Positions 1 through 64,000 of a stretch of 64,000 nucleotides of DNA are shown here, in pieces; position 1 is the first letter of the stretch; each line of letters starts with the position of its first letter. The notes under the pieces were generated by a model. The model was not told the DNA's origin and did not search any database. It saw nothing but the letters and a program-made list of their open reading frames with translations. The position numbers and the translations under genes were made by a program. This DNA is from Candidatus Latescibacterota bacterium (lineage in GTDB: Bacteria; Latescibacterota; UBA2968; UBA8231). The stretch spans positions 1,792,001 to 1,856,000 of the forward strand of contig CBDFJF010000001.1 of the NCBI GenBank assembly GCA_965248265.1. The letters are read 5' to 3'.

Positions 1-2
1 AA

Positions 3-632
3 CCTGGACGCATCACTACCGTTCAGCCGGGCGTTGACACCCATCGGTGGAATGCGACAGGTAGCGTCACGCCGCCCGACGTCGCGCGTTCTGCCAACAG
101 ACGTTTCATTTTCAGCCTGGGTAATACGCACCCTTACAAGAACGTACCGAGGTTGCTTCACGCCTTTGCCAGCATCGCCCCGTCCTTCCCGGAGGTCGAT
201 CTCGTCGTCTCCGGGCACGGCCGCGCTTACGCGACATTGCAACGGCTCGCTGATCGCGCCGGCATCAGTGCTCGCGTCAAGTTCACTGGAACCGCCAGTG
301 ATGAGGAGGTGAAGGGTTGTTTCAAGGAAGCCCTGTTCTTCGCCTTCCCTTCCCTGGTTGAGGGCTTCGGGCTGCCCGTCCTGGAGGCCATGGCCTGTGG
401 TTGCCCAGTCCTGACCTCCGACTGCTCCGCACTCAAGGAAGTCGCCGAGGGCGCCGCCGAGTTGGTCGATCCCACGGACGTCAATGCCATAGCAGCCGGG
501 ATGTCCAAACTGATTCAGCAGGAGGGGTTGAGGCGTGGTCTTATCGAGCGTGGTAAGACGCGAGCCAGTGGGATGACGTGGGAGCAGACAGCCCGCCAGA
601 TGGTCGCCGTCTACCGGGAACTGGCCGCCTGA
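3..632 (+). CDS. Glycosyltransferase family 4 (GT-B), 5' end outside the window
   Basis: Frame is open from position 3 (PGRITTVQPGVD...SLGNTHPYKNVPRLL). GT4 signature FPSLVEGFGLPVLEAMACGCPV; ends TWEQTARQMVAVY. Confidence 0.92.
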   Translation, partial: PGRITTVQPGVDTHRWNATGSVTPPDVARSANRRFIFSLGNTHPYKNVPRLLHAFASIAPSFPEVDLVVSGHGRAYATLQRLADRAGISARVKFTGTASDEEVKGCFKEALFFAFPSLVEGFGLPVLEAMACGCPVLTSDCSALKEVAEGAAELVDPTDVNAIAAGMSKLIQQEGLRRGLIERGKTRASGMTWEQTARQMVAVYRELAA

Positions 633-641
633 GTAGCCCCG

Positions 642-711
642 TCATGTTGATTGCAATAGTCGCAGCGATCGCCCTCCGCTCATGTTGATTGCAATAGTCG
701 CAGCGATCGCC
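642..711 (+). repeat. 32-bp direct duplication covering the start codon of the next gene
   Basis: TCATGTTGATTGCAATAGTCGCAGCGATCGCC at 642-673 and 680-711, followed by short ATCGCC iterations. Confidence 0.95.
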
Positions 712-1716
712 ATCGCCATCGCCATCGGCGTAGCCGCTTTCATCGGCTACCGAGCCCGCGTGAACGGGCCGTTCGAACCGACACATTACATATGGTTTCG
801 CGGCCTCGGACTGCTGTGCGACAAGAACGGGGGCCTGGACTTCCTCAAGCGCCAGCGCGGCAGCCGCGAATCCATGCCCCTCGACCTCGACGAGTACGCC
901 AACATCAGGGACGGCGATCTGGTCTGGGTCCGCCACCTCGCCCTGCCGCAGTTTGCCGACCTCGTGTTGCCGACCATCAGTGCCCGCTTCGGACTGGTAT
1001 CAGGCGACGAAGATTGGGGAATACCCTCAGGATTCTCCGACGCTGACAGGATCCTCGAATGCCAGCACCTCGTGCACTGGTTCACGCAGAACTACGATGG
1101 CACCGATACCAGCGGCAAGATATCAGGCCTGCCACTAGGCCTGGACTTTCACACCATCAGCAATCGGCGCAAGTGGGGACACTGGCCGATGACGCCACGA
1201 CAACAGGAGACCCAGCTCAAGGAGATCGTCGTCAGCATGCCGCCGACGGCCGCCCGCACCCGGCTGGTACACGCGGACTTTCACCTCAACAAGCTTAAGA
1301 AGCAGGTCTGGGGTGAAGGACGCATCGAGGTGGAGGCAACCCTGCGCGGCAATCAGTCTATCTATTTCGAGGAGCGCAAGATTCGGCGGCTGGATTCGTG
1401 GAAGAAGAAGACGACCTTCGCCTTCGAAGTGAGCCCCCACGGCAACGGTCTCGACTGCTTGCGCACCTGGGAGTCCCTCGTCCTCGGCAACATCGTCATC
1501 GTCAAGCGCTCTTCATTGGACCCGTTGTACGAAGGGTTGCCCGTCGTCATCCTGGAGGATTGGGACGAGATAACGGAGGCCAATCTGGATCGTTGGCTGG
1601 AACTACACGCGACTGCCTTTGACGATCCGGCCATGCAGGAACGGCTCACCAACAAGCACTGGATCGAATACATGAGAGGGAAGATGCGATCGCTGATGGA
1701 TAGCGCGTCCTCGTAG
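682..1716 (+). CDS. Membrane-anchored exostosin/GT47-like putative glycosyltransferase
   Basis: N-terminal hydrophobic anchor. C-terminal FEVSPHGNGLDCLRTWESLVLGNIVIV resembles the exostosin-like SPxGxGxDxxRxWEAL motif. Lies downstream of a GT4. Confidence 0.6.
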   Translation: MLIAIVAAIAIAIAIGVAAFIGYRARVNGPFEPTHYIWFRGLGLLCDKNGGLDFLKRQRGSRESMPLDLDEYANIRDGDLVWVRHLALPQFADLVLPTISARFGLVSGDEDWGIPSGFSDADRILECQHLVHWFTQNYDGTDTSGKISGLPLGLDFHTISNRRKWGHWPMTPRQQETQLKEIVVSMPPTAARTRLVHADFHLNKLKKQVWGEGRIEVEATLRGNQSIYFEERKIRRLDSWKKKTTFAFEVSPHGNGLDCLRTWESLVLGNIVIVKRSSLDPLYEGLPVVILEDWDEITEANLDRWLELHATAFDDPAMQERLTNKHWIEYMRGKMRSLMDSASS

Positions 1717-1764
1717 ACGTGGCCATGCTGAAAATCGGTGGCTGACACAGCGACCACCTGGCCT

Positions 1765-2238
1765 TCAATCATGTTGCGATTGCTGATCACTCTGCCTGCG
1801 ACCCTCGCTACGCACCCCGCCACCGACGACGAGAGCCGCGCTCACGAGAGCAAGGTTCTTGATGATGTACTGCCCTTCCAGGGTCAACCCGTACGGCACG
1901 CTGGTGAAGCAGATGTCAGGAAGCAGGATCAGAGGCAGCACCGTTCCCGGCATCTGAATGAAGAGCAACAGGATGCCGGCGCGTATCAGCGGCCGCACGA
2001 TCAGGCACACCCCAATCGCCACCTCCCACCAGCCTAAAACGGGGACGAAGACCTCCGAGGGAAACCAGTAGACGGTCGCCTCGACCAGGCCCTGCGCCGG
2101 GCTGATTCCGAACAGCTTGAGAATCCCGAACCAGATGAAGATGACGCCCAGCGATACACGCAGCGCCGGCGACCCCCAGCGGGACATGAAATTGGCGATG
2201 GCCAGGTCCCACCGGGCTATGAGTTGAGGATCGATCAA
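1765..2238 (-). CDS. DoxX-family membrane protein
   Basis: LRVSLGVIFIWFGILK and LEGQYIIKNL motifs, about 4 hydrophobic segments. TTG start overlaps the upstream stop. Confidence 0.8.
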   Translation of the reverse strand: MIDPQLIARWDLAIANFMSRWGSPALRVSLGVIFIWFGILKLFGISPAQGLVEATVYWFPSEVFVPVLGWWEVAIGVCLIVRPLIRAGILLLFIQMPGTVLPLILLPDICFTSVPYGLTLEGQYIIKNLALVSAALVVGGGVRSEGRRQSDQQSQHD

Positions 2239-3041
2239 ACCCTTCTGTTCGCCAATACTTCAACGTGCCGTTGCCAGGTTCCGGCGATGGGCTCTCCGTG
2301 TTCGGCCGTACCGTCTGAGGCGCCTGGACCAGTAAGAATTGGATTGGGAAACCCTTCCCTCCTGGGCTCGGGCTTGCGGAAATGGTCGACGTGCAGGAAG
2401 TGGTAGGCCGCTCCCGCCCGTGGACTATCTGTGGTGTTGGCCCTGGTGCAGTGGGGCGTTCCATAGCAGAAGAACACGACACCGCCCGCCTTGATCTCGC
2501 ACGCCACGGCCTGCGCTTCATCGACCTCGCAATGGATGTGGTGATCGCTATTCAGATCTCGCCCATGCTCGAGGTTTTCTTTAAAGGCATCCGGCAGTAC
2601 ATGTAATGTCCCGTTGGCGATGGTCCCGTCGTGGATGGCGATCCACATCGCCGTTCCCTTCAACGGATCCTCGATCTTGAAGTAACCGTTGTCCTGGTGC
2701 CAGCCCGTGCCCGCACCATGCCTTGGCGGTTTGAGGAATACTTGATCCAGATGCAACACGAACGGCGAGCCGATCAATGCGGTCACCGCCTCCAACACCT
2801 TGGACTCGAACGGCAGCGCTCGGAACAGATCGCTGTGTGGCGACATCGGGCAAAGCTGCAGGTTCGCTTTTGCGCTGGATGGTGTTTGACCGTCCCCGTC
2901 CGTACTCACGTTTCTGATCAGCTGGTCCTTTTCGAAGCGCTCGATCTCTGTCCACATCGCCGCCACTTCAACGGGCGTGAAGAAATCTTCGACGATGACG
3001 TACCCATGACTTCGAAAGTGGTCTACCTGTTCAGTTTGCAT
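2235..3041 (-). CDS. Phytanoyl-CoA dioxygenase (PhyH) family Fe(II)/2-oxoglutarate oxygenase
   Basis: FRSHGYVIVEDF, KPP..G.GTGWHQDNGY (HxD), NGTLHVLP, distal His in TPH. Start placed at MQTEQV (ORF track extends to 3152). Confidence 0.88.
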   Translation of the reverse strand: MQTEQVDHFRSHGYVIVEDFFTPVEVAAMWTEIERFEKDQLIRNVSTDGDGQTPSSAKANLQLCPMSPHSDLFRALPFESKVLEAVTALIGSPFVLHLDQVFLKPPRHGAGTGWHQDNGYFKIEDPLKGTAMWIAIHDGTIANGTLHVLPDAFKENLEHGRDLNSDHHIHCEVDEAQAVACEIKAGGVVFFCYGTPHCTRANTTDSPRAGAAYHFLHVDHFRKPEPRREGFPNPILTGPGASDGTAEHGEPIAGTWQRHVEVLANRRV

Positions 3042-3199
3042 GCGCTTGGTTCCGTGTTTGGTCCGAGGACGAGATTTGGTGGAAACTTGAGGCCGGAGTT
3101 CCTGACGCGCAACCGCCTCGACAGCTGGAATCGGCTTTACCACACTCTCCAATCACAGTCTAATACACCTATCAAGGGCCAACCGGCGGCAGAGGAACT

Positions 3200-4036
3200 A
3201 TGGCAGACCGCACATCGCTCGTCCCCCACTACACATTTTCCCGGTACCCTCGAGGAGCAGGAAGCCGCGCTGGCCACCAACCCGCTAATGCAACGGTTGA
3301 TTGAGTCGCGGGCAACCTATGCCGATGACCCTCATCGCCCCGCCTACCACTACGTCAACCCGGAGGCAATGCTCAACGACCCCAACGGCCTGTGCTACTG
3401 GCAGGGGCATTGGCACCTGTTCTATCAGGCCTATCCGCCTGAGGATACTCGTCAGCACTGGGGCCACGCCATCTCGAAGGACCTGGTCCACTGGCGCGAC
3501 CTGCCCTATTGCATCTACCCGGACCCAGAGGACAAGTGTTTCTCGGGGGCTGCGTTGGTGGAGGAGAACCGGGTCATCGCTATGTACCATGGGACAGAAG
3601 CCGGCAACATGGTCGCGATCTCCGACGACCCGCTGCTGCTGAACTGGACCAAGGTCGGTGACAGGGCCGTCATTCCGATGCCGGAACCCGATTCAAATGC
3701 GCCATATCGTGTGTTCGATCCCTGTATCTGGAAAAAGGACGGGCGCTACTATTCGCTGTCAGCCGGCACCAAGCCCGAGGGACCGGCCGGCAAGCCGGTG
3801 CGCGCCAACTTTCTCTTCAAATCAGAGGACCTGGAACATTGGACCTACCTGCACCCCTTCGTCGAAGACGACGCCTTCACTCTGGTTGGGGATGACGGCG
3901 CCTGTCCCTACTTCTGGCCGATCGGTGACGCGTCTACCCCGAGCGCAGCGACAGTCTTGGAGTGTCCTTTCGCTCTCAGGGAACCACCAGCAGCATCCAC
4001 TCGCTCGACGCCTGGCAGATGAAGTCGATCTGGTGA
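3200..4036 (+). pseudogene. GH32 (beta-fructosidase-like) pseudogene: 5' frameshift plus internal deletion
   Basis: RBS AGAGGA then ATG at 3200 (MADRTSLVPHYTF) is out of frame with the body at TTTTCCC (3236-3242). Body has LNDPNG, WGHAISKDLVHW, FSG, FDP. At about 3929 it jumps to a GH32-like C-terminus RVYPERSDSLGVSFRSQG...LDAWQMKSIW* in another frame (stop 4034-4036). Confidence 0.8.
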
Positions 4037-4135
4037 TCGCAACTGGGGAAATTCCTGATCACATTCAGCAACCACTAAGAGAACGGAGTTCTCCGCGTGC
4101 AGAGCTGTAATTGATTCTGATGGGCTAATAGAGCC

Positions 4136-5536
4136 TCAACAGGCCCGAAAACGGATCGAGAACAGGTCCGCGTCCTTGAGCACAAACCGCAGGTGCACGG
4201 CCTTCCCGGCGAGTCGACTCACGTCGCTGCCGCCGCGCCAGGTGACGGCGTGTTCGATCTCGTCACCGTAGATTTCCGGACACTCACGCAGTGTGTACCC
4301 GGGTACCGGCTTGCCGGCAGCATCGCGTATCTCGACTCGCACACTGCCGGCCGCGGAGGTCGCATAGTTCATAACCAGCTCACGCCCGGTAAAGCGCAGG
4401 GTCTTTGTGAGCAGCTCGCCCCCACGATTGGACGCATGCACCGCAACGAAGCCATCGAGCCGCAGGGTGTGACGTCGCAACCGGCATGGACCGGTCACGT
4501 AGTTCTCGTGGGAGTAGAGTGACAGCTCCGTCGGCATACTGGACAGTTCCGGCGCCGTCTCGAGTATACCCCACGCCATCAGGTTGGTGCGTTGAGACCA
4601 CCGTTCGCGCATGGGACCGGGACGCAGGAATGCCTCGCCCCAGCGATGCCAGTGCTTGCCGCCGTCGCGGCTTGTCATGTACAAACTGTCAGACACCCCG
4701 GGGAAAGGGTGCTCGGTAACCTTCGTGCGCTCTTTCAGAAAGCGCATGGGAAACCCCATCAGGATGTGCGGAGCGCGGAAGTACGCCACCGTCGCGTTGG
4801 TGTAGAGTTCCTCGCTCGGCGCGTCCCCAAATTCCACCCACTCCGGATCCGTCCAGTTGACGAAGTCGGATGACGTACAGACCATGATGTTGCGGACGCC
4901 GTCACGCCGACAGCGGAGAAACATGGCGTAATGACCGCGCTCTTCATCCCAGAACGCCAGGTTCTGTGAGTCGAACATGTTCGGCAATGTGCCTTTGACG
5001 ACGGGCTGACGACGCAGCAGCTTCCAACGCAAACCGTCCGGTGAGACGTAGGCGAAAAGGGCGTCCTTGCCCTTGCTCCCAAGCGCCTTGTAACGCCGGC
5101 TTGGCGGACAGGCGGGATTCGTGTCCCGGAATGGCGTGAAGTTATGGCTGCCGACCCCGTCCCAGACAACGTTGTTCGCGGTCGAACCGCGGAACTCGCA
5201 AAAACCCAGCTTCGGTCGGACCCAACGGATGCCGTCCTGACTTTCAGCGCAGCACGCGACCTCATGCGCAGCGATGGTGCGCGACTTCATGGTTGCACCG
5301 CGGTAGTAGAGGCGCATTATGTCGCCATCCCTGAACACCGTGTAGAAGGCGCACCCGGGGCCTTCCCACGGCTTGGTGAAGCTGATGACCACCTCGCGCG
5401 GAGTGGGGGCCTGGAGCCTCAGCGAAGCTCCGCGCAAACGCTCAATCAGATAGTCGTCAACGAACAACTCCAGGCGTGAACCGAGGTCAATGACCCCACG
5501 CCGGCTCGCCGGCAAATTTTCCCCCAATGTTGACAT
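4136..5536 (-). CDS. Five-bladed beta-propeller glycosidase-like protein with C-terminal beta-sandwich
   Basis: RLELFVDDYLIE N-terminus, Asp-box-like repeats (ESQDGIRW, SPDGLRW, SSDFVNW, SRDGGKHW), LRLDGF and DADLFSIRF C-terminus. Confidence 0.65.
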   Translation of the reverse strand: MSTLGENLPASRRGVIDLGSRLELFVDDYLIERLRGASLRLQAPTPREVVISFTKPWEGPGCAFYTVFRDGDIMRLYYRGATMKSRTIAAHEVACCAESQDGIRWVRPKLGFCEFRGSTANNVVWDGVGSHNFTPFRDTNPACPPSRRYKALGSKGKDALFAYVSPDGLRWKLLRRQPVVKGTLPNMFDSQNLAFWDEERGHYAMFLRCRRDGVRNIMVCTSSDFVNWTDPEWVEFGDAPSEELYTNATVAYFRAPHILMGFPMRFLKERTKVTEHPFPGVSDSLYMTSRDGGKHWHRWGEAFLRPGPMRERWSQRTNLMAWGILETAPELSSMPTELSLYSHENYVTGPCRLRRHTLRLDGFVAVHASNRGGELLTKTLRFTGRELVMNYATSAAGSVRVEIRDAAGKPVPGYTLRECPEIYGDEIEHAVTWRGGSDVSRLAGKAVHLRFVLKDADLFSIRFRAC

Positions 5537-6018
5537 GCGGATCCCGCCGAATAGTTGGCTCGCTTACGTGCACTATTGCTTCAGTTGGCCGCTGGTTCAC
5601 AGCTGGGATATTGTGAGATCCACCACCTGACATCCAGCATCACGGCAACACGGAATAAACCTCGTCGACGGATAGGACCGATAGGCAGCAATTGTGGATA
5701 GTTTAGATCTCTCAGGACCTTGGTGTCGAGTGGAATATAGGCTTTCGGGCGGAATGCGTGTTTCGCGGAGCTCGGCGGGCGTGGCGAAATCCCCAACACC
5801 AGTTCGACTTTGCCGCCTGAGACCGACCGGCCGGACACCGCTGAGTCCCGATTTTGTCACTACCGGCTGCCGTTGCGCCCGCAGGCGCTGATCCGGACAC
5901 CCTATCCGCGGCCCCCATCGATCACCAGACGGCGATCAACGCACAAGCACGGCCTCAACGCCCTCGAAAAACCTCAAACGAGCTTGACCGACTCACGATA
6001 ATACCGTTAATAACCACT

Positions 6019-6699
6019 ATGCACCTCTGTGACCATGCCCCGGTTGATATTTTGTCGAACTTGCGATACGCCCTGCTCGCGCTCGCGCTGCTGACAGCGA
6101 CCGCCACCACCTCGGCAGCCGGCCTCGACGACCATCCCGAATTACAGCTACAGGATGTTCAGGAGAACGATCGTTGCCTTGTCTGCGGTGGCGAACTGGA
6201 AAAGGATGGTGGCCTGGCCTTTTTGTACAAAGGGCGCCGCATCACCCTCGATACGCTCCACCTGGAAGAATTTCTGCAGAATCCCTCCGCCTATTTCTCT
6301 CACTTGCAACCGCGTGGTGCGCTGTTCCAGGAAAGTGGCGGCGGCCACCTGAGGAAGGGGTGGTTGTACTTGGGAGTTTGGATTGTTCTCGGCTTGGCCG
6401 GTGCCGCCGTCTGTACCGGCGTGGCTCTGCGCAAAGGCTTGCCACCCACGCGATGGTTCGCGGCGGGATTGGTTGCCAATATCCTCGCCGTCATCGTCGT
6501 CGTCACACGCTCGGCTCCCAAACCGATTCCCCTGCCACCCCGGTTGGCCAAGATACCGACGACGTTGGCCCCGTACCTGTGCGCTCGATGTGGCGCCCAG
6601 AACCACCCATCGGCAACACAATGCATCGACTGCGGCGCTGCCATCGAACCGACCGCTGACTCCGAGGTCAACCATAACGGGCAGAGATCACAGTCATGA
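6019..6699 (+). CDS. Membrane protein with YHS/TRASH-like exported domain and C-terminal zinc ribbon
   Basis: Signal-like N-terminus, CLVCG...YKGR...FLQNPSAY, two TM helices, CARCG...CIDCG. Stop overlaps the next ATG (ATGA). Exact start uncertain. Confidence 0.65.
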   Translation: MHLCDHAPVDILSNLRYALLALALLTATATTSAAGLDDHPELQLQDVQENDRCLVCGGELEKDGGLAFLYKGRRITLDTLHLEEFLQNPSAYFSHLQPRGALFQESGGGHLRKGWLYLGVWIVLGLAGAAVCTGVALRKGLPPTRWFAAGLVANILAVIVVVTRSAPKPIPLPPRLAKIPTTLAPYLCARCGAQNHPSATQCIDCGAAIEPTADSEVNHNGQRSQS

Positions 6700-8990
6700 T
6701 CAAGACTGCGCAGAGCTGGCTCGAAAACAGTCTGTTCGCCTCCGCGGATGGTCCCAGCCGCCGACCCCAGCTGTCGGCGAAATTCGAGAGCAACATCCCG
6801 GGGCTGTTCGTCGTCGGCGACCTGGCTGGCGCGCCCGTGATCAAGCTGGCCATGGAGCAGGGGTACAATGTTATTGAACATATAGCCTCGCTGCCTCAGC
6901 CCACCGCGCCTGAGGGTGTCTCCGAAGACGACTTCCTCGTCGACATCCTCGTCATCGGCGCCGGCGCCGCCGGCCTCAACGCCGCGTTGGCCGCCCGCGA
7001 CCGTGGACTGTCCTGTATCCTGCTCGAGAAAGCCAAGGTCGCCAATACCATCGAGAACTTCCCGGAGGGCAAGTGGGTCTACGCCGAACCCGACAGCACG
7101 GTTCCCAAGGGGAAGCTGTGGCTGGACGGCGCCCGGAAAGAAGACCTGATCGAGCGCTGGCATCAGATCGTCGACGACAACGAAATCGATGTGCGGGTGG
7201 AAGAACCGCTGACCGCAGTTGATAAAGTAGACGGCCTCTTCACCGCCACCACCCCCAAACAGAGCTACCGGGCCCGCTGGATCGTCCTGGCCACGGGTCA
7301 GCGCGGCTATCCCCGCAAACTCGACGTCGAAGGTGAAGACCAGGAACATGTCTATCACCGGCTCTACAGCCCGCGTCACTACAAGGACGAGGACATTCTC
7401 GTCATCGGCGGTGGCAACAGTGCCATCGAGGCGGCGCTGACACTGTGCGAGCAGAACCGGGTGGTTCTGTCCTACCGCAGCGCCGAGTTCTCGCGCTTGT
7501 TCAAGGACAACCGTGAGGCCCTCGATCGCGCCGTCGCCGTCGGCGACATCCGTGTGTTGTTCAACTCCAACGTCAAGAGCTTCGGGACGGATCAAGCCAC
7601 CCTCGCGGTCGCAGCGCAAGGCGAGGACCCGCGCGAGGAAGAAGTCCCCATGCAGCACGCCTTCGTCCTCGTCGGCTCAGAGGTCCCCGTCCGCTTTTTG
7701 AAGTCGCTGGGCATCAAGCTGGAAAACGAATGGAGCGGCTCGCTGGCGCGCTCACTGTGGCTGTCACTGGCTTCGCTCGCGGGACTGTGGCTGTTTGGCG
7801 GTCAAACCGGATGGACCGCGCTCGAGCACCAGTTTATTCCCCCGGTTGGCCTGGTGCTGGCCCTGGTCTCGATTGGGAGCTTGATCCATTTCGGTCGCTC
7901 CGGCGATCGCTGGGCTTGGCTCGGAATCTCCTTCTTGGTGTGGTACGCCATCTACGGCATCAAAGTGGGGACAGGAGAGGAGTTCTGGCCCTTCAAGAAC
8001 TGGGGTTACCAGGCCATGTCGTTCTTCGAGCGGCCCTGGAGCTTCTGGTACACCGTCATCTACACCGGCCTGATGACGGTCTTCGGCATTCAGGCGATCA
8101 AGCGCTGGGGTCTTGAGCGCAAGGACCGCTTCCAGATCTGGCGTTTCGTCAGCCTGCTCGGATTCCAGTGGCTGTTCTTCTTCCTGGTACCTGAGTTCCT
8201 CTTTCAGTGGGCAGTCGAATACCAGTGGGTTGGCGAGTTGGCCCAGGACCCCGCCTTCGCTGATCAGTCCTGGCGCAGTTACGGCATCGTCTACGCCTGG
8301 CCCCTGTTCTTCTACACTTTTTTTTATAACCCGCACCACATCTGGGTGGTGTGGGGGGTGTTATTGACCTTCGTCATCATCCCCATCTTCGTCCTCTTCA
8401 ACGGCAAGCGCTATTGCTCTTGGATCTGCGGTTGCGGCGGCCTGGCCGAGACCTTCGGTGACCGCTGGCGCCACCTGGCGCCCAAGGGCAAAACGGCGAT
8501 TCGCTGGGAGAAAATGAACCTCGGCGTCCTCGTCCTGGCGACGCTCATTACCGTGGTCATGCTGGTGCGGGATGTGTACGGGCTGTTCAACGACGTGGCG
8601 GATTGGTCGATGGCCATCTATCGCATTGGCGTGGACGTCTGGCTCATCGGCATCCTGCCGGTGACCCTCTACCCGTTCCTGGGAGGCAAAGTCTGGTGCC
8701 GCTACTGGTGCCCCCTGGCAAAACTGATGGATCTGATGTCCAACCTCTACGTCAAGCTGGGCATCAGCCGCTACCACATCGAGTCCAACGATAAGTGCAT
8801 CTCGTGCAACGAGTGCTCGCGCAATTGTCTCGTTGGCATCGACGTGATGTCGTTCGCCATGAAACAGGACGTGCTCGACAACAGCAACAGCTCCTGTATC
8901 GGTTGTGGTGTCTGCGTGACGGTCTGTCCGATGGACGTGCTCTCCTTCGAGGCCAAACCGAAACAGACCACTGCGACAGGCGCCGGCTAA
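6696..8990 (+). CDS. TrxB/FNR-like FAD-NAD(P)H oxidoreductase fused to NapH-like membrane polyferredoxin
   Basis: ILVIGAGAAG, LATG, VIGGGNSA...SYR; multiple TM helices; RYCSWICGCG and WCRYWCP; two [4Fe-4S] motifs CISCNECSRNC and CIGCGVCVTVCP. Confidence 0.85.
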   Translation: MIKTAQSWLENSLFASADGPSRRPQLSAKFESNIPGLFVVGDLAGAPVIKLAMEQGYNVIEHIASLPQPTAPEGVSEDDFLVDILVIGAGAAGLNAALAARDRGLSCILLEKAKVANTIENFPEGKWVYAEPDSTVPKGKLWLDGARKEDLIERWHQIVDDNEIDVRVEEPLTAVDKVDGLFTATTPKQSYRARWIVLATGQRGYPRKLDVEGEDQEHVYHRLYSPRHYKDEDILVIGGGNSAIEAALTLCEQNRVVLSYRSAEFSRLFKDNREALDRAVAVGDIRVLFNSNVKSFGTDQATLAVAAQGEDPREEEVPMQHAFVLVGSEVPVRFLKSLGIKLENEWSGSLARSLWLSLASLAGLWLFGGQTGWTALEHQFIPPVGLVLALVSIGSLIHFGRSGDRWAWLGISFLVWYAIYGIKVGTGEEFWPFKNWGYQAMSFFERPWSFWYTVIYTGLMTVFGIQAIKRWGLERKDRFQIWRFVSLLGFQWLFFFLVPEFLFQWAVEYQWVGELAQDPAFADQSWRSYGIVYAWPLFFYTFFYNPHHIWVVWGVLLTFVIIPIFVLFNGKRYCSWICGCGGLAETFGDRWRHLAPKGKTAIRWEKMNLGVLVLATLITVVMLVRDVYGLFNDVADWSMAIYRIGVDVWLIGILPVTLYPFLGGKVWCRYWCPLAKLMDLMSNLYVKLGISRYHIESNDKCISCNECSRNCLVGIDVMSFAMKQDVLDNSNSSCIGCGVCVTVCPMDVLSFEAKPKQTTATGAG

Positions 8991-9048
8991 GATCCTCGTC
9001 GCGGCCGCAGCTGCCTCGGCGCGTCTCCCCGACCTCCATTATCCCGAC

Positions 9049-9978
9049 TCAACCCAGCTCACTCACCACCACATCTCCGTACAAGCGTTCAGCGTCCGCC
9101 ATGTGGCAATCCGCGGTTCCTTCCGTGAGTACGACGGCAGCGGAAACAGCTCCTGCCCAGCGCAGGGAGGCCTTCCAGCCGTCCCCTTTCGCCAGGCGCC
9201 AGACCAGTGAGGCCGAAGCGGCGTCACCGGCCCCCGCCGCATTGACCGGCTGCTGCACAGGTGGAGTCACACGAAAGGCCCCCTCGGCACAGAAGGCCAA
9301 CATCCCCTCTGCCCCCATCGTCAACACCAGGGCACCCATCCCGTGAGTCCGGTAGACACGATGCGATTCGGCTAGCCAACCCTCGAATGATTGTGGCCGC
9401 ACTCCGAAGGTCTGCGCAAACTCCTCCAGGTTCATCTTGACGATAGCAGGACGCGCCGGCAGCGAGGCCAGCATCGGTTCGCCGGCACAATCGATGAGCA
9501 CGGGGGTGTCAGCGGCTGCGACTATGAGATCGTGGTAGAAGGTCTGCGGACAACCCGGTGCCAGCGTCCCGGCGCCGATCACCCAGTCCGCCTCGTGGAT
9601 CCGAACACGAAAAAGCCGCATCAATTCCTGCAGATGCTCTTCGCCGACCTTCAGAGCTCCGGCCATGATATGACTGTGGCGCCCATGCGCGGTCTCACAG
9701 ACGACCAGGGCGAGGCGAGTCTCCCCTTCGACCCGGACCGCTTCGGTGGTGATGCCGTAACGACCGGCAACAGCCAGCATTTCGCGACCGGTGGCACCGG
9801 CCTCGAACACCAGGCCCACGGTATCGACACCCAGGTGGGTCAGCACGACAGCGCAGTCCATGCCCTTCCCACCCATGCAGTCGTCGTAGCCATCCGTCCG
9901 CATCACCAACCCGGGCGACCACTCGTCGATGAACAGGATACGGTCGAGGGCCGAGTTAGGCGTTACCGTCAAAATCAT
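9049..9978 (-). CDS. 1-phosphofructokinase/LacC-family hexose kinase (PfkB)
   Basis: [34 protein letters not shown]. Confidence 0.9.
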
Positions 9979-10588
9979 ATGGGACCCGGTCCGTTGGCAT
10001 CAGGCTCTGGGAGAGGATGCACCAGGCGTTCCAGTCGATGCGCTCGGTGGCATCGAAGGCCGCCAGAAGATCCTTGCCGGCGACGAACAATCCATGCCGC
10101 GGTGCAATGACGGCGGCCGCCTGGCTACGGATGCAGTCCTCTTTCCCTGACAGACCAGCCACGATGTTGTCGGCCAGAGCCTGGCTGTGAGCCGGGGCGG
10201 CCTGAATGAGGTCGACGCTACCGAATTTCTGCGTCGATTCCAATACCATCTCGATGGAGCGACCAGCGACACAGAAGGGCAACACGTGGAATGGGTGAGC
10301 GTGAACGATGCCGGTCACGTCTGGAAAATTGCGATACACACACAGGTGGATTCTGCTCTCACGCGAGCTGCGGGGATGTTCAAGAAAATCATCCGAGGCG
10401 ATCTCCGCCCTCATGATGTCTTCCGTGCCCAATTTCCAATGCTGGCGGCTGCCGGCAAACCGGGGCGTTATCAACATCGTGTCCCCATTCCTGGCGCTGA
10501 TATTGCCGCCAGACACGTCGGTCAGTTTACGCGCAAACAGTTTGGCGGCGACATCGATGATCAACTCCGCGGTCGTATCCACAGCCAT
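9956..10588 (-). CDS. Class II aldolase/adducin family protein
   Basis: [31 protein letters not shown]. Start MAVDTT follows CAGGAG RBS. Confidence 0.88.
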
Positions 10589-10817
10589 CTCCTGTAGTCT
10601 GAATGTAGAAGCCTCGAAAAGAGCAGATCCCCGCTCGCAGGGGTCCAGGCGGATAAAGTAACCTTGGGCGCGCTGTATGGCGATCGTGTCCTTTGCCACC
10701 CTTGAATCCGCTTGAGATCTCGATTAACGTCCGTCCCCAATGACTCCGGCACAGTTAGCATCCCGTTACTCTGGTTTGCACAGTGCCGCGCAATCTCCAC
10801 GACAAGGAACTCCTCCG

Positions 10818-11960
10818 ATGAAAATCGTCAGCGTCGAACAGTTCTTTCCCAAACCCCGCATCCGCCTGGTCAAGATCACGACCGACAACGGCCTGGCAGG
10901 ATGGGGTGAGACCACCCTTGAAGGCCGGCCCAAAAGCACAGCAGGCGCCGTTGACGAGATCGCCGATTACCTCGTCGGCAAAGACCCGCTGCGCATCCAA
11001 CATCACTGGCAGCACGTCTACCGATCGGCCTTCTTCCGCGGCGGTAATGTCTTGATGTCGGCCTTGTCCGGCATCGACCAGGCGTTGTGGGATATCGCCG
11101 GCAAGCACCATAATGTCCCCATCTATCAACTGCTGGGCGGAGCAGTCAGGGATCGGATAAGGGTGTACGCCCATTGGGGAATCGGCAGCCTCGATGAAGA
11201 TGCCTTAACCGCAGCCAGACAGCGGCTGGAGTTTCTGCAGGAAAAAGGCGGTTACACCGCCTTCAAGGCCGGCCCTCACGGCAAGTGGAGAGCCCACGAA
11301 CCGCCCTCACGGATCGATGCCTTCGTCGAGTGCGCCTGCAAGATGCGTGAGTGGGTCGGCCCCGATGTCGAGCTCTGCTTCGATTTTCACGGCAAGATGA
11401 CACCGGCCCTCGCCGTCGAGGTCTGCCACGAGATCAAGGGCATGCGGCCGATGTTCGTGGAGGAGCCGGTACCGCAGGAGAACATCGATGCCCTCGTGGA
11501 AGTCTCTAACAAAGTCCCCTTCCCGATCGCCACGGGAGAACGATTGCTGACGCGCTGGGGATTCCGAGAAATCTTCGAAAAGCGCGCCGTCGCCTACATC
11601 CAGCCCGATACCTCACATGCCGGTGGCATCTCCGAACTCGTCAAGATCGCCAACATGGCCGAGGTCTACTACATGCACATCATGCCCCACTGCGCCATCG
11701 GACCCGTCGCTTTCACCGCCTCGCTACACGTCGATGCCGTCGTGCCGAATTTTCTCATACAGGAGCAGATTGACCAGGGATTGGGAGCGGGGTTGCTAAC
11801 CGAAGACCTGAAGGTCATCGATGGCCACATTGAGTTACCGACCGAACCGGGACTCGGCATCGACATCGATGAGGAGGCGGTGGCTGAAGGATGCGAGTAC
11901 ACCGAAGAGCTGGGGGGCGAGCATTTCTATGAGACGGACGGCAGCGTCGCCGACTGGTAA
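10818..11960 (+). CDS. dgoD: Galactonate dehydratase-like enolase-superfamily enzyme
   Basis: GWGETTLEG, SAFFRGG, SGIDQALWDIAGK, LLGGAVRDRIRVY, DFHG, EEP, ATGERL, QPD..HAGGISE, DGSVADW. Confidence 0.8.
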   Translation: MKIVSVEQFFPKPRIRLVKITTDNGLAGWGETTLEGRPKSTAGAVDEIADYLVGKDPLRIQHHWQHVYRSAFFRGGNVLMSALSGIDQALWDIAGKHHNVPIYQLLGGAVRDRIRVYAHWGIGSLDEDALTAARQRLEFLQEKGGYTAFKAGPHGKWRAHEPPSRIDAFVECACKMREWVGPDVELCFDFHGKMTPALAVEVCHEIKGMRPMFVEEPVPQENIDALVEVSNKVPFPIATGERLLTRWGFREIFEKRAVAYIQPDTSHAGGISELVKIANMAEVYYMHIMPHCAIGPVAFTASLHVDAVVPNFLIQEQIDQGLGAGLLTEDLKVIDGHIELPTEPGLGIDIDEEAVAEGCEYTEELGGEHFYETDGSVADW

Positions 11961-12113
11961 TCACCGGGCCTTCGTCACAGCACCTCGAAGTTGGAGGAGC
12001 GCTTCAGACTTCGATCGAAGGCAAGCGTGTGCTGGCAACCGGCCCGAGCGCCGATACGCCCGATCAGGTCACCGGCTGGCTGCTGCTGTATTCCGTGCGC
12101 CATCAGCCGTCGA

Positions 12114-13136
12114 TCACAACGCCATCTCCATGAGTAGGGACCCAACCGAACGCCCCCCGACCTCGAACCCGCCCCCCTCTCCGGCGGGCGCGAATCCGAG
12201 CTGCTCGAAACAGACCTGCTTCTCTTCGTCCTCCACGCAAATGTCGGCTCTGCAGCGAGAGATTCCTCGGTCCCTGCTCCAGTCGACTGCAGCCGCGAGC
12301 AACTGCGGCCAGGCAGCGGCATAACGTTTGTGGATGAATCCGTCGACGTGGCTGACACCGTCCGCCGCTATCCGAGTGGTGGATAGCCCTGCGAGGCAAC
12401 CGCCGGTTTCCGTCCAACCCTCAAACCATGTCCCTTCCCTTTCACCCGTGGCCACCGCTTCGTACCGGGGAAACAGTCCCATGCATGACGTGAGTTGAGT
12501 AAAGCGAGTGGAATAAAGGCCTGCATTGGTGTCCAGGACCTGCCAGTCGTGTGGACACACCGCCAAGGGGATCAGGTGACAGCGTGATCGCGGCGACCCG
12601 GGGCTGACCTCGATGGATTCGGTCGCAGTGAAGTAACCTGCCAGAAAATCCTCCGGAGACTCGTCGAAGTTGACCTGCGCCATCAGGGAGGCCGAGGCCA
12701 ATTTGCGAAAGCCCAGACGGCGATAGACCCGCGCCGCTGCCGGGTTTCCCGTGCCCAGGAACAGGGCTGCCCCACCCAGTCGCGCGAACTCGTCGCGAGC
12801 CGTCTCGCACAGCTGCGCGGCTATTCCCCGGCGGCGGAAAGCGGGCGCCGTAGCAACTTCACCGAGCCCCCCGATGATAGAGGATATGTGCGTTGACGAT
12901 GGGGCTGCAGTCTCTGATCCTCGCCCGGCGTAAGCCAGGTGAGTCGTGCCCATCAGTTCGCCGCCGCCAGCATCTCGTTTGAGGTAGATCTTGTGACCGA
13001 TGAAGCCCTCATCAGACCCTGCCAGCACATCCCGAAAATCAAACTCCTCTTCGAAGATGCCTTCCCAGAACGGCGGGAGCTCCGCCTGCAGATCGGCGCT
13101 CAGAGGCGGCTCGAAACAGGAGACCTGCGGTATCAC
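12114..13136 (-). CDS. GNAT-family N-acetyltransferase, probably two GNAT domains
   Basis: GEVATAPAFRRRGIA (motif A), NPAAARVYRRLGF; second degenerate domain ends FEQLGF. Confidence 0.8.
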   Translation of the reverse strand: MIPQVSCFEPPLSADLQAELPPFWEGIFEEEFDFRDVLAGSDEGFIGHKIYLKRDAGGGELMGTTHLAYAGRGSETAAPSSTHISSIIGGLGEVATAPAFRRRGIAAQLCETARDEFARLGGAALFLGTGNPAAARVYRRLGFRKLASASLMAQVNFDESPEDFLAGYFTATESIEVSPGSPRSRCHLIPLAVCPHDWQVLDTNAGLYSTRFTQLTSCMGLFPRYEAVATGEREGTWFEGWTETGGCLAGLSTTRIAADGVSHVDGFIHKRYAAAWPQLLAAAVDWSRDRGISRCRADICVEDEEKQVCFEQLGFAPAGEGGGFEVGGRSVGSLLMEMAL

Positions 13137-13182
13137 CGATCCAGGCCCCTCGAGGAGTCTCGTCCGTTCACTCGCCTATCTG

Positions 13183-14271
13183 TCAACGCAGTTTTCCACG
13201 CGCAGCCACCGCCCACACCGCCTCGACCACCTCGTTGCGCATGCCGTAGAGGTAGTCATGCAGGAACGTGGTGGCGTCCGTGTAACCGACGATGAAATCG
13301 AAGGCATCACCGACTTTGACCGTATCATCAGGCGCCGACAAATTGATGATCATGTGCTCGGCTGAGGTTTTGATGGATGAGACATTCTCGAGTCTGAGTG
13401 GGATCGGCTCGCCCGGCCATGCCGGTATCGTCTTGAAGCCACCGTCCAGGATGATGCGTTCGGGAACGGGACGGCTGGTGACCGTGCAGCGGACGAAGGC
13501 ACAGATCTCAGTATCGACTTGCCGGCCGCTGTAGGCGCGGTCATTGAACATGCCTCCGCCAGCCTGTATCTCCGTGATACCGGGTAGAAACGGCGTTACC
13601 CTGAGCGTGCTCGTACCCCCGCAGCTGACGATCGCCACCGGCAGGCCGGCTTCCCGGCACAGATCAGCGCTGTGAGTGAGAGTGCTGACGCAACTCTCAA
13701 TTATCGCACGCTTCTCGTCGAAATCTGTCATGTTGGCCGTGTGCCCCTCCCAGGCCATCAAACCCATGTAGCGCAGGCCTGCGGTCTCATGCACGAACCG
13801 CGACATCTCCACGGTGGCCGCCCCTGGGGTCACACCGGCCCGCGCCATACCGGTATCCAGTTCGATGACGACACCTACCTCGACACCTGCGGCCGCAGCC
13901 GCTTCCCCTATCATTGTCGCATTCGGCCTGCATTCGACGGCGACCTTGATATCGGCGCGGCGACTCAGGTTCACCAATCGGGTGATCTTCTGCGGGGTCA
14001 CGAGCTGGTTGGCAATCAGGATATCCGTTATCCCGGCATCCACCATGACCTCGGCCTCACCCAACTTGGCACAGGTGACTCCGATGGCTCCGGCGTTCAG
14101 CGCCTTGTGGGCGATGGCCGGTACCTTGATCCCCTTGATGTGTGGTCTCCATTGGACACCGGCCTCACTGAAAAGCGTTGCCAGTTGTTTGATGTTGCTC
14201 TCCAGTTTGTCGAGATCCGCCCACAGGAAGGGCGTATCCACGTCGCGTTTGTTCAGTCCAACTTCAGTCAA
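13183..14271 (-). CDS. DSD1/D-threonine aldolase family PLP enzyme (alanine racemase fold)
   Basis: DTP, WRPHIKG (PLP Lys), CAKLGEAE, ELDTGMARAG, EGH, SCGGT, SAEH. Confidence 0.88.
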   Translation of the reverse strand: MTEVGLNKRDVDTPFLWADLDKLESNIKQLATLFSEAGVQWRPHIKGIKVPAIAHKALNAGAIGVTCAKLGEAEVMVDAGITDILIANQLVTPQKITRLVNLSRRADIKVAVECRPNATMIGEAAAAAGVEVGVVIELDTGMARAGVTPGAATVEMSRFVHETAGLRYMGLMAWEGHTANMTDFDEKRAIIESCVSTLTHSADLCREAGLPVAIVSCGGTSTLRVTPFLPGITEIQAGGGMFNDRAYSGRQVDTEICAFVRCTVTSRPVPERIILDGGFKTIPAWPGEPIPLRLENVSSIKTSAEHMIINLSAPDDTVKVGDAFDFIVGYTDATTFLHDYLYGMRNEVVEAVWAVAARGKLR

Positions 14272-14314
14272 TTTCCATTCCCCCGTAGCGTGTTATGCTC
14301 ATTCAGTTATTCAA

Positions 14315-16246
14315 TTAGTCGCCTGCGACCCAGTTCGGCCGCAGAACGAAAACCCGGTCGTCCCAGATAAATTTGTCCAGACGGGTCGCCCAATGCGCCC
14401 CACCGATGACGTAAAGTCGACCATCCAGGACGGCGGCACCGCCCCAGGACTGCCGGGTAGGCAGATCCGGACCGGAGCGCCACATGCGCTCGGCTGGCGA
14501 GTAGCGCCAGCTCTTCCTGGTGCGGTGATCACCCAGAGCCCAGATCTCGCCCTCGAACGCGGTCACGTAGGAAGCCTGTGGCAAATGCTCGGGGGCCGGC
14601 AGGTCGTCCCAGGTACCTGTGCCGGGATCGTAGGCGAAGGCGCCCTCACGACCGATGACGTAGATGATGTCATCGAGGACACAGCCGGCGAATTGGTGGA
14701 TGGGACGCGGGGTTTCTGCTTCGAAACGCCATGAGTCCTCTCCAGGGCCGATACTTTCGACCGAAGACAACGCATCCTCATTATCGGAGCCGCCGATCGC
14801 GTAGACACGCTCCCCGGAGACCAGCGCAACAGGCTCGGTCCGAGCCGTGTTCAGCGATGGAGCGTCACGCCATGTGCCGCTCGCAGGATCAAAGACGATG
14901 ACCTCATCAAGAGGCACAAGACCTCGGGCGCTGTCAGGCTTATCCGGGTTCACCCTGCCGCCGACGATCCAGACTTCTCCCTCGAAGGTCGTCAATCCAT
15001 TGTGACATCGCGCCGTCGGCATCTGCCCGGCGACGTTCCAGGTGCGTGTCTGCGGATCGAAACGAAAGATCTCGGCGAAAACGCGGCCGGCGGCCGGAAA
15101 GTCCCATCCTGCGGTCAACCCCCCGGCGACGTAGAGCTGACGATCGAGTTCAACGGCAAAGATGTCGTGGTTGCCACCCGGTAGTGGAGCGACTTCCTCC
15201 CACGAGTGCTGCCAGGCTTGGGCAATCGCCTCAATTCTGAAAATCTGCGAGCCGGAGGTGAACCAAATATGACCCAGCGGATCGACGTGAATCAGGTCGA
15301 TCGAACCCGCCCCTTCACCCGCTGGTACGATAGCGTGTGTCGTGAGTGTGTTGGCAGAATCGGCCTCGACCTCCAGTAGCGTGCCGTCGTCAAACCCAAA
15401 AAGGAGGTCCCCGTCAGCGTGCGATCGCGTCATCGCCGTTATGCGGCCGCTCCAGTCAGCGGCTCCAATCGGCGTGTGCCATCCGTCGCCAGGCTGATGC
15501 GGGTCCATGCGGTGGACCCCAAACCCGCCTGCCGAGACCCATACGAATCCGGAGGCATCGATCGCCAGGAGATTGCCGTCCCCGTCAGGCTGTGGATCGA
15601 CGAGTTGCCAAACACTTGGCGTACTGGCCGCGCGCACTACAGCGACGGTCGATCCCCCCTGATCTGGAGCCAACGCCCAATGGTTGTCGTAGAGGTCGTA
15701 CGCGGACGCCATGGGCGCCAGGTTGCCACCGATTCCCTCGGGTTGCGGCAGGTATTCCCCGCTCGAATCGCGAAAATTCGCGCATCCACTGATCCACACA
15801 CTGCCGTCTCTGTTGCCCGCGACCTTGCGATCCGCGACCCTGCGATCGGCTACCGTGCGGTCTGCCTGATTCGAACAGTCGAATTTCGCGCTGACATCGG
15901 TGACGATCCATCCGGCTTCGAGGTCGACCTGGAGGATGGACGCAGAAGATGCCACGAACAGCTTGCCGTCGCGGCTGCCAGAGACGCCGCTGACATGCCC
16001 GGTTATGAATCTACGCGTCTCACTGCGCTCGGCATCCACGACAAACAGACCGGCGCCTTGCTCTCCCGGCACGGAAGCCAGCAAGCGCCCCGTGTGGTCG
16101 CTGTAGAGAGCGGTGGGCGGCGCCGCCAGTGTGGTCACGTGCAAAATAGACTCTCTCCCGGTTGACGCCGTGTCAGCACCCAGGTCGACGGCTAGCAATG
16201 ACAGTAGTACAACCGACGCTTTGAGGAGGTCAGTGAATCGACGCAT
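14315..16246 (-). CDS. Exported beta-propeller protein with C-terminal Kelch repeats
   Basis: Signal peptide from MRRFTDLLK; G.VW propeller blades; Kelch repeats LYVAGG, VWIVGG, VYAIGG, IYVIG, LYVIGG. Confidence 0.8.
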   Translation of the reverse strand: MRRFTDLLKASVVLLSLLAVDLGADTASTGRESILHVTTLAAPPTALYSDHTGRLLASVPGEQGAGLFVVDAERSETRRFITGHVSGVSGSRDGKLFVASSASILQVDLEAGWIVTDVSAKFDCSNQADRTVADRRVADRKVAGNRDGSVWISGCANFRDSSGEYLPQPEGIGGNLAPMASAYDLYDNHWALAPDQGGSTVAVVRAASTPSVWQLVDPQPDGDGNLLAIDASGFVWVSAGGFGVHRMDPHQPGDGWHTPIGAADWSGRITAMTRSHADGDLLFGFDDGTLLEVEADSANTLTTHAIVPAGEGAGSIDLIHVDPLGHIWFTSGSQIFRIEAIAQAWQHSWEEVAPLPGGNHDIFAVELDRQLYVAGGLTAGWDFPAAGRVFAEIFRFDPQTRTWNVAGQMPTARCHNGLTTFEGEVWIVGGRVNPDKPDSARGLVPLDEVIVFDPASGTWRDAPSLNTARTEPVALVSGERVYAIGGSDNEDALSSVESIGPGEDSWRFEAETPRPIHQFAGCVLDDIIYVIGREGAFAYDPGTGTWDDLPAPEHLPQASYVTAFEGEIWALGDHRTRKSWRYSPAERMWRSGPDLPTRQSWGGAAVLDGRLYVIGGAHWATRLDKFIWDDRVFVLRPNWVAGD

Positions 16247-16415
16247 GGGATCTCTTCGGCGGCTCAAGGTGAACGAGCTATCTACACGAATTTCTCGCCC
16301 GGTGTCAATTCCGTCCTGCCAGAGCTGGCAGGACCAGCAACATTTCATCAAATTATTTGCTGTTGCGGGTGGCGTTTGCCTGCGTTTTCGACCCATCAAC
16401 ACAGGAGATTTGTTC

Positions 16416-17282
16416 ATGCCAATAGGCGCCGAACCGTACCTCTATGAACCCGTGCCTGGTTGGAGCAGCGGGCCACACGGATGTGAAAAAGGAGTGCTCT
16501 CTGGCGTGGGCATCAGCACCGACGACCGCATCTTCGTCGTCGACCGCGAGCCGAATCCGAGTATCCTGGTATTCGACCGGGACGGGCGCCTCATCGACTC
16601 CTGGGGCCAGGACATTTTCCCGCTGCCGCATGACATCACCCTCACACCCGATGGACGAGCCTTTGTGACAGACTGCCGTGACCATACCGTCCGCATCTGT
16701 AGCCTGGAAGGGGAGGTGCTTCAAACCATCGGTACGCCAGGAATCCCCGGCCCACCCGGCAAGCCTTTCAACAAGCCGACGGGAGTCGCTGTAGCGCCCG
16801 ATTCGGGCGAGTTTTACGTGACCGATGGTTACGGACAGTTCCACGTACACCGCTTTTCCCCCGATGGCGAACTGCTGGAGACCTGGGGGCAAAAGGGATC
16901 AGAGCCTGGGAATTATACTCTGCCCCACAATATTGCCATTTCCAGCAGCGGTATTGTCGCGGTCGCTGACCGAGAGCCCAACAACCGTGTCCAGCTCTTC
17001 GATCTCGACGGCAACTTCAAAAGCCAGTGGCGCGGTCGTCTGTTTCCCTGCGGTCTGTTCATCGACGACGACGATATCGTGTTCGTGGCCGAGGGATTCG
17101 GTGTCAGCGTCTTCAACATGGATGGCGACCTCTTGTTCGTGCTACCCCTGCGGGGCGGCCCTGTCGACGAGAATCACGGCTCCCACGCCATCGCCGTAGA
17201 CCACCACGGAGATATCTACGTCAACGAGGTCGGAGCGCCCAACTTGATGCACAAATTCGCGCGTGTGGAGGGCACCCGGTGA
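16416..17282 (+). CDS. NHL-repeat protein (peptidyl-hydroxyglycine lyase-like propeller)
   Basis: CAGGAG RBS; PHDI, FNKPTGVAV, YVTDGYG, LPHNI, VADRE.NNRVQLFD, HAIAVD..GDIYV. Confidence 0.82.
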   Translation: MPIGAEPYLYEPVPGWSSGPHGCEKGVLSGVGISTDDRIFVVDREPNPSILVFDRDGRLIDSWGQDIFPLPHDITLTPDGRAFVTDCRDHTVRICSLEGEVLQTIGTPGIPGPPGKPFNKPTGVAVAPDSGEFYVTDGYGQFHVHRFSPDGELLETWGQKGSEPGNYTLPHNIAISSSGIVAVADREPNNRVQLFDLDGNFKSQWRGRLFPCGLFIDDDDIVFVAEGFGVSVFNMDGDLLFVLPLRGGPVDENHGSHAIAVDHHGDIYVNEVGAPNLMHKFARVEGTR

Positions 17283-17289
17283 CACTAGC

Positions 17290-18288
17290 ATGAAAGGGAC
17301 GATCCGCATCGGCATCTATGGCGCCGGCAACTTCGCCAACAAACAGCACCTGCCCAACCTGACACGAGTCGAGGGCGTCGAACTCATCGCCATCTGTGAT
17401 GTCAATGCGCAGGCCGCCCACGACACCGCCGCCACTTTCGGCATCCCCGCCGTGTACACGGACGGCCACGAGATGCTCGAGAAGGAATCGATGGACGCGC
17501 TGTGGTCGATCGTCCCGGCCTTCGCCCGGACCGCCGGCGTTGAAGTGGCCGCGGCCACCCGGGGCATCCACCTGTTCAGCGAAAAGCCCCAGGCCCTCGA
17601 GATGTGCGTGGCTCGCGCTATCGACGACGCCGTACGTGAGGCCGGGGTCCTCAGCGCGGTCTGTTTCCGCGAGCGCTACCGGCCCATATTCCAGGAAGCC
17701 AGACGCCTGCTGCAGGGCAAAGACGTCGCGCACATCCGCTTCCAGTCCGTCAGCGGGTTGCCCGGACCGCCTTCCGGCAGCTGGAATGGCGTCATGGAAA
17801 AGGGCGGCGTCGGTTTCTTCGACTGGGGCCCGCACGCGGTGGATTATTCCCGCTTCATGAGTGGACTCGACGTGGTGACGGCACAGGGGTTTTTCAACCA
17901 CCCTGAGCGCTACACTACTCCGCTCTCGGCTTCCTTCAATTTCGCCATGTCCAATGGTGCCACCATGACGATGACCTTCGTCTCAGCCTCACCCAGCCAA
18001 CCGCCCGAAGAGCCCTTCTTCTTGATGTACTACGAGGGCGGCTACCTCGGCGTCCACAGCTACGACCACATCGACATGAACGGAGAGCGGGTCTACGAAG
18101 GCGAGGAGTTCAACCCATGGTTCGAGCTCGACCGGCGATTCTGTGAGGCTGTGCGAAGCGGAGACGGCAGTGACCTCCTCAACGACTACCACGATGGCCT
18201 CAACTCCCTCGCTCCGGTGCTTGCCGGGTGGGAGTCAGCCAAAAGGGGCGGAGAGCCCATCGACATCGCCGAATTCATGCGTTCGTGA
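17290..18288 (+). CDS. Gfo/Idh/MocA oxidoreductase
   Basis: IRIGIYGAGNFA, HLFSEKP, DWGPHAVD. Confidence 0.9.
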   Translation: MKGTIRIGIYGAGNFANKQHLPNLTRVEGVELIAICDVNAQAAHDTAATFGIPAVYTDGHEMLEKESMDALWSIVPAFARTAGVEVAAATRGIHLFSEKPQALEMCVARAIDDAVREAGVLSAVCFRERYRPIFQEARRLLQGKDVAHIRFQSVSGLPGPPSGSWNGVMEKGGVGFFDWGPHAVDYSRFMSGLDVVTAQGFFNHPERYTTPLSASFNFAMSNGATMTMTFVSASPSQPPEEPFFLMYYEGGYLGVHSYDHIDMNGERVYEGEEFNPWFELDRRFCEAVRSGDGSDLLNDYHDGLNSLAPVLAGWESAKRGGEPIDIAEFMRS

Positions 18289-18312
18289 AGAAAATGGAAA
18301 ATCGACCTATAC

Positions 18313-19188
18313 ATGACTGACGTTACCTCCACGGAAAAGACGATTACGACGCAGGATCGCCTGCGTCAACTCGACATGGACGGTTTCTGCGTTGTCGAGG
18401 GGGTTATACCTGCCGGTGTCGTCGACGAGGTCCGCGACAGTGTCGTCGCGGCTCAGGTGCGGCGCAGCGAGGAGTCTGAGAAGCGACTTGCCGCGACCCG
18501 GGCACGTGGCCATCGCACCGGGGTTCCAGGCGTTGCCCCGTTGAAACAGGTCATCAACGAGACCCAGACATTCGCGCCGTACCTTGCCGACCCCCGTATC
18601 ATGGAGGTCGTCGAAGGCCTGTTCGGCCCATTCGCCCGGATCTCCTGCACCGACGTCGTCATCAACAATCCGGGGTGTGGGCGTGGATACTGGCACGCCG
18701 ACTGGCCGTACAACCAGACCAATGCCTCTAACATCCCGGCGCCGTATGCAGACGCACCGCTGCACCTGTCGACGATCTGGATGTTGACGGATTTCCGGCC
18801 CGATAATGGAGCTACCCTGATCGTGCCCGGTAGCCAGCGTGAGTCGAATAATCCGGCCGCTGGCGAAGTCGAGGGTGTCGACGAGGATGCACCCTATCCG
18901 ACTGAGATCCACGCGGTAGGTAAGGCTGGCAGCGTCTACATCGCCGACAGTCGCACGTGGCACGCCGTGGCGCCAAACGACAGCGACGAACCTCGCGTCG
19001 GCATGATCATCCGCTATGCCCCGTGGTGGCTTAACCTCAACCCGACCATGATTGGATCACCTGAGCATGCCATGATGGTGGTGGAGACGAACGGTAAGAA
19101 TTACGAGACCGAACCATTGCGGCGTGAGGTCTTCGAGTCCTTGCCAGAGGATGTCAAGCCGCTCTACCGGCACTGGGTCGGTGACTGA
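18313..19188 (+). CDS. Phytanoyl-CoA dioxygenase (PhyH) family oxygenase
   Basis: DGFCVVEGVI, WHADWP, IWMLTDF..DNGATLIVPGS, GSV..ADSRTWH. Confidence 0.88.
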   Translation: MTDVTSTEKTITTQDRLRQLDMDGFCVVEGVIPAGVVDEVRDSVVAAQVRRSEESEKRLAATRARGHRTGVPGVAPLKQVINETQTFAPYLADPRIMEVVEGLFGPFARISCTDVVINNPGCGRGYWHADWPYNQTNASNIPAPYADAPLHLSTIWMLTDFRPDNGATLIVPGSQRESNNPAAGEVEGVDEDAPYPTEIHAVGKAGSVYIADSRTWHAVAPNDSDEPRVGMIIRYAPWWLNLNPTMIGSPEHAMMVVETNGKNYETEPLRREVFESLPEDVKPLYRHWVGD

Positions 19189-19211
19189 AGCTAGCCGCTG
19201 AAACGGCAACA

Positions 19212-19250
19212 GAAAGGGCCCGGTTGGCTGACAAGCCACCGGGCCTTTTC
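19212..19250. terminator. Bidirectional intrinsic terminator between convergent genes
   Basis: GAAAGGGCCCGGTTGGCT-GACA-AGCCACCGGGCCTTTTC hairpin with A/T tails. Confidence 0.8.
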
Positions 19251-19295
19251 TATTGCATCAAACTCGCGGTCTATGCTGAACTCGCGACCGGAGAC

Positions 19296-20633
19296 TTATT
19301 GGGTGTACTGAGTGACGTTGGAAATACCGCCCGGCTGGGTCAGTGCATAGACGATCAGATTCACACCGAATTGCAACCCACGCTCGCGCGCAGTGGCGCC
19401 TGGCTGACCCCAGTACCAACTGACGTTCAGGTCGCTGAAGAGGACGGCAACGCGTCCACGTAGCTCCAGCATTTCGAGATCGAAGACGTTGCCTCCTGCA
19501 GCGCCCCCCATGGGTGGTCCGTCCTGGAAGTCAAAAAACGTGTAGTACAACGAGTGGGACTTGGGGATCTTCTGAAACTTGCCTCCCTCCGTTCCCAGCA
19601 CCATCGGATCCTTCATCAGGGCCTTGAACTGCCGATCGAACGTCGTCCCCACGACTCCTGCCTCGGTGCCGGTGAGGTTGCCCGTCGATGTGTCGTTTTG
19701 TCGAATATCTTCCGCGAACAGAAACCCGCCGCCTCGCAAATAGTCGCCCAGGTTCGTCTTCTCCGTATCACTCAGCTGCACGATCGCACTGTTGCCCGTC
19801 ATGTAGAGGAGCGGTGCTTTGTGAATGCGATCATCACTGAAGCGAAGGGTAGTGCCCTGGATCCTGGCCTTGATCTGCGTGTGATCCCTGACGTACCGCA
19901 TCAACTCTTCGACCGCGAGCGGAAAGCGATCCACGTTTTTGTCCGCCAGATCATAGTCGATGATGGTCATGTTGAAGAACCCGCGGATGTTCTTCTTGTT
20001 CTCGGGATCCGTGATGATGATCGCCTTGAAGCGACCGAAATCCAGATCCCCCACATTCAGGAGTTCGCGCTCGAGACTCAACATTTCCTGAACCGGCGCC
20101 GCCGTCTCGGTGACGTCGATCATCTCGACCCGATCGAAGTCGAGTTCGTCTGCCTTGGCTCCGCTGAAGGTCCCCAGCAGCGAAGCACCCGGCAAAACGG
20201 CACCCAGCAGGTCACTACCGACAGCGCTCACATCCGATATAGCCGTGATGTCGGTTGGCATATCGGGCGGCGTAAGGGCTGCCAGCATCTCCATCTGCAC
20301 TTCAGAGATTTCAGGCTGCTTTGCCAGATCGAAGTTCTTCTCGAGAATGGGCGGGGGCGCCTGAAACCGGATGAGCGTCTCGCCTTCCTCTTCCTCGGTC
20401 AGTCCGAAGACCAGGACGGCTACCCAAGCGACCGCGTGTACGGCCAACGACGCGACCAGGGCAGCATTCAAACCCAAACGCCTGCCGGTCGTGGCCTTCC
20501 ACAAAGCCAGAAGCAGGACCGCGAATCCACCTACGCCGGCCAGAATCGCCACCCACTTGGAGACTATGATCCCGAGATGGAGGAGGACCGCAGACCCGAA
20601 TACGATGTAGAGTATCTTTTTATGCTCTTCCAC
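19296..20633 (-). CDS. TonB-like membrane-anchored protein with C-terminal DUF4159-like domain
   Basis: Three N-terminal TM segments, the last with SLAVH (SxxxH); Pro/acidic linker; PLLYMTG...E..NLGDYLRGGGFLFAED, HSLY.TFFDF, GRVAV, FGVNLIVYALT. Confidence 0.75.
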   Translation of the reverse strand: MEEHKKILYIVFGSAVLLHLGIIVSKWVAILAGVGGFAVLLLALWKATTGRRLGLNAALVASLAVHAVAWVAVLVFGLTEEEEGETLIRFQAPPPILEKNFDLAKQPEISEVQMEMLAALTPPDMPTDITAISDVSAVGSDLLGAVLPGASLLGTFSGAKADELDFDRVEMIDVTETAAPVQEMLSLERELLNVGDLDFGRFKAIIITDPENKKNIRGFFNMTIIDYDLADKNVDRFPLAVEELMRYVRDHTQIKARIQGTTLRFSDDRIHKAPLLYMTGNSAIVQLSDTEKTNLGDYLRGGGFLFAEDIRQNDTSTGNLTGTEAGVVGTTFDRQFKALMKDPMVLGTEGGKFQKIPKSHSLYYTFFDFQDGPPMGGAAGGNVFDLEMLELRGRVAVLFSDLNVSWYWGQPGATARERGLQFGVNLIVYALTQPGGISNVTQYTQ

Positions 20634-20688
20634 AGTTAATCCTTCGCCGGTTGCTTACAGAGAGGTAACTCGGGGTTAGCCGGGCTAC

Positions 20689-21099
20689 CTATCCCCTGCC
20701 CCTATCGGGCTCTGTGGCGATTACCTGATCGACGATGCCTACCTGTCGTGCGATGTCCATGATCTGGACAATCTGCCCATGAGTGGCACGCTCGTCGCCC
20801 TGAATGATGATCAGGGTGGTGTTGTCCAATATGCCCCTTTTGTATTCCAACTCTTCCTTCAGGTTGGCAAAGGTGACCGTCTTGTGGTTCAGCTTCATGT
20901 TGCCGTCCTGGTCGACGACGATGAAGAGGTTCTCCTTGTCCGGAGCCTGGGCCTCTTCGGCCTCAGGAAGCTTGATGTCCAATCCGGGCGTAATAGCGAA
21001 AACCGCCGTCACCATGAAGAAAATCAGGAGCTGGAAAACAACGTCGATCATCGGTGTGAGATCGGGTCGCTCGTCCGGCTTCGCTTTCTGACGTTGCAT
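20689..21099 (-). CDS. exbD: ExbD/TolR family biopolymer transport protein
   Basis: DLTPMIDVVFQLLIFFMVT with the conserved Asp, IKLPEA, IQGDE...HGQIVQIMD. Confidence 0.92.
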   Translation of the reverse strand: MQRQKAKPDERPDLTPMIDVVFQLLIFFMVTAVFAITPGLDIKLPEAEEAQAPDKENLFIVVDQDGNMKLNHKTVTFANLKEELEYKRGILDNTTLIIIQGDERATHGQIVQIMDIARQVGIVDQVIATEPDRGRG

Positions 21100-21122
21100 A
21101 GCCTTTTATCTCCTGATTTGTC

Positions 21123-21770
21123 CTACTTGGCGGCTTGCCAGCGACGCAGCAACGCGTCCACGAAGCCCTGGCCGTACGGCTCGAACTGGACGGCTTTGCT
21201 CTCGGCGCGGGTCGTGAAGTAGGTGTAGATGGCGAGAGCGGGCACGGCGATCACGAGACCGGTCACGGTCGTGATCAGGGCTTCTGAGATACCGGCGGCG
21301 ACGATAGTCGGTTCACCGAGACCCTTCTCGGCGATGCCTTCAAACGCCGTGATCATGCCGTTCACCGTTCCCAGCAGTCCCAGTAGCACGACGGAGTTGG
21401 CGACGAACTGGACGACCGCTAGATAGCGCCCCAGATAGCCTATGGCGGCGCGCTCTACCGTGCCGTTCATCTCGGTGCGCATTTCCTCCAAATTGCGCTG
21501 CTCCCTGGAGAGGTGCTCGAAACGCTCGATGCCCTCAGCGTATACCTCACCTTCCAGCCTGCCGACCTCGCGACAGTAGTCCTTCAACTGGTCGAACGAG
21601 GTGCCGGAATCTATACGGCCGTTGATATCGGTGGTGACGTCCGCCAGTTCATCTTCACTGCGCATTCGGGCGTAGGTGACGACGCGTTCGAGAAAAAACC
21701 CGAAGGCCATGATCGACCACAGACTCAGGGGCCACATGAACGGGCCACCGTCTCGGAAGAATTCTAACAT
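21123..21770 (-). CDS. exbB: ExbB/TolQ/MotA family proton channel
   Basis: GGPFMWPL, LLGLLGTVNGMITAF, AAGISEALITTVTGL.IAVP. Confidence 0.92.
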   Translation of the reverse strand: MLEFFRDGGPFMWPLSLWSIMAFGFFLERVVTYARMRSEDELADVTTDINGRIDSGTSFDQLKDYCREVGRLEGEVYAEGIERFEHLSREQRNLEEMRTEMNGTVERAAIGYLGRYLAVVQFVANSVVLLGLLGTVNGMITAFEGIAEKGLGEPTIVAAGISEALITTVTGLVIAVPALAIYTYFTTRAESKAVQFEPYGQGFVDALLRRWQAAK

Positions 21771-21850
21771 TGCTCTGTTTTCCTCCCTCTAGGTTGTGAC
21801 ATTCATTTTCACTTCTTCAGATAGCTTCGTTTGGTACTCGTCTAAATCGC

Positions 21851-24800
21851 CTAAATGACTCGAGCCTCCGCCATGACTTCCAACTGCTGCTTGGCGAAGT
21901 CCACCTGTGGCGAAAACCGCGCTTCGCCGCTGTACTGGTCGACTACCTTCTGGAACTCGGCAGCCGCTTTGCGATAATCCTCCAGCGCCATGTAAGCGGC
22001 TCCGATATTCACCGCCGCATTGACCGTCTGGTCGCTGTCGGGATACTTGGTCTGGACTTCCTTGAAAATCCTAATGGCTTCTTCGAAGTCTTTCGCGTCG
22101 AACAGTTTTTCGCCTTCAGCGTAGATATTGTACGCGTCGATTTCTGACAGGTGACCCAACAGGATCGTCGCTTTGCGACGCAAACCCTTGTCTTCCGCCT
22201 TGAGGTCGGCGTCTTGGTACATGGCGAGAAACTGCTCATAGCTTTCCGTCGCCTTGTCGTAAACCTTCTCGCCGTAGTAGTAATCTCCGAGTGTGAATTG
22301 GCTTCTCGCCCCGTAGCGTCCGTCTCGATGTTCGGCTACGATCTGTTCAAAGATCGGCAGGGCGTCTTCCTTTCGATCCAGATGAATGAGTGCCCATGCT
22401 GTATTGTAGAGGGCATCGTCCACGTAATCGGATTTGGGGTAGCTGGCGATAACGGCCTCGTACTTCTTGGTGGCTTCCCTGAAAATCGGGATCTTCTGCT
22501 CGTGTGAGCGTCCGGTCGCTATGTTGAAAACGGCCTCTCCGGCGCGATACAATGACTCAGGCGCGTAATTCGAGCCCGGAAACTGTCTGACCAGTTCTTC
22601 GAACGTCTCGCTCGCTTCGCGCCATTTTCCCATGCGATAACGGGCCCAGGCGTCGTAGTAGTAGGCGTAAACGGCTTGTTCGTCGTCCGGGTACCTTTCG
22701 TAATAGGTCTGAAACGCTTCCGACAGCTTCGGCAGGTAGGCAATGCCGCCACCGCCGGAAAGCTTGTGTAATGATATACCGATCTGGAACTGCGCGTTCT
22801 TCGCCCAGCCGATCTGCGGATAGTCGTCTATGATCTTCTGGTAGGTGGCGATGGCCTGGTCCATGTCGCCAGCGCGGAAATAACTGTTGCCCTGGACGAA
22901 CAGAGCGTTTGAGATGCTCTCAACGTCGACGGCGAGATCCACCAGCCGCTGCGAGGCCTCGATGCTGCGATCGTACTGCCCGAGCCGGAAGTAGGCGCTG
23001 GCAAGACGAACAAGTACGCGCACCTTGTCTTCCTCAGCCTCGACGCGCGTCAACATTCCTTCATACGTGCGGATGGCGTCAGCTGGATCCTGCTTTTCCG
23101 CCATGGAGATGAGCTGCAGCTGAGCGTTCCTGGCGAGCGTTTCGTCGCCCGAATCTATCACCCGGTTGAGCAGCACCGTCGCCTTGGCGTCGTCTCCCTC
23201 AGCGGCATGGGAAAGCGCCATCGCGAACTCGACCTTGAGTCGCATCGCCGCAGCTATATCGGAATCCAGTAACCGCTGGTAGTCCCCAAGCGCGTTGGAG
23301 TAATACCCGGTGTAGTGATAGGCCAGACCACGTTCGTAGACCGCGTCGCGAATCGTCTCGCTTTCTGGGTAATTCTCGATGACCTTGGTGTACCCTCTTA
23401 CCGCGTCGGCGTAATTCTTGTTGTTCAGATCGAGCTTCGCGATTTGGTAATGGGCGGTAGCCTCCAAATCGCGATCGCCTTCCACGTCAACGAGCATCTG
23501 AGTCAACACACCTCTGGCTTGCTCGGGCCTGCCCGCACCGATATGAATGTTGGCAGCCTGCACCAGTGAGTGCACGTAGATCTCGCGTGCCTCCCTGCCC
23601 ACCTTGGAGAATGAATCGACCGCCTCATCCAATTGGCCCTGGTCTTTGTAGAGAATACCGAGCCAGTAATTCGCGTCCGCCGCGTACTGAGTCTCTCCGT
23701 AGTCCGTGGCTACCCGCCGATAGGCGACCAAGGCCTCGTCAACCAGCTTCTGCTCAGAATTGATCTGACCGATACGCAGCAGACACAGGGGAGCTTCGGT
23801 CGAGCGCGGGAAGTTGTCGACAACGTCATCATATAACTCCAAGGCACTATCGAAATCCTCCAATTTCTCTGCAGACTGACCGGCGCTGTAGAGGGAGGCT
23901 GCACGGAGGGCGGTTTCGCTGTCCGGATAGTTGGCGGGGACGAGCCGGTAATCCTCTCTGGCGCGCCCGTAATCACCCTCGAAGTATCGGGTCTCACCCT
24001 TCTGGTACTGAGCGTTTGGAGGGAAAGGCGTGTCGCCGTACAGTTCGATTACCTGGTTGTAGGCCGCCCACGCGTCGTCGAAACGCTTCCACGCCAGGAA
24101 GTTATCCCCCATGCGCATCTGCACCTTGGCCTTGGAGAACCGCTCCTCCGCTGTTTCCTGTGCAACGATCAGTTCCTCGTAGGCTTCCTGGTACTTCTCC
24201 TGGCCTCGATAGATCTCCGCGACACGCAGCGACGAAGTTTCGAACAATTGCATATAGCGATCGAAATCGACGTTCTTGCCCTCACGCAGTGACCCCTGAA
24301 GCAGCGACCACATGTGCTCGTAGAGATCTCGCACTTCCCGGTACATACCGATGGCATCTTGGCTGCGGCCCATCCGATCGTAAGCTTGTGCCTTGAGGTA
24401 GGTCGCTTCGCCTATGACGAAACTGCCTGGGTGCTGCTCCAACGTGGCCTCTGACTGAGCGACGGCTTTCTCGTACTCGCCTTTCTCGTAGTAGCTGCTG
24501 GCGATCCTGAACTGGGCGTCGGCAGCGTAGCGATCATCCGGGTAGTTCTCGAGGACCACAGAGAGCGATTGTATGGCTTTGTCGTATTGCTGCAGGTTGA
24601 ACTCGCTCCAACCCGCGTAGTACTGAGCCATAGCTGCATCCGACGACGTCGGAAACAAATTGACATAGTGCCGGTATTCGTTCGCAGCCTCCTGGAATTC
24701 CTTTTGTTTGAAACGTGTTTCGCCCACGCGAAGCTGGACGATGGAGCGAAAATCCTCATCCACGATGTCCATGACGGTGACTTTTTTGTATGCCTCTATC

Positions 24801-25093
24801 GCCTTCTCGTGCTGCGAGCTCTCCTTGTAGGCGTCGCCCAGCTTGTACCACGCTGCGGCAACGACGGGAAGCTCCAAGCCACTCTCGAAGTTGATGCGCA
24901 CACTGTCAGTTCGCACCGCCCGGCTGTTAAAACGGACGATCTTCGAGTACTCGATAATAGCGCCTTCATACTCGCCCAAAGCGTAAAGGGACTGCCCGGC
25001 ATCGAAGTTGGTTTTCAATGACTGGGGAACCGGCAAGAACAGGCTGGATCCCAGGCCGATACCCAGGGCGATAAGTCCGATCACGACCGCCAT
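21851..25093 (-). CDS. Large membrane-anchored TPR protein (BamD/CpoB-like repeats)
   Basis: N-terminal hydrophobic anchor followed by many helical repeats of the type A...Y..V...YP.S..A..A.Y..G. Confidence 0.88.
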   Translation of the reverse strand: MAVVIGLIALGIGLGSSLFLPVPQSLKTNFDAGQSLYALGEYEGAIIEYSKIVRFNSRAVRTDSVRINFESGLELPVVAAAWYKLGDAYKESSQHEKAIEAYKKVTVMDIVDEDFRSIVQLRVGETRFKQKEFQEAANEYRHYVNLFPTSSDAAMAQYYAGWSEFNLQQYDKAIQSLSVVLENYPDDRYAADAQFRIASSYYEKGEYEKAVAQSEATLEQHPGSFVIGEATYLKAQAYDRMGRSQDAIGMYREVRDLYEHMWSLLQGSLREGKNVDFDRYMQLFETSSLRVAEIYRGQEKYQEAYEELIVAQETAEERFSKAKVQMRMGDNFLAWKRFDDAWAAYNQVIELYGDTPFPPNAQYQKGETRYFEGDYGRAREDYRLVPANYPDSETALRAASLYSAGQSAEKLEDFDSALELYDDVVDNFPRSTEAPLCLLRIGQINSEQKLVDEALVAYRRVATDYGETQYAADANYWLGILYKDQGQLDEAVDSFSKVGREAREIYVHSLVQAANIHIGAGRPEQARGVLTQMLVDVEGDRDLEATAHYQIAKLDLNNKNYADAVRGYTKVIENYPESETIRDAVYERGLAYHYTGYYSNALGDYQRLLDSDIAAAMRLKVEFAMALSHAAEGDDAKATVLLNRVIDSGDETLARNAQLQLISMAEKQDPADAIRTYEGMLTRVEAEEDKVRVLVRLASAYFRLGQYDRSIEASQRLVDLAVDVESISNALFVQGNSYFRAGDMDQAIATYQKIIDDYPQIGWAKNAQFQIGISLHKLSGGGGIAYLPKLSEAFQTYYERYPDDEQAVYAYYYDAWARYRMGKWREASETFEELVRQFPGSNYAPESLYRAGEAVFNIATGRSHEQKIPIFREATKKYEAVIASYPKSDYVDDALYNTAWALIHLDRKEDALPIFEQIVAEHRDGRYGARSQFTLGDYYYGEKVYDKATESYEQFLAMYQDADLKAEDKGLRRKATILLGHLSEIDAYNIYAEGEKLFDAKDFEEAIRIFKEVQTKYPDSDQTVNAAVNIGAAYMALEDYRKAAAEFQKVVDQYSGEARFSPQVDFAKQQLEVMAEARVI

Positions 25094-25201
25094 ATGCTGA
25101 TCTCCTTGCTCATTCTCCTACGTACTCAACCTAACACCAGATGCCGGGCTCCGAACACCGCTTGTGCCAGCACCGGCACGGCATTCACACGGGCCTCATC
25201 G

Positions 25202-26149
25202 CTAGAACACGTACCCCAATGAGAAGCGGTGCGAACCGTTGGTCTCAGTGAGATCCATCGGAATGTGATATCCGTAATCGAACTGCGTCTTGTTCCACTT
25301 GTAACCGAGGCCGGCGTTGACGTCACCACTGGCTTCGTCTTCGAAGATCTTGCTGCCTCCGGCGCGCAGCATGAAGCCTTCAGCCACCTTGGTCTCGCCA
25401 CCCACCACCAGCCGCTTGTCCACCTCTTCACCGCTCAGATCACGCATCACCCACTGCACGCTCACCATGGAGGCTTCGGCCACACTCGTCGACACGCCGA
25501 TATGCAGGTCCATCGGCACATCGCCGGCATCCGAGCCATCGGTGTTTTTCACACTCCCCTTGGCCACGTTCGGCTGCAGGGCGTTCTTCAGCAACAGACC
25601 GACGCGCGCATCGCGAATCGGGGCCTTCCACAGCAGGCCGATGTCAGCACCGATGGCGCCCTGGCTCTGGTTCGAAAGCGGATCCGGCGCACCCGTCACC
25701 GCGTCGTTGGGAATGTCACCGACACTCCAGAACACGTACTTGGCGGTCAGCCCCACGCTCAGCTTCGAGCTGAACTTGAACCCCAGGGACAGAAAGGCGC
25801 CGTTCTCGCTCAGCAAATCACTGCCGATGCGCTCGTAACCCAGGCCTAAGCTCATCTTGCCGGGACGCGCGTAACTGACCACGTGCTGGCCCAGATTATC
25901 TCCGTCAATGCCCGAGAACAGCAGGGACACGTTGGTGTAGGCCAACTGCGCACCCTTGAGCTGATTTAAGCCCGCCGGGTTGGCGAAGACGGCGTCGGCG
26001 TTGTCCGCCACCGCCACGAAGGCATTGCCCAGCGACGACGCGCGAGCACCCGAACCGATATTCTGGATGTTCACTACCGCATCCGCGGATACAGCCGTCA
26101 GTGCGAGGATCGCGGCACCGGCAACGATGCTATTGATTGCTCTTTTCAT
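25202..26149 (-). CDS. PorV/PorP-like outer-membrane beta-barrel
   Basis: Signal peptide; GSGARASSLGNAFVAVADNADAVFANPAGL (PorV/FadL-like hatch); amphipathic strands; C-terminus DYGY...GSHRFSLGYVF (PorP/SprF-like, terminal Phe). Confidence 0.8.
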   Translation of the reverse strand: MKRAINSIVAGAAILALTAVSADAVVNIQNIGSGARASSLGNAFVAVADNADAVFANPAGLNQLKGAQLAYTNVSLLFSGIDGDNLGQHVVSYARPGKMSLGLGYERIGSDLLSENGAFLSLGFKFSSKLSVGLTAKYVFWSVGDIPNDAVTGAPDPLSNQSQGAIGADIGLLWKAPIRDARVGLLLKNALQPNVAKGSVKNTDGSDAGDVPMDLHIGVSTSVAEASMVSVQWVMRDLSGEEVDKRLVVGGETKVAEGFMLRAGGSKIFEDEASGDVNAGLGYKWNKTQFDYGYHIPMDLTETNGSHRFSLGYVF

Positions 26150-26174
26150 TGGCTTCCTTACCCTCCTCGTGAAC

Positions 26175-26229
26175 GCGGATCAATCGTCGATGCGGATCGC
26201 ATAGTCGATGCGGATCGATATTCGATCCG
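26175..26229. repeat. Intergenic direct repeats plus hairpin upstream of the PorV-like gene
   Basis: GTCGATGCGGATCG at 26186 and 26204, partial GCGGATC at 26175; inverted repeat CGGATCGA-TAT-TCGATCCG at 26211-26229. Confidence 0.8.
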
Positions 26230-26276
26230 ACTGATCAACCCTGCTTAAACTCGCTTGCATCTGAATTCTGAACAGC

Positions 26277-27035
26277 CTAGCGCTCGACTACAATCTCACC
26301 GTTGGCGTATTCCTTGCCGATGTCCCGGACAAACGAATAGGGAATGTCAACATCCTCGACCGGCTCATTGCGGTAGTCGAATCGCAGAACGCAATCCTGT
26401 ACCAGGACCTGGATTTTGCTGACGTCCGGATGCAACGCCTCAAAGACCACGAATCCCTCTACTTCCTGGCCACTGAAGATCTCTTCGTTCTTGAACATGG
26501 TTTGCCTAAGCAAGTCGACGCGAGCCTGGTAACGAGCGTACTCATTACCTCGATAGCCGATCGCATAGGCGCGATAATAGGTATCGAGTTGCTGAAGGTT
26601 CAAACTCCAGTATTCCCTGTCATTTTGCGCCGTCAGGACAATCTTCGCGGGATCGATTCTCACCTTGGGATAGGCGTAGTTCTTGACAGCCAAATGGAAA
26701 ACGGTAAACCGGCTTCGCTTCTTGGCGCCCTCCCAGAATTCCGTGTTGCCGTAGGTGTAAGGATTCGTCGACTTGGGGCCATTCTTTGACTGGGAAGCGA
26801 ACTGCCGGTTGAGTTCCTCATCAGTCAAAGGACGCAGCTTCACCTCGAGACGATCCTGTGTAAACGTCACACTGCCGTCATCGGCCACGGTCATGGCAGT
26901 CCCCTGATCGTCGATCGGCCTCAGAGGGGTGGAGTAGTGGTAATAGCCACATCCGTATGAACCCAAACCCACGGCGAGGGTCACTGCCAGGCGAGTTCCC
27001 CAACGGATCGTGAAATCATTCGCTTTCGTCGCCAT
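26277..27035 (-). CDS. Lipoprotein of unknown function
   Basis: Basic N-region, hydrophobic core, lipobox-like SYGC; clean 252-aa ORF within the co-oriented cluster. Confidence 0.7.
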   Translation of the reverse strand: MATKANDFTIRWGTRLAVTLAVGLGSYGCGYYHYSTPLRPIDDQGTAMTVADDGSVTFTQDRLEVKLRPLTDEELNRQFASQSKNGPKSTNPYTYGNTEFWEGAKKRSRFTVFHLAVKNYAYPKVRIDPAKIVLTAQNDREYWSLNLQQLDTYYRAYAIGYRGNEYARYQARVDLLRQTMFKNEEIFSGQEVEGFVVFEALHPDVSKIQVLVQDCVLRFDYRNEPVEDVDIPYSFVRDIGKEYANGEIVVER

Positions 27036-27141
27036 CGCTCTTGCTAGCTCCTGACTGAACCTGATTCAGTGAATTGTCGGACGCTAATATAGTACTATTG
27101 GACGTCAATATAGTGTATTTGATGGGGCAAAGGAAGCACTT

Positions 27142-28071
27142 TCACTCCCCCGCGAGGGACGCCTTGATTCGGCCCCACGAACGATCCCGCACGGCGGTTG
27201 GATCAAGGTCGGACTCCATGAGTCGCAAGTCCGAGAAACGCTCCGACAGACGGAACGAATTCTGACCTCCGGACAGTGACCACACCGCCTCAAAAATGGC
27301 CGAATGGCGGTCAAAATCGTTGAAATGCACGTTAAACCCCAGCACTTCCCCGGCCGTCAGATCGTGCCCGATGCTCTGAAACTCGGCCCCCACGTCGATC
27401 CGGTCGTAAGGCACGAGCATCATCTCATAATTGGTCGCCGTCAACCCGTTGACATCCTCTTGAAAGCTGTATGCCGCCGCGGAGAACGGTCCGTCGTGCT
27501 GGGAGTACCACTCGGCCGCCGAGAAACCCAGGAAAAAGTCCTGGTCAGGAGGCGGACCGGCAATAACGAAGTGGTTCGCCTCAGTCCCGTTTCTCCTCAG
27601 TTGCTCCGCTGCGGATAAGTCGGAGAAATCAGCGAACTGACCTCCCGAGTGATCGGCGTCGACGAACACTTCCATGTCGTCGTCCTGCCACATCAGGATC
27701 GCGGACCCTGAAGGGCGATCAATCTGGTGTATGTCGTCGAGCACCCGGGCCGCGATGTACAACCGGTTCTGGATATCGCTCCATCCGACCCACAGGCGGA
27801 CCGAAAAATCATTTTCGTCAACTTCTACTTCAGACACCAAGTCCGTAAACTGGGCAGTATCAACGGTGAACGACTCGTCGACTTCGGACCAGTCCGAGAG
27901 GTTTCCATCCACTACCGGGAGCGCACCTCGCGCGAACCCAAAGGCTGGATAGACCGTGCCGACGGGTAGATGAGCGCCGGCGATCCCGGAATACGTCAGG
28001 ACCAATGCCACGGCCGCACACGCGACGAGACCAACCTGATGTGAAAATTCTTTATGCAAAATCCGCCTCAT
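27142..28071 (-). CDS. Exported CBM9/DOMON-like protein with C-terminal SWGRIK tail
   Basis: Signal peptide; PVVDGNLSDW, NRLYIAARVLDD, W.DD.ME.FVDADHSGG, LGFNV.FND.D; ends PTAVRDRSWGRIKASLAGE. Start may be 28110. Confidence 0.72.
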   Translation of the reverse strand: MRRILHKEFSHQVGLVACAAVALVLTYSGIAGAHLPVGTVYPAFGFARGALPVVDGNLSDWSEVDESFTVDTAQFTDLVSEVEVDENDFSVRLWVGWSDIQNRLYIAARVLDDIHQIDRPSGSAILMWQDDDMEVFVDADHSGGQFADFSDLSAAEQLRRNGTEANHFVIAGPPPDQDFFLGFSAAEWYSQHDGPFSAAAYSFQEDVNGLTATNYEMMLVPYDRIDVGAEFQSIGHDLTAGEVLGFNVHFNDFDRHSAIFEAVWSLSGGQNSFRLSERFSDLRLMESDLDPTAVRDRSWGRIKASLAGE

Positions 28072-28153
28072 GTTACGAAAATAATCCCGCTCTGTCAACG
28101 AGCTTGTCATGTAGGTCTAACACTATATTTTTCAATTGCTTACAAAGCACCCG

Positions 28154-31069
28154 TCAGTACGCCACGGCAATGGTGCCGCCGATTGAGCTGGCAAGTTCCC
28201 GCTGAGAAGTCCGAACGGATATTCGGTAGAGATACAACCCGGGAGCGCACAGCCTGCCCGCGTCATCCAGGCCATCCCATACCAGCGTGGCATCGCCCAC
28301 ACCTTGCAAACTTTCAGTGACGCCGTAAACGGTGTGCCCGGATAGTGAATACACCCTGAGGTTCAGCTGCCCGTGACCCAGAAAGGAGAGGGCCTGCACA
28401 TGGAAACGGACAACGTCGTTGATGTCATCTGCGTTCGGACTGAATGGATTCGGCGCCAACGACGTCAGCCTGACTCCCGGACTCACCTGGCCGGTAGCGA
28501 GAACATCCAGCGTGCTGATCTCACCAGACTGTGATGCGTCTCCGGGTTCGGCTCGTTGCCTCACCCCCTCGGACTGCAGATCGGACCAGACCCAGCTCGG
28601 GAATTGTGTAAGCCTCTGAAAAACAGGGGTTTCGAACCCGAATTCGATGGTGCGACCCTGTCCTTGCGGGAATTCGTCCAGGCCAACTGTGGACATTTTC
28701 ACCGACAACATCGGCGAGCCGTCCCGCGAGCCGTCAACACCAACCACAGCCGCAAAGATCTTCTCCCGTCCATCAAGGCTGAGTCCGTCAAGCCATTCAC
28801 TGTCAGACTGGGGCAGGTCGGGAGGCGTCTCAAGTCGGGTCCACGGCAGGCTGTCCACTCCCAACCAGAGAAGCGTCGTTCGCGATGACGGCACGGCGAT
28901 GTCGATACGATTGAAGCCCTCCGTCGGGGAATCGAACGCCGGAAGCAGAGCGTATGTGTAGGTGGAAACGACCCCCAGTTGAGCCTTGGTAGGTGTGATT
29001 TGAGCCAGGATCCCTCGGCCGGCAACCGGGACTCCATAGTCGAGCTCGATGAAATCGAGGGCGGTTCCGCCCTGCGAGTCCGCGGTGAAATCGACGCGCA
29101 GTTGGACGTAGCGGCTCAAGGGCAGACGGAAGGGAAGAGCAGCGTGAACGATCGACCCAGGGACTCCTGGCGAGAGTTCGAGCGGCGGAGACCATGGCGT
29201 CCATCCTCCCCTGATACCGTCCTCGGAGCCGAATTCGTTCATGGGCAGCGTCTTGAACCTTGCCCGTTGCACCTCGCTGAGCGCTGCGTAGCCGTAAGCG
29301 TCCAGACGGGTGCCGGGTTGAGGCCAGTCGAGGACGATGGAGTCGTCCACGAAGGGCGATTGTGACTCGGGGTTGGTTCCCCTCTGGTAGATGCGAGTGT
29401 GGGGTGAGGTCCCCGATCTGATTCGCATATGCGCATGAGCATGGTCCCCCTCGGCTTGGAGACGATATCGCACATCGCCGAGGATGACGGATTGCCCTGT
29501 GGCTTCCAAATCGACCTGTTGACTCAACGCCGATTGCGCCAGCTCATCGATATCAATGTGGTTGTCCCCATCCATGTCACGGGTGGTGAAGGACTCGAAT
29601 GACACTGGCCTCGTCGAGTCTTCGGCATCGAAAAAACGGTGAACTACCGGACGGGATTGCCCGAGATCGACGATTTCACTCACGAGAGATGCTTCGTGAG
29701 AATAACCGCTGCCGAAGACCTCGAACTCGGCGATCTCCCAGGGAATGCCAGAGTCCATATCCCCACGCAGATCGAGGGCACGCACGTTGGGGGATGGACC
29801 GAACTCGCCACCATCGAAGCGGAATTCCTTGATTGCGGGACGCACCTGGTCGACCTGTTGCGGGATGATGAAGTCGTTGACCAGTAATCGGCTTTGCAGA
29901 CTGCCATTGACCAGGCGCGTCTGCACATGATCCGGGCTGTCACTGGCATAGTGGATCTGGAATGAGGAAGGTGAACGATCGGCAAAGCCCGGCCGTGGAC
30001 GAACCCGGAGCAGATCTACCTGATAGGTTCCCAGCAACTCGACGCGAAATCCCGTGTTCTCAGTGCGCTGTGTCCAAGTCCTGGAGGTGCGGATATCGCC
30101 ATCCACGATCTGCCCGTATCCCGTGTCGCCGTGCCGGTTGGAGCCACGCTCCGCCCCGAAGCGTGCGGTGTTGAAGGGATCCCGGTGACCGTAGATACCA
30201 CTGAGAAAGCGATCGTCCTGCACCCGGTTGAGATTGCGCAGTGAATCCAGACGCACCGGTCTCAACCAGTCGGCAGGTACCAGCAGCCGGGAAACAGGTC
30301 TGGCCAGCACCGGATCACCACCGGAAACGAGTGCTTCGTAGACTCCCCGTTCGGCATCCAGGTGAAAGACCAGAGCTGCGATCTGCTGAGGGTTTAGCCC
30401 CTGCAGGTCGTACTCATACACCATCCGCCGAACGCTTTCCGGCAGAGAGATGGGAGCTGCCGCCGCGTCCTCGTCGACCAGACCGTCGCCATCGTTGTCG
30501 GTGCCATCCAGGGCGTCCTCGTTGAAACGGCCATCGTAGTCATCGTCACCGAATCCGTATCCCGCAAGATCGGCACCCGCCGAAACGGCGGTCGGGGCTC
30601 GATGGAATGGCGCCTGTGCGTAGGCTTGCGCGAGAATGGGATCCCAGAAAACACCCCCAGTGTGGCGACCGTCCTCGTTGAGCAGGCCGTCAGCGTCGTT
30701 GTCCCGCTGCCCGTCGGGACCGTCCTCATCAATCAAGCCGTCTCCGTCGTTGTCCAGGCCGTCAGGGGCGTCCTCGTTGACCAATCCGTCGGCGTCGTCG
30801 TCGACGAGATCAACCGGGTCTTCGTCTATGGCTCCGTCGCCATCGTCATCGACGACGACTTCGGTGGCATGGGATCCACCCCATGCGTAATCCGGTCGAT
30901 AGGACTCACCGGCATCGAACAGCTGGCTCACGGGGTGGAGACGCCATGGATGTTGGGCGTCGCCGAAACGCCAGGCAGTCGTTTGAGCCGATGGTTCTCC
31001 AGGTCGCAGAAGGCAAATCGTCAACCCGATGAGACCGGAACCCACCCTTGAGACGACAGTTGAGCTCAT
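28154..31069 (-). CDS. Large exported protein with DxDxDG repeats and FlgD-Ig/T9SS-like C-terminal domain (paralog 3)
   Basis: Signal peptide; DDDGDGxxDED repeats; C-terminus PNPFSPNADDIND...VYSLSG...WDGLDDAGRLCAPGLYLY. Confidence 0.8.
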   Translation of the reverse strand: MSSTVVSRVGSGLIGLTICLLRPGEPSAQTTAWRFGDAQHPWRLHPVSQLFDAGESYRPDYAWGGSHATEVVVDDDGDGAIDEDPVDLVDDDADGLVNEDAPDGLDNDGDGLIDEDGPDGQRDNDADGLLNEDGRHTGGVFWDPILAQAYAQAPFHRAPTAVSAGADLAGYGFGDDDYDGRFNEDALDGTDNDGDGLVDEDAAAAPISLPESVRRMVYEYDLQGLNPQQIAALVFHLDAERGVYEALVSGGDPVLARPVSRLLVPADWLRPVRLDSLRNLNRVQDDRFLSGIYGHRDPFNTARFGAERGSNRHGDTGYGQIVDGDIRTSRTWTQRTENTGFRVELLGTYQVDLLRVRPRPGFADRSPSSFQIHYASDSPDHVQTRLVNGSLQSRLLVNDFIIPQQVDQVRPAIKEFRFDGGEFGPSPNVRALDLRGDMDSGIPWEIAEFEVFGSGYSHEASLVSEIVDLGQSRPVVHRFFDAEDSTRPVSFESFTTRDMDGDNHIDIDELAQSALSQQVDLEATGQSVILGDVRYRLQAEGDHAHAHMRIRSGTSPHTRIYQRGTNPESQSPFVDDSIVLDWPQPGTRLDAYGYAALSEVQRARFKTLPMNEFGSEDGIRGGWTPWSPPLELSPGVPGSIVHAALPFRLPLSRYVQLRVDFTADSQGGTALDFIELDYGVPVAGRGILAQITPTKAQLGVVSTYTYALLPAFDSPTEGFNRIDIAVPSSRTTLLWLGVDSLPWTRLETPPDLPQSDSEWLDGLSLDGREKIFAAVVGVDGSRDGSPMLSVKMSTVGLDEFPQGQGRTIEFGFETPVFQRLTQFPSWVWSDLQSEGVRQRAEPGDASQSGEISTLDVLATGQVSPGVRLTSLAPNPFSPNADDINDVVRFHVQALSFLGHGQLNLRVYSLSGHTVYGVTESLQGVGDATLVWDGLDDAGRLCAPGLYLYRISVRTSQRELASSIGGTIAVAY

Positions 31070-32781
31070 TTCAATACCGCTCGCTCTTGAACCAACTCGG
31101 CGATCGACTCATCATGCCAGACCACATCGCTGCCATAGGCCTGCCTCAAGCCGTCGATGTAGCGCTCGAACTCATCCGCATTCTTCTCACGTTTGAGCTT
31201 GTATTCGAGGATGGGCCGCACCGATTCGAAGGGACGAGGCCGGGACCCGGTGCGGCCTTCGATGCGAACGATGGCGTACCCGCCCTCCCCCAGCTCGATG
31301 GGCCCGATCAGGGAGTCGACGTCACCCCCCTTTATGGCCTCCCGGATGTGAGCGAGATCGGCATCTTCGTCGGCTCCGGGGAACTCGCTCACGTGACGGT
31401 GACCATGGGATGTTCTCCGGGTGCTGTAGCGGCGCGACAGCTCAACCATGTCTTCGCCTGTCACCACACGCCGCCGCAGCTGCCGTGCCAGTCGCAGACT
31501 GTCGGTGAAAATCTCCGTTATCTCGGTGGCCGGTTGCTCCGAGTACTCATCGATGTCCTGCTCGTAGTGTTGGCGCAGTTCCTCGTCGGTGATGACGATG
31601 CGCTCGATAACCTGCTTTTTTCGAAGATGGGTGACGGCCAGTTTCTCCAAGCGACGTTGGTGGAAACGCACGAAAGCCGAATCCTGGTCGAGGCCCCGTC
31701 TCCGAGCCTCCCAAACAAGGAGACTGTCGGCGAGTATTCGAGTCCGTATGGCCGCGACAAAACTCGAACTGTCTACAATCGCGTCACGGCCCAGGGCACC
31801 GGATCGCAGAAGTCGGATGCCGTCACCGACCCGCAACAACACCATGTCGGCCCCGCGAACCACTAGAGGCTGGCCTAGAGGCTGGCCGGATTGGGGAAAT
31901 ACCTGGCTGCCATCTTGGTGAGCGATATGCTCCTGCAGCTGGACAATGGCGGAGCCATGGTACGCCAGCTCGAAACGGGTCTCCAGACGGATGAGCAACC
32001 GATCCCGGGCAACCCGTTCGGTATGCTGCTGCAGATTGCGGCGCAATGGCTCGCGCACTTCTTCGAACGCGACCGTATCTGATGCCACAACCTTGACGAT
32101 TTCGAATCCTCTATTCGTTGGTATGATATCGGAGATGTCACCCACTTCGATATTCCCGATCCCTGCCGCCAACGCCGGTGGCAGATCCCCAAGACCGAAG
32201 TAGCGGGCAAGGTCACCCCCGGCTGCGGCATCGGGCGCACGGGATCGCGACCGCGCTACCTCGGCGAAGTCCGCTCCTTCCGCCAACATCTGGGCCGCCT
32301 CGACGGCGCTGACTTCGTCAGACAGCTCAATGTGGGCGAGCCGGACCCGGCGGTTCCAACCGTTCAGGTAGGCCTGCTCTTCCTGGGCCGCAGTGACCCG
32401 GACCGAGTCGCCCATCACCGATTCAAGGAGGTGCCTGTTCAGCCACTCTACCGCATGCCGGTGAAGTCGGCGTTGAACTTCAGCAAGCTCGAAATACCCC
32501 AGCTTCTGGGCCTCGATCACCATGATCTGTCGGTCAACCAATCCCCCCAGCACATCGCGCATCTGGGCCTCCCCGGTATACACCGATTGCAGGTGCTCGG
32601 GCAGTCTGGCCTCGTAGGCTCTCAGATCGGCTTCACTGACAGCGAAGTCGCCGACTTCGACCAGGACCGTGGGAGCATCTGAACCCTGCGTGCACGCCAG
32701 CATCCCCAAGAACAGGACCACGGCCCGGGGTATGGCCAGCCTTGCCGTCGGCGACAGGGGTCGAGTTGACAGCGGCGGCAC
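31066..32781 (-). CDS. PpiC/parvulin peptidyl-prolyl isomerase lipoprotein (SurA/PrsA-like, two domains)
   Basis: Lipobox-like GMLAC; RLAHI, GADFAEVAR..S...A..GGDL, GDISDII.T..GFEI; second degenerate domain. Start approximate; ATGA coupling to the downstream gene. Confidence 0.82.
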   Translation of the reverse strand: MPPLSTRPLSPTARLAIPRAVVLFLGMLACTQGSDAPTVLVEVGDFAVSEADLRAYEARLPEHLQSVYTGEAQMRDVLGGLVDRQIMVIEAQKLGYFELAEVQRRLHRHAVEWLNRHLLESVMGDSVRVTAAQEEQAYLNGWNRRVRLAHIELSDEVSAVEAAQMLAEGADFAEVARSRSRAPDAAAGGDLARYFGLGDLPPALAAGIGNIEVGDISDIIPTNRGFEIVKVVASDTVAFEEVREPLRRNLQQHTERVARDRLLIRLETRFELAYHGSAIVQLQEHIAHQDGSQVFPQSGQPLGQPLVVRGADMVLLRVGDGIRLLRSGALGRDAIVDSSSFVAAIRTRILADSLLVWEARRRGLDQDSAFVRFHQRRLEKLAVTHLRKKQVIERIVITDEELRQHYEQDIDEYSEQPATEITEIFTDSLRLARQLRRRVVTGEDMVELSRRYSTRRTSHGHRHVSEFPGADEDADLAHIREAIKGGDVDSLIGPIELGEGGYAIVRIEGRTGSRPRPFESVRPILEYKLKREKNADEFERYIDGLRQAYGSDVVWHDESIAELVQERAVLK

Positions 32782-32797
32782 CTGTGAATTCTGAATC

Positions 32798-35593
32798 TCA
32801 GTCGTCAAAGCCTGCGTACACGGTGAAGAAGATGAAGGTTTCTGTCTGTGGCGCCGCCAGGACATCGATGTCGACCCGTGCCACGCGCAGGCCGAAATGG
32901 GTGTAGACGACGTATCCCAGGTAGGGACTCCGATTGGAGAGTTGGGCGGCGCTGACGAGTTCCCGGCGGGGCGACCCCTCGAGGGTAGCCTTGGCGCTTT
33001 TGCGAAACTGCCTCGTCCACAGGTACTCGAGGCCGAACTGGGCGCTGGTGCGACTGAGCAACGAACAGTGCGCGATGAGAAATGCGGACTCCCTGAGTTC
33101 TGATGTGGGCGGGTTCAGCGGATCCTGAATCGAGGACGGTACCAGACGCTGAAACTCACTCTTCCACCGAGGTTCAACCCGTATGCTCCCAAGCGGGAAC
33201 GAGTAGGCGATCTTGTTGATCACACCGAAAAAACTCGCGGTGCGCCGAATCGGGAGAACGCTGGGGATTCCGGGGCTATCGTCCACCTGACGGAAAAACT
33301 CGTACTTGACCTTGGACTGCAGGTTCATCCCAGACACCTGTGTGAGGTCGTGGCGCAGGTAAAAGGTGTTGGCCCATGCATCGCGCGCCGGTAAGGGGTC
33401 GGCCCGGTCCCTTACCTCTCCAGCTATGCCGTCGGCGATACGCCAGATCAGGATATCGTCCTCGATGTCGTCCCGTGCCCGGCGCAGGTTGTCGAACACC
33501 CGCACGCGGCCCATCCGGGGAAAATCTCGTTCGTAGGTGAACAACAGGTAGTCGGTTTCATTGCGGCGTTCATCCGCCAGCTGTCTCTCATCCAGCCTCC
33601 CCACGGTCAGCCGGGCGAAGGGTCCCAGATGAGCGCCACCGTAGATGTTGTACCCCCGGCGATCGCGCTTGTAGGGATAGTCGGGCTCATCGTCGTTCTC
33701 GAAGCGATCGATGTAGCCGTTGTTGTTCATGTCGACGCCGAACAAAAACTGAGGTCGGTCTACGTGGTATCTCAGGAACGGCTCCTCCCAGTCGGGATTG
33801 AGATTGGGCCTGACGATGTCTACGTGATTCTGATTGAAGTCGGCGACGAAGTCGTTGTTCTCGTCCCAACCCGGGAAGACGAAGTCATCTCCCGCCCCCT
33901 GCCCGCGTCGTTGCCAGTCTGGATGGCGATCCTGATCGTCGTTGTCTTCCACCAGTTCGTAGACCGATTGGGTCGGTTGATCGTATCGCACCGGGCCGGT
34001 ATCGCCCGCCTCTGAAGCGACGAAGGAACTGGTGCTGTAGTCGGGATCGATGCGATAGATCTCGGCGAAGGTGAAATACGGGTACAGTTGGCGCGACGCA
34101 TTGATCAACCACGCGTTAGCCGCCTCGACGTGGTGGTGATGTCTTGTCGGATCGGGCTGCGCGAATTGCGGGTAGCGCATGTGCCGCCGGTTTCTGGCGA
34201 ATTCGGCCTGTACGTCGAATCCCCCCAGGTCGCGCAGTTCGGCTGTCATGCCGACGATCTCGTTGGCCGTGGGCAAGCCATACTCCACGGACACGAAACG
34301 CTGATTGGATCCGTCCTTGACGTTGCCGGGGGCCCTCACCGTTCGCTCCGCCAACCCCTGCGAGAGAAAAACCGGCTGGTTGAGTTCGTTTACCTGAACA
34401 TTCGAGGTCAGATCGACGCGGTAGTCGTTGGCCAGTAGCAAACGAAACTCAACTTGCGTGATCTGTGCAGGGACGGGGCCTGCGGCGGCGCGGTAGAGCT
34501 CTCCGGTGAAGTCGTAGCGCAGTGAGATCGTCCGAAATCCGTCGGCGACTCGGATGCCCCCGCGATCGACACCGCCCTCAACGGTCGGATGATAGTTGAG
34601 GATTGCTTCTCCAGCCGGGCCAGTACGCTGATTGCTGACGCGGCGCCCGTCTGTGGTGGAGATGATGATTTCTTCCAGGAAGTAGGCCGCCCCTCCCTCC
34701 TGGTCCTCGGGCGAGTCGTCGCTCAACTGGATCACGATCTCGCGGACCTCGCCGTTTTGCTGTTCCGTCAGCGAGCCCTTGAGAGGATTGCCCTCAAAGG
34801 CCCCACCCCGCGTCGTGGCGTTGAAGGCATTGACATAAGTAACTCCGACGCGAGCGAAGTCGCCTACTTGAGCCTGGAATCGGCCTCCGAGAAGATTCGT
34901 GACGTTGGAGCGGTCGTTGGCCTCGGTGTCGTCGCTGCGAAAACCGCTCGGCCTGGAGGCGATGATGGTGGTTTCGTACTTGTCGCTGGCCAGATCGAAT
35001 TGAATCCCGTCGAATGCCGGTTTTGAGAAGGTCAGCGGCGTCAAGGTCGTCCGGATCTCATCTCCCACGGTGACACTGGCGTGGTATTGCCCCCTCGCAT
35101 CCGAAGCGACGATCAGGTTCGAGAAGAAGTCGCTGTACTGGGAAGTCTTGAGGAGGCGACTGCCTGCCGCCTCGGGTTCGGACACGGTCCAGTCGAACAC
35201 CAGCCAGCCTCTGGTAACGTAGCCTCCGTAGATATCGTAAAAGTGGTCCCCCTCAAGACTGGTGCGAACGTAGCGTTGGTACGGAGTGCGGGCGTAATTG
35301 CTGGTCTCCCACTGTCTCCAGCGATACGCATTGAACAACTCCTGCGGCACGTACCACTTCCGCACCGCGGGATCGAGGGCGTCATACAGGACTCCGGGGC
35401 CCTGTGGTTCGAAGCCCACTTCACCCCCAACCCGTGGCGTGCCCAGGCGATTACCGGGATCCTCTGCTGCAACACGACAAACCAACCACAGACACACGAT
35501 CACCGCGAGTGCGAGCCAACCACGTCGCCTACGCGCGGCGGGTGTTCTCCCGTCCCTGTGATGAGATGAAGCGGTATCAGAGCACATGGACAC
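32798..35593 (-). CDS. Large exported protein, putative outer-membrane beta-barrel with Ca-binding loops
   Basis: Signal peptide; many alternating strands (GYNIYGG, YLLFTYE, FYLRHDL, VEPRWKSEF); DENNDF and DMNNNG loops; ends FIFFTVYAGFDD. Confidence 0.6.
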   Translation of the reverse strand: MSMCSDTASSHHRDGRTPAARRRRGWLALAVIVCLWLVCRVAAEDPGNRLGTPRVGGEVGFEPQGPGVLYDALDPAVRKWYVPQELFNAYRWRQWETSNYARTPYQRYVRTSLEGDHFYDIYGGYVTRGWLVFDWTVSEPEAAGSRLLKTSQYSDFFSNLIVASDARGQYHASVTVGDEIRTTLTPLTFSKPAFDGIQFDLASDKYETTIIASRPSGFRSDDTEANDRSNVTNLLGGRFQAQVGDFARVGVTYVNAFNATTRGGAFEGNPLKGSLTEQQNGEVREIVIQLSDDSPEDQEGGAAYFLEEIIISTTDGRRVSNQRTGPAGEAILNYHPTVEGGVDRGGIRVADGFRTISLRYDFTGELYRAAAGPVPAQITQVEFRLLLANDYRVDLTSNVQVNELNQPVFLSQGLAERTVRAPGNVKDGSNQRFVSVEYGLPTANEIVGMTAELRDLGGFDVQAEFARNRRHMRYPQFAQPDPTRHHHHVEAANAWLINASRQLYPYFTFAEIYRIDPDYSTSSFVASEAGDTGPVRYDQPTQSVYELVEDNDDQDRHPDWQRRGQGAGDDFVFPGWDENNDFVADFNQNHVDIVRPNLNPDWEEPFLRYHVDRPQFLFGVDMNNNGYIDRFENDDEPDYPYKRDRRGYNIYGGAHLGPFARLTVGRLDERQLADERRNETDYLLFTYERDFPRMGRVRVFDNLRRARDDIEDDILIWRIADGIAGEVRDRADPLPARDAWANTFYLRHDLTQVSGMNLQSKVKYEFFRQVDDSPGIPSVLPIRRTASFFGVINKIAYSFPLGSIRVEPRWKSEFQRLVPSSIQDPLNPPTSELRESAFLIAHCSLLSRTSAQFGLEYLWTRQFRKSAKATLEGSPRRELVSAAQLSNRSPYLGYVVYTHFGLRVARVDIDVLAAPQTETFIFFTVYAGFDD

Positions 35594-35601
35594 CTGGCAG
35601 A

Positions 35602-38600
35602 CTAGTAGACGACCGTTACGGTGCGGACGATCTGCACCTCATCGGCGTCCGTTCCCAGGCGCAGATTGAACAGGTACAGTCCCGGTGCGACCAACCGCCC
35701 ATCCTGCCGACGGCCATCCCATACATACCGCAATGCTCCGGTGGTGATCGGTCCGCCTCCCGCCTCGGTGCGAGCCCGAGCCACGAACCGTCCACTGAGA
35801 TCGTGAAAGGTGATGTGAGCTGGCCGCGGTTCCAACAGGTGGACGACCGTGAATTCGATAGCCAGCTCGTCGTTGACGTTGTCTCCGTTGGGCGAAAACA
35901 CGGAGGGCAGCTGTAACTCCTCTATGACGCCCAACTGCTCGAAGACTGTCGCCCGCGCCGTCTGGCTGTCCACCAGCTCAGTGGCATCGAGGCTCTGTAG
36001 AGGTACTCGCTGAAGAGAACGCTTGCTCTGCCGGCTGTTGCGCACAAAGGCCTGTACCGTAGAGGTCGGATCCAGGAACTTCGCCTTGAAACGAATCTCC
36101 ACCAGCGCGTGAAGGTCGGCGGCGGCCTTCGAGCCCAATACCTGGGGCAGGCTGATGACGGTTGTGTCTCCGCGTACCTGGAGGCTGAGATTTCTTCCCC
36201 GCGCATCCGTGAAATGGGGCGATTGGCTCTGGTTGGACGCAGGATCGAAGGAGGTGTCAAAGCGACTGCTTCCCAGCGGTTGGGGCGGTGCAGGCTCGTC
36301 TTGTCGCGTTGGCGCGACGGTCCCGGATCGGACCTGCACCAGCTCCGGTCGCCGCGGAACCACCAGCCAGACCTCGTCGAAACCAGCTGTTGCAGAATTG
36401 CCAGAGACCTGCCCGGCACGCAGAAAATAGGCGAACACCTGCTCTGACAGGGCGGGAATGTCGCGCGGGGATCGATAATCCTCGGTTTCGGCGCCCAGGT
36501 CACCAGGTGGCCTCGAAGTTCCTGATGGAGTCACCAATGCCAGCTCTCCGGCCAGTTCATCGGTGAGCGGGGTTGCCACCTCGACCTGGATGGAGCGCAG
36601 CCGGGCGCTGACCTGCGGATCCTCCGACTCGATCTGTGCCCGAATCTGGAGAAACCGCTGTGGCCCCCTGGAGTCGATGGTTGCCCGATTGAGATCAGAG
36701 ACCGAGCGGTATGGCTGGCTCCAGGCGCTCCACTGTGACAGCACCTGGCTGACGCTGAACTCCGCTTCGACGCGCGGATCGGACTTGCGCCGGCCGTCCT
36801 CGTCGATGAGTTGATCACCATCTTCGTCAACCCCATCGATACCGTCCTCGTCAATCAGTCCGTCGCCGTCGTCGTCACGGTCGCTGGCGTGGCGCATGAG
36901 GGTGATGGAACCACTCGCCCCCTGTGGCCCGCCACGATCATCAGTAAGGCCATCCTCGTCAATCAGTCGATCTCCGTCATCGTCGATTCCGTTTGGACCA
37001 TCCTCATCGACCAGGCCGTCGCCGTCGTCGTCACGCCCACTGCGGTGCTGCTGCAGGTTGATGGTGTGGGTCTCCGGCATCTGCAGCCAGACAGCGTAAT
37101 CGGCCTGCAGGGACCGTATGTCCTCGTACGCCGCTGAATCAATCACCGTCCTGCGCTCGCTGGAGGTGCCGGCAGCGATGATCTGATGGTAAGTGATTAC
37201 GGAATCGACTCGTGCACTGGTCCGCGTCTGCAGCCATAGCGCCACCTCAGGATGGCGGGAAATCGGTTCAGCCAGTTCGGCTGTGGCCGCGGCGTCAGCA
37301 TCCAGCGATCGCACGACAGCCTCGGCTTCCCAGACGATGTCTCCGAGTATGCGACTGGCATGCGACCCGTCGGGGTCCGCGGGGGCCATTGGGATTTCGG
37401 GAGAATAGAGCCCGATTTTGGCAGGAAAACCACTCCCGTACATCTGTATTTCATTGAAATTCGCGAAGGCATTGGAAAACCCGGACGTGCCGCCCGTCGG
37501 GTCCACATTCCGCAGTTGAAAAAAGCGCAACCGCCGCGGCGCGAAGCGTTCCCGCATCAGGCGAGCGGTGGCCGTGGTATTGTCCTTGTTGAGATCGCTG
37601 GCCAGATCTGCCCATCGTAATCCGCGTTCAAACTCGGGGTAATCCTCCAGATCCTGCAGCACCAGTGGCCGTACCGCGGTCCCGTCGGAGCCCAGCAGAT
37701 GCAATCCTTGAAGCGTGCCGACTACGTCGTTTTCTGTCGTTGGCAGGAACCCCAGAAAAATGGTGTCTATCCAGAACACGGCACCCAGATCCAGCCACAT
37801 CGTGCAACAGGCCGTGGTTGGACCACCAACCTGTTCGGAAAGCTGTGAATCCCAGGATGTGGCCAGCCAGCGGGTCAAGTAGACGCCGTCGGTCGCGGCA
37901 GCTGGCGAACCCCTCCCTCCTTCCTCGAACGCACCACCGGCACGCATGTGTGGTCTGTAGGCGACGTTGTCCCCAGGCCCCCACACTTCGATCTCAGAGA
38001 ATCGCGGTCGTTCGCGTTCGAAGTAGACGATATCTCCCTGCTCTGCCGGCGGGAGCTCGTCGTAGATCGCTGCCGCTGTCTTGATAGTACCACCGTCGGC
38101 GTCGACGGCTCGAAGCTCCGTGATCGTGCCGCCGGCAGTCACCCGTTGAAAAAGACGGCGGCCCCGGCGTGCAGACGGGAGCGCCTGGTATGCCTGCAGC
38201 CCGTCAGCCCCCTCGCCGAGCCGTGCTTTTTGATCGAAGTCACTGGAAACAATCGTGATCCGGATGAAGTGGATGAAACTGCCCTCGAGATCGGCTCGGC
38301 CATCCAGGTCCCCGTCGGCGCGATCCAGGGGATGAACTGCGAATACGTAGCGCCCGCCCCCGCCCTGACCGCGGCCACTGCCGATGGCATCGTAGCGATA
38401 GCCGCGCCCTGATGCTGTGCCGATCTGCTTGCCCATCGACGCTTCGACGGCAAACAGTTTGGGGGCATCCGATGGTGGAGTGCGTATGACGATGCTGTCC
38501 ACCCAAACCGCGCGGCCGAGGTCGATGTTGATTTGCCACCTGCTCAGATCGCCTCGATCTAAATCAGTTGAAGGCGGTTCCCAGCAGGAATCGACGTCAC

Positions 38601-38943
38601 CGTCGACGAGAAGGCCGGCCAGGTGGGCATTGGCCAGCGCCGTGATGTTGCCCCGGACACTATTGCCGCCCTGACGGACACCGTCAGCGTATTCGAACTG
38701 GCCCATGTCCGTCGTATAATTGCGCTTTCGCGCCTGGAAACGAGGGGCGATGCCGCCTGAATCGAGGTGAAATAGGCGAGTGGAATCGATAGCGGCCGCT
38801 CGCTGCTCGACGATGTCGTTTTGATAAATCCAATTGCGCCAGTGCTCGACGCCACGCACCACGATCCCGTCAGCCGTGTGCTGGTATGCCTCACCGTAAG
38901 CGCCGGCGCTCAAAGCAGTCACGACGAGCAGGAGGATGGCCAT
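35602..38943 (-). CDS. Large exported protein with DxDxDG repeats and FlgD-Ig/T9SS-like C-terminal domain (paralog 2)
   Basis: Signal peptide; discoidin-like segments (IDLGR, WLDLGAVFWID); acidic repeats; C-terminus PSVFSPNGDNVND...HDLSGR...WDGRRQDGRLVAPGLYLF. Confidence 0.8.
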   Translation of the reverse strand: MAILLLVVTALSAGAYGEAYQHTADGIVVRGVEHWRNWIYQNDIVEQRAAAIDSTRLFHLDSGGIAPRFQARKRNYTTDMGQFEYADGVRQGGNSVRGNITALANAHLAGLLVDGDVDSCWEPPSTDLDRGDLSRWQINIDLGRAVWVDSIVIRTPPSDAPKLFAVEASMGKQIGTASGRGYRYDAIGSGRGQGGGGRYVFAVHPLDRADGDLDGRADLEGSFIHFIRITIVSSDFDQKARLGEGADGLQAYQALPSARRGRRLFQRVTAGGTITELRAVDADGGTIKTAAAIYDELPPAEQGDIVYFERERPRFSEIEVWGPGDNVAYRPHMRAGGAFEEGGRGSPAAATDGVYLTRWLATSWDSQLSEQVGGPTTACCTMWLDLGAVFWIDTIFLGFLPTTENDVVGTLQGLHLLGSDGTAVRPLVLQDLEDYPEFERGLRWADLASDLNKDNTTATARLMRERFAPRRLRFFQLRNVDPTGGTSGFSNAFANFNEIQMYGSGFPAKIGLYSPEIPMAPADPDGSHASRILGDIVWEAEAVVRSLDADAAATAELAEPISRHPEVALWLQTRTSARVDSVITYHQIIAAGTSSERRTVIDSAAYEDIRSLQADYAVWLQMPETHTINLQQHRSGRDDDGDGLVDEDGPNGIDDDGDRLIDEDGLTDDRGGPQGASGSITLMRHASDRDDDGDGLIDEDGIDGVDEDGDQLIDEDGRRKSDPRVEAEFSVSQVLSQWSAWSQPYRSVSDLNRATIDSRGPQRFLQIRAQIESEDPQVSARLRSIQVEVATPLTDELAGELALVTPSGTSRPPGDLGAETEDYRSPRDIPALSEQVFAYFLRAGQVSGNSATAGFDEVWLVVPRRPELVQVRSGTVAPTRQDEPAPPQPLGSSRFDTSFDPASNQSQSPHFTDARGRNLSLQVRGDTTVISLPQVLGSKAAADLHALVEIRFKAKFLDPTSTVQAFVRNSRQSKRSLQRVPLQSLDATELVDSQTARATVFEQLGVIEELQLPSVFSPNGDNVNDELAIEFTVVHLLEPRPAHITFHDLSGRFVARARTEAGGGPITTGALRYVWDGRRQDGRLVAPGLYLFNLRLGTDADEVQIVRTVTVVY

Positions 38944-41519
38944 CAGTAAGCCAACGCCACGTGCCGTGCGATCCTGAAGTCAGCCGCGTCCGTCCGCACT
39001 CGCAGCTGCAGCAGATAGATTCCAGGAGGCACGAGGTCTCCCTGGTCATCCTTGCCATCCCATCCATCGGCGACTTCACCCGGAGGGACCCGCCGCTGCC
39101 ACCCGCGCAGGCGGCGGCCGGACAGATCGAAGATTCCGGCCTCGACGTCCACTTCCCGCAAAACGCGAAGCAGGTCGTAGCCGATGTGAACGCGGTCATT
39201 GATGCCGTCACCATTGGGTGTGAAAGGATTCGGTTGCAGGGTCACCCGCGCCACGAGGTCCCCCACAGGGGCATGGGCGGCCGTGATCGCACTCAGACTG
39301 TTGCGGTCGCGCCGGTCGGCGCCGAAATCGATCGCATTACCGGCACGCACCCGCTGCGGCAGGATCCTTGTCTCGCTACCAACGACAACGATATCTCCAT
39401 AGGACCTCTCCAGACTCGGGTCCAGCGTATCGAGAAAGGCCTGACTCTCGAAGAACGTGGTGGTGCCCAGCACGCGGGTGCGAAAATGGATGAGTAGCCG
39501 TGTATCCTCGGTTGATGCCCGGGTGATCGCCGGCAACTCGGGTATGGCTACGACAAAGAAACCAGGCTCTACAGTCGCCGTGTCGAAGCTCAGCGGTCGC
39601 GTGGACACACCTTCTTCATCCAGCTCCAGAACCAGCTCTACTCCGCGCACCTGGCTGAACGCAGGGGTACCAACACGAATTCTGTTCACTCCTGCATCCT
39701 CAACCTCAGCATGCAGCTGCAGGGCGTAGGTGAACAGCGTATCCACCGCAGGATTGATGCCGGCAGCTGGCACTACCTCTGCCTGGAGCCGGGAGACAAC
39801 CGGGGGCACCACAAGCTCGAAGTGGAGGTTTTCCACGATTGTGGCAGCATCGGGATCGCTGCTGGTGAAATCGACTCGCAGCTGAAAGAATGGGCGCCCT
39901 CCCCGTGCGCTGATTACCTGGCCGTTAGTGAGAGGCTGGAACGGACTCCACCAAACAGGGTCTCGTACCCGCGGCAAAGCCGATCCATTGCGCTCGCGTC
40001 GGGCAGCCGGCAATTGCATGTACTCGGCGAAGGTAGTCTGGGCTCCGGCGCGCACTTCGGCTGGCAAGACCTCCCAGACGGCGCGCGATCCCGTCCGCAA
40101 CAGTGGATCATCGAGCCAAACGGACGTGCCTTCGGTAGGACTGCCGTCGCGGTGATCGATCACCTGGGTATCGGCCCGCCACTCGACAGCATCCCCGTTG
40201 CCGTTCACCCGGAACAGCAGCAATGGTTCCGGTGTCGTTCCGGTGCGCATACTTATGGAAGCACTCGAGTGAGCCGGGTCCCCGATCGTGCGCTCGTCCC
40301 AAAACACGCGCCCTAGTGTGGCCCCCGGCAAGGCGTCGAGTTGGGCGCGGCGCGCGCGATTGCCCGCCTGATATTCGAGCATGGCTGACGCGGCCTCGCT
40401 CTGAAAGGGCAGCGCCCGCGTGACATAGGTGGCCTGAGGAACAAAGCCGCGTCCGAAAACCTCGAGCTCAGCGACGTCGAAATCGAGCGCAGTCAGTGAC
40501 TTGAACTGCAGAAAGCGCAGGTATTGCGGGGGGTCGAGCGCGATGGCTACGGTGTCGGCATCGTTGCCACGCTCGATCCTTAGCATGTCGTACAACGGAA
40601 CCCCTTTTTGCGCCAGGGCTTCGTCACCCAACAGTTCGTAGGCGGCATTGTTGACTGGCGACAGCGTTCCCGTGAGTGTGGGCTTGAGGTTGATTCCATC
40701 ATTGATCTCAATGCTGTACCCACTGATCGCAAGAGGGAGGTCTCGCGGACGCGGGTAAAAGCGCACCAAGCCCACCGGAAAACGCGACACCAGGTCCATG
40801 CGAATGACAACACTGCGTTTTTCTACGACTCGATTGGGGGCGTCTTCACGAACAAACGCCGTGCTCGCGTCGACGTCGATGAGATGCTCCAGGTTGCTGC
40901 GCAGTTGCTGATCGTTGAGCTGCGTTTCGTACTGTGTCGGCGACCACAGCAGAGACTCAAAGCGGAACTGCGGATTGCGTGGCCACAAAACGGCGTGCGC
41001 CAGATTGACCATCGTCCGCACACTGTCGACGCCGGCGCCAGTGAACAACCGGATGCCTGCCAGTGACCGCGGCAGATCCGCTCCCGCCTCCAGCAACACC
41101 TGTCCTGCGTGTGCCAGGGTGTCGCCATCCACGATGAAATCCCGTTGCGCGATCACATGGTCTCGAGCAATGTGTCCGGTAAAGCGGCTCAGGCGATCGA
41201 GCTCTTGGGGGCTGAGCTCATCGATCGCCGCAGCTGTGGACAGGATGGGGACTTCTATGACTACCGTCGTGTCCAGCGGTGCGATGCCGCTGGCGGAAAG
41301 CGCGTAATCAATCTCAGGGAAGTAATTGCCTGGTGAGAAAGGAGGTTGCTGAGCCTCCTCCCAACCGATGTCGCCCGGAATCGAGAACTGGATCACCGAG
41401 GATTGCGCCATCACTGCCGTGACGCTGAGGGCGGCGTACAGGTGCAAGGACAGCGTTCGCCGGACGATCCGGACGATGTCGTGAAGGAGGATCGATGTTC
41501 GATGGTTGCACATCGACAT
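38943..41519 (-). CDS. Large exported protein with FlgD-Ig/T9SS-like C-terminal domain (paralog 1)
   Basis: Signal peptide; ELEVFGRGF; C-terminus PNPFTPNGDGIND...FDLSGRRLR...WDGKDDQGDLVPPGIYL. Stop overlaps the next start (TGATG). Confidence 0.8.
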   Translation of the reverse strand: MSMCNHRTSILLHDIVRIVRRTLSLHLYAALSVTAVMAQSSVIQFSIPGDIGWEEAQQPPFSPGNYFPEIDYALSASGIAPLDTTVVIEVPILSTAAAIDELSPQELDRLSRFTGHIARDHVIAQRDFIVDGDTLAHAGQVLLEAGADLPRSLAGIRLFTGAGVDSVRTMVNLAHAVLWPRNPQFRFESLLWSPTQYETQLNDQQLRSNLEHLIDVDASTAFVREDAPNRVVEKRSVVIRMDLVSRFPVGLVRFYPRPRDLPLAISGYSIEINDGINLKPTLTGTLSPVNNAAYELLGDEALAQKGVPLYDMLRIERGNDADTVAIALDPPQYLRFLQFKSLTALDFDVAELEVFGRGFVPQATYVTRALPFQSEAASAMLEYQAGNRARRAQLDALPGATLGRVFWDERTIGDPAHSSASISMRTGTTPEPLLLFRVNGNGDAVEWRADTQVIDHRDGSPTEGTSVWLDDPLLRTGSRAVWEVLPAEVRAGAQTTFAEYMQLPAARRERNGSALPRVRDPVWWSPFQPLTNGQVISARGGRPFFQLRVDFTSSDPDAATIVENLHFELVVPPVVSRLQAEVVPAAGINPAVDTLFTYALQLHAEVEDAGVNRIRVGTPAFSQVRGVELVLELDEEGVSTRPLSFDTATVEPGFFVVAIPELPAITRASTEDTRLLIHFRTRVLGTTTFFESQAFLDTLDPSLERSYGDIVVVGSETRILPQRVRAGNAIDFGADRRDRNSLSAITAAHAPVGDLVARVTLQPNPFTPNGDGINDRVHIGYDLLRVLREVDVEAGIFDLSGRRLRGWQRRVPPGEVADGWDGKDDQGDLVPPGIYLLQLRVRTDAADFRIARHVALAY

Positions 41520-41542
41520 CGACGGCCGTCGTCGAACCCTGC

Positions 41543-42487
41543 CTAGTCGGCGAAGCTCGCTTTGATACGCCCCCAGGAGTTGCTCTCAACTGCCGTGATA
41601 GGAGATGCGGCCGCACCGCAGTCACCGGTGTTGCAGGAAATCAACTCGCCGTCGACAAAATTGTCGGCCTCCCTCCACGTCAGTGGTTGTCCTGATAACG
41701 TGTGGTACCCGTGGAACAAGAACAGGTCATCACAGGCGAAACAACCAGCGTCGAAGTCTGGGATCGACACCTGGAACCCGAGGATCTTGCCGGCGACCAA
41801 TTCCGTGCGCCTGCTGCGCTCCGGTCCACGCCAGTCCAACTCGTCCCAGGGGGTGATGAACATTTCGATCACGGACGTGTTGGGTGATTCCTGATTGTCG
41901 GTAAAACCGCCGGCATTGGAAAAAGGTGGGGCGATTGCCCAGGTCGCGGCGCCTCCGTATCCCAGGGTGTTGTTGTCGGGAGATACGGCGATGGCGAAGT
42001 ATTGCTGGGCTTGAAAACCAGACAGCAACTTCGCTTCTTCAGCTCCGAAGCCGTCCTCTTCGAGGTATCGGTTGTACTTGCCCCCGGTATGATCGCCATC
42101 TACCATGAATTCGATACTGTCATACTGCCACACGTTGCCCAGATCCCCACCTTCGTAGGTATTGACGTAGACGTCATCCACGCGCTCTATGGCCACGTAT
42201 AGATGGTTGCCGGCGCTGTGCCAGGCCATGAACACGCGATAGGCCAGGTCGGCCGTGTCGATACCGGCCCCGTCGTTGACATTCAGAGGTGCAAACTGGT
42301 CCTGATTCAGCGAAAACGTAGGCAAGACCTCTACCCAATCATCGAGGCTGCCATCGTGAATATCGGGTAACTCATCCGTCGATAGTTCGAATATCGGGAA
42401 TGGTTGTCCTCCACCCACGTGCGCTGACGCAGCTTGACTAATGATAACGAGCACAACTATGCAACTCGGGACTGTGAGGCGCGTCAT
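41543..42487 (-). CDS. Exported CBM9/DOMON-like protein with C-terminal SWGRIK tail
   Basis: GAGGAGGAG RBS; signal peptide; LPDIHDGSLDDW, WQYDSIEFMVDGDHTGG; ends ITAVESNSWGRIKASFAD. Paralog of 27142-28071. Confidence 0.75.
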   Translation of the reverse strand: MTRLTVPSCIVVLVIISQAASAHVGGGQPFPIFELSTDELPDIHDGSLDDWVEVLPTFSLNQDQFAPLNVNDGAGIDTADLAYRVFMAWHSAGNHLYVAIERVDDVYVNTYEGGDLGNVWQYDSIEFMVDGDHTGGKYNRYLEEDGFGAEEAKLLSGFQAQQYFAIAVSPDNNTLGYGGAATWAIAPPFSNAGGFTDNQESPNTSVIEMFITPWDELDWRGPERSRRTELVAGKILGFQVSIPDFDAGCFACDDLFLFHGYHTLSGQPLTWREADNFVDGELISCNTGDCGAAASPITAVESNSWGRIKASFAD

Positions 42488-42644
42488 TTCGCTCCTCCTC
42501 TTGTCAATTGTGATGGCGATCACGTCTCCGACGGAGAGGCGTGATCAAAGCAAGACCATGTGCGTCGGGGCGGACTCAGGCCTAACCTATTACTGGCCAG
42601 CCACTTAGTAACTAGTAACAGCCATCGTTCAAGATAGTCACGGA

Positions 42645-44623
42645 GTGAGACAGATACAACACATCAATTGCCGGGCCCATTCCCATTCCCAGGGCTTATT
42701 TCAGTGGGGAGTCCTGGTAGCCGTGCTCCTGTCCGCGAGCGGTGACATCGGATGCGGACGGGAACCGGAACACCGTCCGAACCCAGTGCGCGAGAGCGTG
42801 GTTGATCATCTGGACGCAGGCAGCGGCCTCAGCAGTCCCAGAACCCGCCAGGGTATAGCGCTCCCCTCAGGCGACATCTGGGTGGCGACGGAGAAAGCCC
42901 TTGATCGACTGCGAGACGGCAGGTTTGTAGACAGCTACGATCATTCCCATCCTGCACCGATACCGGTGGGCCGCATAAACGCGATAGCCACGGACGGGAC
43001 GGGTGCAACCTGGATCGGCACCTCGGACGGGCTGGTCCGCTTCGAGGACGGCGCGTTTACGGAGTCGTTTACCGGTCTGCCAGACTCGCGGGTCCTGAGC
43101 TTGCTGTCGACGGATGATGCCATGCTGGTCGGAACCTGGCATGGTCTGGCGCGAATCGCCAATGGCCACCCCAGCGCATCGACCCTCGGTGGCGGATTGC
43201 CGGACCGTCCGGTGACAACCATGCTGGCAGGGGATAGCCTGTGGGTCGGGTTTGCTGACAGCGGTCTCTGGGTTGGCAGCCTGGCAGGTCCATTCACACC
43301 GGTAGTAGAGTCCTGGCAGGACCAGGCGCTGACGGTATCCTCGTTGACCCTGGACCCAGCCGGAGATGTCTGGATCGGAACTTCGGGCGCTGGTCTACTG
43401 CGCTGGCGTTCGTCAGGGACGGTGGAGTCGATTCTGCCCTCAGCGAATATCCTGTCCGCCACCATCGACTCCACTGGGGAAATCTGGGTTGGCTCGAACT
43501 CGGGGGTGTATCGATGGCGCGGATCCAGCCTGTCACAGTGGTCAACACCGCAAGACAGCATCGCCGTGACAGCGTTCGCTCGTCTTGACGATCGAATGCT
43601 TGCTGGTACTTGGGGTGAAGGTCTGCTGAATTGCGATGATATCGGGAACTGCAGCGCCGCCGGCCTCGATGACGGCGAAGTCGTCGATATCGCCGTAATC
43701 GATGGCACGGTCTGGGTGACGACGACGGAGGGGCTCATCGTCGTCGATGATAGGACTGAAACGGGGCCTCGAAACCAGGTACTCAAGGCGTCGCGCTGGG
43801 GTCCATACATCTCGAGCGCGGCGACGTCTGGATCACCGCCGAAAGCGGAGGCTTGTACCAACTCGATCGCCAGGGATCGGTCATTCGGCATTACCATTCC
43901 GGCAACCGTCTCCCGAGAGCCAGAATCCTCAGTCTTGCCTATGACGGTAACATGCACAGCGAAAAGCTGTGGGTCGGCACCGCGCTGGGGTTATTCCATT
44001 TCGACGGGATGCAGTTCACACCCCACGAGCTGCAAGTCCCAGTCTATTGTTTGCACCTAGGCCCGAACGGCGATCTGTGGGTGGGATCTGATTCGGGCCT
44101 GTTCCGGCGGTCTGGACATCATTTCGAGGTCGTGGCAATTCCTGAAACGACAGGTCCGCCGGTTGTCCGAGCGCTCCTGGACGATGGCGACGCCTTGTGG
44201 GTGGGAACCGACGAGGGCCTATACGTCCGCGATGCTCACGGACGTTGGCAGCGAATCGACCGTGAATTGCCCTCCCAGCGCATTCGAGACCTTGCTGTCG
44301 ATGATGATCGACAGGTGTGGATTGCCACGACCGGAGGAATGGCGATGTATTCCGCTGGCAGAGTAGTCACCGTCGGGCAGCCACGGCTGGAGGATTCACC
44401 ATTCACTTGCGTGCTCGTCGATGCCGGTGGCCAGATCTGGATGGGCAGCCTGGCCGATGGTGCCTGGCGTTTTGACGGCCTGGATTACCATCACTACTCT
44501 GCCGGCAACGGCCTGAACAGCAACGCTGTGTGGGACCTGTTCGAGGACCAGCAAGGCGCTGTTTGGCTGGCCACCGACCGCGGCTTGACGAGGATTGCCA
44601 GAGGTGAAGGAGACAGCCTTTGA
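42645..44623 (+). pseudogene. Reg_prop-type multi-propeller exported protein split by a single frameshift (or a sequencing indel)
   Basis: G.LWVGT..GL blade repeats run through ORF 42645 to about 43750 and resume in the frame of ORF 43853, which is open from 43760 (GDVWITAESGGLY). Shift lies at about 43760-43800. Confidence 0.72.
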
Positions 44624-45789
44624 TCGCCGTTCTCAGCATGATCTTCGTCATCCAGTTGACGACGGCCGTCTGCGCCGGTGAACGAGGAGACCCACTCAAC
44701 CGAGCGGTCCAGCTCGACCGACCGGACCTGCTCGAAGTGCGCGCCGAGCGTCGACCGGGAAGCGGATGGATAGACGTCTCGTACATCACTTCGCAACTGC
44801 TGTCGCCAGCCTGGGTGATCGTCTCAGCTTCTGATGACGGTGGTGATTCCTTCGATCTTCCCGTTCGCAGCGTGGTCGGTGATGTCGGGCGCCTCGATGC
44901 TGGCAACCCCGGGGCGCACAGGTTGCAGTGGCATGCACTCGCAGACGTCCCTGATCTGTTCATCCATGACTGGCGTGTGGAACTGACGATCTCGGAAACG
45001 CCCCCGGTACCCACCTGGCAGGACATGATCCACGTGCCAGAAGGCACGGTAATGATGGGATCAGGTGGGGGGGATGCGGATGAACGCCCGCAGCGTGATG
45101 TCCGGCTCCCAGCATTCTACATCGACCGGTTCGAAACTACCAGCCGAGCCTTCATGTGGTACGTCCAATCCACAGGGAGACGTACGGCGGCCGAGCACGT
45201 CGATAGTTCGCTGATATACGAGGACGGCGGTTATGAGACCGTCCGGGGAGCCTCATGGTGGCGTCCTGAAGGTACTGCGGTCGTTTCACTGGACCATCCC
45301 GTGGTGCAGGTGGACTGGTACGATGCCCAGGCCTACTGCGAATGGGCGGGCAAGCGCTTGCCCACGGAAGCTGAGTGGGAACAGGCCGCCCGCGGCGACG
45401 ATGGCAGGACCTTTGCCTGGGGATGGGAAGGACCAGAGGGCGGCAACCGCGCCAATTTCGGCGATAGTCGCTGCTGCCATGAGAGTGACCGCGATGGCTT
45501 CTTGCGAACAGCTCCGGTGGGAAATTTTCCCCGCGGACGATCGCCCTTCGGAGCCGAGGACATGGCAGGCAACGTCTGGGAATGGGTCGCCGACTGGTAT
45601 GGTGAAGACTACTACTCCACCGGGGCACCTGCGGTGGCGCCAACCGGACCGCGGCGTGGATCAGCACGGGTCTTGCGCGGCGGTTCCTGGATCAGCTACC
45701 CGTTCATGCTACGCGCATCCTACCGCGGTAACCACGAACCAGAAATGCGCCATAATTACGGGGGCTTCCGCTGCGCTCGAACACCCTGA
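44620..45789 (+). CDS. Formylglycine-generating-enzyme (FGE-sulfatase/SUMF1) domain protein
   Basis: FYIDRFETT, HPVVQVDWYDAQAYCEWAGKRLPTEAEWE.AARG, DMAGNVWEW, RGGSW, GFRC. Confidence 0.9.
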   Translation: MIAVLSMIFVIQLTTAVCAGERGDPLNRAVQLDRPDLLEVRAERRPGSGWIDVSYITSQLLSPAWVIVSASDDGGDSFDLPVRSVVGDVGRLDAGNPGAHRLQWHALADVPDLFIHDWRVELTISETPPVPTWQDMIHVPEGTVMMGSGGGDADERPQRDVRLPAFYIDRFETTSRAFMWYVQSTGRRTAAEHVDSSLIYEDGGYETVRGASWWRPEGTAVVSLDHPVVQVDWYDAQAYCEWAGKRLPTEAEWEQAARGDDGRTFAWGWEGPEGGNRANFGDSRCCHESDRDGFLRTAPVGNFPRGRSPFGAEDMAGNVWEWVADWYGEDYYSTGAPAVAPTGPRRGSARVLRGGSWISYPFMLRASYRGNHEPEMRHNYGGFRCARTP

Positions 45790-45804
45790 GCCGATCCCGA
45801 TCGA

Positions 45805-46704
45805 TCACGGGCTGGCAGGCTGGGTCACACCCTCGCTGTCGGGCTGCTCTTCAGTCTCCTCCCCAACGGCCGGATGAAACCGAATCAGCTTGATTTCGTG
45901 CATACCCGCGCTGAACCTTCCCGCCGCCAACTTGCCGGTGACTGCCGCGCCGGTTCTTCTGGCGTACTGCCTGTCCGTCTCACCAGCGAATCGTGCAATC
46001 GTGGCATCCACGGATCCGTGAAGCATCTTGCCACTCCAAAGGGTGATCGTCACCGGCCGTTGCTCCTGAGCTGAGGAGTATTCTGCGAACTGGATCCTAT
46101 CGACCTTGGCCAGTTTGAGGGTCCTGTTGCTGCGATTGCGCATGTATCGCAGGATCTGCTTTTCTGCCACCAGCAAATCGGTTACCTCGTACAGGCCCCC
46201 ATGCGTGGTTACAACGGCGGCCTTCAAGGCCGGTAACTCACCAGGAACGGGCTCGCCAGCAGGATGCCGAAAACGCACTTCGCGAACATCGTCCAGGGAC
46301 AGCAACCAGGGTCCCAGACTGGTGTTTCCGCTGACGCCGGTCGGAGCCCGGGCACCACCACCAGTGGAGCCGTCACCGATATTCTGGTTGAACGAGGCTC
46401 CATGCCCGCCCGTGAACAGCCTGCCCGCGTCCACGCGACCGGTGCGCAGATGGACCTTGACCGGTCTTTCCTCATCACCGGATGGCCCATCCACGACCAA
46501 CTTATCGATATGGTCAAAACCGGCCGTGCGCCGTTCAGCTCCGACGTAGTACTCGAGTTGGGTCCGGCCCTTGATCCTGATTCCGGACAAATCATGCCGA
46601 TTGCCGAAGCGATCGATCACGGTCGCACCAATCGGTTTGGCGCTGGATGCGGGCGTCGCAACAAGGACCGAAACCGCGATACCGATGAGAATGAAAACCG
46701 GCAT
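45805..46704 (-). CDS. Exported hypothetical protein with an internal two-domain repeat
   Basis: Signal peptide MPVFILIGIAVSVLVATPASSA; halves align (EERPVKVHLRTG...LDDVREVRF versus EQRPVTITLWSG...MHEIKLIRF). Confidence 0.65.
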   Translation of the reverse strand: MPVFILIGIAVSVLVATPASSAKPIGATVIDRFGNRHDLSGIRIKGRTQLEYYVGAERRTAGFDHIDKLVVDGPSGDEERPVKVHLRTGRVDAGRLFTGGHGASFNQNIGDGSTGGGARAPTGVSGNTSLGPWLLSLDDVREVRFRHPAGEPVPGELPALKAAVVTTHGGLYEVTDLLVAEKQILRYMRNRSNRTLKLAKVDRIQFAEYSSAQEQRPVTITLWSGKMLHGSVDATIARFAGETDRQYARRTGAAVTGKLAAGRFSAGMHEIKLIRFHPAVGEETEEQPDSEGVTQPASP

Positions 46705-46726
46705 CAGATGACCTGGCGTCTGCAGC

Positions 46727-47407
46727 CTACTGGTCGTCACCCTCATCATCATCCTGCGTCGTGGAGGTGCCGATCTGGATCGGCGTGATGCGGCCAAAGC
46801 TCACTTCCAGGGGCCGTTGGACGTCGAGACCGCTTGAGGAGTTCTCGACTCGGATCTTGTAATGACCTTCCGGCACGATCAGATGCCGCACATCCGGCGA
46901 GGTCATGGCTCGTCCAAGGATATTGCTCATGTTGTAGTCCATGATCACGAACGGCCGCCGTAACCCGGGGTTGGCCCCGCTCATTATCACCTGGAAACGG
47001 CCGACCCGCACCACCTTCAGGGTCTCCAGCCCCATGCGAATCTCGACATCAGGCACCTCTACGTTGTCGTCGATGTGGGTGTTGACGACGACTTTGTAGA
47101 TCCCCGGGTCGAGGTCCACGATCAGGTTGGTCTCCACCTGACCCGACTGGAACGCACTGGCTGAAAAGGCGGCATGCAGTGGCGTGTCGGAGTACACCTC
47201 CTCCTCGGTCTCCTGGTCGATGATGTAGAAATTGAGCCGCGGTATCCCACCGGCCTCGAGCGTCAGCCTGCCCTTGCCCTGCGGTATAGGACCAGGACCG
47301 TAGTGATCGTATTCGCCGGTCGCTGCACAGGACACCAACAGACTCGTCGTCCATGTCAGCACGCCGGCGACAGCGAGGCTGCGAAAGTGGATACGGATCA
47401 TACGCAT
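46727..47407 (-). CDS. Lipoprotein with two small beta-sandwich domains
   Basis: AAGGAG RBS, lipobox LVSC, repeated LDPGIYKV / VPEGHYKI. Confidence 0.68.
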   Translation of the reverse strand: MRMIRIHFRSLAVAGVLTWTTSLLVSCAATGEYDHYGPGPIPQGKGRLTLEAGGIPRLNFYIIDQETEEEVYSDTPLHAAFSASAFQSGQVETNLIVDLDPGIYKVVVNTHIDDNVEVPDVEIRMGLETLKVVRVGRFQVIMSGANPGLRRPFVIMDYNMSNILGRAMTSPDVRHLIVPEGHYKIRVENSSSGLDVQRPLEVSFGRITPIQIGTSTTQDDDEGDDQ

Positions 47408-47565
47408 ACGGTCTACTCCTTGTCGTCGAAAGCTGTTGTTCCCGGCTACTCTACCTGGGCATACGTTCATCCATCGACCATGGAGTGTCAACCTGCGCCG
47501 TAAACCGCCCTCCACGGGGTACAACGCATGAGTGAACGGAGCGTTCCTGGTCGCGCCCTGGCGGA

Positions 47566-48318
47566 TCAGTCTTCCAGGGACCTTGTCCCTGTCTCTTTGA
47601 AACTTAGCGACTCAATCGACTCACCCAGAGCCGACATGACGCTGGCCGTGTCCTCGAATTGGTCCGAGAAAAGCAGCTCACCAACGCGAAAGTGAATCGT
47701 CGACCGCGGCTTCGTCGGCACGTACTCGATCCCGACCGGAACCATAGGTACGCGAATGCCCGACTGCTGCTCTACCGCCACCAGATGCTCGACAATCTCC
47801 TTCTGTAGCACCCCCATCGAATCGGCGTGTCTGGTACCCTCGGGGTGCGAGATCACGCACTCCCCGCTGCGATAGAGCCAGGCGAGATACTCGATCGTAT
47901 CTGAGTTCCGTCTTCGTGCCTCTTCCAGCCGTCGCCGTCTCTCGTCGCGGTCCTTTGCCCGACGGATATCCTTGGGTCGCACAATCCTGACACCGCCAGG
48001 CAATTCCAGGAACGCGGACAACCCCGTCTTCATAACGTAGTTGGCATAGCGGCGGGTGGCCCGGTGGAGGAGAACACCTTCCACCAGTATGTCTCTGTAC
48101 GAGCAGTGCTTGGGCAGTATCAAAGTTGGGCCCGACACGGGAATCCGGTCGCCATCCTCGAGGACCAGGCGGTTGGCCGTCAGCGCCAGTTGGGCCAGTC
48201 TGCGAGCGAAACTGGCGTACAGCAGCTTGCGCTTCAGACGAAAAACGGGAGGTGGTGACTCGACAATACCGGAGTGGGTCATGTAGGCTGGCTGGACGTT
48301 GCGTGGACGACTCCACAA
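47566..48318 (-). CDS. PlsC-like lysophospholipid acyltransferase
   Basis: KHCSYRD (HxxxxD), HPEGTR, VPMVPVGIEY. Start uncertain. Confidence 0.8.
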   Translation of the reverse strand: MWSRPRNVQPAYMTHSGIVESPPPVFRLKRKLLYASFARRLAQLALTANRLVLEDGDRIPVSGPTLILPKHCSYRDILVEGVLLHRATRRYANYVMKTGLSAFLELPGGVRIVRPKDIRRAKDRDERRRRLEEARRRNSDTIEYLAWLYRSGECVISHPEGTRHADSMGVLQKEIVEHLVAVEQQSGIRVPMVPVGIEYVPTKPRSTIHFRVGELLFSDQFEDTASVMSALGESIESLSFKETGTRSLED

Positions 48319-48389
48319 AAAACGAAGGGGCTCCGATCACGAAGCCCCAATCAAAACGGGTGAAGAAAATTTGGCCGCTGAACTGGGCT

Positions 48390-48944
48390 CTACTGGAAGA
48401 GCTCCTTCACCTTGCCCCAGGTGTGAATCTCGACCCTGGTCGTTACGGCCACGGAAGGTATCAGGCTATCGAGCTGATCCAGCTGCGATCCCGCTCCCTG
48501 CAGTCGAACGCCAGTGGCATCCTCGAGAATGAAGTGGTCCTCGCGCGGCCTTGGGCTGTGGGCCAACCACGAAATCACGCTCTCTCCGGCGAGGCGCTCC
48601 ACCTGAGCGCTGCCTTCGGAAACGGTCCTGAACTCTATCGTTCGGTCACCGCGCTCAAGTGCCGTGTTGACATCGACATCCCCTCGGATCACACCCAGTA
48701 CAGAGATCTGAGTAGGGGCACTGCGTACGAGGGATTGCACCTGCAACGCCCGCTCCAGGTGCACATCAATCAAGGGATTGAACACATAGATGAGACGTAG
48801 CGGCGCGGCTGTGTTCCCCGCCTCGGTTACGGACGATTGGCCCTCGCTTGGAACGACCGTGCACAGCAACAGGAACATCATGCTGACGATCCCGATCCTG
48901 TTGTGCCCTCGTATGCTTGATTTTTCGTCCATGGTCTTGGTCAC
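48390..48944 (-). CDS. Small exported protein with C-terminal TWGKVK tail
   Basis: Signal-like hydrophobic segment; ends TTRVEIHTWGKVKELFQ. Confidence 0.62.
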   Translation of the reverse strand: MTKTMDEKSSIRGHNRIGIVSMMFLLLCTVVPSEGQSSVTEAGNTAAPLRLIYVFNPLIDVHLERALQVQSLVRSAPTQISVLGVIRGDVDVNTALERGDRTIEFRTVSEGSAQVERLAGESVISWLAHSPRPREDHFILEDATGVRLQGAGSQLDQLDSLIPSVAVTTRVEIHTWGKVKELFQ

Positions 48945-48963
48945 CAGTTTGTTGAGCCGAATC

Positions 48964-50025
48964 TTATTCGGCCCGAATCGAGAAACCTTTCTTCACCTGC
49001 TCCGCCCCATCCAGCACCCTCACCAAAGATAGATGCGGGTTGAGCACCTGTTCGATTTGTACTACCCCAATCCGCGAGGGCAAGCCGATACCGAGTACCG
49101 TTCCCGTTTGCGGATCCTTGAGCTCTCGACCGCGGTTATACACACCGAATTTGTCGCCGTTTTTGACAGCTTCAGCCGAGCCCACGTTAATATACGCGAC
49201 TGTGCCTTCAATATCTACTATTTGTGGATCAGAGATACTGAATTCAGGCGTGGGCCGGATTAGCCCGCTTATTTGTACGGCCAGATCCTGCAGGCTCTGA
49301 CCGACCGCCTGTCCTATCAGCGTAGTCTGGAACTGCTCTGATCCCCATGCGGATTCACCCATCAGATCAAACTGGCGCTCGAGGGGAACATGCACTGCCG
49401 GATTGACTATGCCTGTCCGCTTCGAATCAACTGCGGCATCGGTATGCGCCTCCCCTACCGAACGACCATCCACCTCGCCGATGAGGTTGACGGTGACGGT
49501 GCTGATACCTTGATAACTGCGGTAACCGCCGAGTGGAACCGTAACTCGTTGCCTTTTCATGGTCAGCACTTCGATCTCCGCCATCACGCTGATATCGGCA
49601 CCCGTCAACCGGGCCAGCTGAATCGCCCGCGCTTTGCCGAACAGGCCCTTTAGCTCATCGTCAGTAAGGTGCTGAACCACGGCATCCACGGGGATGATGT
49701 GCAGAAAATCGAATTTGCGCAGACTGTCACCCAGACCGCGTGCGAACTCGGTTTGAATTGCCCACGGTCCCTTGTGGTCTGTCATATCCCTGAAGGGCAG
49801 CAACAAAACGCGCTGCTTAAGCGGGTCGACGTCCTCCTTCGCTGAGCTGGGAGCAACAGCTGGGGGAGGCTCGGCAACTGTAGACGGCTTGGCCTCATCC
49901 GTTTGAGCGTCTGGGGTATTTCCGGTATACCACTCGCTTGCAGGAGCACAACCCTGGTGGCAGAGCAGAGCAGCCATCAAAAATGCTGCTATGCCCCCCC
50001 CTGAGCGCGCGCTGGATCTCATCAT
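48964..50025 (-). CDS. Lipoprotein with CsgG/TolB_N-like domain and FlgT C-terminal-like domain
   Basis: Lipobox-like HQGC; RVLLLPFRD...ARLTGAD; IVDIEGTVAYINVGSAEAVKNGDKFGVY...DPQTGTVLG. Confidence 0.7.
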   Translation of the reverse strand: MMRSSARSGGGIAAFLMAALLCHQGCAPASEWYTGNTPDAQTDEAKPSTVAEPPPAVAPSSAKEDVDPLKQRVLLLPFRDMTDHKGPWAIQTEFARGLGDSLRKFDFLHIIPVDAVVQHLTDDELKGLFGKARAIQLARLTGADISVMAEIEVLTMKRQRVTVPLGGYRSYQGISTVTVNLIGEVDGRSVGEAHTDAAVDSKRTGIVNPAVHVPLERQFDLMGESAWGSEQFQTTLIGQAVGQSLQDLAVQISGLIRPTPEFSISDPQIVDIEGTVAYINVGSAEAVKNGDKFGVYNRGRELKDPQTGTVLGIGLPSRIGVVQIEQVLNPHLSLVRVLDGAEQVKKGFSIRAE

Positions 50026-50043
50026 TCCTCCACTCTCTCTTCC

Positions 50044-51411
50044 TCAGGCAGCCCCGCGAAGTCGGGGCAGGACGTAGGGCCCGCGCGGAACTACGGCGAT
50101 CCGCGATTCTGCGATCCGCGATTCTGCGATCCGCGATTCTGCGATCCGCGATTCTGCGATCCGCGATTCTGCGATCCGCGATCCTGCGATCCGCGATTCG
50201 GGTCCATGATGCTCGACGGCAGAGCGCAAGGCTGCACCGACGGAATCAGCCAATCGGAACAGAGGTAGGGACTCGACTCGTGATGACACCCCTTCCGAAT
50301 ATAGCCACACATCGGCCTTCTGCATGACCTTGCACAACTCCTGAAGTTGCCACTGATCGACGACAAAAAATCCCGGTTGCCTGATACGCTGAAGAAATTC
50401 GTCCACAGTCTCGACTCCGAGCAGTAATTCCGAGAACTCCGGACTGCCGATGCCTTCCTCACAGCGAGCCGCGATGATGATGCTGCCGCCCTCCTTGACG
50501 ACTGGTAGCACTGCCGTCAGCCCTTTGACCGCCTGGTACAGCGTCAGATCCAGCGGATGACCCGCGCTGGAAGTAATCACAATGTCGGCCGGCTCTTCGA
50601 GGAATGCCGATGCCTGCTCGGCGACGTAGCCAACTCCGAGTGCATGCGCGGCCTCGAGCTCCCCACAGAACACGCCGGTTACCTGTCGCTGCTCGTTCAT
50701 GGTCACGTTGACGGTGAAGTCCACCCCCACCGCCTTGGCGACCGCCAGGGATTGCTCGTGCACGGGATTGCCCTCAATGCAACCCTCGGTGGCCTTCGGA
50801 TTGGACAGAATCTCGGGCCCGTGAAAAAACCTGATCGTTTCGACACCGCAAATACCTGGACAGATGGCTTTGCGTCCACCGGAGTATCCAGCCATCAGGT
50901 GCGGCTCGATAAGCGAGATCGCTATTTTCAGGCCGGCGTTCACGAACGTGGAGTTGACCCAGGTCGGCATGCCCATGGCGGTTTGGCCAAGGTGGGTGAG
51001 TTGGTCTTCCTGGCGCGCAACATGGTTGACGATGCGGTAACGGGCCACGATGGATTCTCCTACCAACTCGACGAGTTCTTCGCCTTCGTTCGGCCGGTGG
51101 AGCCCGGTTCCAATGAGAATGGTGATAGCCTCGCGCGCCATGCCTGAATCCTCAAGAACCTGCAGGACTTCCGGTAGAATCAGCGAGTTCGGAACCGGGC
51201 GGGTGATGTCTGAAATGACTATGCAGGCATCCTGGTGTAGGGCTGCCTGTTGCGCCAGCGGCGTGGTCGCGAGTGGGTTTGATAGGCCTTCCCGTACTCG
51301 CTCGGTAGGAGCGTCCAGACCCGATGTCGAGACCATGTTGAGAACCTGTGCATGATCCGGCAATTCAATCGGCAGTCCATCCTTGCCGTAGTCTAGATGA
51401 ATCCGCTGCAT
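50044..51411 (-). CDS. larA: Nickel-pincer lactate racemase family protein
   Basis: LDYGK, ISDITRPVP, GTGLHR, IEPHLMAGYSGGRKAICPG, GNPVH, PLDLTLYQAVKG, EGIGS, DQWQ. Confidence 0.88.
   Translation of the reverse strand: MQRIHLDYGKDGLPIELPDHAQVLNMVSTSGLDAPTERVREGLSNPLATTPLAQQAALHQDACIVISDITRPVPNSLILPEVLQVLEDSGMAREAITILIGTGLHRPNEGEELVELVGESIVARYRIVNHVARQEDQLTHLGQTAMGMPTWVNSTFVNAGLKIAISLIEPHLMAGYSGGRKAICPGICGVETIRFFHGPEILSNPKATEGCIEGNPVHEQSLAVAKAVGVDFTVNVTMNEQRQVTGVFCGELEAAHALGVGYVAEQASAFLEEPADIVITSSAGHPLDLTLYQAVKGLTAVLPVVKEGGSIIIAARCEEGIGSPEFSELLLGVETVDEFLQRIRQPGFFVVDQWQLQELCKVMQKADVWLYSEGVSSRVESLPLFRLADSVGAALRSAVEHHGPESRIAGSRIAESRIAESRIAESRIAESRIAESRIAVVPRGPYVLPRLRGAA
50096..50199. repeat. In-frame 15-bp tandem repeat, 7 copies, encoding (SRIAE)n in LarA
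   Basis: GCGATCCGCGATTCT x5, one GCGATCCGCGATCCT, one 14-nt copy. Confidence 0.97.
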
Positions 51412-51419
51412 CGCGTGGT

Positions 51420-52310
51420 TTACTCGGCCAGCTTTTGCTTCAGATACTGCTTGAGGACCTCGCCATGCTCGCCATCGGCCAGTGCAAAATCGACGAATGC
51501 CCGATAGTAGGTGGACGGCGTGCCGATATCATAGCGCCCCTCCTGCTCGGTCAGACGGACACAGCGCACCTTCTCCTCATTTTTTATCTGGTGCCGGATG
51601 GCGTCGGTGAGCCACAGCTCGCCACCCAGACCCGGCTCGATATTGGCAATCGCGTCGAAGATGGAATTGGTGAAGACATAACGAGCGGCCACGGCCAGGC
51701 GTGTGGGAGCATCTTCGACCGCCGGTTTCTCGATGATATCCTCGATGGCAAACTCCGCACCTCCGTCGTCACGCCCCCCCACGGGCTGCACGATGCCGTA
51801 CTTGACCACATCTTCCGGAGCCACCTCCCAAACGCCGATCGTGGCTGCGGATTGGTTGCTTTCGTGCGATGCGACCATACGAGCGACGACACCGGGATCG
51901 CGGTCTGAATGGACGATGGTGTCGCCGAAGGCGACGACGAATGAGTCGGAGCCGACGAACTCGGCCGCCATGCGCACCGCGTCTGCGTTGCCCGCCGCTC
52001 GCCGTTGGCGGACATAGAAGAAATCCACCCCACGTGCAGCATAGTCGAGTTCGCCGAAGTTCGATTCCCCCTTGCCTGACAACCGGGCTTCCAGCTCGGG
52101 ATCATCATCGAAGTGATCCTCGATCGAGCGTTTCTTGCGTCCGGTAATAAAAAGGAACTTGTCGATGCCCTGCTCGATCAGTTCCTCGACCACATACTGA
52201 ACCACCGGCTTGGAAGCGACGGGCAACATTTCTTTCGGTTGCGACTTTGTCGCGGGCAGCAAACGGGTTCCGAGTCCGGCAACGGGCAACACTGCTTTGG
52301 TGACGGCCAT
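51420..52310 (-). CDS. galU: UTP--glucose-1-phosphate uridylyltransferase
   Basis: KAVLPVAGLGTRLLPATKSQPKEMLP, IEDHFD, YVRQ, IEKP, GELWLTDAI, RYDIG. Confidence 0.92.
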   Translation of the reverse strand: MAVTKAVLPVAGLGTRLLPATKSQPKEMLPVASKPVVQYVVEELIEQGIDKFLFITGRKKRSIEDHFDDDPELEARLSGKGESNFGELDYAARGVDFFYVRQRRAAGNADAVRMAAEFVGSDSFVVAFGDTIVHSDRDPGVVARMVASHESNQSAATIGVWEVAPEDVVKYGIVQPVGGRDDGGAEFAIEDIIEKPAVEDAPTRLAVAARYVFTNSIFDAIANIEPGLGGELWLTDAIRHQIKNEEKVRCVRLTEQEGRYDIGTPSTYYRAFVDFALADGEHGEVLKQYLKQKLAE

Positions 52311-52399
52311 GTTTGTTTCGATCTCGATGAGTCAGAGAAGCGGGAAGCGTGTCTGAAGTTGCATCTGGTCCAGCATCAAGAATTGACTTAACTTTCGTA

Positions 52400-52428
52400 A
52401 AAATATGATATTATCTCGTGTAGATCAA
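52400..52428 (-). promoter_or_regulatory. Possible sigma70 promoter for galU-larA
   Basis: Minus strand TTGATC-N17-TATTTT in an AT-rich intergenic patch. Confidence 0.35.
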
Positions 52429-52441
52429 CGCGATGTGACCG

Positions 52442-54361
52442 CTACCTGGCGTTCTCAATCAAGTCGGCGTAGCGCTCTTCGATGGCGCCCGGAACGATCT
52501 TCTTCAATCCCTTGGTCAAGGTCCCGGTTTCTTCACTGAGTGGTTCGGGAATTACGATGACCTTCTGCGGCCGCTCATGTGCTGGCAATCCCGCCTCGTC
52601 CGCCTCGCGCAGCAGCTGCCGGCGTATCAGCTCGGCAACCTGGCCGGATCCACGCAGGGCCGTCTCATCATCTGGCATCCCCCCTTCGACGGCGGCGAGC
52701 TTCGCCGCCTCCTCCATGTCGACGGTCACGAGCACCAAAGGGGAAGTCCACTCTTGTCCCCCGGTGACGAGGGCGTGCTCGACCAGGGCAGCTCGAGAGA
52801 ATACCCGCTCGAGCTGCTCGGGATTGACGAACTCCCCGTTGCTCAGCTTGAACTGACGTCCCATTCGGCCTCTGAAGGTCAAGAAACCCTCGTCATCGAT
52901 TTCGAACAGATCTCCGGTTCGGTACCAGACCTTTCCTTCGCCCACCCCCGATTCGTCATGTACCAGTACCCTGGCTGTCTGCTCCGGGTCTTCGAGGTAC
53001 CCCTTCATGACATTGGGACCGCTTGCCCACAATTCGCCCGAACGTCCGCCGCTGCCACGATACTGGCCGGTGACTGGATCTCCAAAACCGAGCTCCGTGC
53101 CGTCGGAGGACATCAGCTTGACTTCCAGCAGCGGGCGACCGACGGTCCCACTCTTGCGCCCACCCAAATGATTGGCAGCGATCAGGGGTGCGCATTCTGT
53201 CGTGCCATAGCCCTCATAGGCACGGATGTCGAGGACCTCGTGAAAGAAATCGAGCGCTTCCGGGTCCGCTTTGGCTGAACCGACGATCAGCAACTCCAGA
53301 TTGGGTCCCACCCGCTTGGCCAGTTGATCGCGGATCTTGGCGATCACTTTGCGCCCGATCGTCCCGTGCACGACCCGATCGGCGAGACCACCCCTGCCGC
53401 GGGCCAATCGCTGCTTTGCCTTTACCGAACGCGCTATCATGCGACCCTTGGCTCCGCCTGCGTCAATCTCCTTCCGGACATTCCCGAAGACCTTATCCAG
53501 TACCAGAGGCACGGTCAGAAAGCCCTCGGGGGCCGACAGGCGAATGTCGCTGAGGACGCGATCTGGTGAGCGCGCCAGGTCAAGGACCCATCCCTTGGCG
53601 AGCGGATAGTAGATGTTGAGGATGCCCATGGAGTGATAGTCCGGAGCGGACTTGAACATGCGGAAGGGCTCGCGCTCGCTGATGACATCCCAGACCTCGT
53701 CGACATTGGCCATGATGTTGCGGTGCGTCTGAACCACGCCCTTGGGCAATCCCGATGATCCAGAGGTGTACAGTACCTTGCTCTCGTCGTCAGGCTCTAC
53801 ATGAACTGTTGGAGGAGGTTCGGGGTCGGCGATCAACGCCTGCCAGGAAGTGGCATTTTCCTGTGTCGGTTCACCCTCCGTGAGCACGGTGCGCGGCGGG
53901 TGTGCCAGCTGGGATGTGAGCGCCTGTAGCTGGTCCTGACCCGCCGGATCCACGACCAGCAAGCCAACACCCGAATGGTTGATGATGTGGGCGAGAATAT
54001 CCGGTGCCAGCTTGTTGCACAGTGGCACCACGCTGACTCCGATCAGGTCAGCAGCCAGAAAGACCAGCAGCGGTTCGAGACCACCGTCCATCAGCAGGCC
54101 GATCCGCGTGCCCTTCACGCACTCTGACCGGAATAGTCCGCTGGCTACAGCATCCCGGTCACGCCGCAGTTCGTCGTAGGTGATCGGTTGATACTGCATC
54201 CGGCCCGCAGGGCCGGCGTCCGCAGGGCCGGCGCCCTCGGGTCCGGAGCGGAGCACGCGCACCGCGGTTCGCCGGCCGTACAGGCTCACGCTTCGATCTA
54301 TCAGCTGCCCAAGGTTTTCTGGCAGTTGTTTGGTGTTTTTTGTGCTGGCTTCAGGCATCAT
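52442..54361 (-). CDS. Long-chain acyl-CoA synthetase (AMP-binding)
   Basis: LYTSGSSGLPKGV, YEGYGTTE, GPNVMKGY, YRTGDL, FKLSNGEFVNP, GTLT..LK. Confidence 0.88.
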   Translation of the reverse strand: MMPEASTKNTKQLPENLGQLIDRSVSLYGRRTAVRVLRSGPEGAGPADAGPAGRMQYQPITYDELRRDRDAVASGLFRSECVKGTRIGLLMDGGLEPLLVFLAADLIGVSVVPLCNKLAPDILAHIINHSGVGLLVVDPAGQDQLQALTSQLAHPPRTVLTEGEPTQENATSWQALIADPEPPPTVHVEPDDESKVLYTSGSSGLPKGVVQTHRNIMANVDEVWDVISEREPFRMFKSAPDYHSMGILNIYYPLAKGWVLDLARSPDRVLSDIRLSAPEGFLTVPLVLDKVFGNVRKEIDAGGAKGRMIARSVKAKQRLARGRGGLADRVVHGTIGRKVIAKIRDQLAKRVGPNLELLIVGSAKADPEALDFFHEVLDIRAYEGYGTTECAPLIAANHLGGRKSGTVGRPLLEVKLMSSDGTELGFGDPVTGQYRGSGGRSGELWASGPNVMKGYLEDPEQTARVLVHDESGVGEGKVWYRTGDLFEIDDEGFLTFRGRMGRQFKLSNGEFVNPEQLERVFSRAALVEHALVTGGQEWTSPLVLVTVDMEEAAKLAAVEGGMPDDETALRGSGQVAELIRRQLLREADEAGLPAHERPQKVIVIPEPLSEETGTLTKGLKKIVPGAIEERYADLIENAR

Positions 54362-54530
54362 ATCGGTTCAAAACGATACGGGCGTCCAGTGCGCGAGGCA
54401 AGATAGCGGCGCAAAACAGCTATTTGGCCACCACCGTCAACGTACCAGGCTGTTTTTGTTGACTTTCAAGACTTATACAAGCAGTATATAGGCAACCCTG
54501 CCCCGTATAACCGAGATACAGGCCTCATAA

Positions 54531-57485
54531 ATGGCGGACGAGAAACCCGATACAGCCGAAAACGAGCCGGAGGAACTGGCCACCGCAGCGGACGAAGACG
54601 TTCTGGGGGGACTGGAATCCCTGTTGGATGAAGAGGGCGCTGGACTCGCGCTTCCCGATGAGGATCTGACTGAGGATGATCTCAACGACCTCTTCGAGGA
54701 TGATGACGACGACGCTGAACTGGAGGACGTGGCACCGGCCAGTCGTACGGGACGGGAGGCTAGGCAGGAGCGCAAACAGCGTGACCGAGAGGACTACCGC
54801 AATCTCGAAGCCCACTTGCAGGCGACCCCGTTGGGACTGGTGGTCTCCGACGACAAGATGGCAGTGCGGGTCAGTCGCATTACGGGTGACAATTCTGCCG
54901 AAGAGATCCTCGCTCTGCTCAAGAGAGAGAAGATCGTCAACGGCATCGACCACGAAGCCATTCGCTCCGCCCTTTCCAAAGCGGCCACCGGGCAAAATCA
55001 GTTCGAAGTCACCGTTGCCCGCGGCCAGCGGCCCAAAGTCCTCGAAGAGACCCACGTAGTCTACCACATGCCGGACGACTTGATCACCGATCCCGAAGCC
55101 CAAAAGACCGACTTCGAGCGTCTCAAGCGCCTCATGGAGGGCGAATATCTCGAAGCCTGCAAGAACTGGCAGGGGCCGGTCAAGATGGTGCGCAAAGGCG
55201 ATCTCGTCGCTGAACTGAAACACGCGGAAATCGAGTTGGGATGTGACGTCTTCGGAGAAGAGGTCAACCTCGAGGGTCGAGGTGGCATCTCCCTCGAAGT
55301 CGGCGATAACGTGACCCTCAGCGAAGACGGAACGAAGGCCACTGCCGATCTATACGGCTACGCCGGCCTGCTGGCCGGTCTGGTCACCGTGGTCCCGCCG
55401 ATCTGGATGTCCTCCGATCACATGGAAGCCCGATTCATCTTCTACACCGCTCGCAAGGCGCCGCCCGTGCCGACGGAGGAGGACCTCAACGAGCTGCTGG
55501 AGATGAAATGGATCGAGTATGGCGTGATGGAGAAGCAGATCGAGCTGATCTGCCAGCGGCTGGCGGAAAAGCAGGCGCTGCCCACCACCGTGCCACTCGC
55601 CCAGGGCTCGCCCGAGATCCACGGCGGTGACGCCCAAATCAAGTACTCCTTCGACCCTTTCGAGCTGATCAAGTGGAATCAACTGCAGAGCCTGCTCAGT
55701 GCCAAAGCCCCGGAAGCGATCCAGCACAACCTGACCGAACTCTACGATGGCGAAGAGGAATGCACCATACGCTTCAAGGCCGTGCGCCCGGGTGAGGTTG
55801 TGGCTGAGAAGCTGCCAGCTACGCAGGGCGTCGTCGGCCGGGATATCCAGGGAGAGGAAGTGGCCCCTAACGAGGGCAACGACGTGCCACTCGAGGTCGG
55901 CGAGGGACTGGCCATCGACGATGACGGATTGCGGGCCAAGGCCGAGCACTATGGTTACGTGGCGCTTCGCTGGGACATCGAGACCAACGTCCTCTCACCA
56001 CTGTGGATCTCCCCCGACCGCACAGCCGTGTATTTCCTGAACCTGCCCCAGGCACAGAACCCGAGATTCCCCTCAGTCGAGGACATGCAGAACCTGCTGG
56101 ACAAAGAGGGGGTCGTTCACGGGTTCACCCCTGAGCGATGGGCGGAGATCCTCGCGGAACTGGAAGAGGGCAAACACACCAAGGACTATGTCATCCTCGT
56201 CGCCCAGGGAACGCTGGCGCAGCCTGGCTCGGACGCTGAGTTCGACTGGATGGTAGCGATCGACAACAACAAGCCCGGCCGCATCATGGACGACGGCTCC
56301 ATCGACTTCCGAGACCGAAATCTGAACACCGTCGTCAAAGAAGGTGATATGCTGGGCAAGCTGGTGCCCCCCAAAGTCGGCGTTGCCGGCAAGGATGTGT
56401 TCGGCAACGAGTTGCAGCCTCCGTCACCGCTCAACATCGAGGTCGTCACCGACTCTCGCATATACGCAGAACCCGTCGAGGGCGGGGCCATGGCCTTCTA
56501 TTGCGAGACGGGCGGCGGCATTTCCACGGACGCGGAAATCAAGAAAGTGAAGGGCCGCACCCACAAGCGCATCAACATCGGCGTGTACCCGATCTCCAAC
56601 ATCGAAGGGGATATCGACTACTCCACCGGCAACATCGATTTCAATGGCGATGTCGTGGTCGGCGGCTCCGTTCAGTCACAATTCTCCGTCAAGGCTACCG
56701 GCACGGTTACGATCGGCGGCTATATCGAGGCGGGCGCTTATGTCACCGCGGGCCAAGATATCCTAATTCAGCGGGGTGTCGTCGGAGCCAGCACCGAACT
56801 GGTCGCGGGCGGGGACATCATGTCCAAGTTTATCCAGGAAGCCACAGCCCGGGCCGGTGGCAACGTCAAGGTCGGCAGCTATATCTTCAATGCCTCCGTG
56901 CGCGCTCGTGGAGAAGTCATCGTGCCGGGGATGGGCGAAGGCAAGTCTCGGGCGCTGGTCGGGGGATTGATTTGGGGGGCCAAGGGCATTTCGGCCCGCT
57001 CCATCGGATCTCCCTACAATGCGGGCACGCGGCTCGTCGTCGGCATTGATCCCGATCAGGTCAACCGTGCCGATCAGATCCGTGCCAACATGCACGCCTG
57101 TCAGGAGAAACAACGCAAACTGCTCAAGAAACTGGGAGTCGAGAGTCTCGACGTATCCTTGATCAAGCAGAGACTCGCCCGATGTCCGTCACCCAAGCAG
57201 AAGCAGGCCATGTTGATGGCGGTCAAACGCATCGCCAAGGTTGCTGAGTTGGAGCAAAATCAGCAAGCCGAGTTGGAGGAAATTGCCGAGGCTCAGCGCA
57301 AACTTTCGCACCAGACCAACATCAATGTCGTCAGCGAACTCTTCGCCGGGGTCGAACTGCGCATCGGTGAACAGACCGAGACCGTCCGCGAGGACAAGGA
57401 AAAAGTCAGCTTCAAGTTGGTAACCGAGGACGAGGAAGTGAAGATCCAGGAGGAAGTCCTCTCTAAGACAATCAAACTGAGCTGA
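54531..57485 (+). CDS. FapA/DUF342 family protein with triplicated N-terminal module
   Basis: DGSIDFR...VKEGD...G.DVFG, GDIDYSTGNIDFNGDVVVGGSV beta-solenoid, C-terminal coiled coil; acidic N-tail. Confidence 0.82.
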   Translation: MADEKPDTAENEPEELATAADEDVLGGLESLLDEEGAGLALPDEDLTEDDLNDLFEDDDDDAELEDVAPASRTGREARQERKQRDREDYRNLEAHLQATPLGLVVSDDKMAVRVSRITGDNSAEEILALLKREKIVNGIDHEAIRSALSKAATGQNQFEVTVARGQRPKVLEETHVVYHMPDDLITDPEAQKTDFERLKRLMEGEYLEACKNWQGPVKMVRKGDLVAELKHAEIELGCDVFGEEVNLEGRGGISLEVGDNVTLSEDGTKATADLYGYAGLLAGLVTVVPPIWMSSDHMEARFIFYTARKAPPVPTEEDLNELLEMKWIEYGVMEKQIELICQRLAEKQALPTTVPLAQGSPEIHGGDAQIKYSFDPFELIKWNQLQSLLSAKAPEAIQHNLTELYDGEEECTIRFKAVRPGEVVAEKLPATQGVVGRDIQGEEVAPNEGNDVPLEVGEGLAIDDDGLRAKAEHYGYVALRWDIETNVLSPLWISPDRTAVYFLNLPQAQNPRFPSVEDMQNLLDKEGVVHGFTPERWAEILAELEEGKHTKDYVILVAQGTLAQPGSDAEFDWMVAIDNNKPGRIMDDGSIDFRDRNLNTVVKEGDMLGKLVPPKVGVAGKDVFGNELQPPSPLNIEVVTDSRIYAEPVEGGAMAFYCETGGGISTDAEIKKVKGRTHKRINIGVYPISNIEGDIDYSTGNIDFNGDVVVGGSVQSQFSVKATGTVTIGGYIEAGAYVTAGQDILIQRGVVGASTELVAGGDIMSKFIQEATARAGGNVKVGSYIFNASVRARGEVIVPGMGEGKSRALVGGLIWGAKGISARSIGSPYNAGTRLVVGIDPDQVNRADQIRANMHACQEKQRKLLKKLGVESLDVSLIKQRLARCPSPKQKQAMLMAVKRIAKVAELEQNQQAELEEIAEAQRKLSHQTNINVVSELFAGVELRIGEQTETVREDKEKVSFKLVTEDEEVKIQEEVLSKTIKLS

Positions 57486-57576
57486 CTTCATCAGTGGCGT
57501 CAGTCCACAAACCCAGCTGACAATCTCCCTTCATCATCATCATCTTGTTCAATCATCATCGCCATCCGCAACCGCA

Positions 57577-58689
57577 TTGAGAATTACCAATGTCAGCGCC
57601 ATCGTCCTGCGCCTCCCAGAGGTTACGGCAGCTTGTGATGGCACCCAGGATACCTGCCTGCTCAAGGTCGAGACGGACGCCGGAATTACGGGGTGGGGCG
57701 AGGTGGATTCGGCACCGACGGTTGTCAAGGCCATCGTTGAGGCACCGCTATCCCATCTAATCTCCAACGGGTTGGCCAACGCTCTGATCGGCGAGAACCC
57801 GCTTGCCGTGGAAGCCTGCATGGCCCGCATGTGGGAGGCGGTCAACTACTATGGACGCTCCGGTGTGGGTACGCATGCCATGGCCGGCATCAACCTGGCG
57901 CTGTGGGATATCGCCGGCAAGGCCTACGGATGCCCGGTCTACGAACTGTTCGGGGGACCCTTCGAGACCCGCTTCAGAGCCTACTGCTCCATCCTTTTCG
58001 GTGACACGCCGGCGCAGACCTACGAGTTGGCACGCCAATTCAGCGACAACTTCACTGCGATAAAGTTCGGCTGGGGGCCGATGGGGAGTATGGATGAGTC
58101 CCTTGATGTCGACCTGGTGCGGCAGGCGCGACGGGGTGCCGGCGATGAGGTCGACATCCTCATCGATGCAGGCCAGGTTTGGGACTGGAAGACCGCACTG
58201 AAGCGCGCTGAGGCCTTCGCCGAGTTCCGCCCCTTCTGGCTGGAGGAACCCCTGCAGCCCAACGACGTGTCCGGATACGCCCGGCTGTCCCAAGCCAGTC
58301 CGGTGCCGATCGCGGCGGGTGAGGCGGAATCCCTTTATGGTGATTTCGAACACCTGATCGTTGATGGTGAGATAGACTGGGTGCAGCCTGATCCAGCTCG
58401 TTGCGGCATCTCAACCATGGTGGAGGTCGGGCGTCTGGCCACACGTCAGCATACCCGATTCGTCAATCACAGCTTCAAATCCGGCATCACCATCGCCGCT
58501 TCGCTGCATGCCCTGGCGGCCGTTCCCGGTGGTGAGATGTTCGAGTTCTGCATGTCCGACTCACCGCTGCGTCACGAACTCACTCGCGAGTGCTTCGAGG
58601 TGAAGGATGGCTTCGTCCATGTCCCTGAGGGGCTTGGACTCGGCATCACCGTCAACGAAGAGGTCGTCGAGCGCTATTCAGTCGACTGA
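57577..58689 (+). CDS. Mandelate racemase/muconate lactonizing enzyme family protein
   Basis: VETDAGITGWGE, ALWDIAGKA, AIKFG, LIDAG, WLEEP, AAGE, QPD, GLG. Confidence 0.9.
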   Translation: MRITNVSAIVLRLPEVTAACDGTQDTCLLKVETDAGITGWGEVDSAPTVVKAIVEAPLSHLISNGLANALIGENPLAVEACMARMWEAVNYYGRSGVGTHAMAGINLALWDIAGKAYGCPVYELFGGPFETRFRAYCSILFGDTPAQTYELARQFSDNFTAIKFGWGPMGSMDESLDVDLVRQARRGAGDEVDILIDAGQVWDWKTALKRAEAFAEFRPFWLEEPLQPNDVSGYARLSQASPVPIAAGEAESLYGDFEHLIVDGEIDWVQPDPARCGISTMVEVGRLATRQHTRFVNHSFKSGITIAASLHALAAVPGGEMFEFCMSDSPLRHELTRECFEVKDGFVHVPEGLGLGITVNEEVVERYSVD

Positions 58690-58853
58690 AAAGCCACCCG
58701 TTCCAGCCTCCCGTCCGTCATTACCAGCCTTATCGCCTGACCCATCCTCTCCGTTCGTGCTGTTTTTTGTTGCAAAATGGATCATTAGACTGCTTCATAC
58801 GTAGTGAACAGGGTGTTTTTTTGTGCAAATCGACCATTTTATTCTAAAGTTCA

Positions 58854-58882
58854 TTGCCATTGTGCCGTTTATAACATATAAT
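58854..58882 (+). promoter_or_regulatory. Sigma70 promoter of ilvBN
   Basis: TTGCCA (58854-58859), 17-nt spacer, TATAAT (58877-58882) in an AT-rich region. Confidence 0.75.
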
Positions 58883-58950
58883 TGACATATTCAAGAAAAT
58901 CTACGCTTTTAAAGTGACACTTTTACACCAAACAAGCTCTTTTCCACGCC

Positions 58951-58978
58951 TGACGAATAGAACATGACGAATAGAACA
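58951..58978 (+). repeat. Perfect 14-bp tandem duplication in the ilvB leader
   Basis: TGACGAATAGAACA twice in a row. Confidence 0.95.
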
Positions 58979-58997
58979 GTGGAGAAGAGGAGGGAGA

Positions 58998-60713
58998 ATG
59001 TGGGTACCAATGAGAGGAGCTGATCTGGTCATAAAGGCGCTGGAACGGCACGGCGTGGAGTATGTCTTTGGCCTTCCCGGCGGGGCGGCGATGCCCATTT
59101 TTGACGCCCTCGTTGACTCAGACAAACTGAAACTCGTCTTGACCCGGCACGAGCAGGGTGCCACCCACATGGCAGACGGCTACGCTCGAGCCACCGGGAA
59201 GCCCGGCGTCGTCCTCGTCACATCAGGGCCTGGCGCGACCAACACGATCACCGGGATTTTGACGGCTCAAATGGACTCCGTTCCGATGATCGTGCTTACC
59301 GGACAGACCATCACACCCATGTTGGGTAAAGACGCCTTCCAGGAGGCTGATGTCTTCGGGGTCTCCATGCCAGTAGTCAAGCATTCATACCTGATCAAGA
59401 ACGCGGCCGACGTCCCGCGAGTCATGATGGAGGCCTTCCATATCGCGACAACCGGACGACAGGGGCCCGTTCTCGTCGACCTGCCCAAGGATGTTACCCA
59501 GGACGAGTGTGTCGCCGAATTCCCCGAAAAGGTCTACTTGCCCGGCTACCATCCGGTGTCCAAAGCCAATCCCGAACGACTGAGGGAAGCCGCGCAGTTA
59601 TTGAGCAAAAGCCGCCGCCCGCTGCTGTACCTGGGAGGAGGATGTATCGCTGCCGGCGCCCACGAGGCGGCGCTTGCCTTCGCCGAGAAAACCCGCATGC
59701 CGGTGACGAACACGCTGCTTGGGAAGGGCTCCTTCCCGGAACAGCATGAACTCTCCGTGGGCATGCTGGGAATGCACGGCACCGCCTACGCCAACAAGAC
59801 GGTGGTCGGTTGCGATCTCATCATGTCGGTTGGCGGCCGCTGGGATGATCGCATCACCGGCAAGCTCTCTGAGTTCTGCTCTGACGCGGTCAAGATCCAC
59901 GTCGACATTGACCCTGCCGAGTACAACAAAGTGGTCATGCCCGATGTGTTCATCCAGGGTGATGCGCTGGAAGTTCTGGAAGAGCTTATCAATTTCGTCG
60001 AGCCCCTGGACACCAGCGACTGGTTGGAGCAAATCGATGAGTGGCGCACCAAGTTCCCGCTCAAATACGGCCGCAAGGGTGGCTTGAAGATGCAGGCGGT
60101 CTTCGACCGGCTCTACCATCTCACCGAGGGTAAGGCCATCGTCACCACCGATGTCGGGCAACACCAGATGTGGGCGGCGCAGTTCTACAAGACCGCCTAC
60201 CACAGGCAGTGGCTCTCCTCAGGGGGGGCTGGAAGCATGGGCTACGGATTCCCCGCCGCCATCGGCGCCCAGCTCGGATGCCCGGACAAGACCGTCATCG
60301 CCATCGCCGGAGACGGCGGCTTTCAGATGACCCTGTGCGAACTGTCCACGGCCGTTCTCGAAAAATTGCCGGTGAAGATCCTGGTAATGGACAACCGCTT
60401 TCTGGGGATGGTCCGGCAGTGGCAGAATCTGTTTTATGACAATCGACTCTCGGGTGTCGATTTGGATGGCAATCCCGACTTCGTGAAGCTGGCCGAATCC
60501 TACGGCGTCAAAGGGTTTCAACTGAAGCGCACTGCTGATATCGACAAGGTCCTCACTCGCATGCTGGAGTGGAATGAGGGACCCTGCCTCGTCCATGCGC
60601 ATTGCGAGAAAGAAGACAATGTTTATCCGATGATACCGGCTGGTGCCGCAGTCAGCGAAATGCTCATTGAGGCACCCAAACGCACGCTGGCCAAACCGAC
60701 GGGGAGTACATGA
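58998..60713 (+). CDS. ilvB: Acetolactate synthase large subunit
   Basis: [68 protein letters not shown]. Confidence 0.96.
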
Positions 60714-61279
60714 TGGCCGACAACAATGGTAGCCCGGGCACCCCGCCAGCCACCGCCGTGGAGCTCGAAGGCATTCCGGCGGCTACACCGACGAAGCGGA
60801 CGACCATAGGGCTATTGGTGAACGACCAGCCCGGCGTATTGATGCGCATCAGCCAGGTGTTCGCCCGCAGGGGCTATAACATCGAGTCCCTCGTCGTCTC
60901 ACCCGCCCATTTGACCAATTCCTCGCGCATGACGATCACCTGCTCCGGCCCGGAGGATGTCCTCCACCAGATCATCCTTCAACTGGACAAGCTGGTCGAC
61001 GTCGTCCACGCCAAGGATCACACCGATGATCAGGCGGTAACGCGTGAACTGGCCATGTTCAAGGTGGGTTGCACATTCAATGAGCGTTCGGAGATTCTGC
61101 AGATTACCGAAGTGTTTCGCGGTAAGACCGTTGATATTTCCGACGAGACGATCACGATCGAGGCCACCGGTACCAGTGACAAGATGGACGCCCTGGAGCA
61201 GTTATTCAGTAAATTCGACCTGCGCGAGATGGTGCGCACGGGCAAGGTGGTGATGGCCCGGGGTGGTGACACCACTTGA
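60710..61279 (+). CDS. ilvN: Acetolactate synthase small (regulatory) subunit
   Basis: [52 protein letters not shown]; ATGA coupling. Confidence 0.95.
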
Positions 61280-61287
61280 TGTGAATG

Positions 61288-61328
61288 ACGGGACGGCGCG
61301 GCCGCACATGACGGCCGCGCCGTCCCGT
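61288..61328. terminator. GC-rich hairpin between convergent ilvN and the receptor gene
   Basis: Perfect 17-bp inverted repeat ACGGGACGGCGCGGCCG-N7-CGGCCGCGCCGTCCCGT; no clear U-tract. Confidence 0.65.
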
Positions 61329-61330
61329 TG

Positions 61331-64000
61331 TCAGAACGTCAGACCCAGTTGGGCGTAGGTCATTCTGCCGATCTCCGGAGCCCCCACGAAGGACCGGTAC
61401 TTATTGTCCAACAGGTTGTCGATGCTGACAGTGAGAGATAGTCCCTCGCCGTAGGGAATGTCGTACACGCCGCTGGCATCGACGACGGTGTGGGAATCCA
61501 CGTCCCCCTCGAACACCCCCGACCTCATGCGGAAGGATCCGGCATAGCGAGCCTGTCCTCTCAGCCGCAGGCTCCACTCGGGAATTCGGTAGGTCCCTCC
61601 CAGTTTGAGCTTGTGCTGCGGAGCGTTCAGAGCCACATCGGCGATGCCACCCAGATTCTCGAAGAAACTGTCGTCAACGTACGAGTAGTTGCCTGTCAGG
61701 CTCCAGACTTCACTCGGATAGAAGCCGGCGCTCAAATCGAGGCCGTAGAGCGTGACGTCGCCGAAATTTCGGTAGGTGACGATCACATCGTCGTCGTCGT
61801 AGGCCTGCAGCGGAGACACGGTCCCGTACGGTATGCCGGCCGCTCCTGGCCTGGCTTCCCCCCCGATCTCGGCTCCATTCGTGAAGATCTGCGCCAGCTC
61901 CGGTACTGGATCGCCATCACCATTTCCACCCAAACCCAGAAGCGGATTGTCCACCTGCGCCAGCACGGCCGCGAGCTCGGCGAAATTCGCGTCCTGCATG
62001 TTTTCGGCGAACGCTTCAGTCAAAGCGGCGTTCAATAGCGTCGCATCGAGGAAGACGTTCGGCGTCTCAATCGCGAGAGGTCCTACGAAGTCTTCTCTCT
62101 CCGTGCGGTAGACGTCGGCCGCCACCACCAGATTGCCGCCGATGATGCCCTTGTACCCAACCTCCAGTGTCTGCGTCGTCGTCGGCTTTGTCCGCGGCAC
62201 GTTGACGACGTCATCGGTGGCGTCGAATCCGCGGGTCTCCTGATTGAGCTTCCTCATGTCTAACCCCAGACTGGGCAGCGTCGTCGGCACGAATGCATCC
62301 AAGCCAGGGCCAATGGCGGCCACTTGTTCATCCGTCAAGCCCAACGCCGGCCCGAGCCCTTGAAGGGCGGGCACCACCCCGTTGATTACTGCTCCACGCC
62401 CCACGCTCCACAGAACGCCAGTAGCCAGTGGATCAGCCAGGGCGATGTACCCTTCATCATCCATCGAATACCCCGTGTCGCCTGGCTCCAGTCCCCTTCC
62501 CTGCAGCGCTGCTGCGATGACGGGAGCAAACGGTGTTCGGAACATCGGCCTGCCGTCAGCGCTGCGCTTGAAGGTGAAGCCTTCATCGAATCCATCACGG
62601 TAGGTGCCTTGTGCGCGGATATCGATGGGGCCGACACCCAGGCTGCTGAAACTGGAAGCGATCGTATAGGGATCCGACTGCGCCCGCCGATCCAAATAGA
62701 GCTCCGTCGTCGTCGGGGTGGCGAATGCCCGGTTGTAGGTCAGGCGTACGGTCTGGTTTTCCTGCGGCGAATAGACCAGACCAGCGCGAGGCGACAGGAC
62801 GCCGTCTTCGATACGGTTGTGGTCGTCGTAGCGCAAGGCGAGAACAAGATCCAGATCCGGCGTCAGGTCCGTTTCGCTCTGCAGATAGACTCCGTACTCG
62901 TTGATGTCATCATCGTTCTCGTTCTGGCCGTTGATGGTACCCTTGGTGTCCGGCCGCGTCAGCAACAGGTCAGCACCGTAGGTGAAGCGCTGCCGTGGGT
63001 TCAGCTGGGTCACATGCTGCACCTGAAACACATCCAGACTGGATTTGTCCCGGATCGGATCGCCGGTGGCCAACACGAAGGTATCGCCGGCATCGTTCCA
63101 ATTTCGATAGTACTGAAGGAACAGCTCGCGGTAGATGACACGGGCCTGGGCGTAGTTGTAGTTCCAATCGATTACCTGACCCGACCCTAGACCGGTCATT
63201 TCGATGTGGTCACCCAGATTGTACCCGTATGTCAGTATGCCGGTGAGGTCTTCGTTCGGCCTGAAATCGATACGCGCCTCCAACCCCTGACGCTCAATGT
63301 CGTAGTCGCGGGCCTTGAGCGCCGGATCGGCGGCTCGCGCACTGACCTCCACGGGATCGTCGTATTTCCAATCCGTGCCGGTGTAGTACTGGCCGGAAAT
63401 CTTGTAGGCGATGTGCGGGCTCGCGGAACCGGCATGGCGGAAAGCCGTCTTTCGCAGACTGCGCTCGCCCAAACCCATCTGCACCGTGGTTCCGGCGGAA
63501 TTGAATGGCGAGGTCGTAATCACGTGCATGACACCGTTGGCACTGTTGGGACCGTAGAGGGCAGAGCCGGGACCGAGGACGACCTCGATGCGCTCGACGT
63601 CTTCATTGATGATCGGCACGAAGTTATAGGCGTTGAGCCGCAGTGATGGAACACGAGCGATGCGGTTGTCCGTCATCGCCATCAGCGCCCCTGAGAATAC
63701 GTTGTTGAAACCGCGCACGACGACGTTGCTCTGAACCAATCCCGTCTGGGAGAAGTCGACTCCCGGCAAATCACGTACGTGGTCGGAGATGGTCAGCGCT
63801 GGATTGTCCAAGACGGTCTCGCCTTCGACCGTGGCGATGGAAGCGGGTGCATCGAGTGCTTTTTCGCGGGTGCGCGATGCCGTGACGACATTGCGTTCCA
63901 GGTAAAGAGCCGCTGGCTCCAGCACGACGTTCAAGGTAAGGGCGAAGTCACCCGCGCCAAGATCGATTTCGGATGAGTAGCTGCGAAAACCGATATGGCT
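61331..64000 (-). CDS. TonB-dependent receptor, 5' end outside the window
   Basis: Frame open to 64000 (SHIGFRSY..., carboxypeptidase-like domain); VVTASR, LPGVD, VRGFN, ERIEVVLGPGSALYG.NSANGV, NLLDNKY, terminal GLTF. Confidence 0.93.
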   Translation of the reverse strand, partial: SHIGFRSYSSEIDLGAGDFALTLNVVLEPAALYLERNVVTASRTREKALDAPASIATVEGETVLDNPALTISDHVRDLPGVDFSQTGLVQSNVVVRGFNNVFSGALMAMTDNRIARVPSLRLNAYNFVPIINEDVERIEVVLGPGSALYGPNSANGVMHVITTSPFNSAGTTVQMGLGERSLRKTAFRHAGSASPHIAYKISGQYYTGTDWKYDDPVEVSARAADPALKARDYDIERQGLEARIDFRPNEDLTGILTYGYNLGDHIEMTGLGSGQVIDWNYNYAQARVIYRELFLQYYRNWNDAGDTFVLATGDPIRDKSSLDVFQVQHVTQLNPRQRFTYGADLLLTRPDTKGTINGQNENDDDINEYGVYLQSETDLTPDLDLVLALRYDDHNRIEDGVLSPRAGLVYSPQENQTVRLTYNRAFATPTTTELYLDRRAQSDPYTIASSFSSLGVGPIDIRAQGTYRDGFDEGFTFKRSADGRPMFRTPFAPVIAAALQGRGLEPGDTGYSMDDEGYIALADPLATGVLWSVGRGAVINGVVPALQGLGPALGLTDEQVAAIGPGLDAFVPTTLPSLGLDMRKLNQETRGFDATDDVVNVPRTKPTTTQTLEVGYKGIIGGNLVVAADVYRTEREDFVGPLAIETPNVFLDATLLNAALTEAFAENMQDANFAELAAVLAQVDNPLLGLGGNGDGDPVPELAQIFTNGAEIGGEARPGAAGIPYGTVSPLQAYDDDDVIVTYRNFGDVTLYGLDLSAGFYPSEVWSLTGNYSYVDDSFFENLGGIADVALNAPQHKLKLGGTYRIPEWSLRLRGQARYAGSFRMRSGVFEGDVDSHTVVDASGVYDIPYGEGLSLTVSIDNLLDNKYRSFVGAPEIGRMTYAQLGLTF

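Follow-up and report, generated by a model that had tools for sequence, protein, structure and literature searches.

A conserved ExbB/ExbD-DUF4159 module linked to a family of large outer-membrane barrels in Candidatus Latescibacterota, a possible machine for surface display

The motors of the Bacteroidota type IX secretion system (T9SS) and of ExbBD systems belong, in principle, to the same 5:2-type class of proton motors. The Agl-Glt machinery, as described in PMC11761067, couples a TolQR-type motor to the TonB-like proteins GltG and GltJ, a ~1200-residue TPR protein (GltD), and outer-membrane barrels. In the type-B branch of the T9SS, represented by SprB-SprF and PG1035-PorP-PorE, proteins with CHU_C-type C-terminal domains (CTDs) bind PorP-like barrels encoded alongside, according to PMC9143113; in the account given by PMC4793230, a complete T9SS is reported only from Bacteroidetes. 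Oar-dependent PopC secretion, as presented in PMC6434023, provides a precedent for a Ton-dependent barrel that is needed in protein export.

Here we describe a locus from a Candidatus Latescibacterota bacterium that shares parts with each of these systems. The window, a 64,000-nt stretch of assembly GCA_965248265.1 (contig CBDFJF010000001.1, positions 1,792,001–1,856,000 of the forward strand), contains 13 consecutive minus-strand ORFs at 19296–42523, separated by no more than 127 nt (Table 1). The ORF list confirms the gene order and the stop/start overlaps given in a preliminary description of this DNA, of 1 nt at 38943 and of 4 nt at 31066–31069, and corrects its upstream boundary, 42487, which is an internal start of g01. 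The terminator proposed at the 3’ end is likewise borne out by a strong hairpin and T-rich tail just past g13, at about 19210–19250, though a consensus terminator scan did not list this hairpin. The 13 co-directional envelope genes are two linked units. Genes g01–g06 are one of ~13 paralogous cassettes within the genome, and encode a CBM9-like protein, CTD-tagged discoidin proteins, a 931-residue outer-membrane barrel, and a SurA-like peptidyl-prolyl isomerase (PPIase). Genes g07–g13 form a core that encodes, in order, a CBM9-like protein, a lipoprotein, a PorV-family barrel, a 1080-residue TPR protein, ExbB, ExbD, and a TonB-like DUF4159 protein. Genes outside the window were called with a crude longest-ORF script.

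Table 1. Genes and terminator of the locus, in window coordinates.
Feature	Coordinates	Strand	Basis
g01, CBM9-like secreted protein, 326 aa, C-terminal tag ...TAVE..SWGRIK	41543..42523	-	29-30% identity to g07; tail motif
g02, 858-aa secreted protein with T9SS-type CTD	38943..41519	-	CHU_C 21.3 bits, below cut-off 27
g03, 1113 aa, discoidin (F5/8 type C)-like domain, acidic Asp-rich repeats and CTD	35602..38943	-	sub-cut-off domain matches
g04, 931-aa predicted outer-membrane beta-barrel, unnamed family	32798..35593	-	predicted structure
g05, SurA-like periplasmic chaperone, two parvulin PPIase domains, probable lipoprotein, start codon uncertain	31066..32865	-	Pfam
g06, 971 aa, Asp-rich repeats and CTD	28154..31069	-	CHU_C 25.4, FlgD_ig 23.9 bits, below cut-off
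g07, CBM9-like, 322 aa, SWGRIK tail, first gene of conserved core	27142..28110	-	CBM9_1 26.3 bits
g08, 252-aa lipoprotein, beta-sandwich with helical insert	26277..27035	-	conserved lipobox Cys; model
g09, PorV/PorQ-family outer-membrane barrel, 315 aa	25202..26149	-	NF033709 80.2 bits, below cut-off 90
g10, 1080-aa TPR protein, hydrophobic N-terminus, presumed periplasmic scaffold	21851..25093	-	TPR families; TIGR02795
g11, ExbB/TolQ-type proton channel	21123..21770	-	PF01618 83.2 bits
g12, ExbD/TolR	20689..21099	-	PF02472 99.9 bits
g13, inner-membrane protein: TonB-like helix (S-x3-H), proline motif after helix, linker, C-terminal DUF4159	19296..20633	-	PF13709
Intrinsic terminator 3’ of g13	19205..19255	-	hairpin -37.5 kcal/mol, z -7.8, then T-rich tail

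The g13 protein is a new type of partner for ExbB and ExbD. DUF4159 (98.2 bits against a cut-off of 25.9, profile positions 5–202 of 202) is the sole Pfam domain found in it, and its earlier designation as TonB-like holds for the membrane helix and proline stretch (11 of the 13 orthologues aligned retain the His of S-x3-H, and F..PPPIL.K.F is invariant) but not for the C-terminus, where TonB_C is lacking. The genome encodes six DUF4159 genes, and a full-text literature search for the function of this domain yields the Pfam paper only. As in ExbB-ExbD-TonB systems, ExbB and ExbD family proteins accompany a partner with the characteristic helix and proline stretch, together with a link to large outer-membrane barrels; unlike them, neither TonB_C in g13 nor Plug or TonB_dep_Rec in the barrel is found. 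A canonical TPR-ExbB-ExbD-ExbD-TonB locus lies separately at C2:704660–708144, the genome’s PF03544 (TonB_C) matches are at C2:707911 and C2:3106289, away from this locus, and ~30 plug-bearing TonB-dependent receptors are encoded in the genome. The ExbBD of this locus is thus not the ordinary TonB system, and ordinary TonB-dependent import, the use that the preliminary description had weighed against its own proposal, has a dedicated gene set elsewhere.

Domain scores also suggest a resemblance to Tol-Pal. The tolQ model outscores exbB for g11 (77.6 vs 49.9 bits, neither reaching its equivalog cut-off), tolR outscores exbD for g12 (67.2 vs 49.2 bits, the exbD equivalog cut-off being missed), and g10 matches the YbgF model TIGR02795 in 11 YbgF/CpoB-like stretches (318 bits). 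Genes g10–g13 could therefore encode a YbgF-repeat protein, TolQ, TolR, and a TolA-like protein that maintain the envelope, with the surface genes adjacent only through shared envelope regulation. This reading would accommodate the genome’s lack of any TolB over the cut-off (top score 140 bits vs 343, PD40 repeats only) and the 65–95% identity of g13 orthologues within the family, as is often seen for housekeeping genes. We consider it improbable, however. The canonical set at C2:705947–708144 is likewise favoured by the Tol models, and this preference therefore does not discriminate; the block has no TolB or Pal gene and no TolA domain; g13 is wholly absent from three families with near-complete genomes; and neither the tight phyletic and physical link to the barrel family nor the duplication of the entire system as a paralogue, both described below, would be expected for Tol-Pal.

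The lipobox Cys of g08 is kept in at least 90% of 14 aligned sequences, and the folds nearest to its model (pLDDT 84) are YjhA (E 6.8e-4) and MPT63. The g09 protein, earlier called PorV/PorP-like, matches the PorV/PorQ family over its full length (E 2e-22), although at 80.2 bits it stays below the cut-off of 90; a gene-precise copy (99.56%) is present on the other contig. The g10 protein additionally has a sub-cut-off match to PorW/SprE (115 bits vs 250).

SWGRIK forms the C-terminal end of both CBM9-like proteins, of which only g07 exceeds the CBM9_1 cut-off of 23.4; g01 has no match in a Pfam profile search. The g05 protein matches Rotamase_2 (76.4 bits), Rotamase (51.8 bits), and SurA_N_3 (18.4 bits). 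All three CTDs in the window are below the Pfam cut-off of 27 (CHU_C 21–25 bits, FlgD_ig 17–24 bits); g03 scores 24.9 bits for CHU_C, 20.2 for F5_F8_type_C_2, and 16.7 for FlgD_ig, each below its cut-off, and g02 has weak matches to the PorU C-terminal region and to TIGR04131. Paralogues elsewhere in the genome pass the cut-offs, reaching 41.5 bits for CHU_C and 48.2 for FlgD_ig; the g02 family has 33 members in the genome. A g06-like gene is present in 18 of 35 related loci. Within the genome, a CTD gene lies no more than 2.1 kb from each of 13 close barrel paralogues, and 26 of the 33 CTD genes, 9 of 13 CBM9-like genes, and 7 of 8 PPIase genes are located within 10 kb of a barrel gene. Among 49 cassette neighbour proteins scanned, some are PMT_2 (GT-C)+TPR proteins, and none is a glycoside hydrolase or a peptidase. 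Sugar-acid and transport genes are found near some cassettes. At the level of sequence, the PorV-family barrel in the core, the CHU_C type-B CTD matches, and the GT-C proteins unaccompanied by degradative enzymes hint at CTD handling and at the biogenesis of surface proteins.

A large new family is that of g04, which has no match in Pfam, NCBIfam, or PDB sequences, and whose 929 homologues are all unnamed. The earlier view of g04 as a large barrel-like protein is supported by its AlphaFold model (pLDDT 66.7, pTM 0.66, a middling confidence), which predicts a large transmembrane outer-membrane beta-barrel of about 24–26 long strands. The protein also has a conserved N-terminal region at approximately residues 40–160, a beta-domain inserted into it, and a region of acidic loops. 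Structure comparisons return generic large barrels: SlpA (E 4e-8), MtrB, LptD, and FimD, with TM values of only 0.13–0.24, and FhaC/TamA/BamA at Z 13–14. The family comprises ~19 ORFs in this genome, and there are dozens of first-look candidates in relatives. SusC/D pairs are likewise expanded in Bacteroidota.

In the main rival of the explanation we prefer, the 931-residue barrels are new energized outer-membrane transporters in an arrangement similar to a PUL. CTD-anchored discoidin and CBM9-like proteins would capture a polymer, and ExbBD, acting through the DUF4159 protein as a dedicated TonB analogue, would open the barrel by pulling on its N-terminal region. Import is classically energized by ExbB/ExbD together with a TonB-like anchor, the barrel family is expanded, discoidin and CBM9 are carbohydrate-type binding modules, and the sugar-acid and transport genes mentioned above would be in keeping with uptake. 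Furthermore, the conserved ~120-residue N-terminal stretch of g04 is left unfolded in the model, so it could form a plug and thereby serve import. Several observations argue in the other direction, and we regard gated import as possible though doubtful. A Pfam profile search of g04 finds neither Plug nor TonB_dep_Rec, and g13 lacks TonB_C; ~30 canonical receptors and their TonB set are already encoded in the genome; the cassettes contain chaperones and GT-C glycosyltransferases, with 0 degradative enzymes among the 49 proteins scanned; and one of the core proteins is a barrel of the PorV family, which is known for handling CTDs.

Comparisons across the phylum show that the core is conserved and that it is linked to the barrel family. 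Across 78 public-genome loci, the proposed block recurs upstream of DUF4159, with ExbD in 66/72, ExbB in 66/69, TPR in 46/49, and the PorV-like barrel in 35/41 loci; the g08 lipoprotein is present in 26/37, and a CBM9-like gene upstream of the core in 26/36. In a sample of 101 genomes, the DUF4159 protein occurs in 57 and the 931-residue barrel family in 59: 56 genomes have both, three the barrel only, one DUF4159 only, and 41 neither. Both are absent from all sampled genomes of families f2 (0/26), f3 (0/9), and f7 (0/5), a pattern that reflects few independent losses, as f2 and f3 belong to the same class as f1 while f7 is separate. The barrel cassette adjoins the core in only 4 of 35 loci of family f1. 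In family f8, a single row reads lipoprotein-CTD-CTD-CTD-barrel-TPR-ExbB-ExbD-DUF4159 (L031; also L083, L086, and L105), and in four of ten loci fetched from family f9 the order is barrel-TPR-DUF5683-156aa-ExbB-ExbD-ExbD-DUF4159-lipoprotein. This second, paralogous type of system (type 2) also occurs in our genome, at C2:1.322–1.347 Mb, where it includes three barrels and two CTD genes. Thus, co-occurrence, operon fusion in distant families, and this second system link the 931-residue barrel family to the DUF4159 protein, and the earlier supposition of a link between cargo cassettes and motor is supported.

The genome also encodes type IX components outside the window, as a genome-wide search for sprA, gldKLMN, porU, and porV revealed. 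SprA is represented by a 2075-residue ORF at C1:390954–397181 (TIGR04189, 586 bits), PorU by three genes (626–655 bits, cut-off 420), and PorV by a PorV_fam match of 251 bits adjoining one of the PorU genes. The locus is therefore not a self-contained alternative to the T9SS. The canonical PorLM motor and ring, already missed in the window, are not detected in the genome searches either: GldL (TIGR03513) and GldN have no match, in Bacteroidota-trained models of unproven reach here that match no control genome. The sole GldM (TIGR03517) candidate, at 20 bits, is a chemoreceptor coiled coil, the control genomes also being without a match, and the GldK candidates are 23 partial matches of FGE-sulfatase type (best 92.5 bits vs a cut-off of 350). 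In the phylum sample, 95 of 101 genomes have SprA over its cut-off, and 0 of 101 have GldM over that of a Bacteroidota-trained model; GldM_1st (PF12081) is found in 0 of 26, with two controls matching below the cut-off.

This distribution invites a strong form of the proposal in the preliminary description, namely that ExbBD-DUF4159 replaces PorLM/GldLM as the general type IX motor of the lineage and drives SprA-dependent export. The combination of widespread SprA with missing GldL, GldM, and GldN would be explained, the block carries a PorV-family barrel and a TPR protein with a sub-cut-off PorW/SprE score, and the restriction of complete systems to Bacteroidetes in PMC4793230 is compatible with a different motor elsewhere. 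The phyletic pattern speaks against it. SprA is present in all 40 sampled genomes of f2, f3, and f7 (26/26, 9/9, and 5/5), none of which has the module, so the module is not a general replacement for PorLM; it co-varies with the 931-residue barrels and not with SprA. In addition, the GldL/M/N models are trained on Bacteroidota and silent in control genomes, such that their reach in Latescibacterota is unproven. We therefore give a general type IX motor little credence. Relative to the type-B branch, the likeness lies in CHU_C-type cargo encoded beside a cognate barrel, the PorV-family barrel and TPR protein, and the SprA and PorU genes; the differences lie in a motor of ExbB/ExbD with a TonB-like partner, in a cognate barrel of at least 900 residues that is not PorP/SprF, and in the absence of the module from SprA-bearing sister families.

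Agl-Glt of Myxococcus, and with it Nfs, offers a similar parts list. According to PMC11761067, these systems likewise combine a TolQ/ExbB-type proton motor, inner-membrane TonB-like transducers, and a TPR pillar of more than 1000 residues with outer-membrane porin-like barrels, lipoproteins, and a surface adhesin. In the type-2 system, the g08 homologue ends in an AgmX/PglI-type, TonB_C-like domain of the kind seen in GltJ and GltG (NF033768, 64 bits vs a cut-off of 40); its score with the GltG model is 41 bits (E 7e-11, cut-off 650). However, there is no sequence-level orthology past generic domains, the transducer here ends in DUF4159, no GltG/GltJ-type TonB-like protein is present in the window, the barrels are of a different and much larger family, the surface proteins have T9SS-type CTDs, no cytoplasmic platform was noticed, and the phylum is another one. 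It is conceivable that the machine moves large CTD adhesins along the cell surface, as in Agl-Glt or as with SprB in Flavobacterium; the parts list, the type-2 lipoprotein, and the abundance of adhesin-like proteins with their individual cognate barrels would suit such gliding-type motility. We think this very unlikely, as the cytoplasmic part of g13 is short, and it overlaps with, and by sequence is inseparable from, the explanation we prefer.

That preferred explanation, held tentatively and at somewhat less than an even chance, is a proton-driven, Agl-Glt/Ton-like trans-envelope machine that serves the barrel/CTD cassettes for surface display. What the data show is which genes are present, that they are conserved, and that the barrel family and the motor module are linked; topology, contacts, and direction of action we infer as follows. 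In this Latescibacterota-specific machine, powered by the proton motive force, ExbB/ExbD would be the inner-membrane stator, g13 the transducer, with DUF4159 at its outer end in place of the TonB C-terminal domain, and g10 the periplasmic scaffold; the outer-membrane partners would be the PorV-family barrel, the beta-sandwich lipoprotein, and the 931-residue family barrels. Many cassettes encode these barrels next to large discoidin-domain proteins bearing T9SS type-B-like CTDs, along with CBM9-like proteins and SurA-like chaperones; GT-C glycosyltransferases are often present as well. Passage of the CTD proteins across the outer membrane most likely relies on the SprA/PorV/PorU apparatus, whose genes lie elsewhere, and the proteins may then be held by the cognate barrel, by analogy with SprB and SprF. 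The ExbBD-DUF4159-TPR module would couple membrane energy to the barrel complexes, so that the surface proteins are assembled, exposed, or moved. A stronger form, which seems to us rather unlikely, is that the module constitutes a second, ExbBD-powered branch of CTD-protein display, in which a new class of DUF4159-ending TonB-like transducer passes proton-motive energy by way of a giant TPR scaffold to a new family of 24–26-strand barrels, which secrete or anchor type-B-like CTD adhesins.

The locus represents an undescribed envelope system that is conserved in a phylum both widespread and uncultured. It introduces a new type of ExbB/ExbD partner, a TonB-like anchor joined to DUF4159, and a large new outer-membrane barrel family that is nameless in every library searched. 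The co-occurrence and fusion data provide concrete protein pairs for co-expression and structural work, and the contrast between SprA (95/101) and GldM (0/101) sharpens the question of what, if anything, powers type IX secretion outside Bacteroidota. If ExbBD-powered display proves true, a Ton-type motor would have the role for these cargoes that GldLM plays in Bacteroidota, and may hint at the energy source of the T9SS in the many SprA-bearing lineages without detectable GldLM.

The window contains 13 minus-strand ORFs in unbroken series, g01 to g13 in the direction of transcription, separated by no more than 127 nt, with overlaps of 1 nt at 38943 and 4 nt at 31066-31069. Downstream of g13, a hairpin (-37.5 kcal/mol, z -7.8) runs into a T-rich tail; a consensus terminator scan did not pick it up. 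The ORF, domain and hairpin calls thus confirm, with corrections, the co-directional block with overlaps and a terminator put forward in the preliminary description. By eye, a signal-like or membrane segment can be recognised at the N-terminus of each of the 13 proteins, and metabolic genes flank the block. The locus comprises two units, g01-g06 and g07-g13.

Features of the locus and of related loci. Window domain calls are from Pfam and NCBIfam profile searches; G000 is the genome containing the window, C2 one of its contigs, and L numbers are loci compared
Feature	Position (strand)	Assignment
g01-g13	19296-42523 (-)	Gene block
g01	tag 41543-41590	No family match; 29-30% identity to g07
g02, g03, g06		Large proteins; final ~90 residues resemble CHU_C (21-25 bits) and FlgD_ig (17-24 bits), both short of the 27-bit thresholds; in g03, an additional weak match to discoidin
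g04		931 aa; no match
g05		Two parvulin domains; weak SurA N-terminal match
g07	tag 27142-27190	CBM9_1, 26.3 bits, above cut-off
g08		No match
g09	copied region 25202-26115	PorV/PorQ family, full-length match, 80 bits against a cut-off of 90
g10		TPR, 1080 aa; 11 YbgF-like stretches
g11		ExbB/TolQ
g12		ExbD/TolR
g13		DUF4159; no TonB_C domain
Further tag	48390-48944 (-)	
Reg_prop beta-propeller protein	42645-44060 (+)	Divergent, upstream of the operon
FGE-sulfatase-domain protein	44620-45789 (+)	Divergent, upstream of the operon; GldK fold family, although 76 bits against a GldK cut-off of 350
FapA protein	54531-57485 (+)	984 aa; FapA beta-solenoid, repeated FapA N-terminal region (4 stretches)
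g09 copy	G000:C2:3315414-3316327	99.56% identity; between cytidylate-kinase-like and M20 peptidase genes
Second system	G000:C2:1.322-1.347 Mb	Paralogous module
TonB locus	G000:C2:704660-708144	Canonical TPR-ExbB-ExbD-ExbD-TonB
TPR-TonB fusion	G000:C2:3103628-3106630	1000-aa TPR protein, terminal TonB_C domain (30 bits); outside the described systems
GldM match, rejected	G000:C2:3057065	20 bits; chemoreceptor coiled coil
PMT_2+TPR and DUF6785/DUF6784 proteins, examples	L114:7792-9987(-), L117:14103-16121(-), L118:14854-16932(-), L114:16391-18346(+), L115:1544-3529(-), L120:2049-3992(-)	Recurrent in G000 cassettes

The paralogue counts, the clustering of neighbours and their Pfam content identify g01-g06 as one copy of a repeated cassette. 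Longest-ORF calls made beyond the window with our own script place 13 close paralogues of g04 (38-45% identity) in the same genome, besides some six more distant ones, and a gene with a T9SS-type C-terminal domain (CTD) lies within 2.1 kb of every close paralogue. A barrel gene lies no more than 10 kb from 26 of 33 CTD-family, 9 of 13 CBM9-like and 7 of 8 SurA-like ORFs. When 49 cassette neighbours are scanned against Pfam, discoidin domains and CHU_C/FlgD_ig CTDs above cut-off are identified, together with recurrent FG-GAP/ASPIC proteins, PMT_2 (GT-C glycosyltransferase)+TPR proteins of 650-730 aa and DUF6785/DUF6784 membrane proteins of ~650 aa; no glycoside hydrolase or peptidase is identified among these neighbours. 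The SusC/D families are expanded in Bacteroidota. A PPIase co-purifies with SprA, as does PorV or a plug protein, and the PPIase GldI is required for gliding.

The AlphaFold model of g04 (pLDDT 66.7, pTM 0.66) has ~24-26 long strands, running antiparallel, with a beta-domain inserted and an acidic loop region; the N-terminal ~120 residues are conserved and have no resolved fold in the model. Foldseek and VIA matches are confined to large or generic outer-membrane barrels (SlpA, MtrB, LptD, FimD, FhaC, TamA, BamA) with poor superposition, and SprA is not among the matches listed for this model of 929 residues and middling confidence. The barrel profile has no match among PDB sequences at E values up to 1, and in the ESM Atlas g04 falls with unnamed clusters, the nearest named one being DUF6029 at 0.89, a lead only.

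Both g01 and g07 end in SWGRIK, part of a C-terminal tag of the approximate form TAVE..[ST]WG.[IVL]K that is followed by up to ~20 residues, mostly fewer than 10. Of 6895 called ORFs, 38, mostly encoding small secreted proteins of 180-450 aa, have the tag within the final 25 residues, and the core motif occurs elsewhere in only 11 proteins. The tag looks like a sorting signal.

The second unit, g07-g13, is a single-copy, conserved core. Among 78 public-genome loci, counting for each gene only those with sufficient upstream DNA, the DUF4159 gene is preceded by ExbD in 66/72, ExbB in 66/69, TPR in 46/49, the PorV-like barrel in 35/41, the lipoprotein in 26/37 and the CBM9-like gene in 26/36, so that the porV-TPR-exbB-exbD-DUF4159 order singled out in the preliminary description is kept. 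The core is adjoined by a barrel gene in only 4 of 35 loci and by a CTD gene in 18. In three loci (L071, L075, L111) the ExbB that precedes the DUF4159 gene has an identity of only 27-39% and no ExbD is matched, which suggests that the stator was swapped in some lineages. DUF4159 transducer-like genes also occur in tandem, with four consecutive in L123 (G012:C200), and genome G001 has 16 matches. The homologues of g04 and g13 are encoded by MAGs of Latescibacterota, a part of them labelled Gemmatimonadota in NCBI.

Within the core, g13 carries S-x3-H on the helix nearest the periplasm, with the His retained in 11 of 13 aligned orthologues, followed by an invariant F..PPPIL.K.F motif; in distant orthologues this helix is the only one. 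The predicted model of g08 is a lipoprotein beta-sandwich with YjhA and MPT63 as closest folds. The coding region of g09 alone, without its surroundings, recurs on contig C2, and this copy may be a recent gene-precise duplicate or an assembly or binning artefact.

Three lines of comparison connect the barrels with the DUF4159 module. First, the g13-type protein (E <= 1e-20) and the 931 family of g04 were profiled across 101 sampled Latescibacterota genomes in 13 families. Counts for the two are identical in f1 (29/29), f2 (0/26), f3 (0/9), f4 (1/1), f5 (2/2), f6 (1/1), f7 (0/5), f8 (5/6), f9 (12/13), f11 (1/1) and f12 (3/3); f10 has g13-type in 2/3 and 931 family in 3/3, and f13 has 0/1 and 1/1. 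Per genome, 56 have both, three the barrel only, one DUF4159 only and 41 neither, these genomes being related and hence not independent. The pattern implies at least two separate losses. Second, the small genomes of f8 contain a single operon, lipoprotein-CTDx3-barrel-TPR-ExbB-ExbD-DUF4159 (L031; also L083, L086 and L105). The PorV-family barrel of f1 occupies the position held in f8 by the 931-aa barrel, which suggests that both may bind CTDs. Third, the second paralogous system in the genome studied encodes two ExbD and two CTD proteins, three distant barrels, a beta-propeller, a TPR protein of 1082 aa, DUF5683, a protein of 156 aa and a DUF4159 protein of 384 aa that shares the TonB-like helix. 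After these come a beta-helix protein and a g08 homologue that ends in a TonB_C-like domain of the AgmX/PglI (GltJ/GltG) type (64 bits, cut-off 40); a DUF6785 gene also lies downstream of this system. In f9 this type forms a compact operon, barrel-TPR-DUF5683-156aa-ExbB-ExbD-ExbD-DUF4159-lipoprotein, in 4 of 10 loci, the other six being short contigs with DUF4159 genes only. These comparisons demonstrate a conserved module of barrel(s), giant TPR, ExbB/ExbD, TonB-like DUF4159 protein and lipoprotein, in two paralogous types, and its linkage to cassettes of CTD-tagged discoidin proteins.

The preliminary description had envisaged a possible T9SS variant with ExbBD replacing PorLM. A self-contained alternative to the T9SS is not supported by the remainder of the genome (7.3 Mb, 2 contigs, 92% complete, 4.4% contamination), which encodes SprA (586 bits, a 2075-aa ORF outside the window), three PorU (626-655 bits) and PorV (251 bits) adjoining one PorU gene, together with nine or more PorV/PorQ-family genes and dozens of ORFs with a CTD. 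The genome-wide check for gldKLMN that it proposed finds no GldL or GldN with models that exceeded their cut-offs in no control genome, a GldM match that was rejected, and nothing for GldK beyond partial FGE-sulfatase-type matches. Of the 101 genomes sampled from the phylum, 95 have SprA above cut-off and none has GldM above it, with a model that likewise exceeded its cut-off in no control and whose reach outside Bacteroidota is unproven; none of 26 genomes of the family yields GldM_1st, again with no control over cut-off. The conserved motor module tied to CTD cassettes stands. Its role as a general T9SS motor does not, since the SprA-bearing families f2, f3 and f7 are without it. Excerpts of Abby et al. 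(PMC4793230) report complete T9SS in Bacteroidetes only, and excerpts of a Fibrobacter proteome study (PMC6851124) handle T9SS and TonB/ExbBD as separate systems. Searches of non-subscription literature found no paper linking Latescibacteria with type IX secretion or T9SS, and nothing on DUF4159 beyond the Pfam paper.

The DUF4159 module is not an ordinary TonB system. The genome has a canonical TonB locus and about 30 plug-bearing receptors, and no TolB reaches cut-off. Energised import through the barrels is the main rival explanation and appears rather unlikely. The best reading, held tentatively, is that CTD proteins would be exported by SprA/PorV/PorU and held by cognate barrels, as PorP/SprF hold type-B CTD proteins (PMC9143113, in part), and that the ExbBD-DUF4159-TPR module would couple proton-motive force to the barrel-CTD complexes. 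The architecture of the ExbBD-DUF4159-TPR-barrel module parallels that of Agl-Glt, as described in part of PMC11761067. The locus is best read as one form of the trans-envelope machines powered by ExbBD/TolQR, with coupling to type IX-type cargo.
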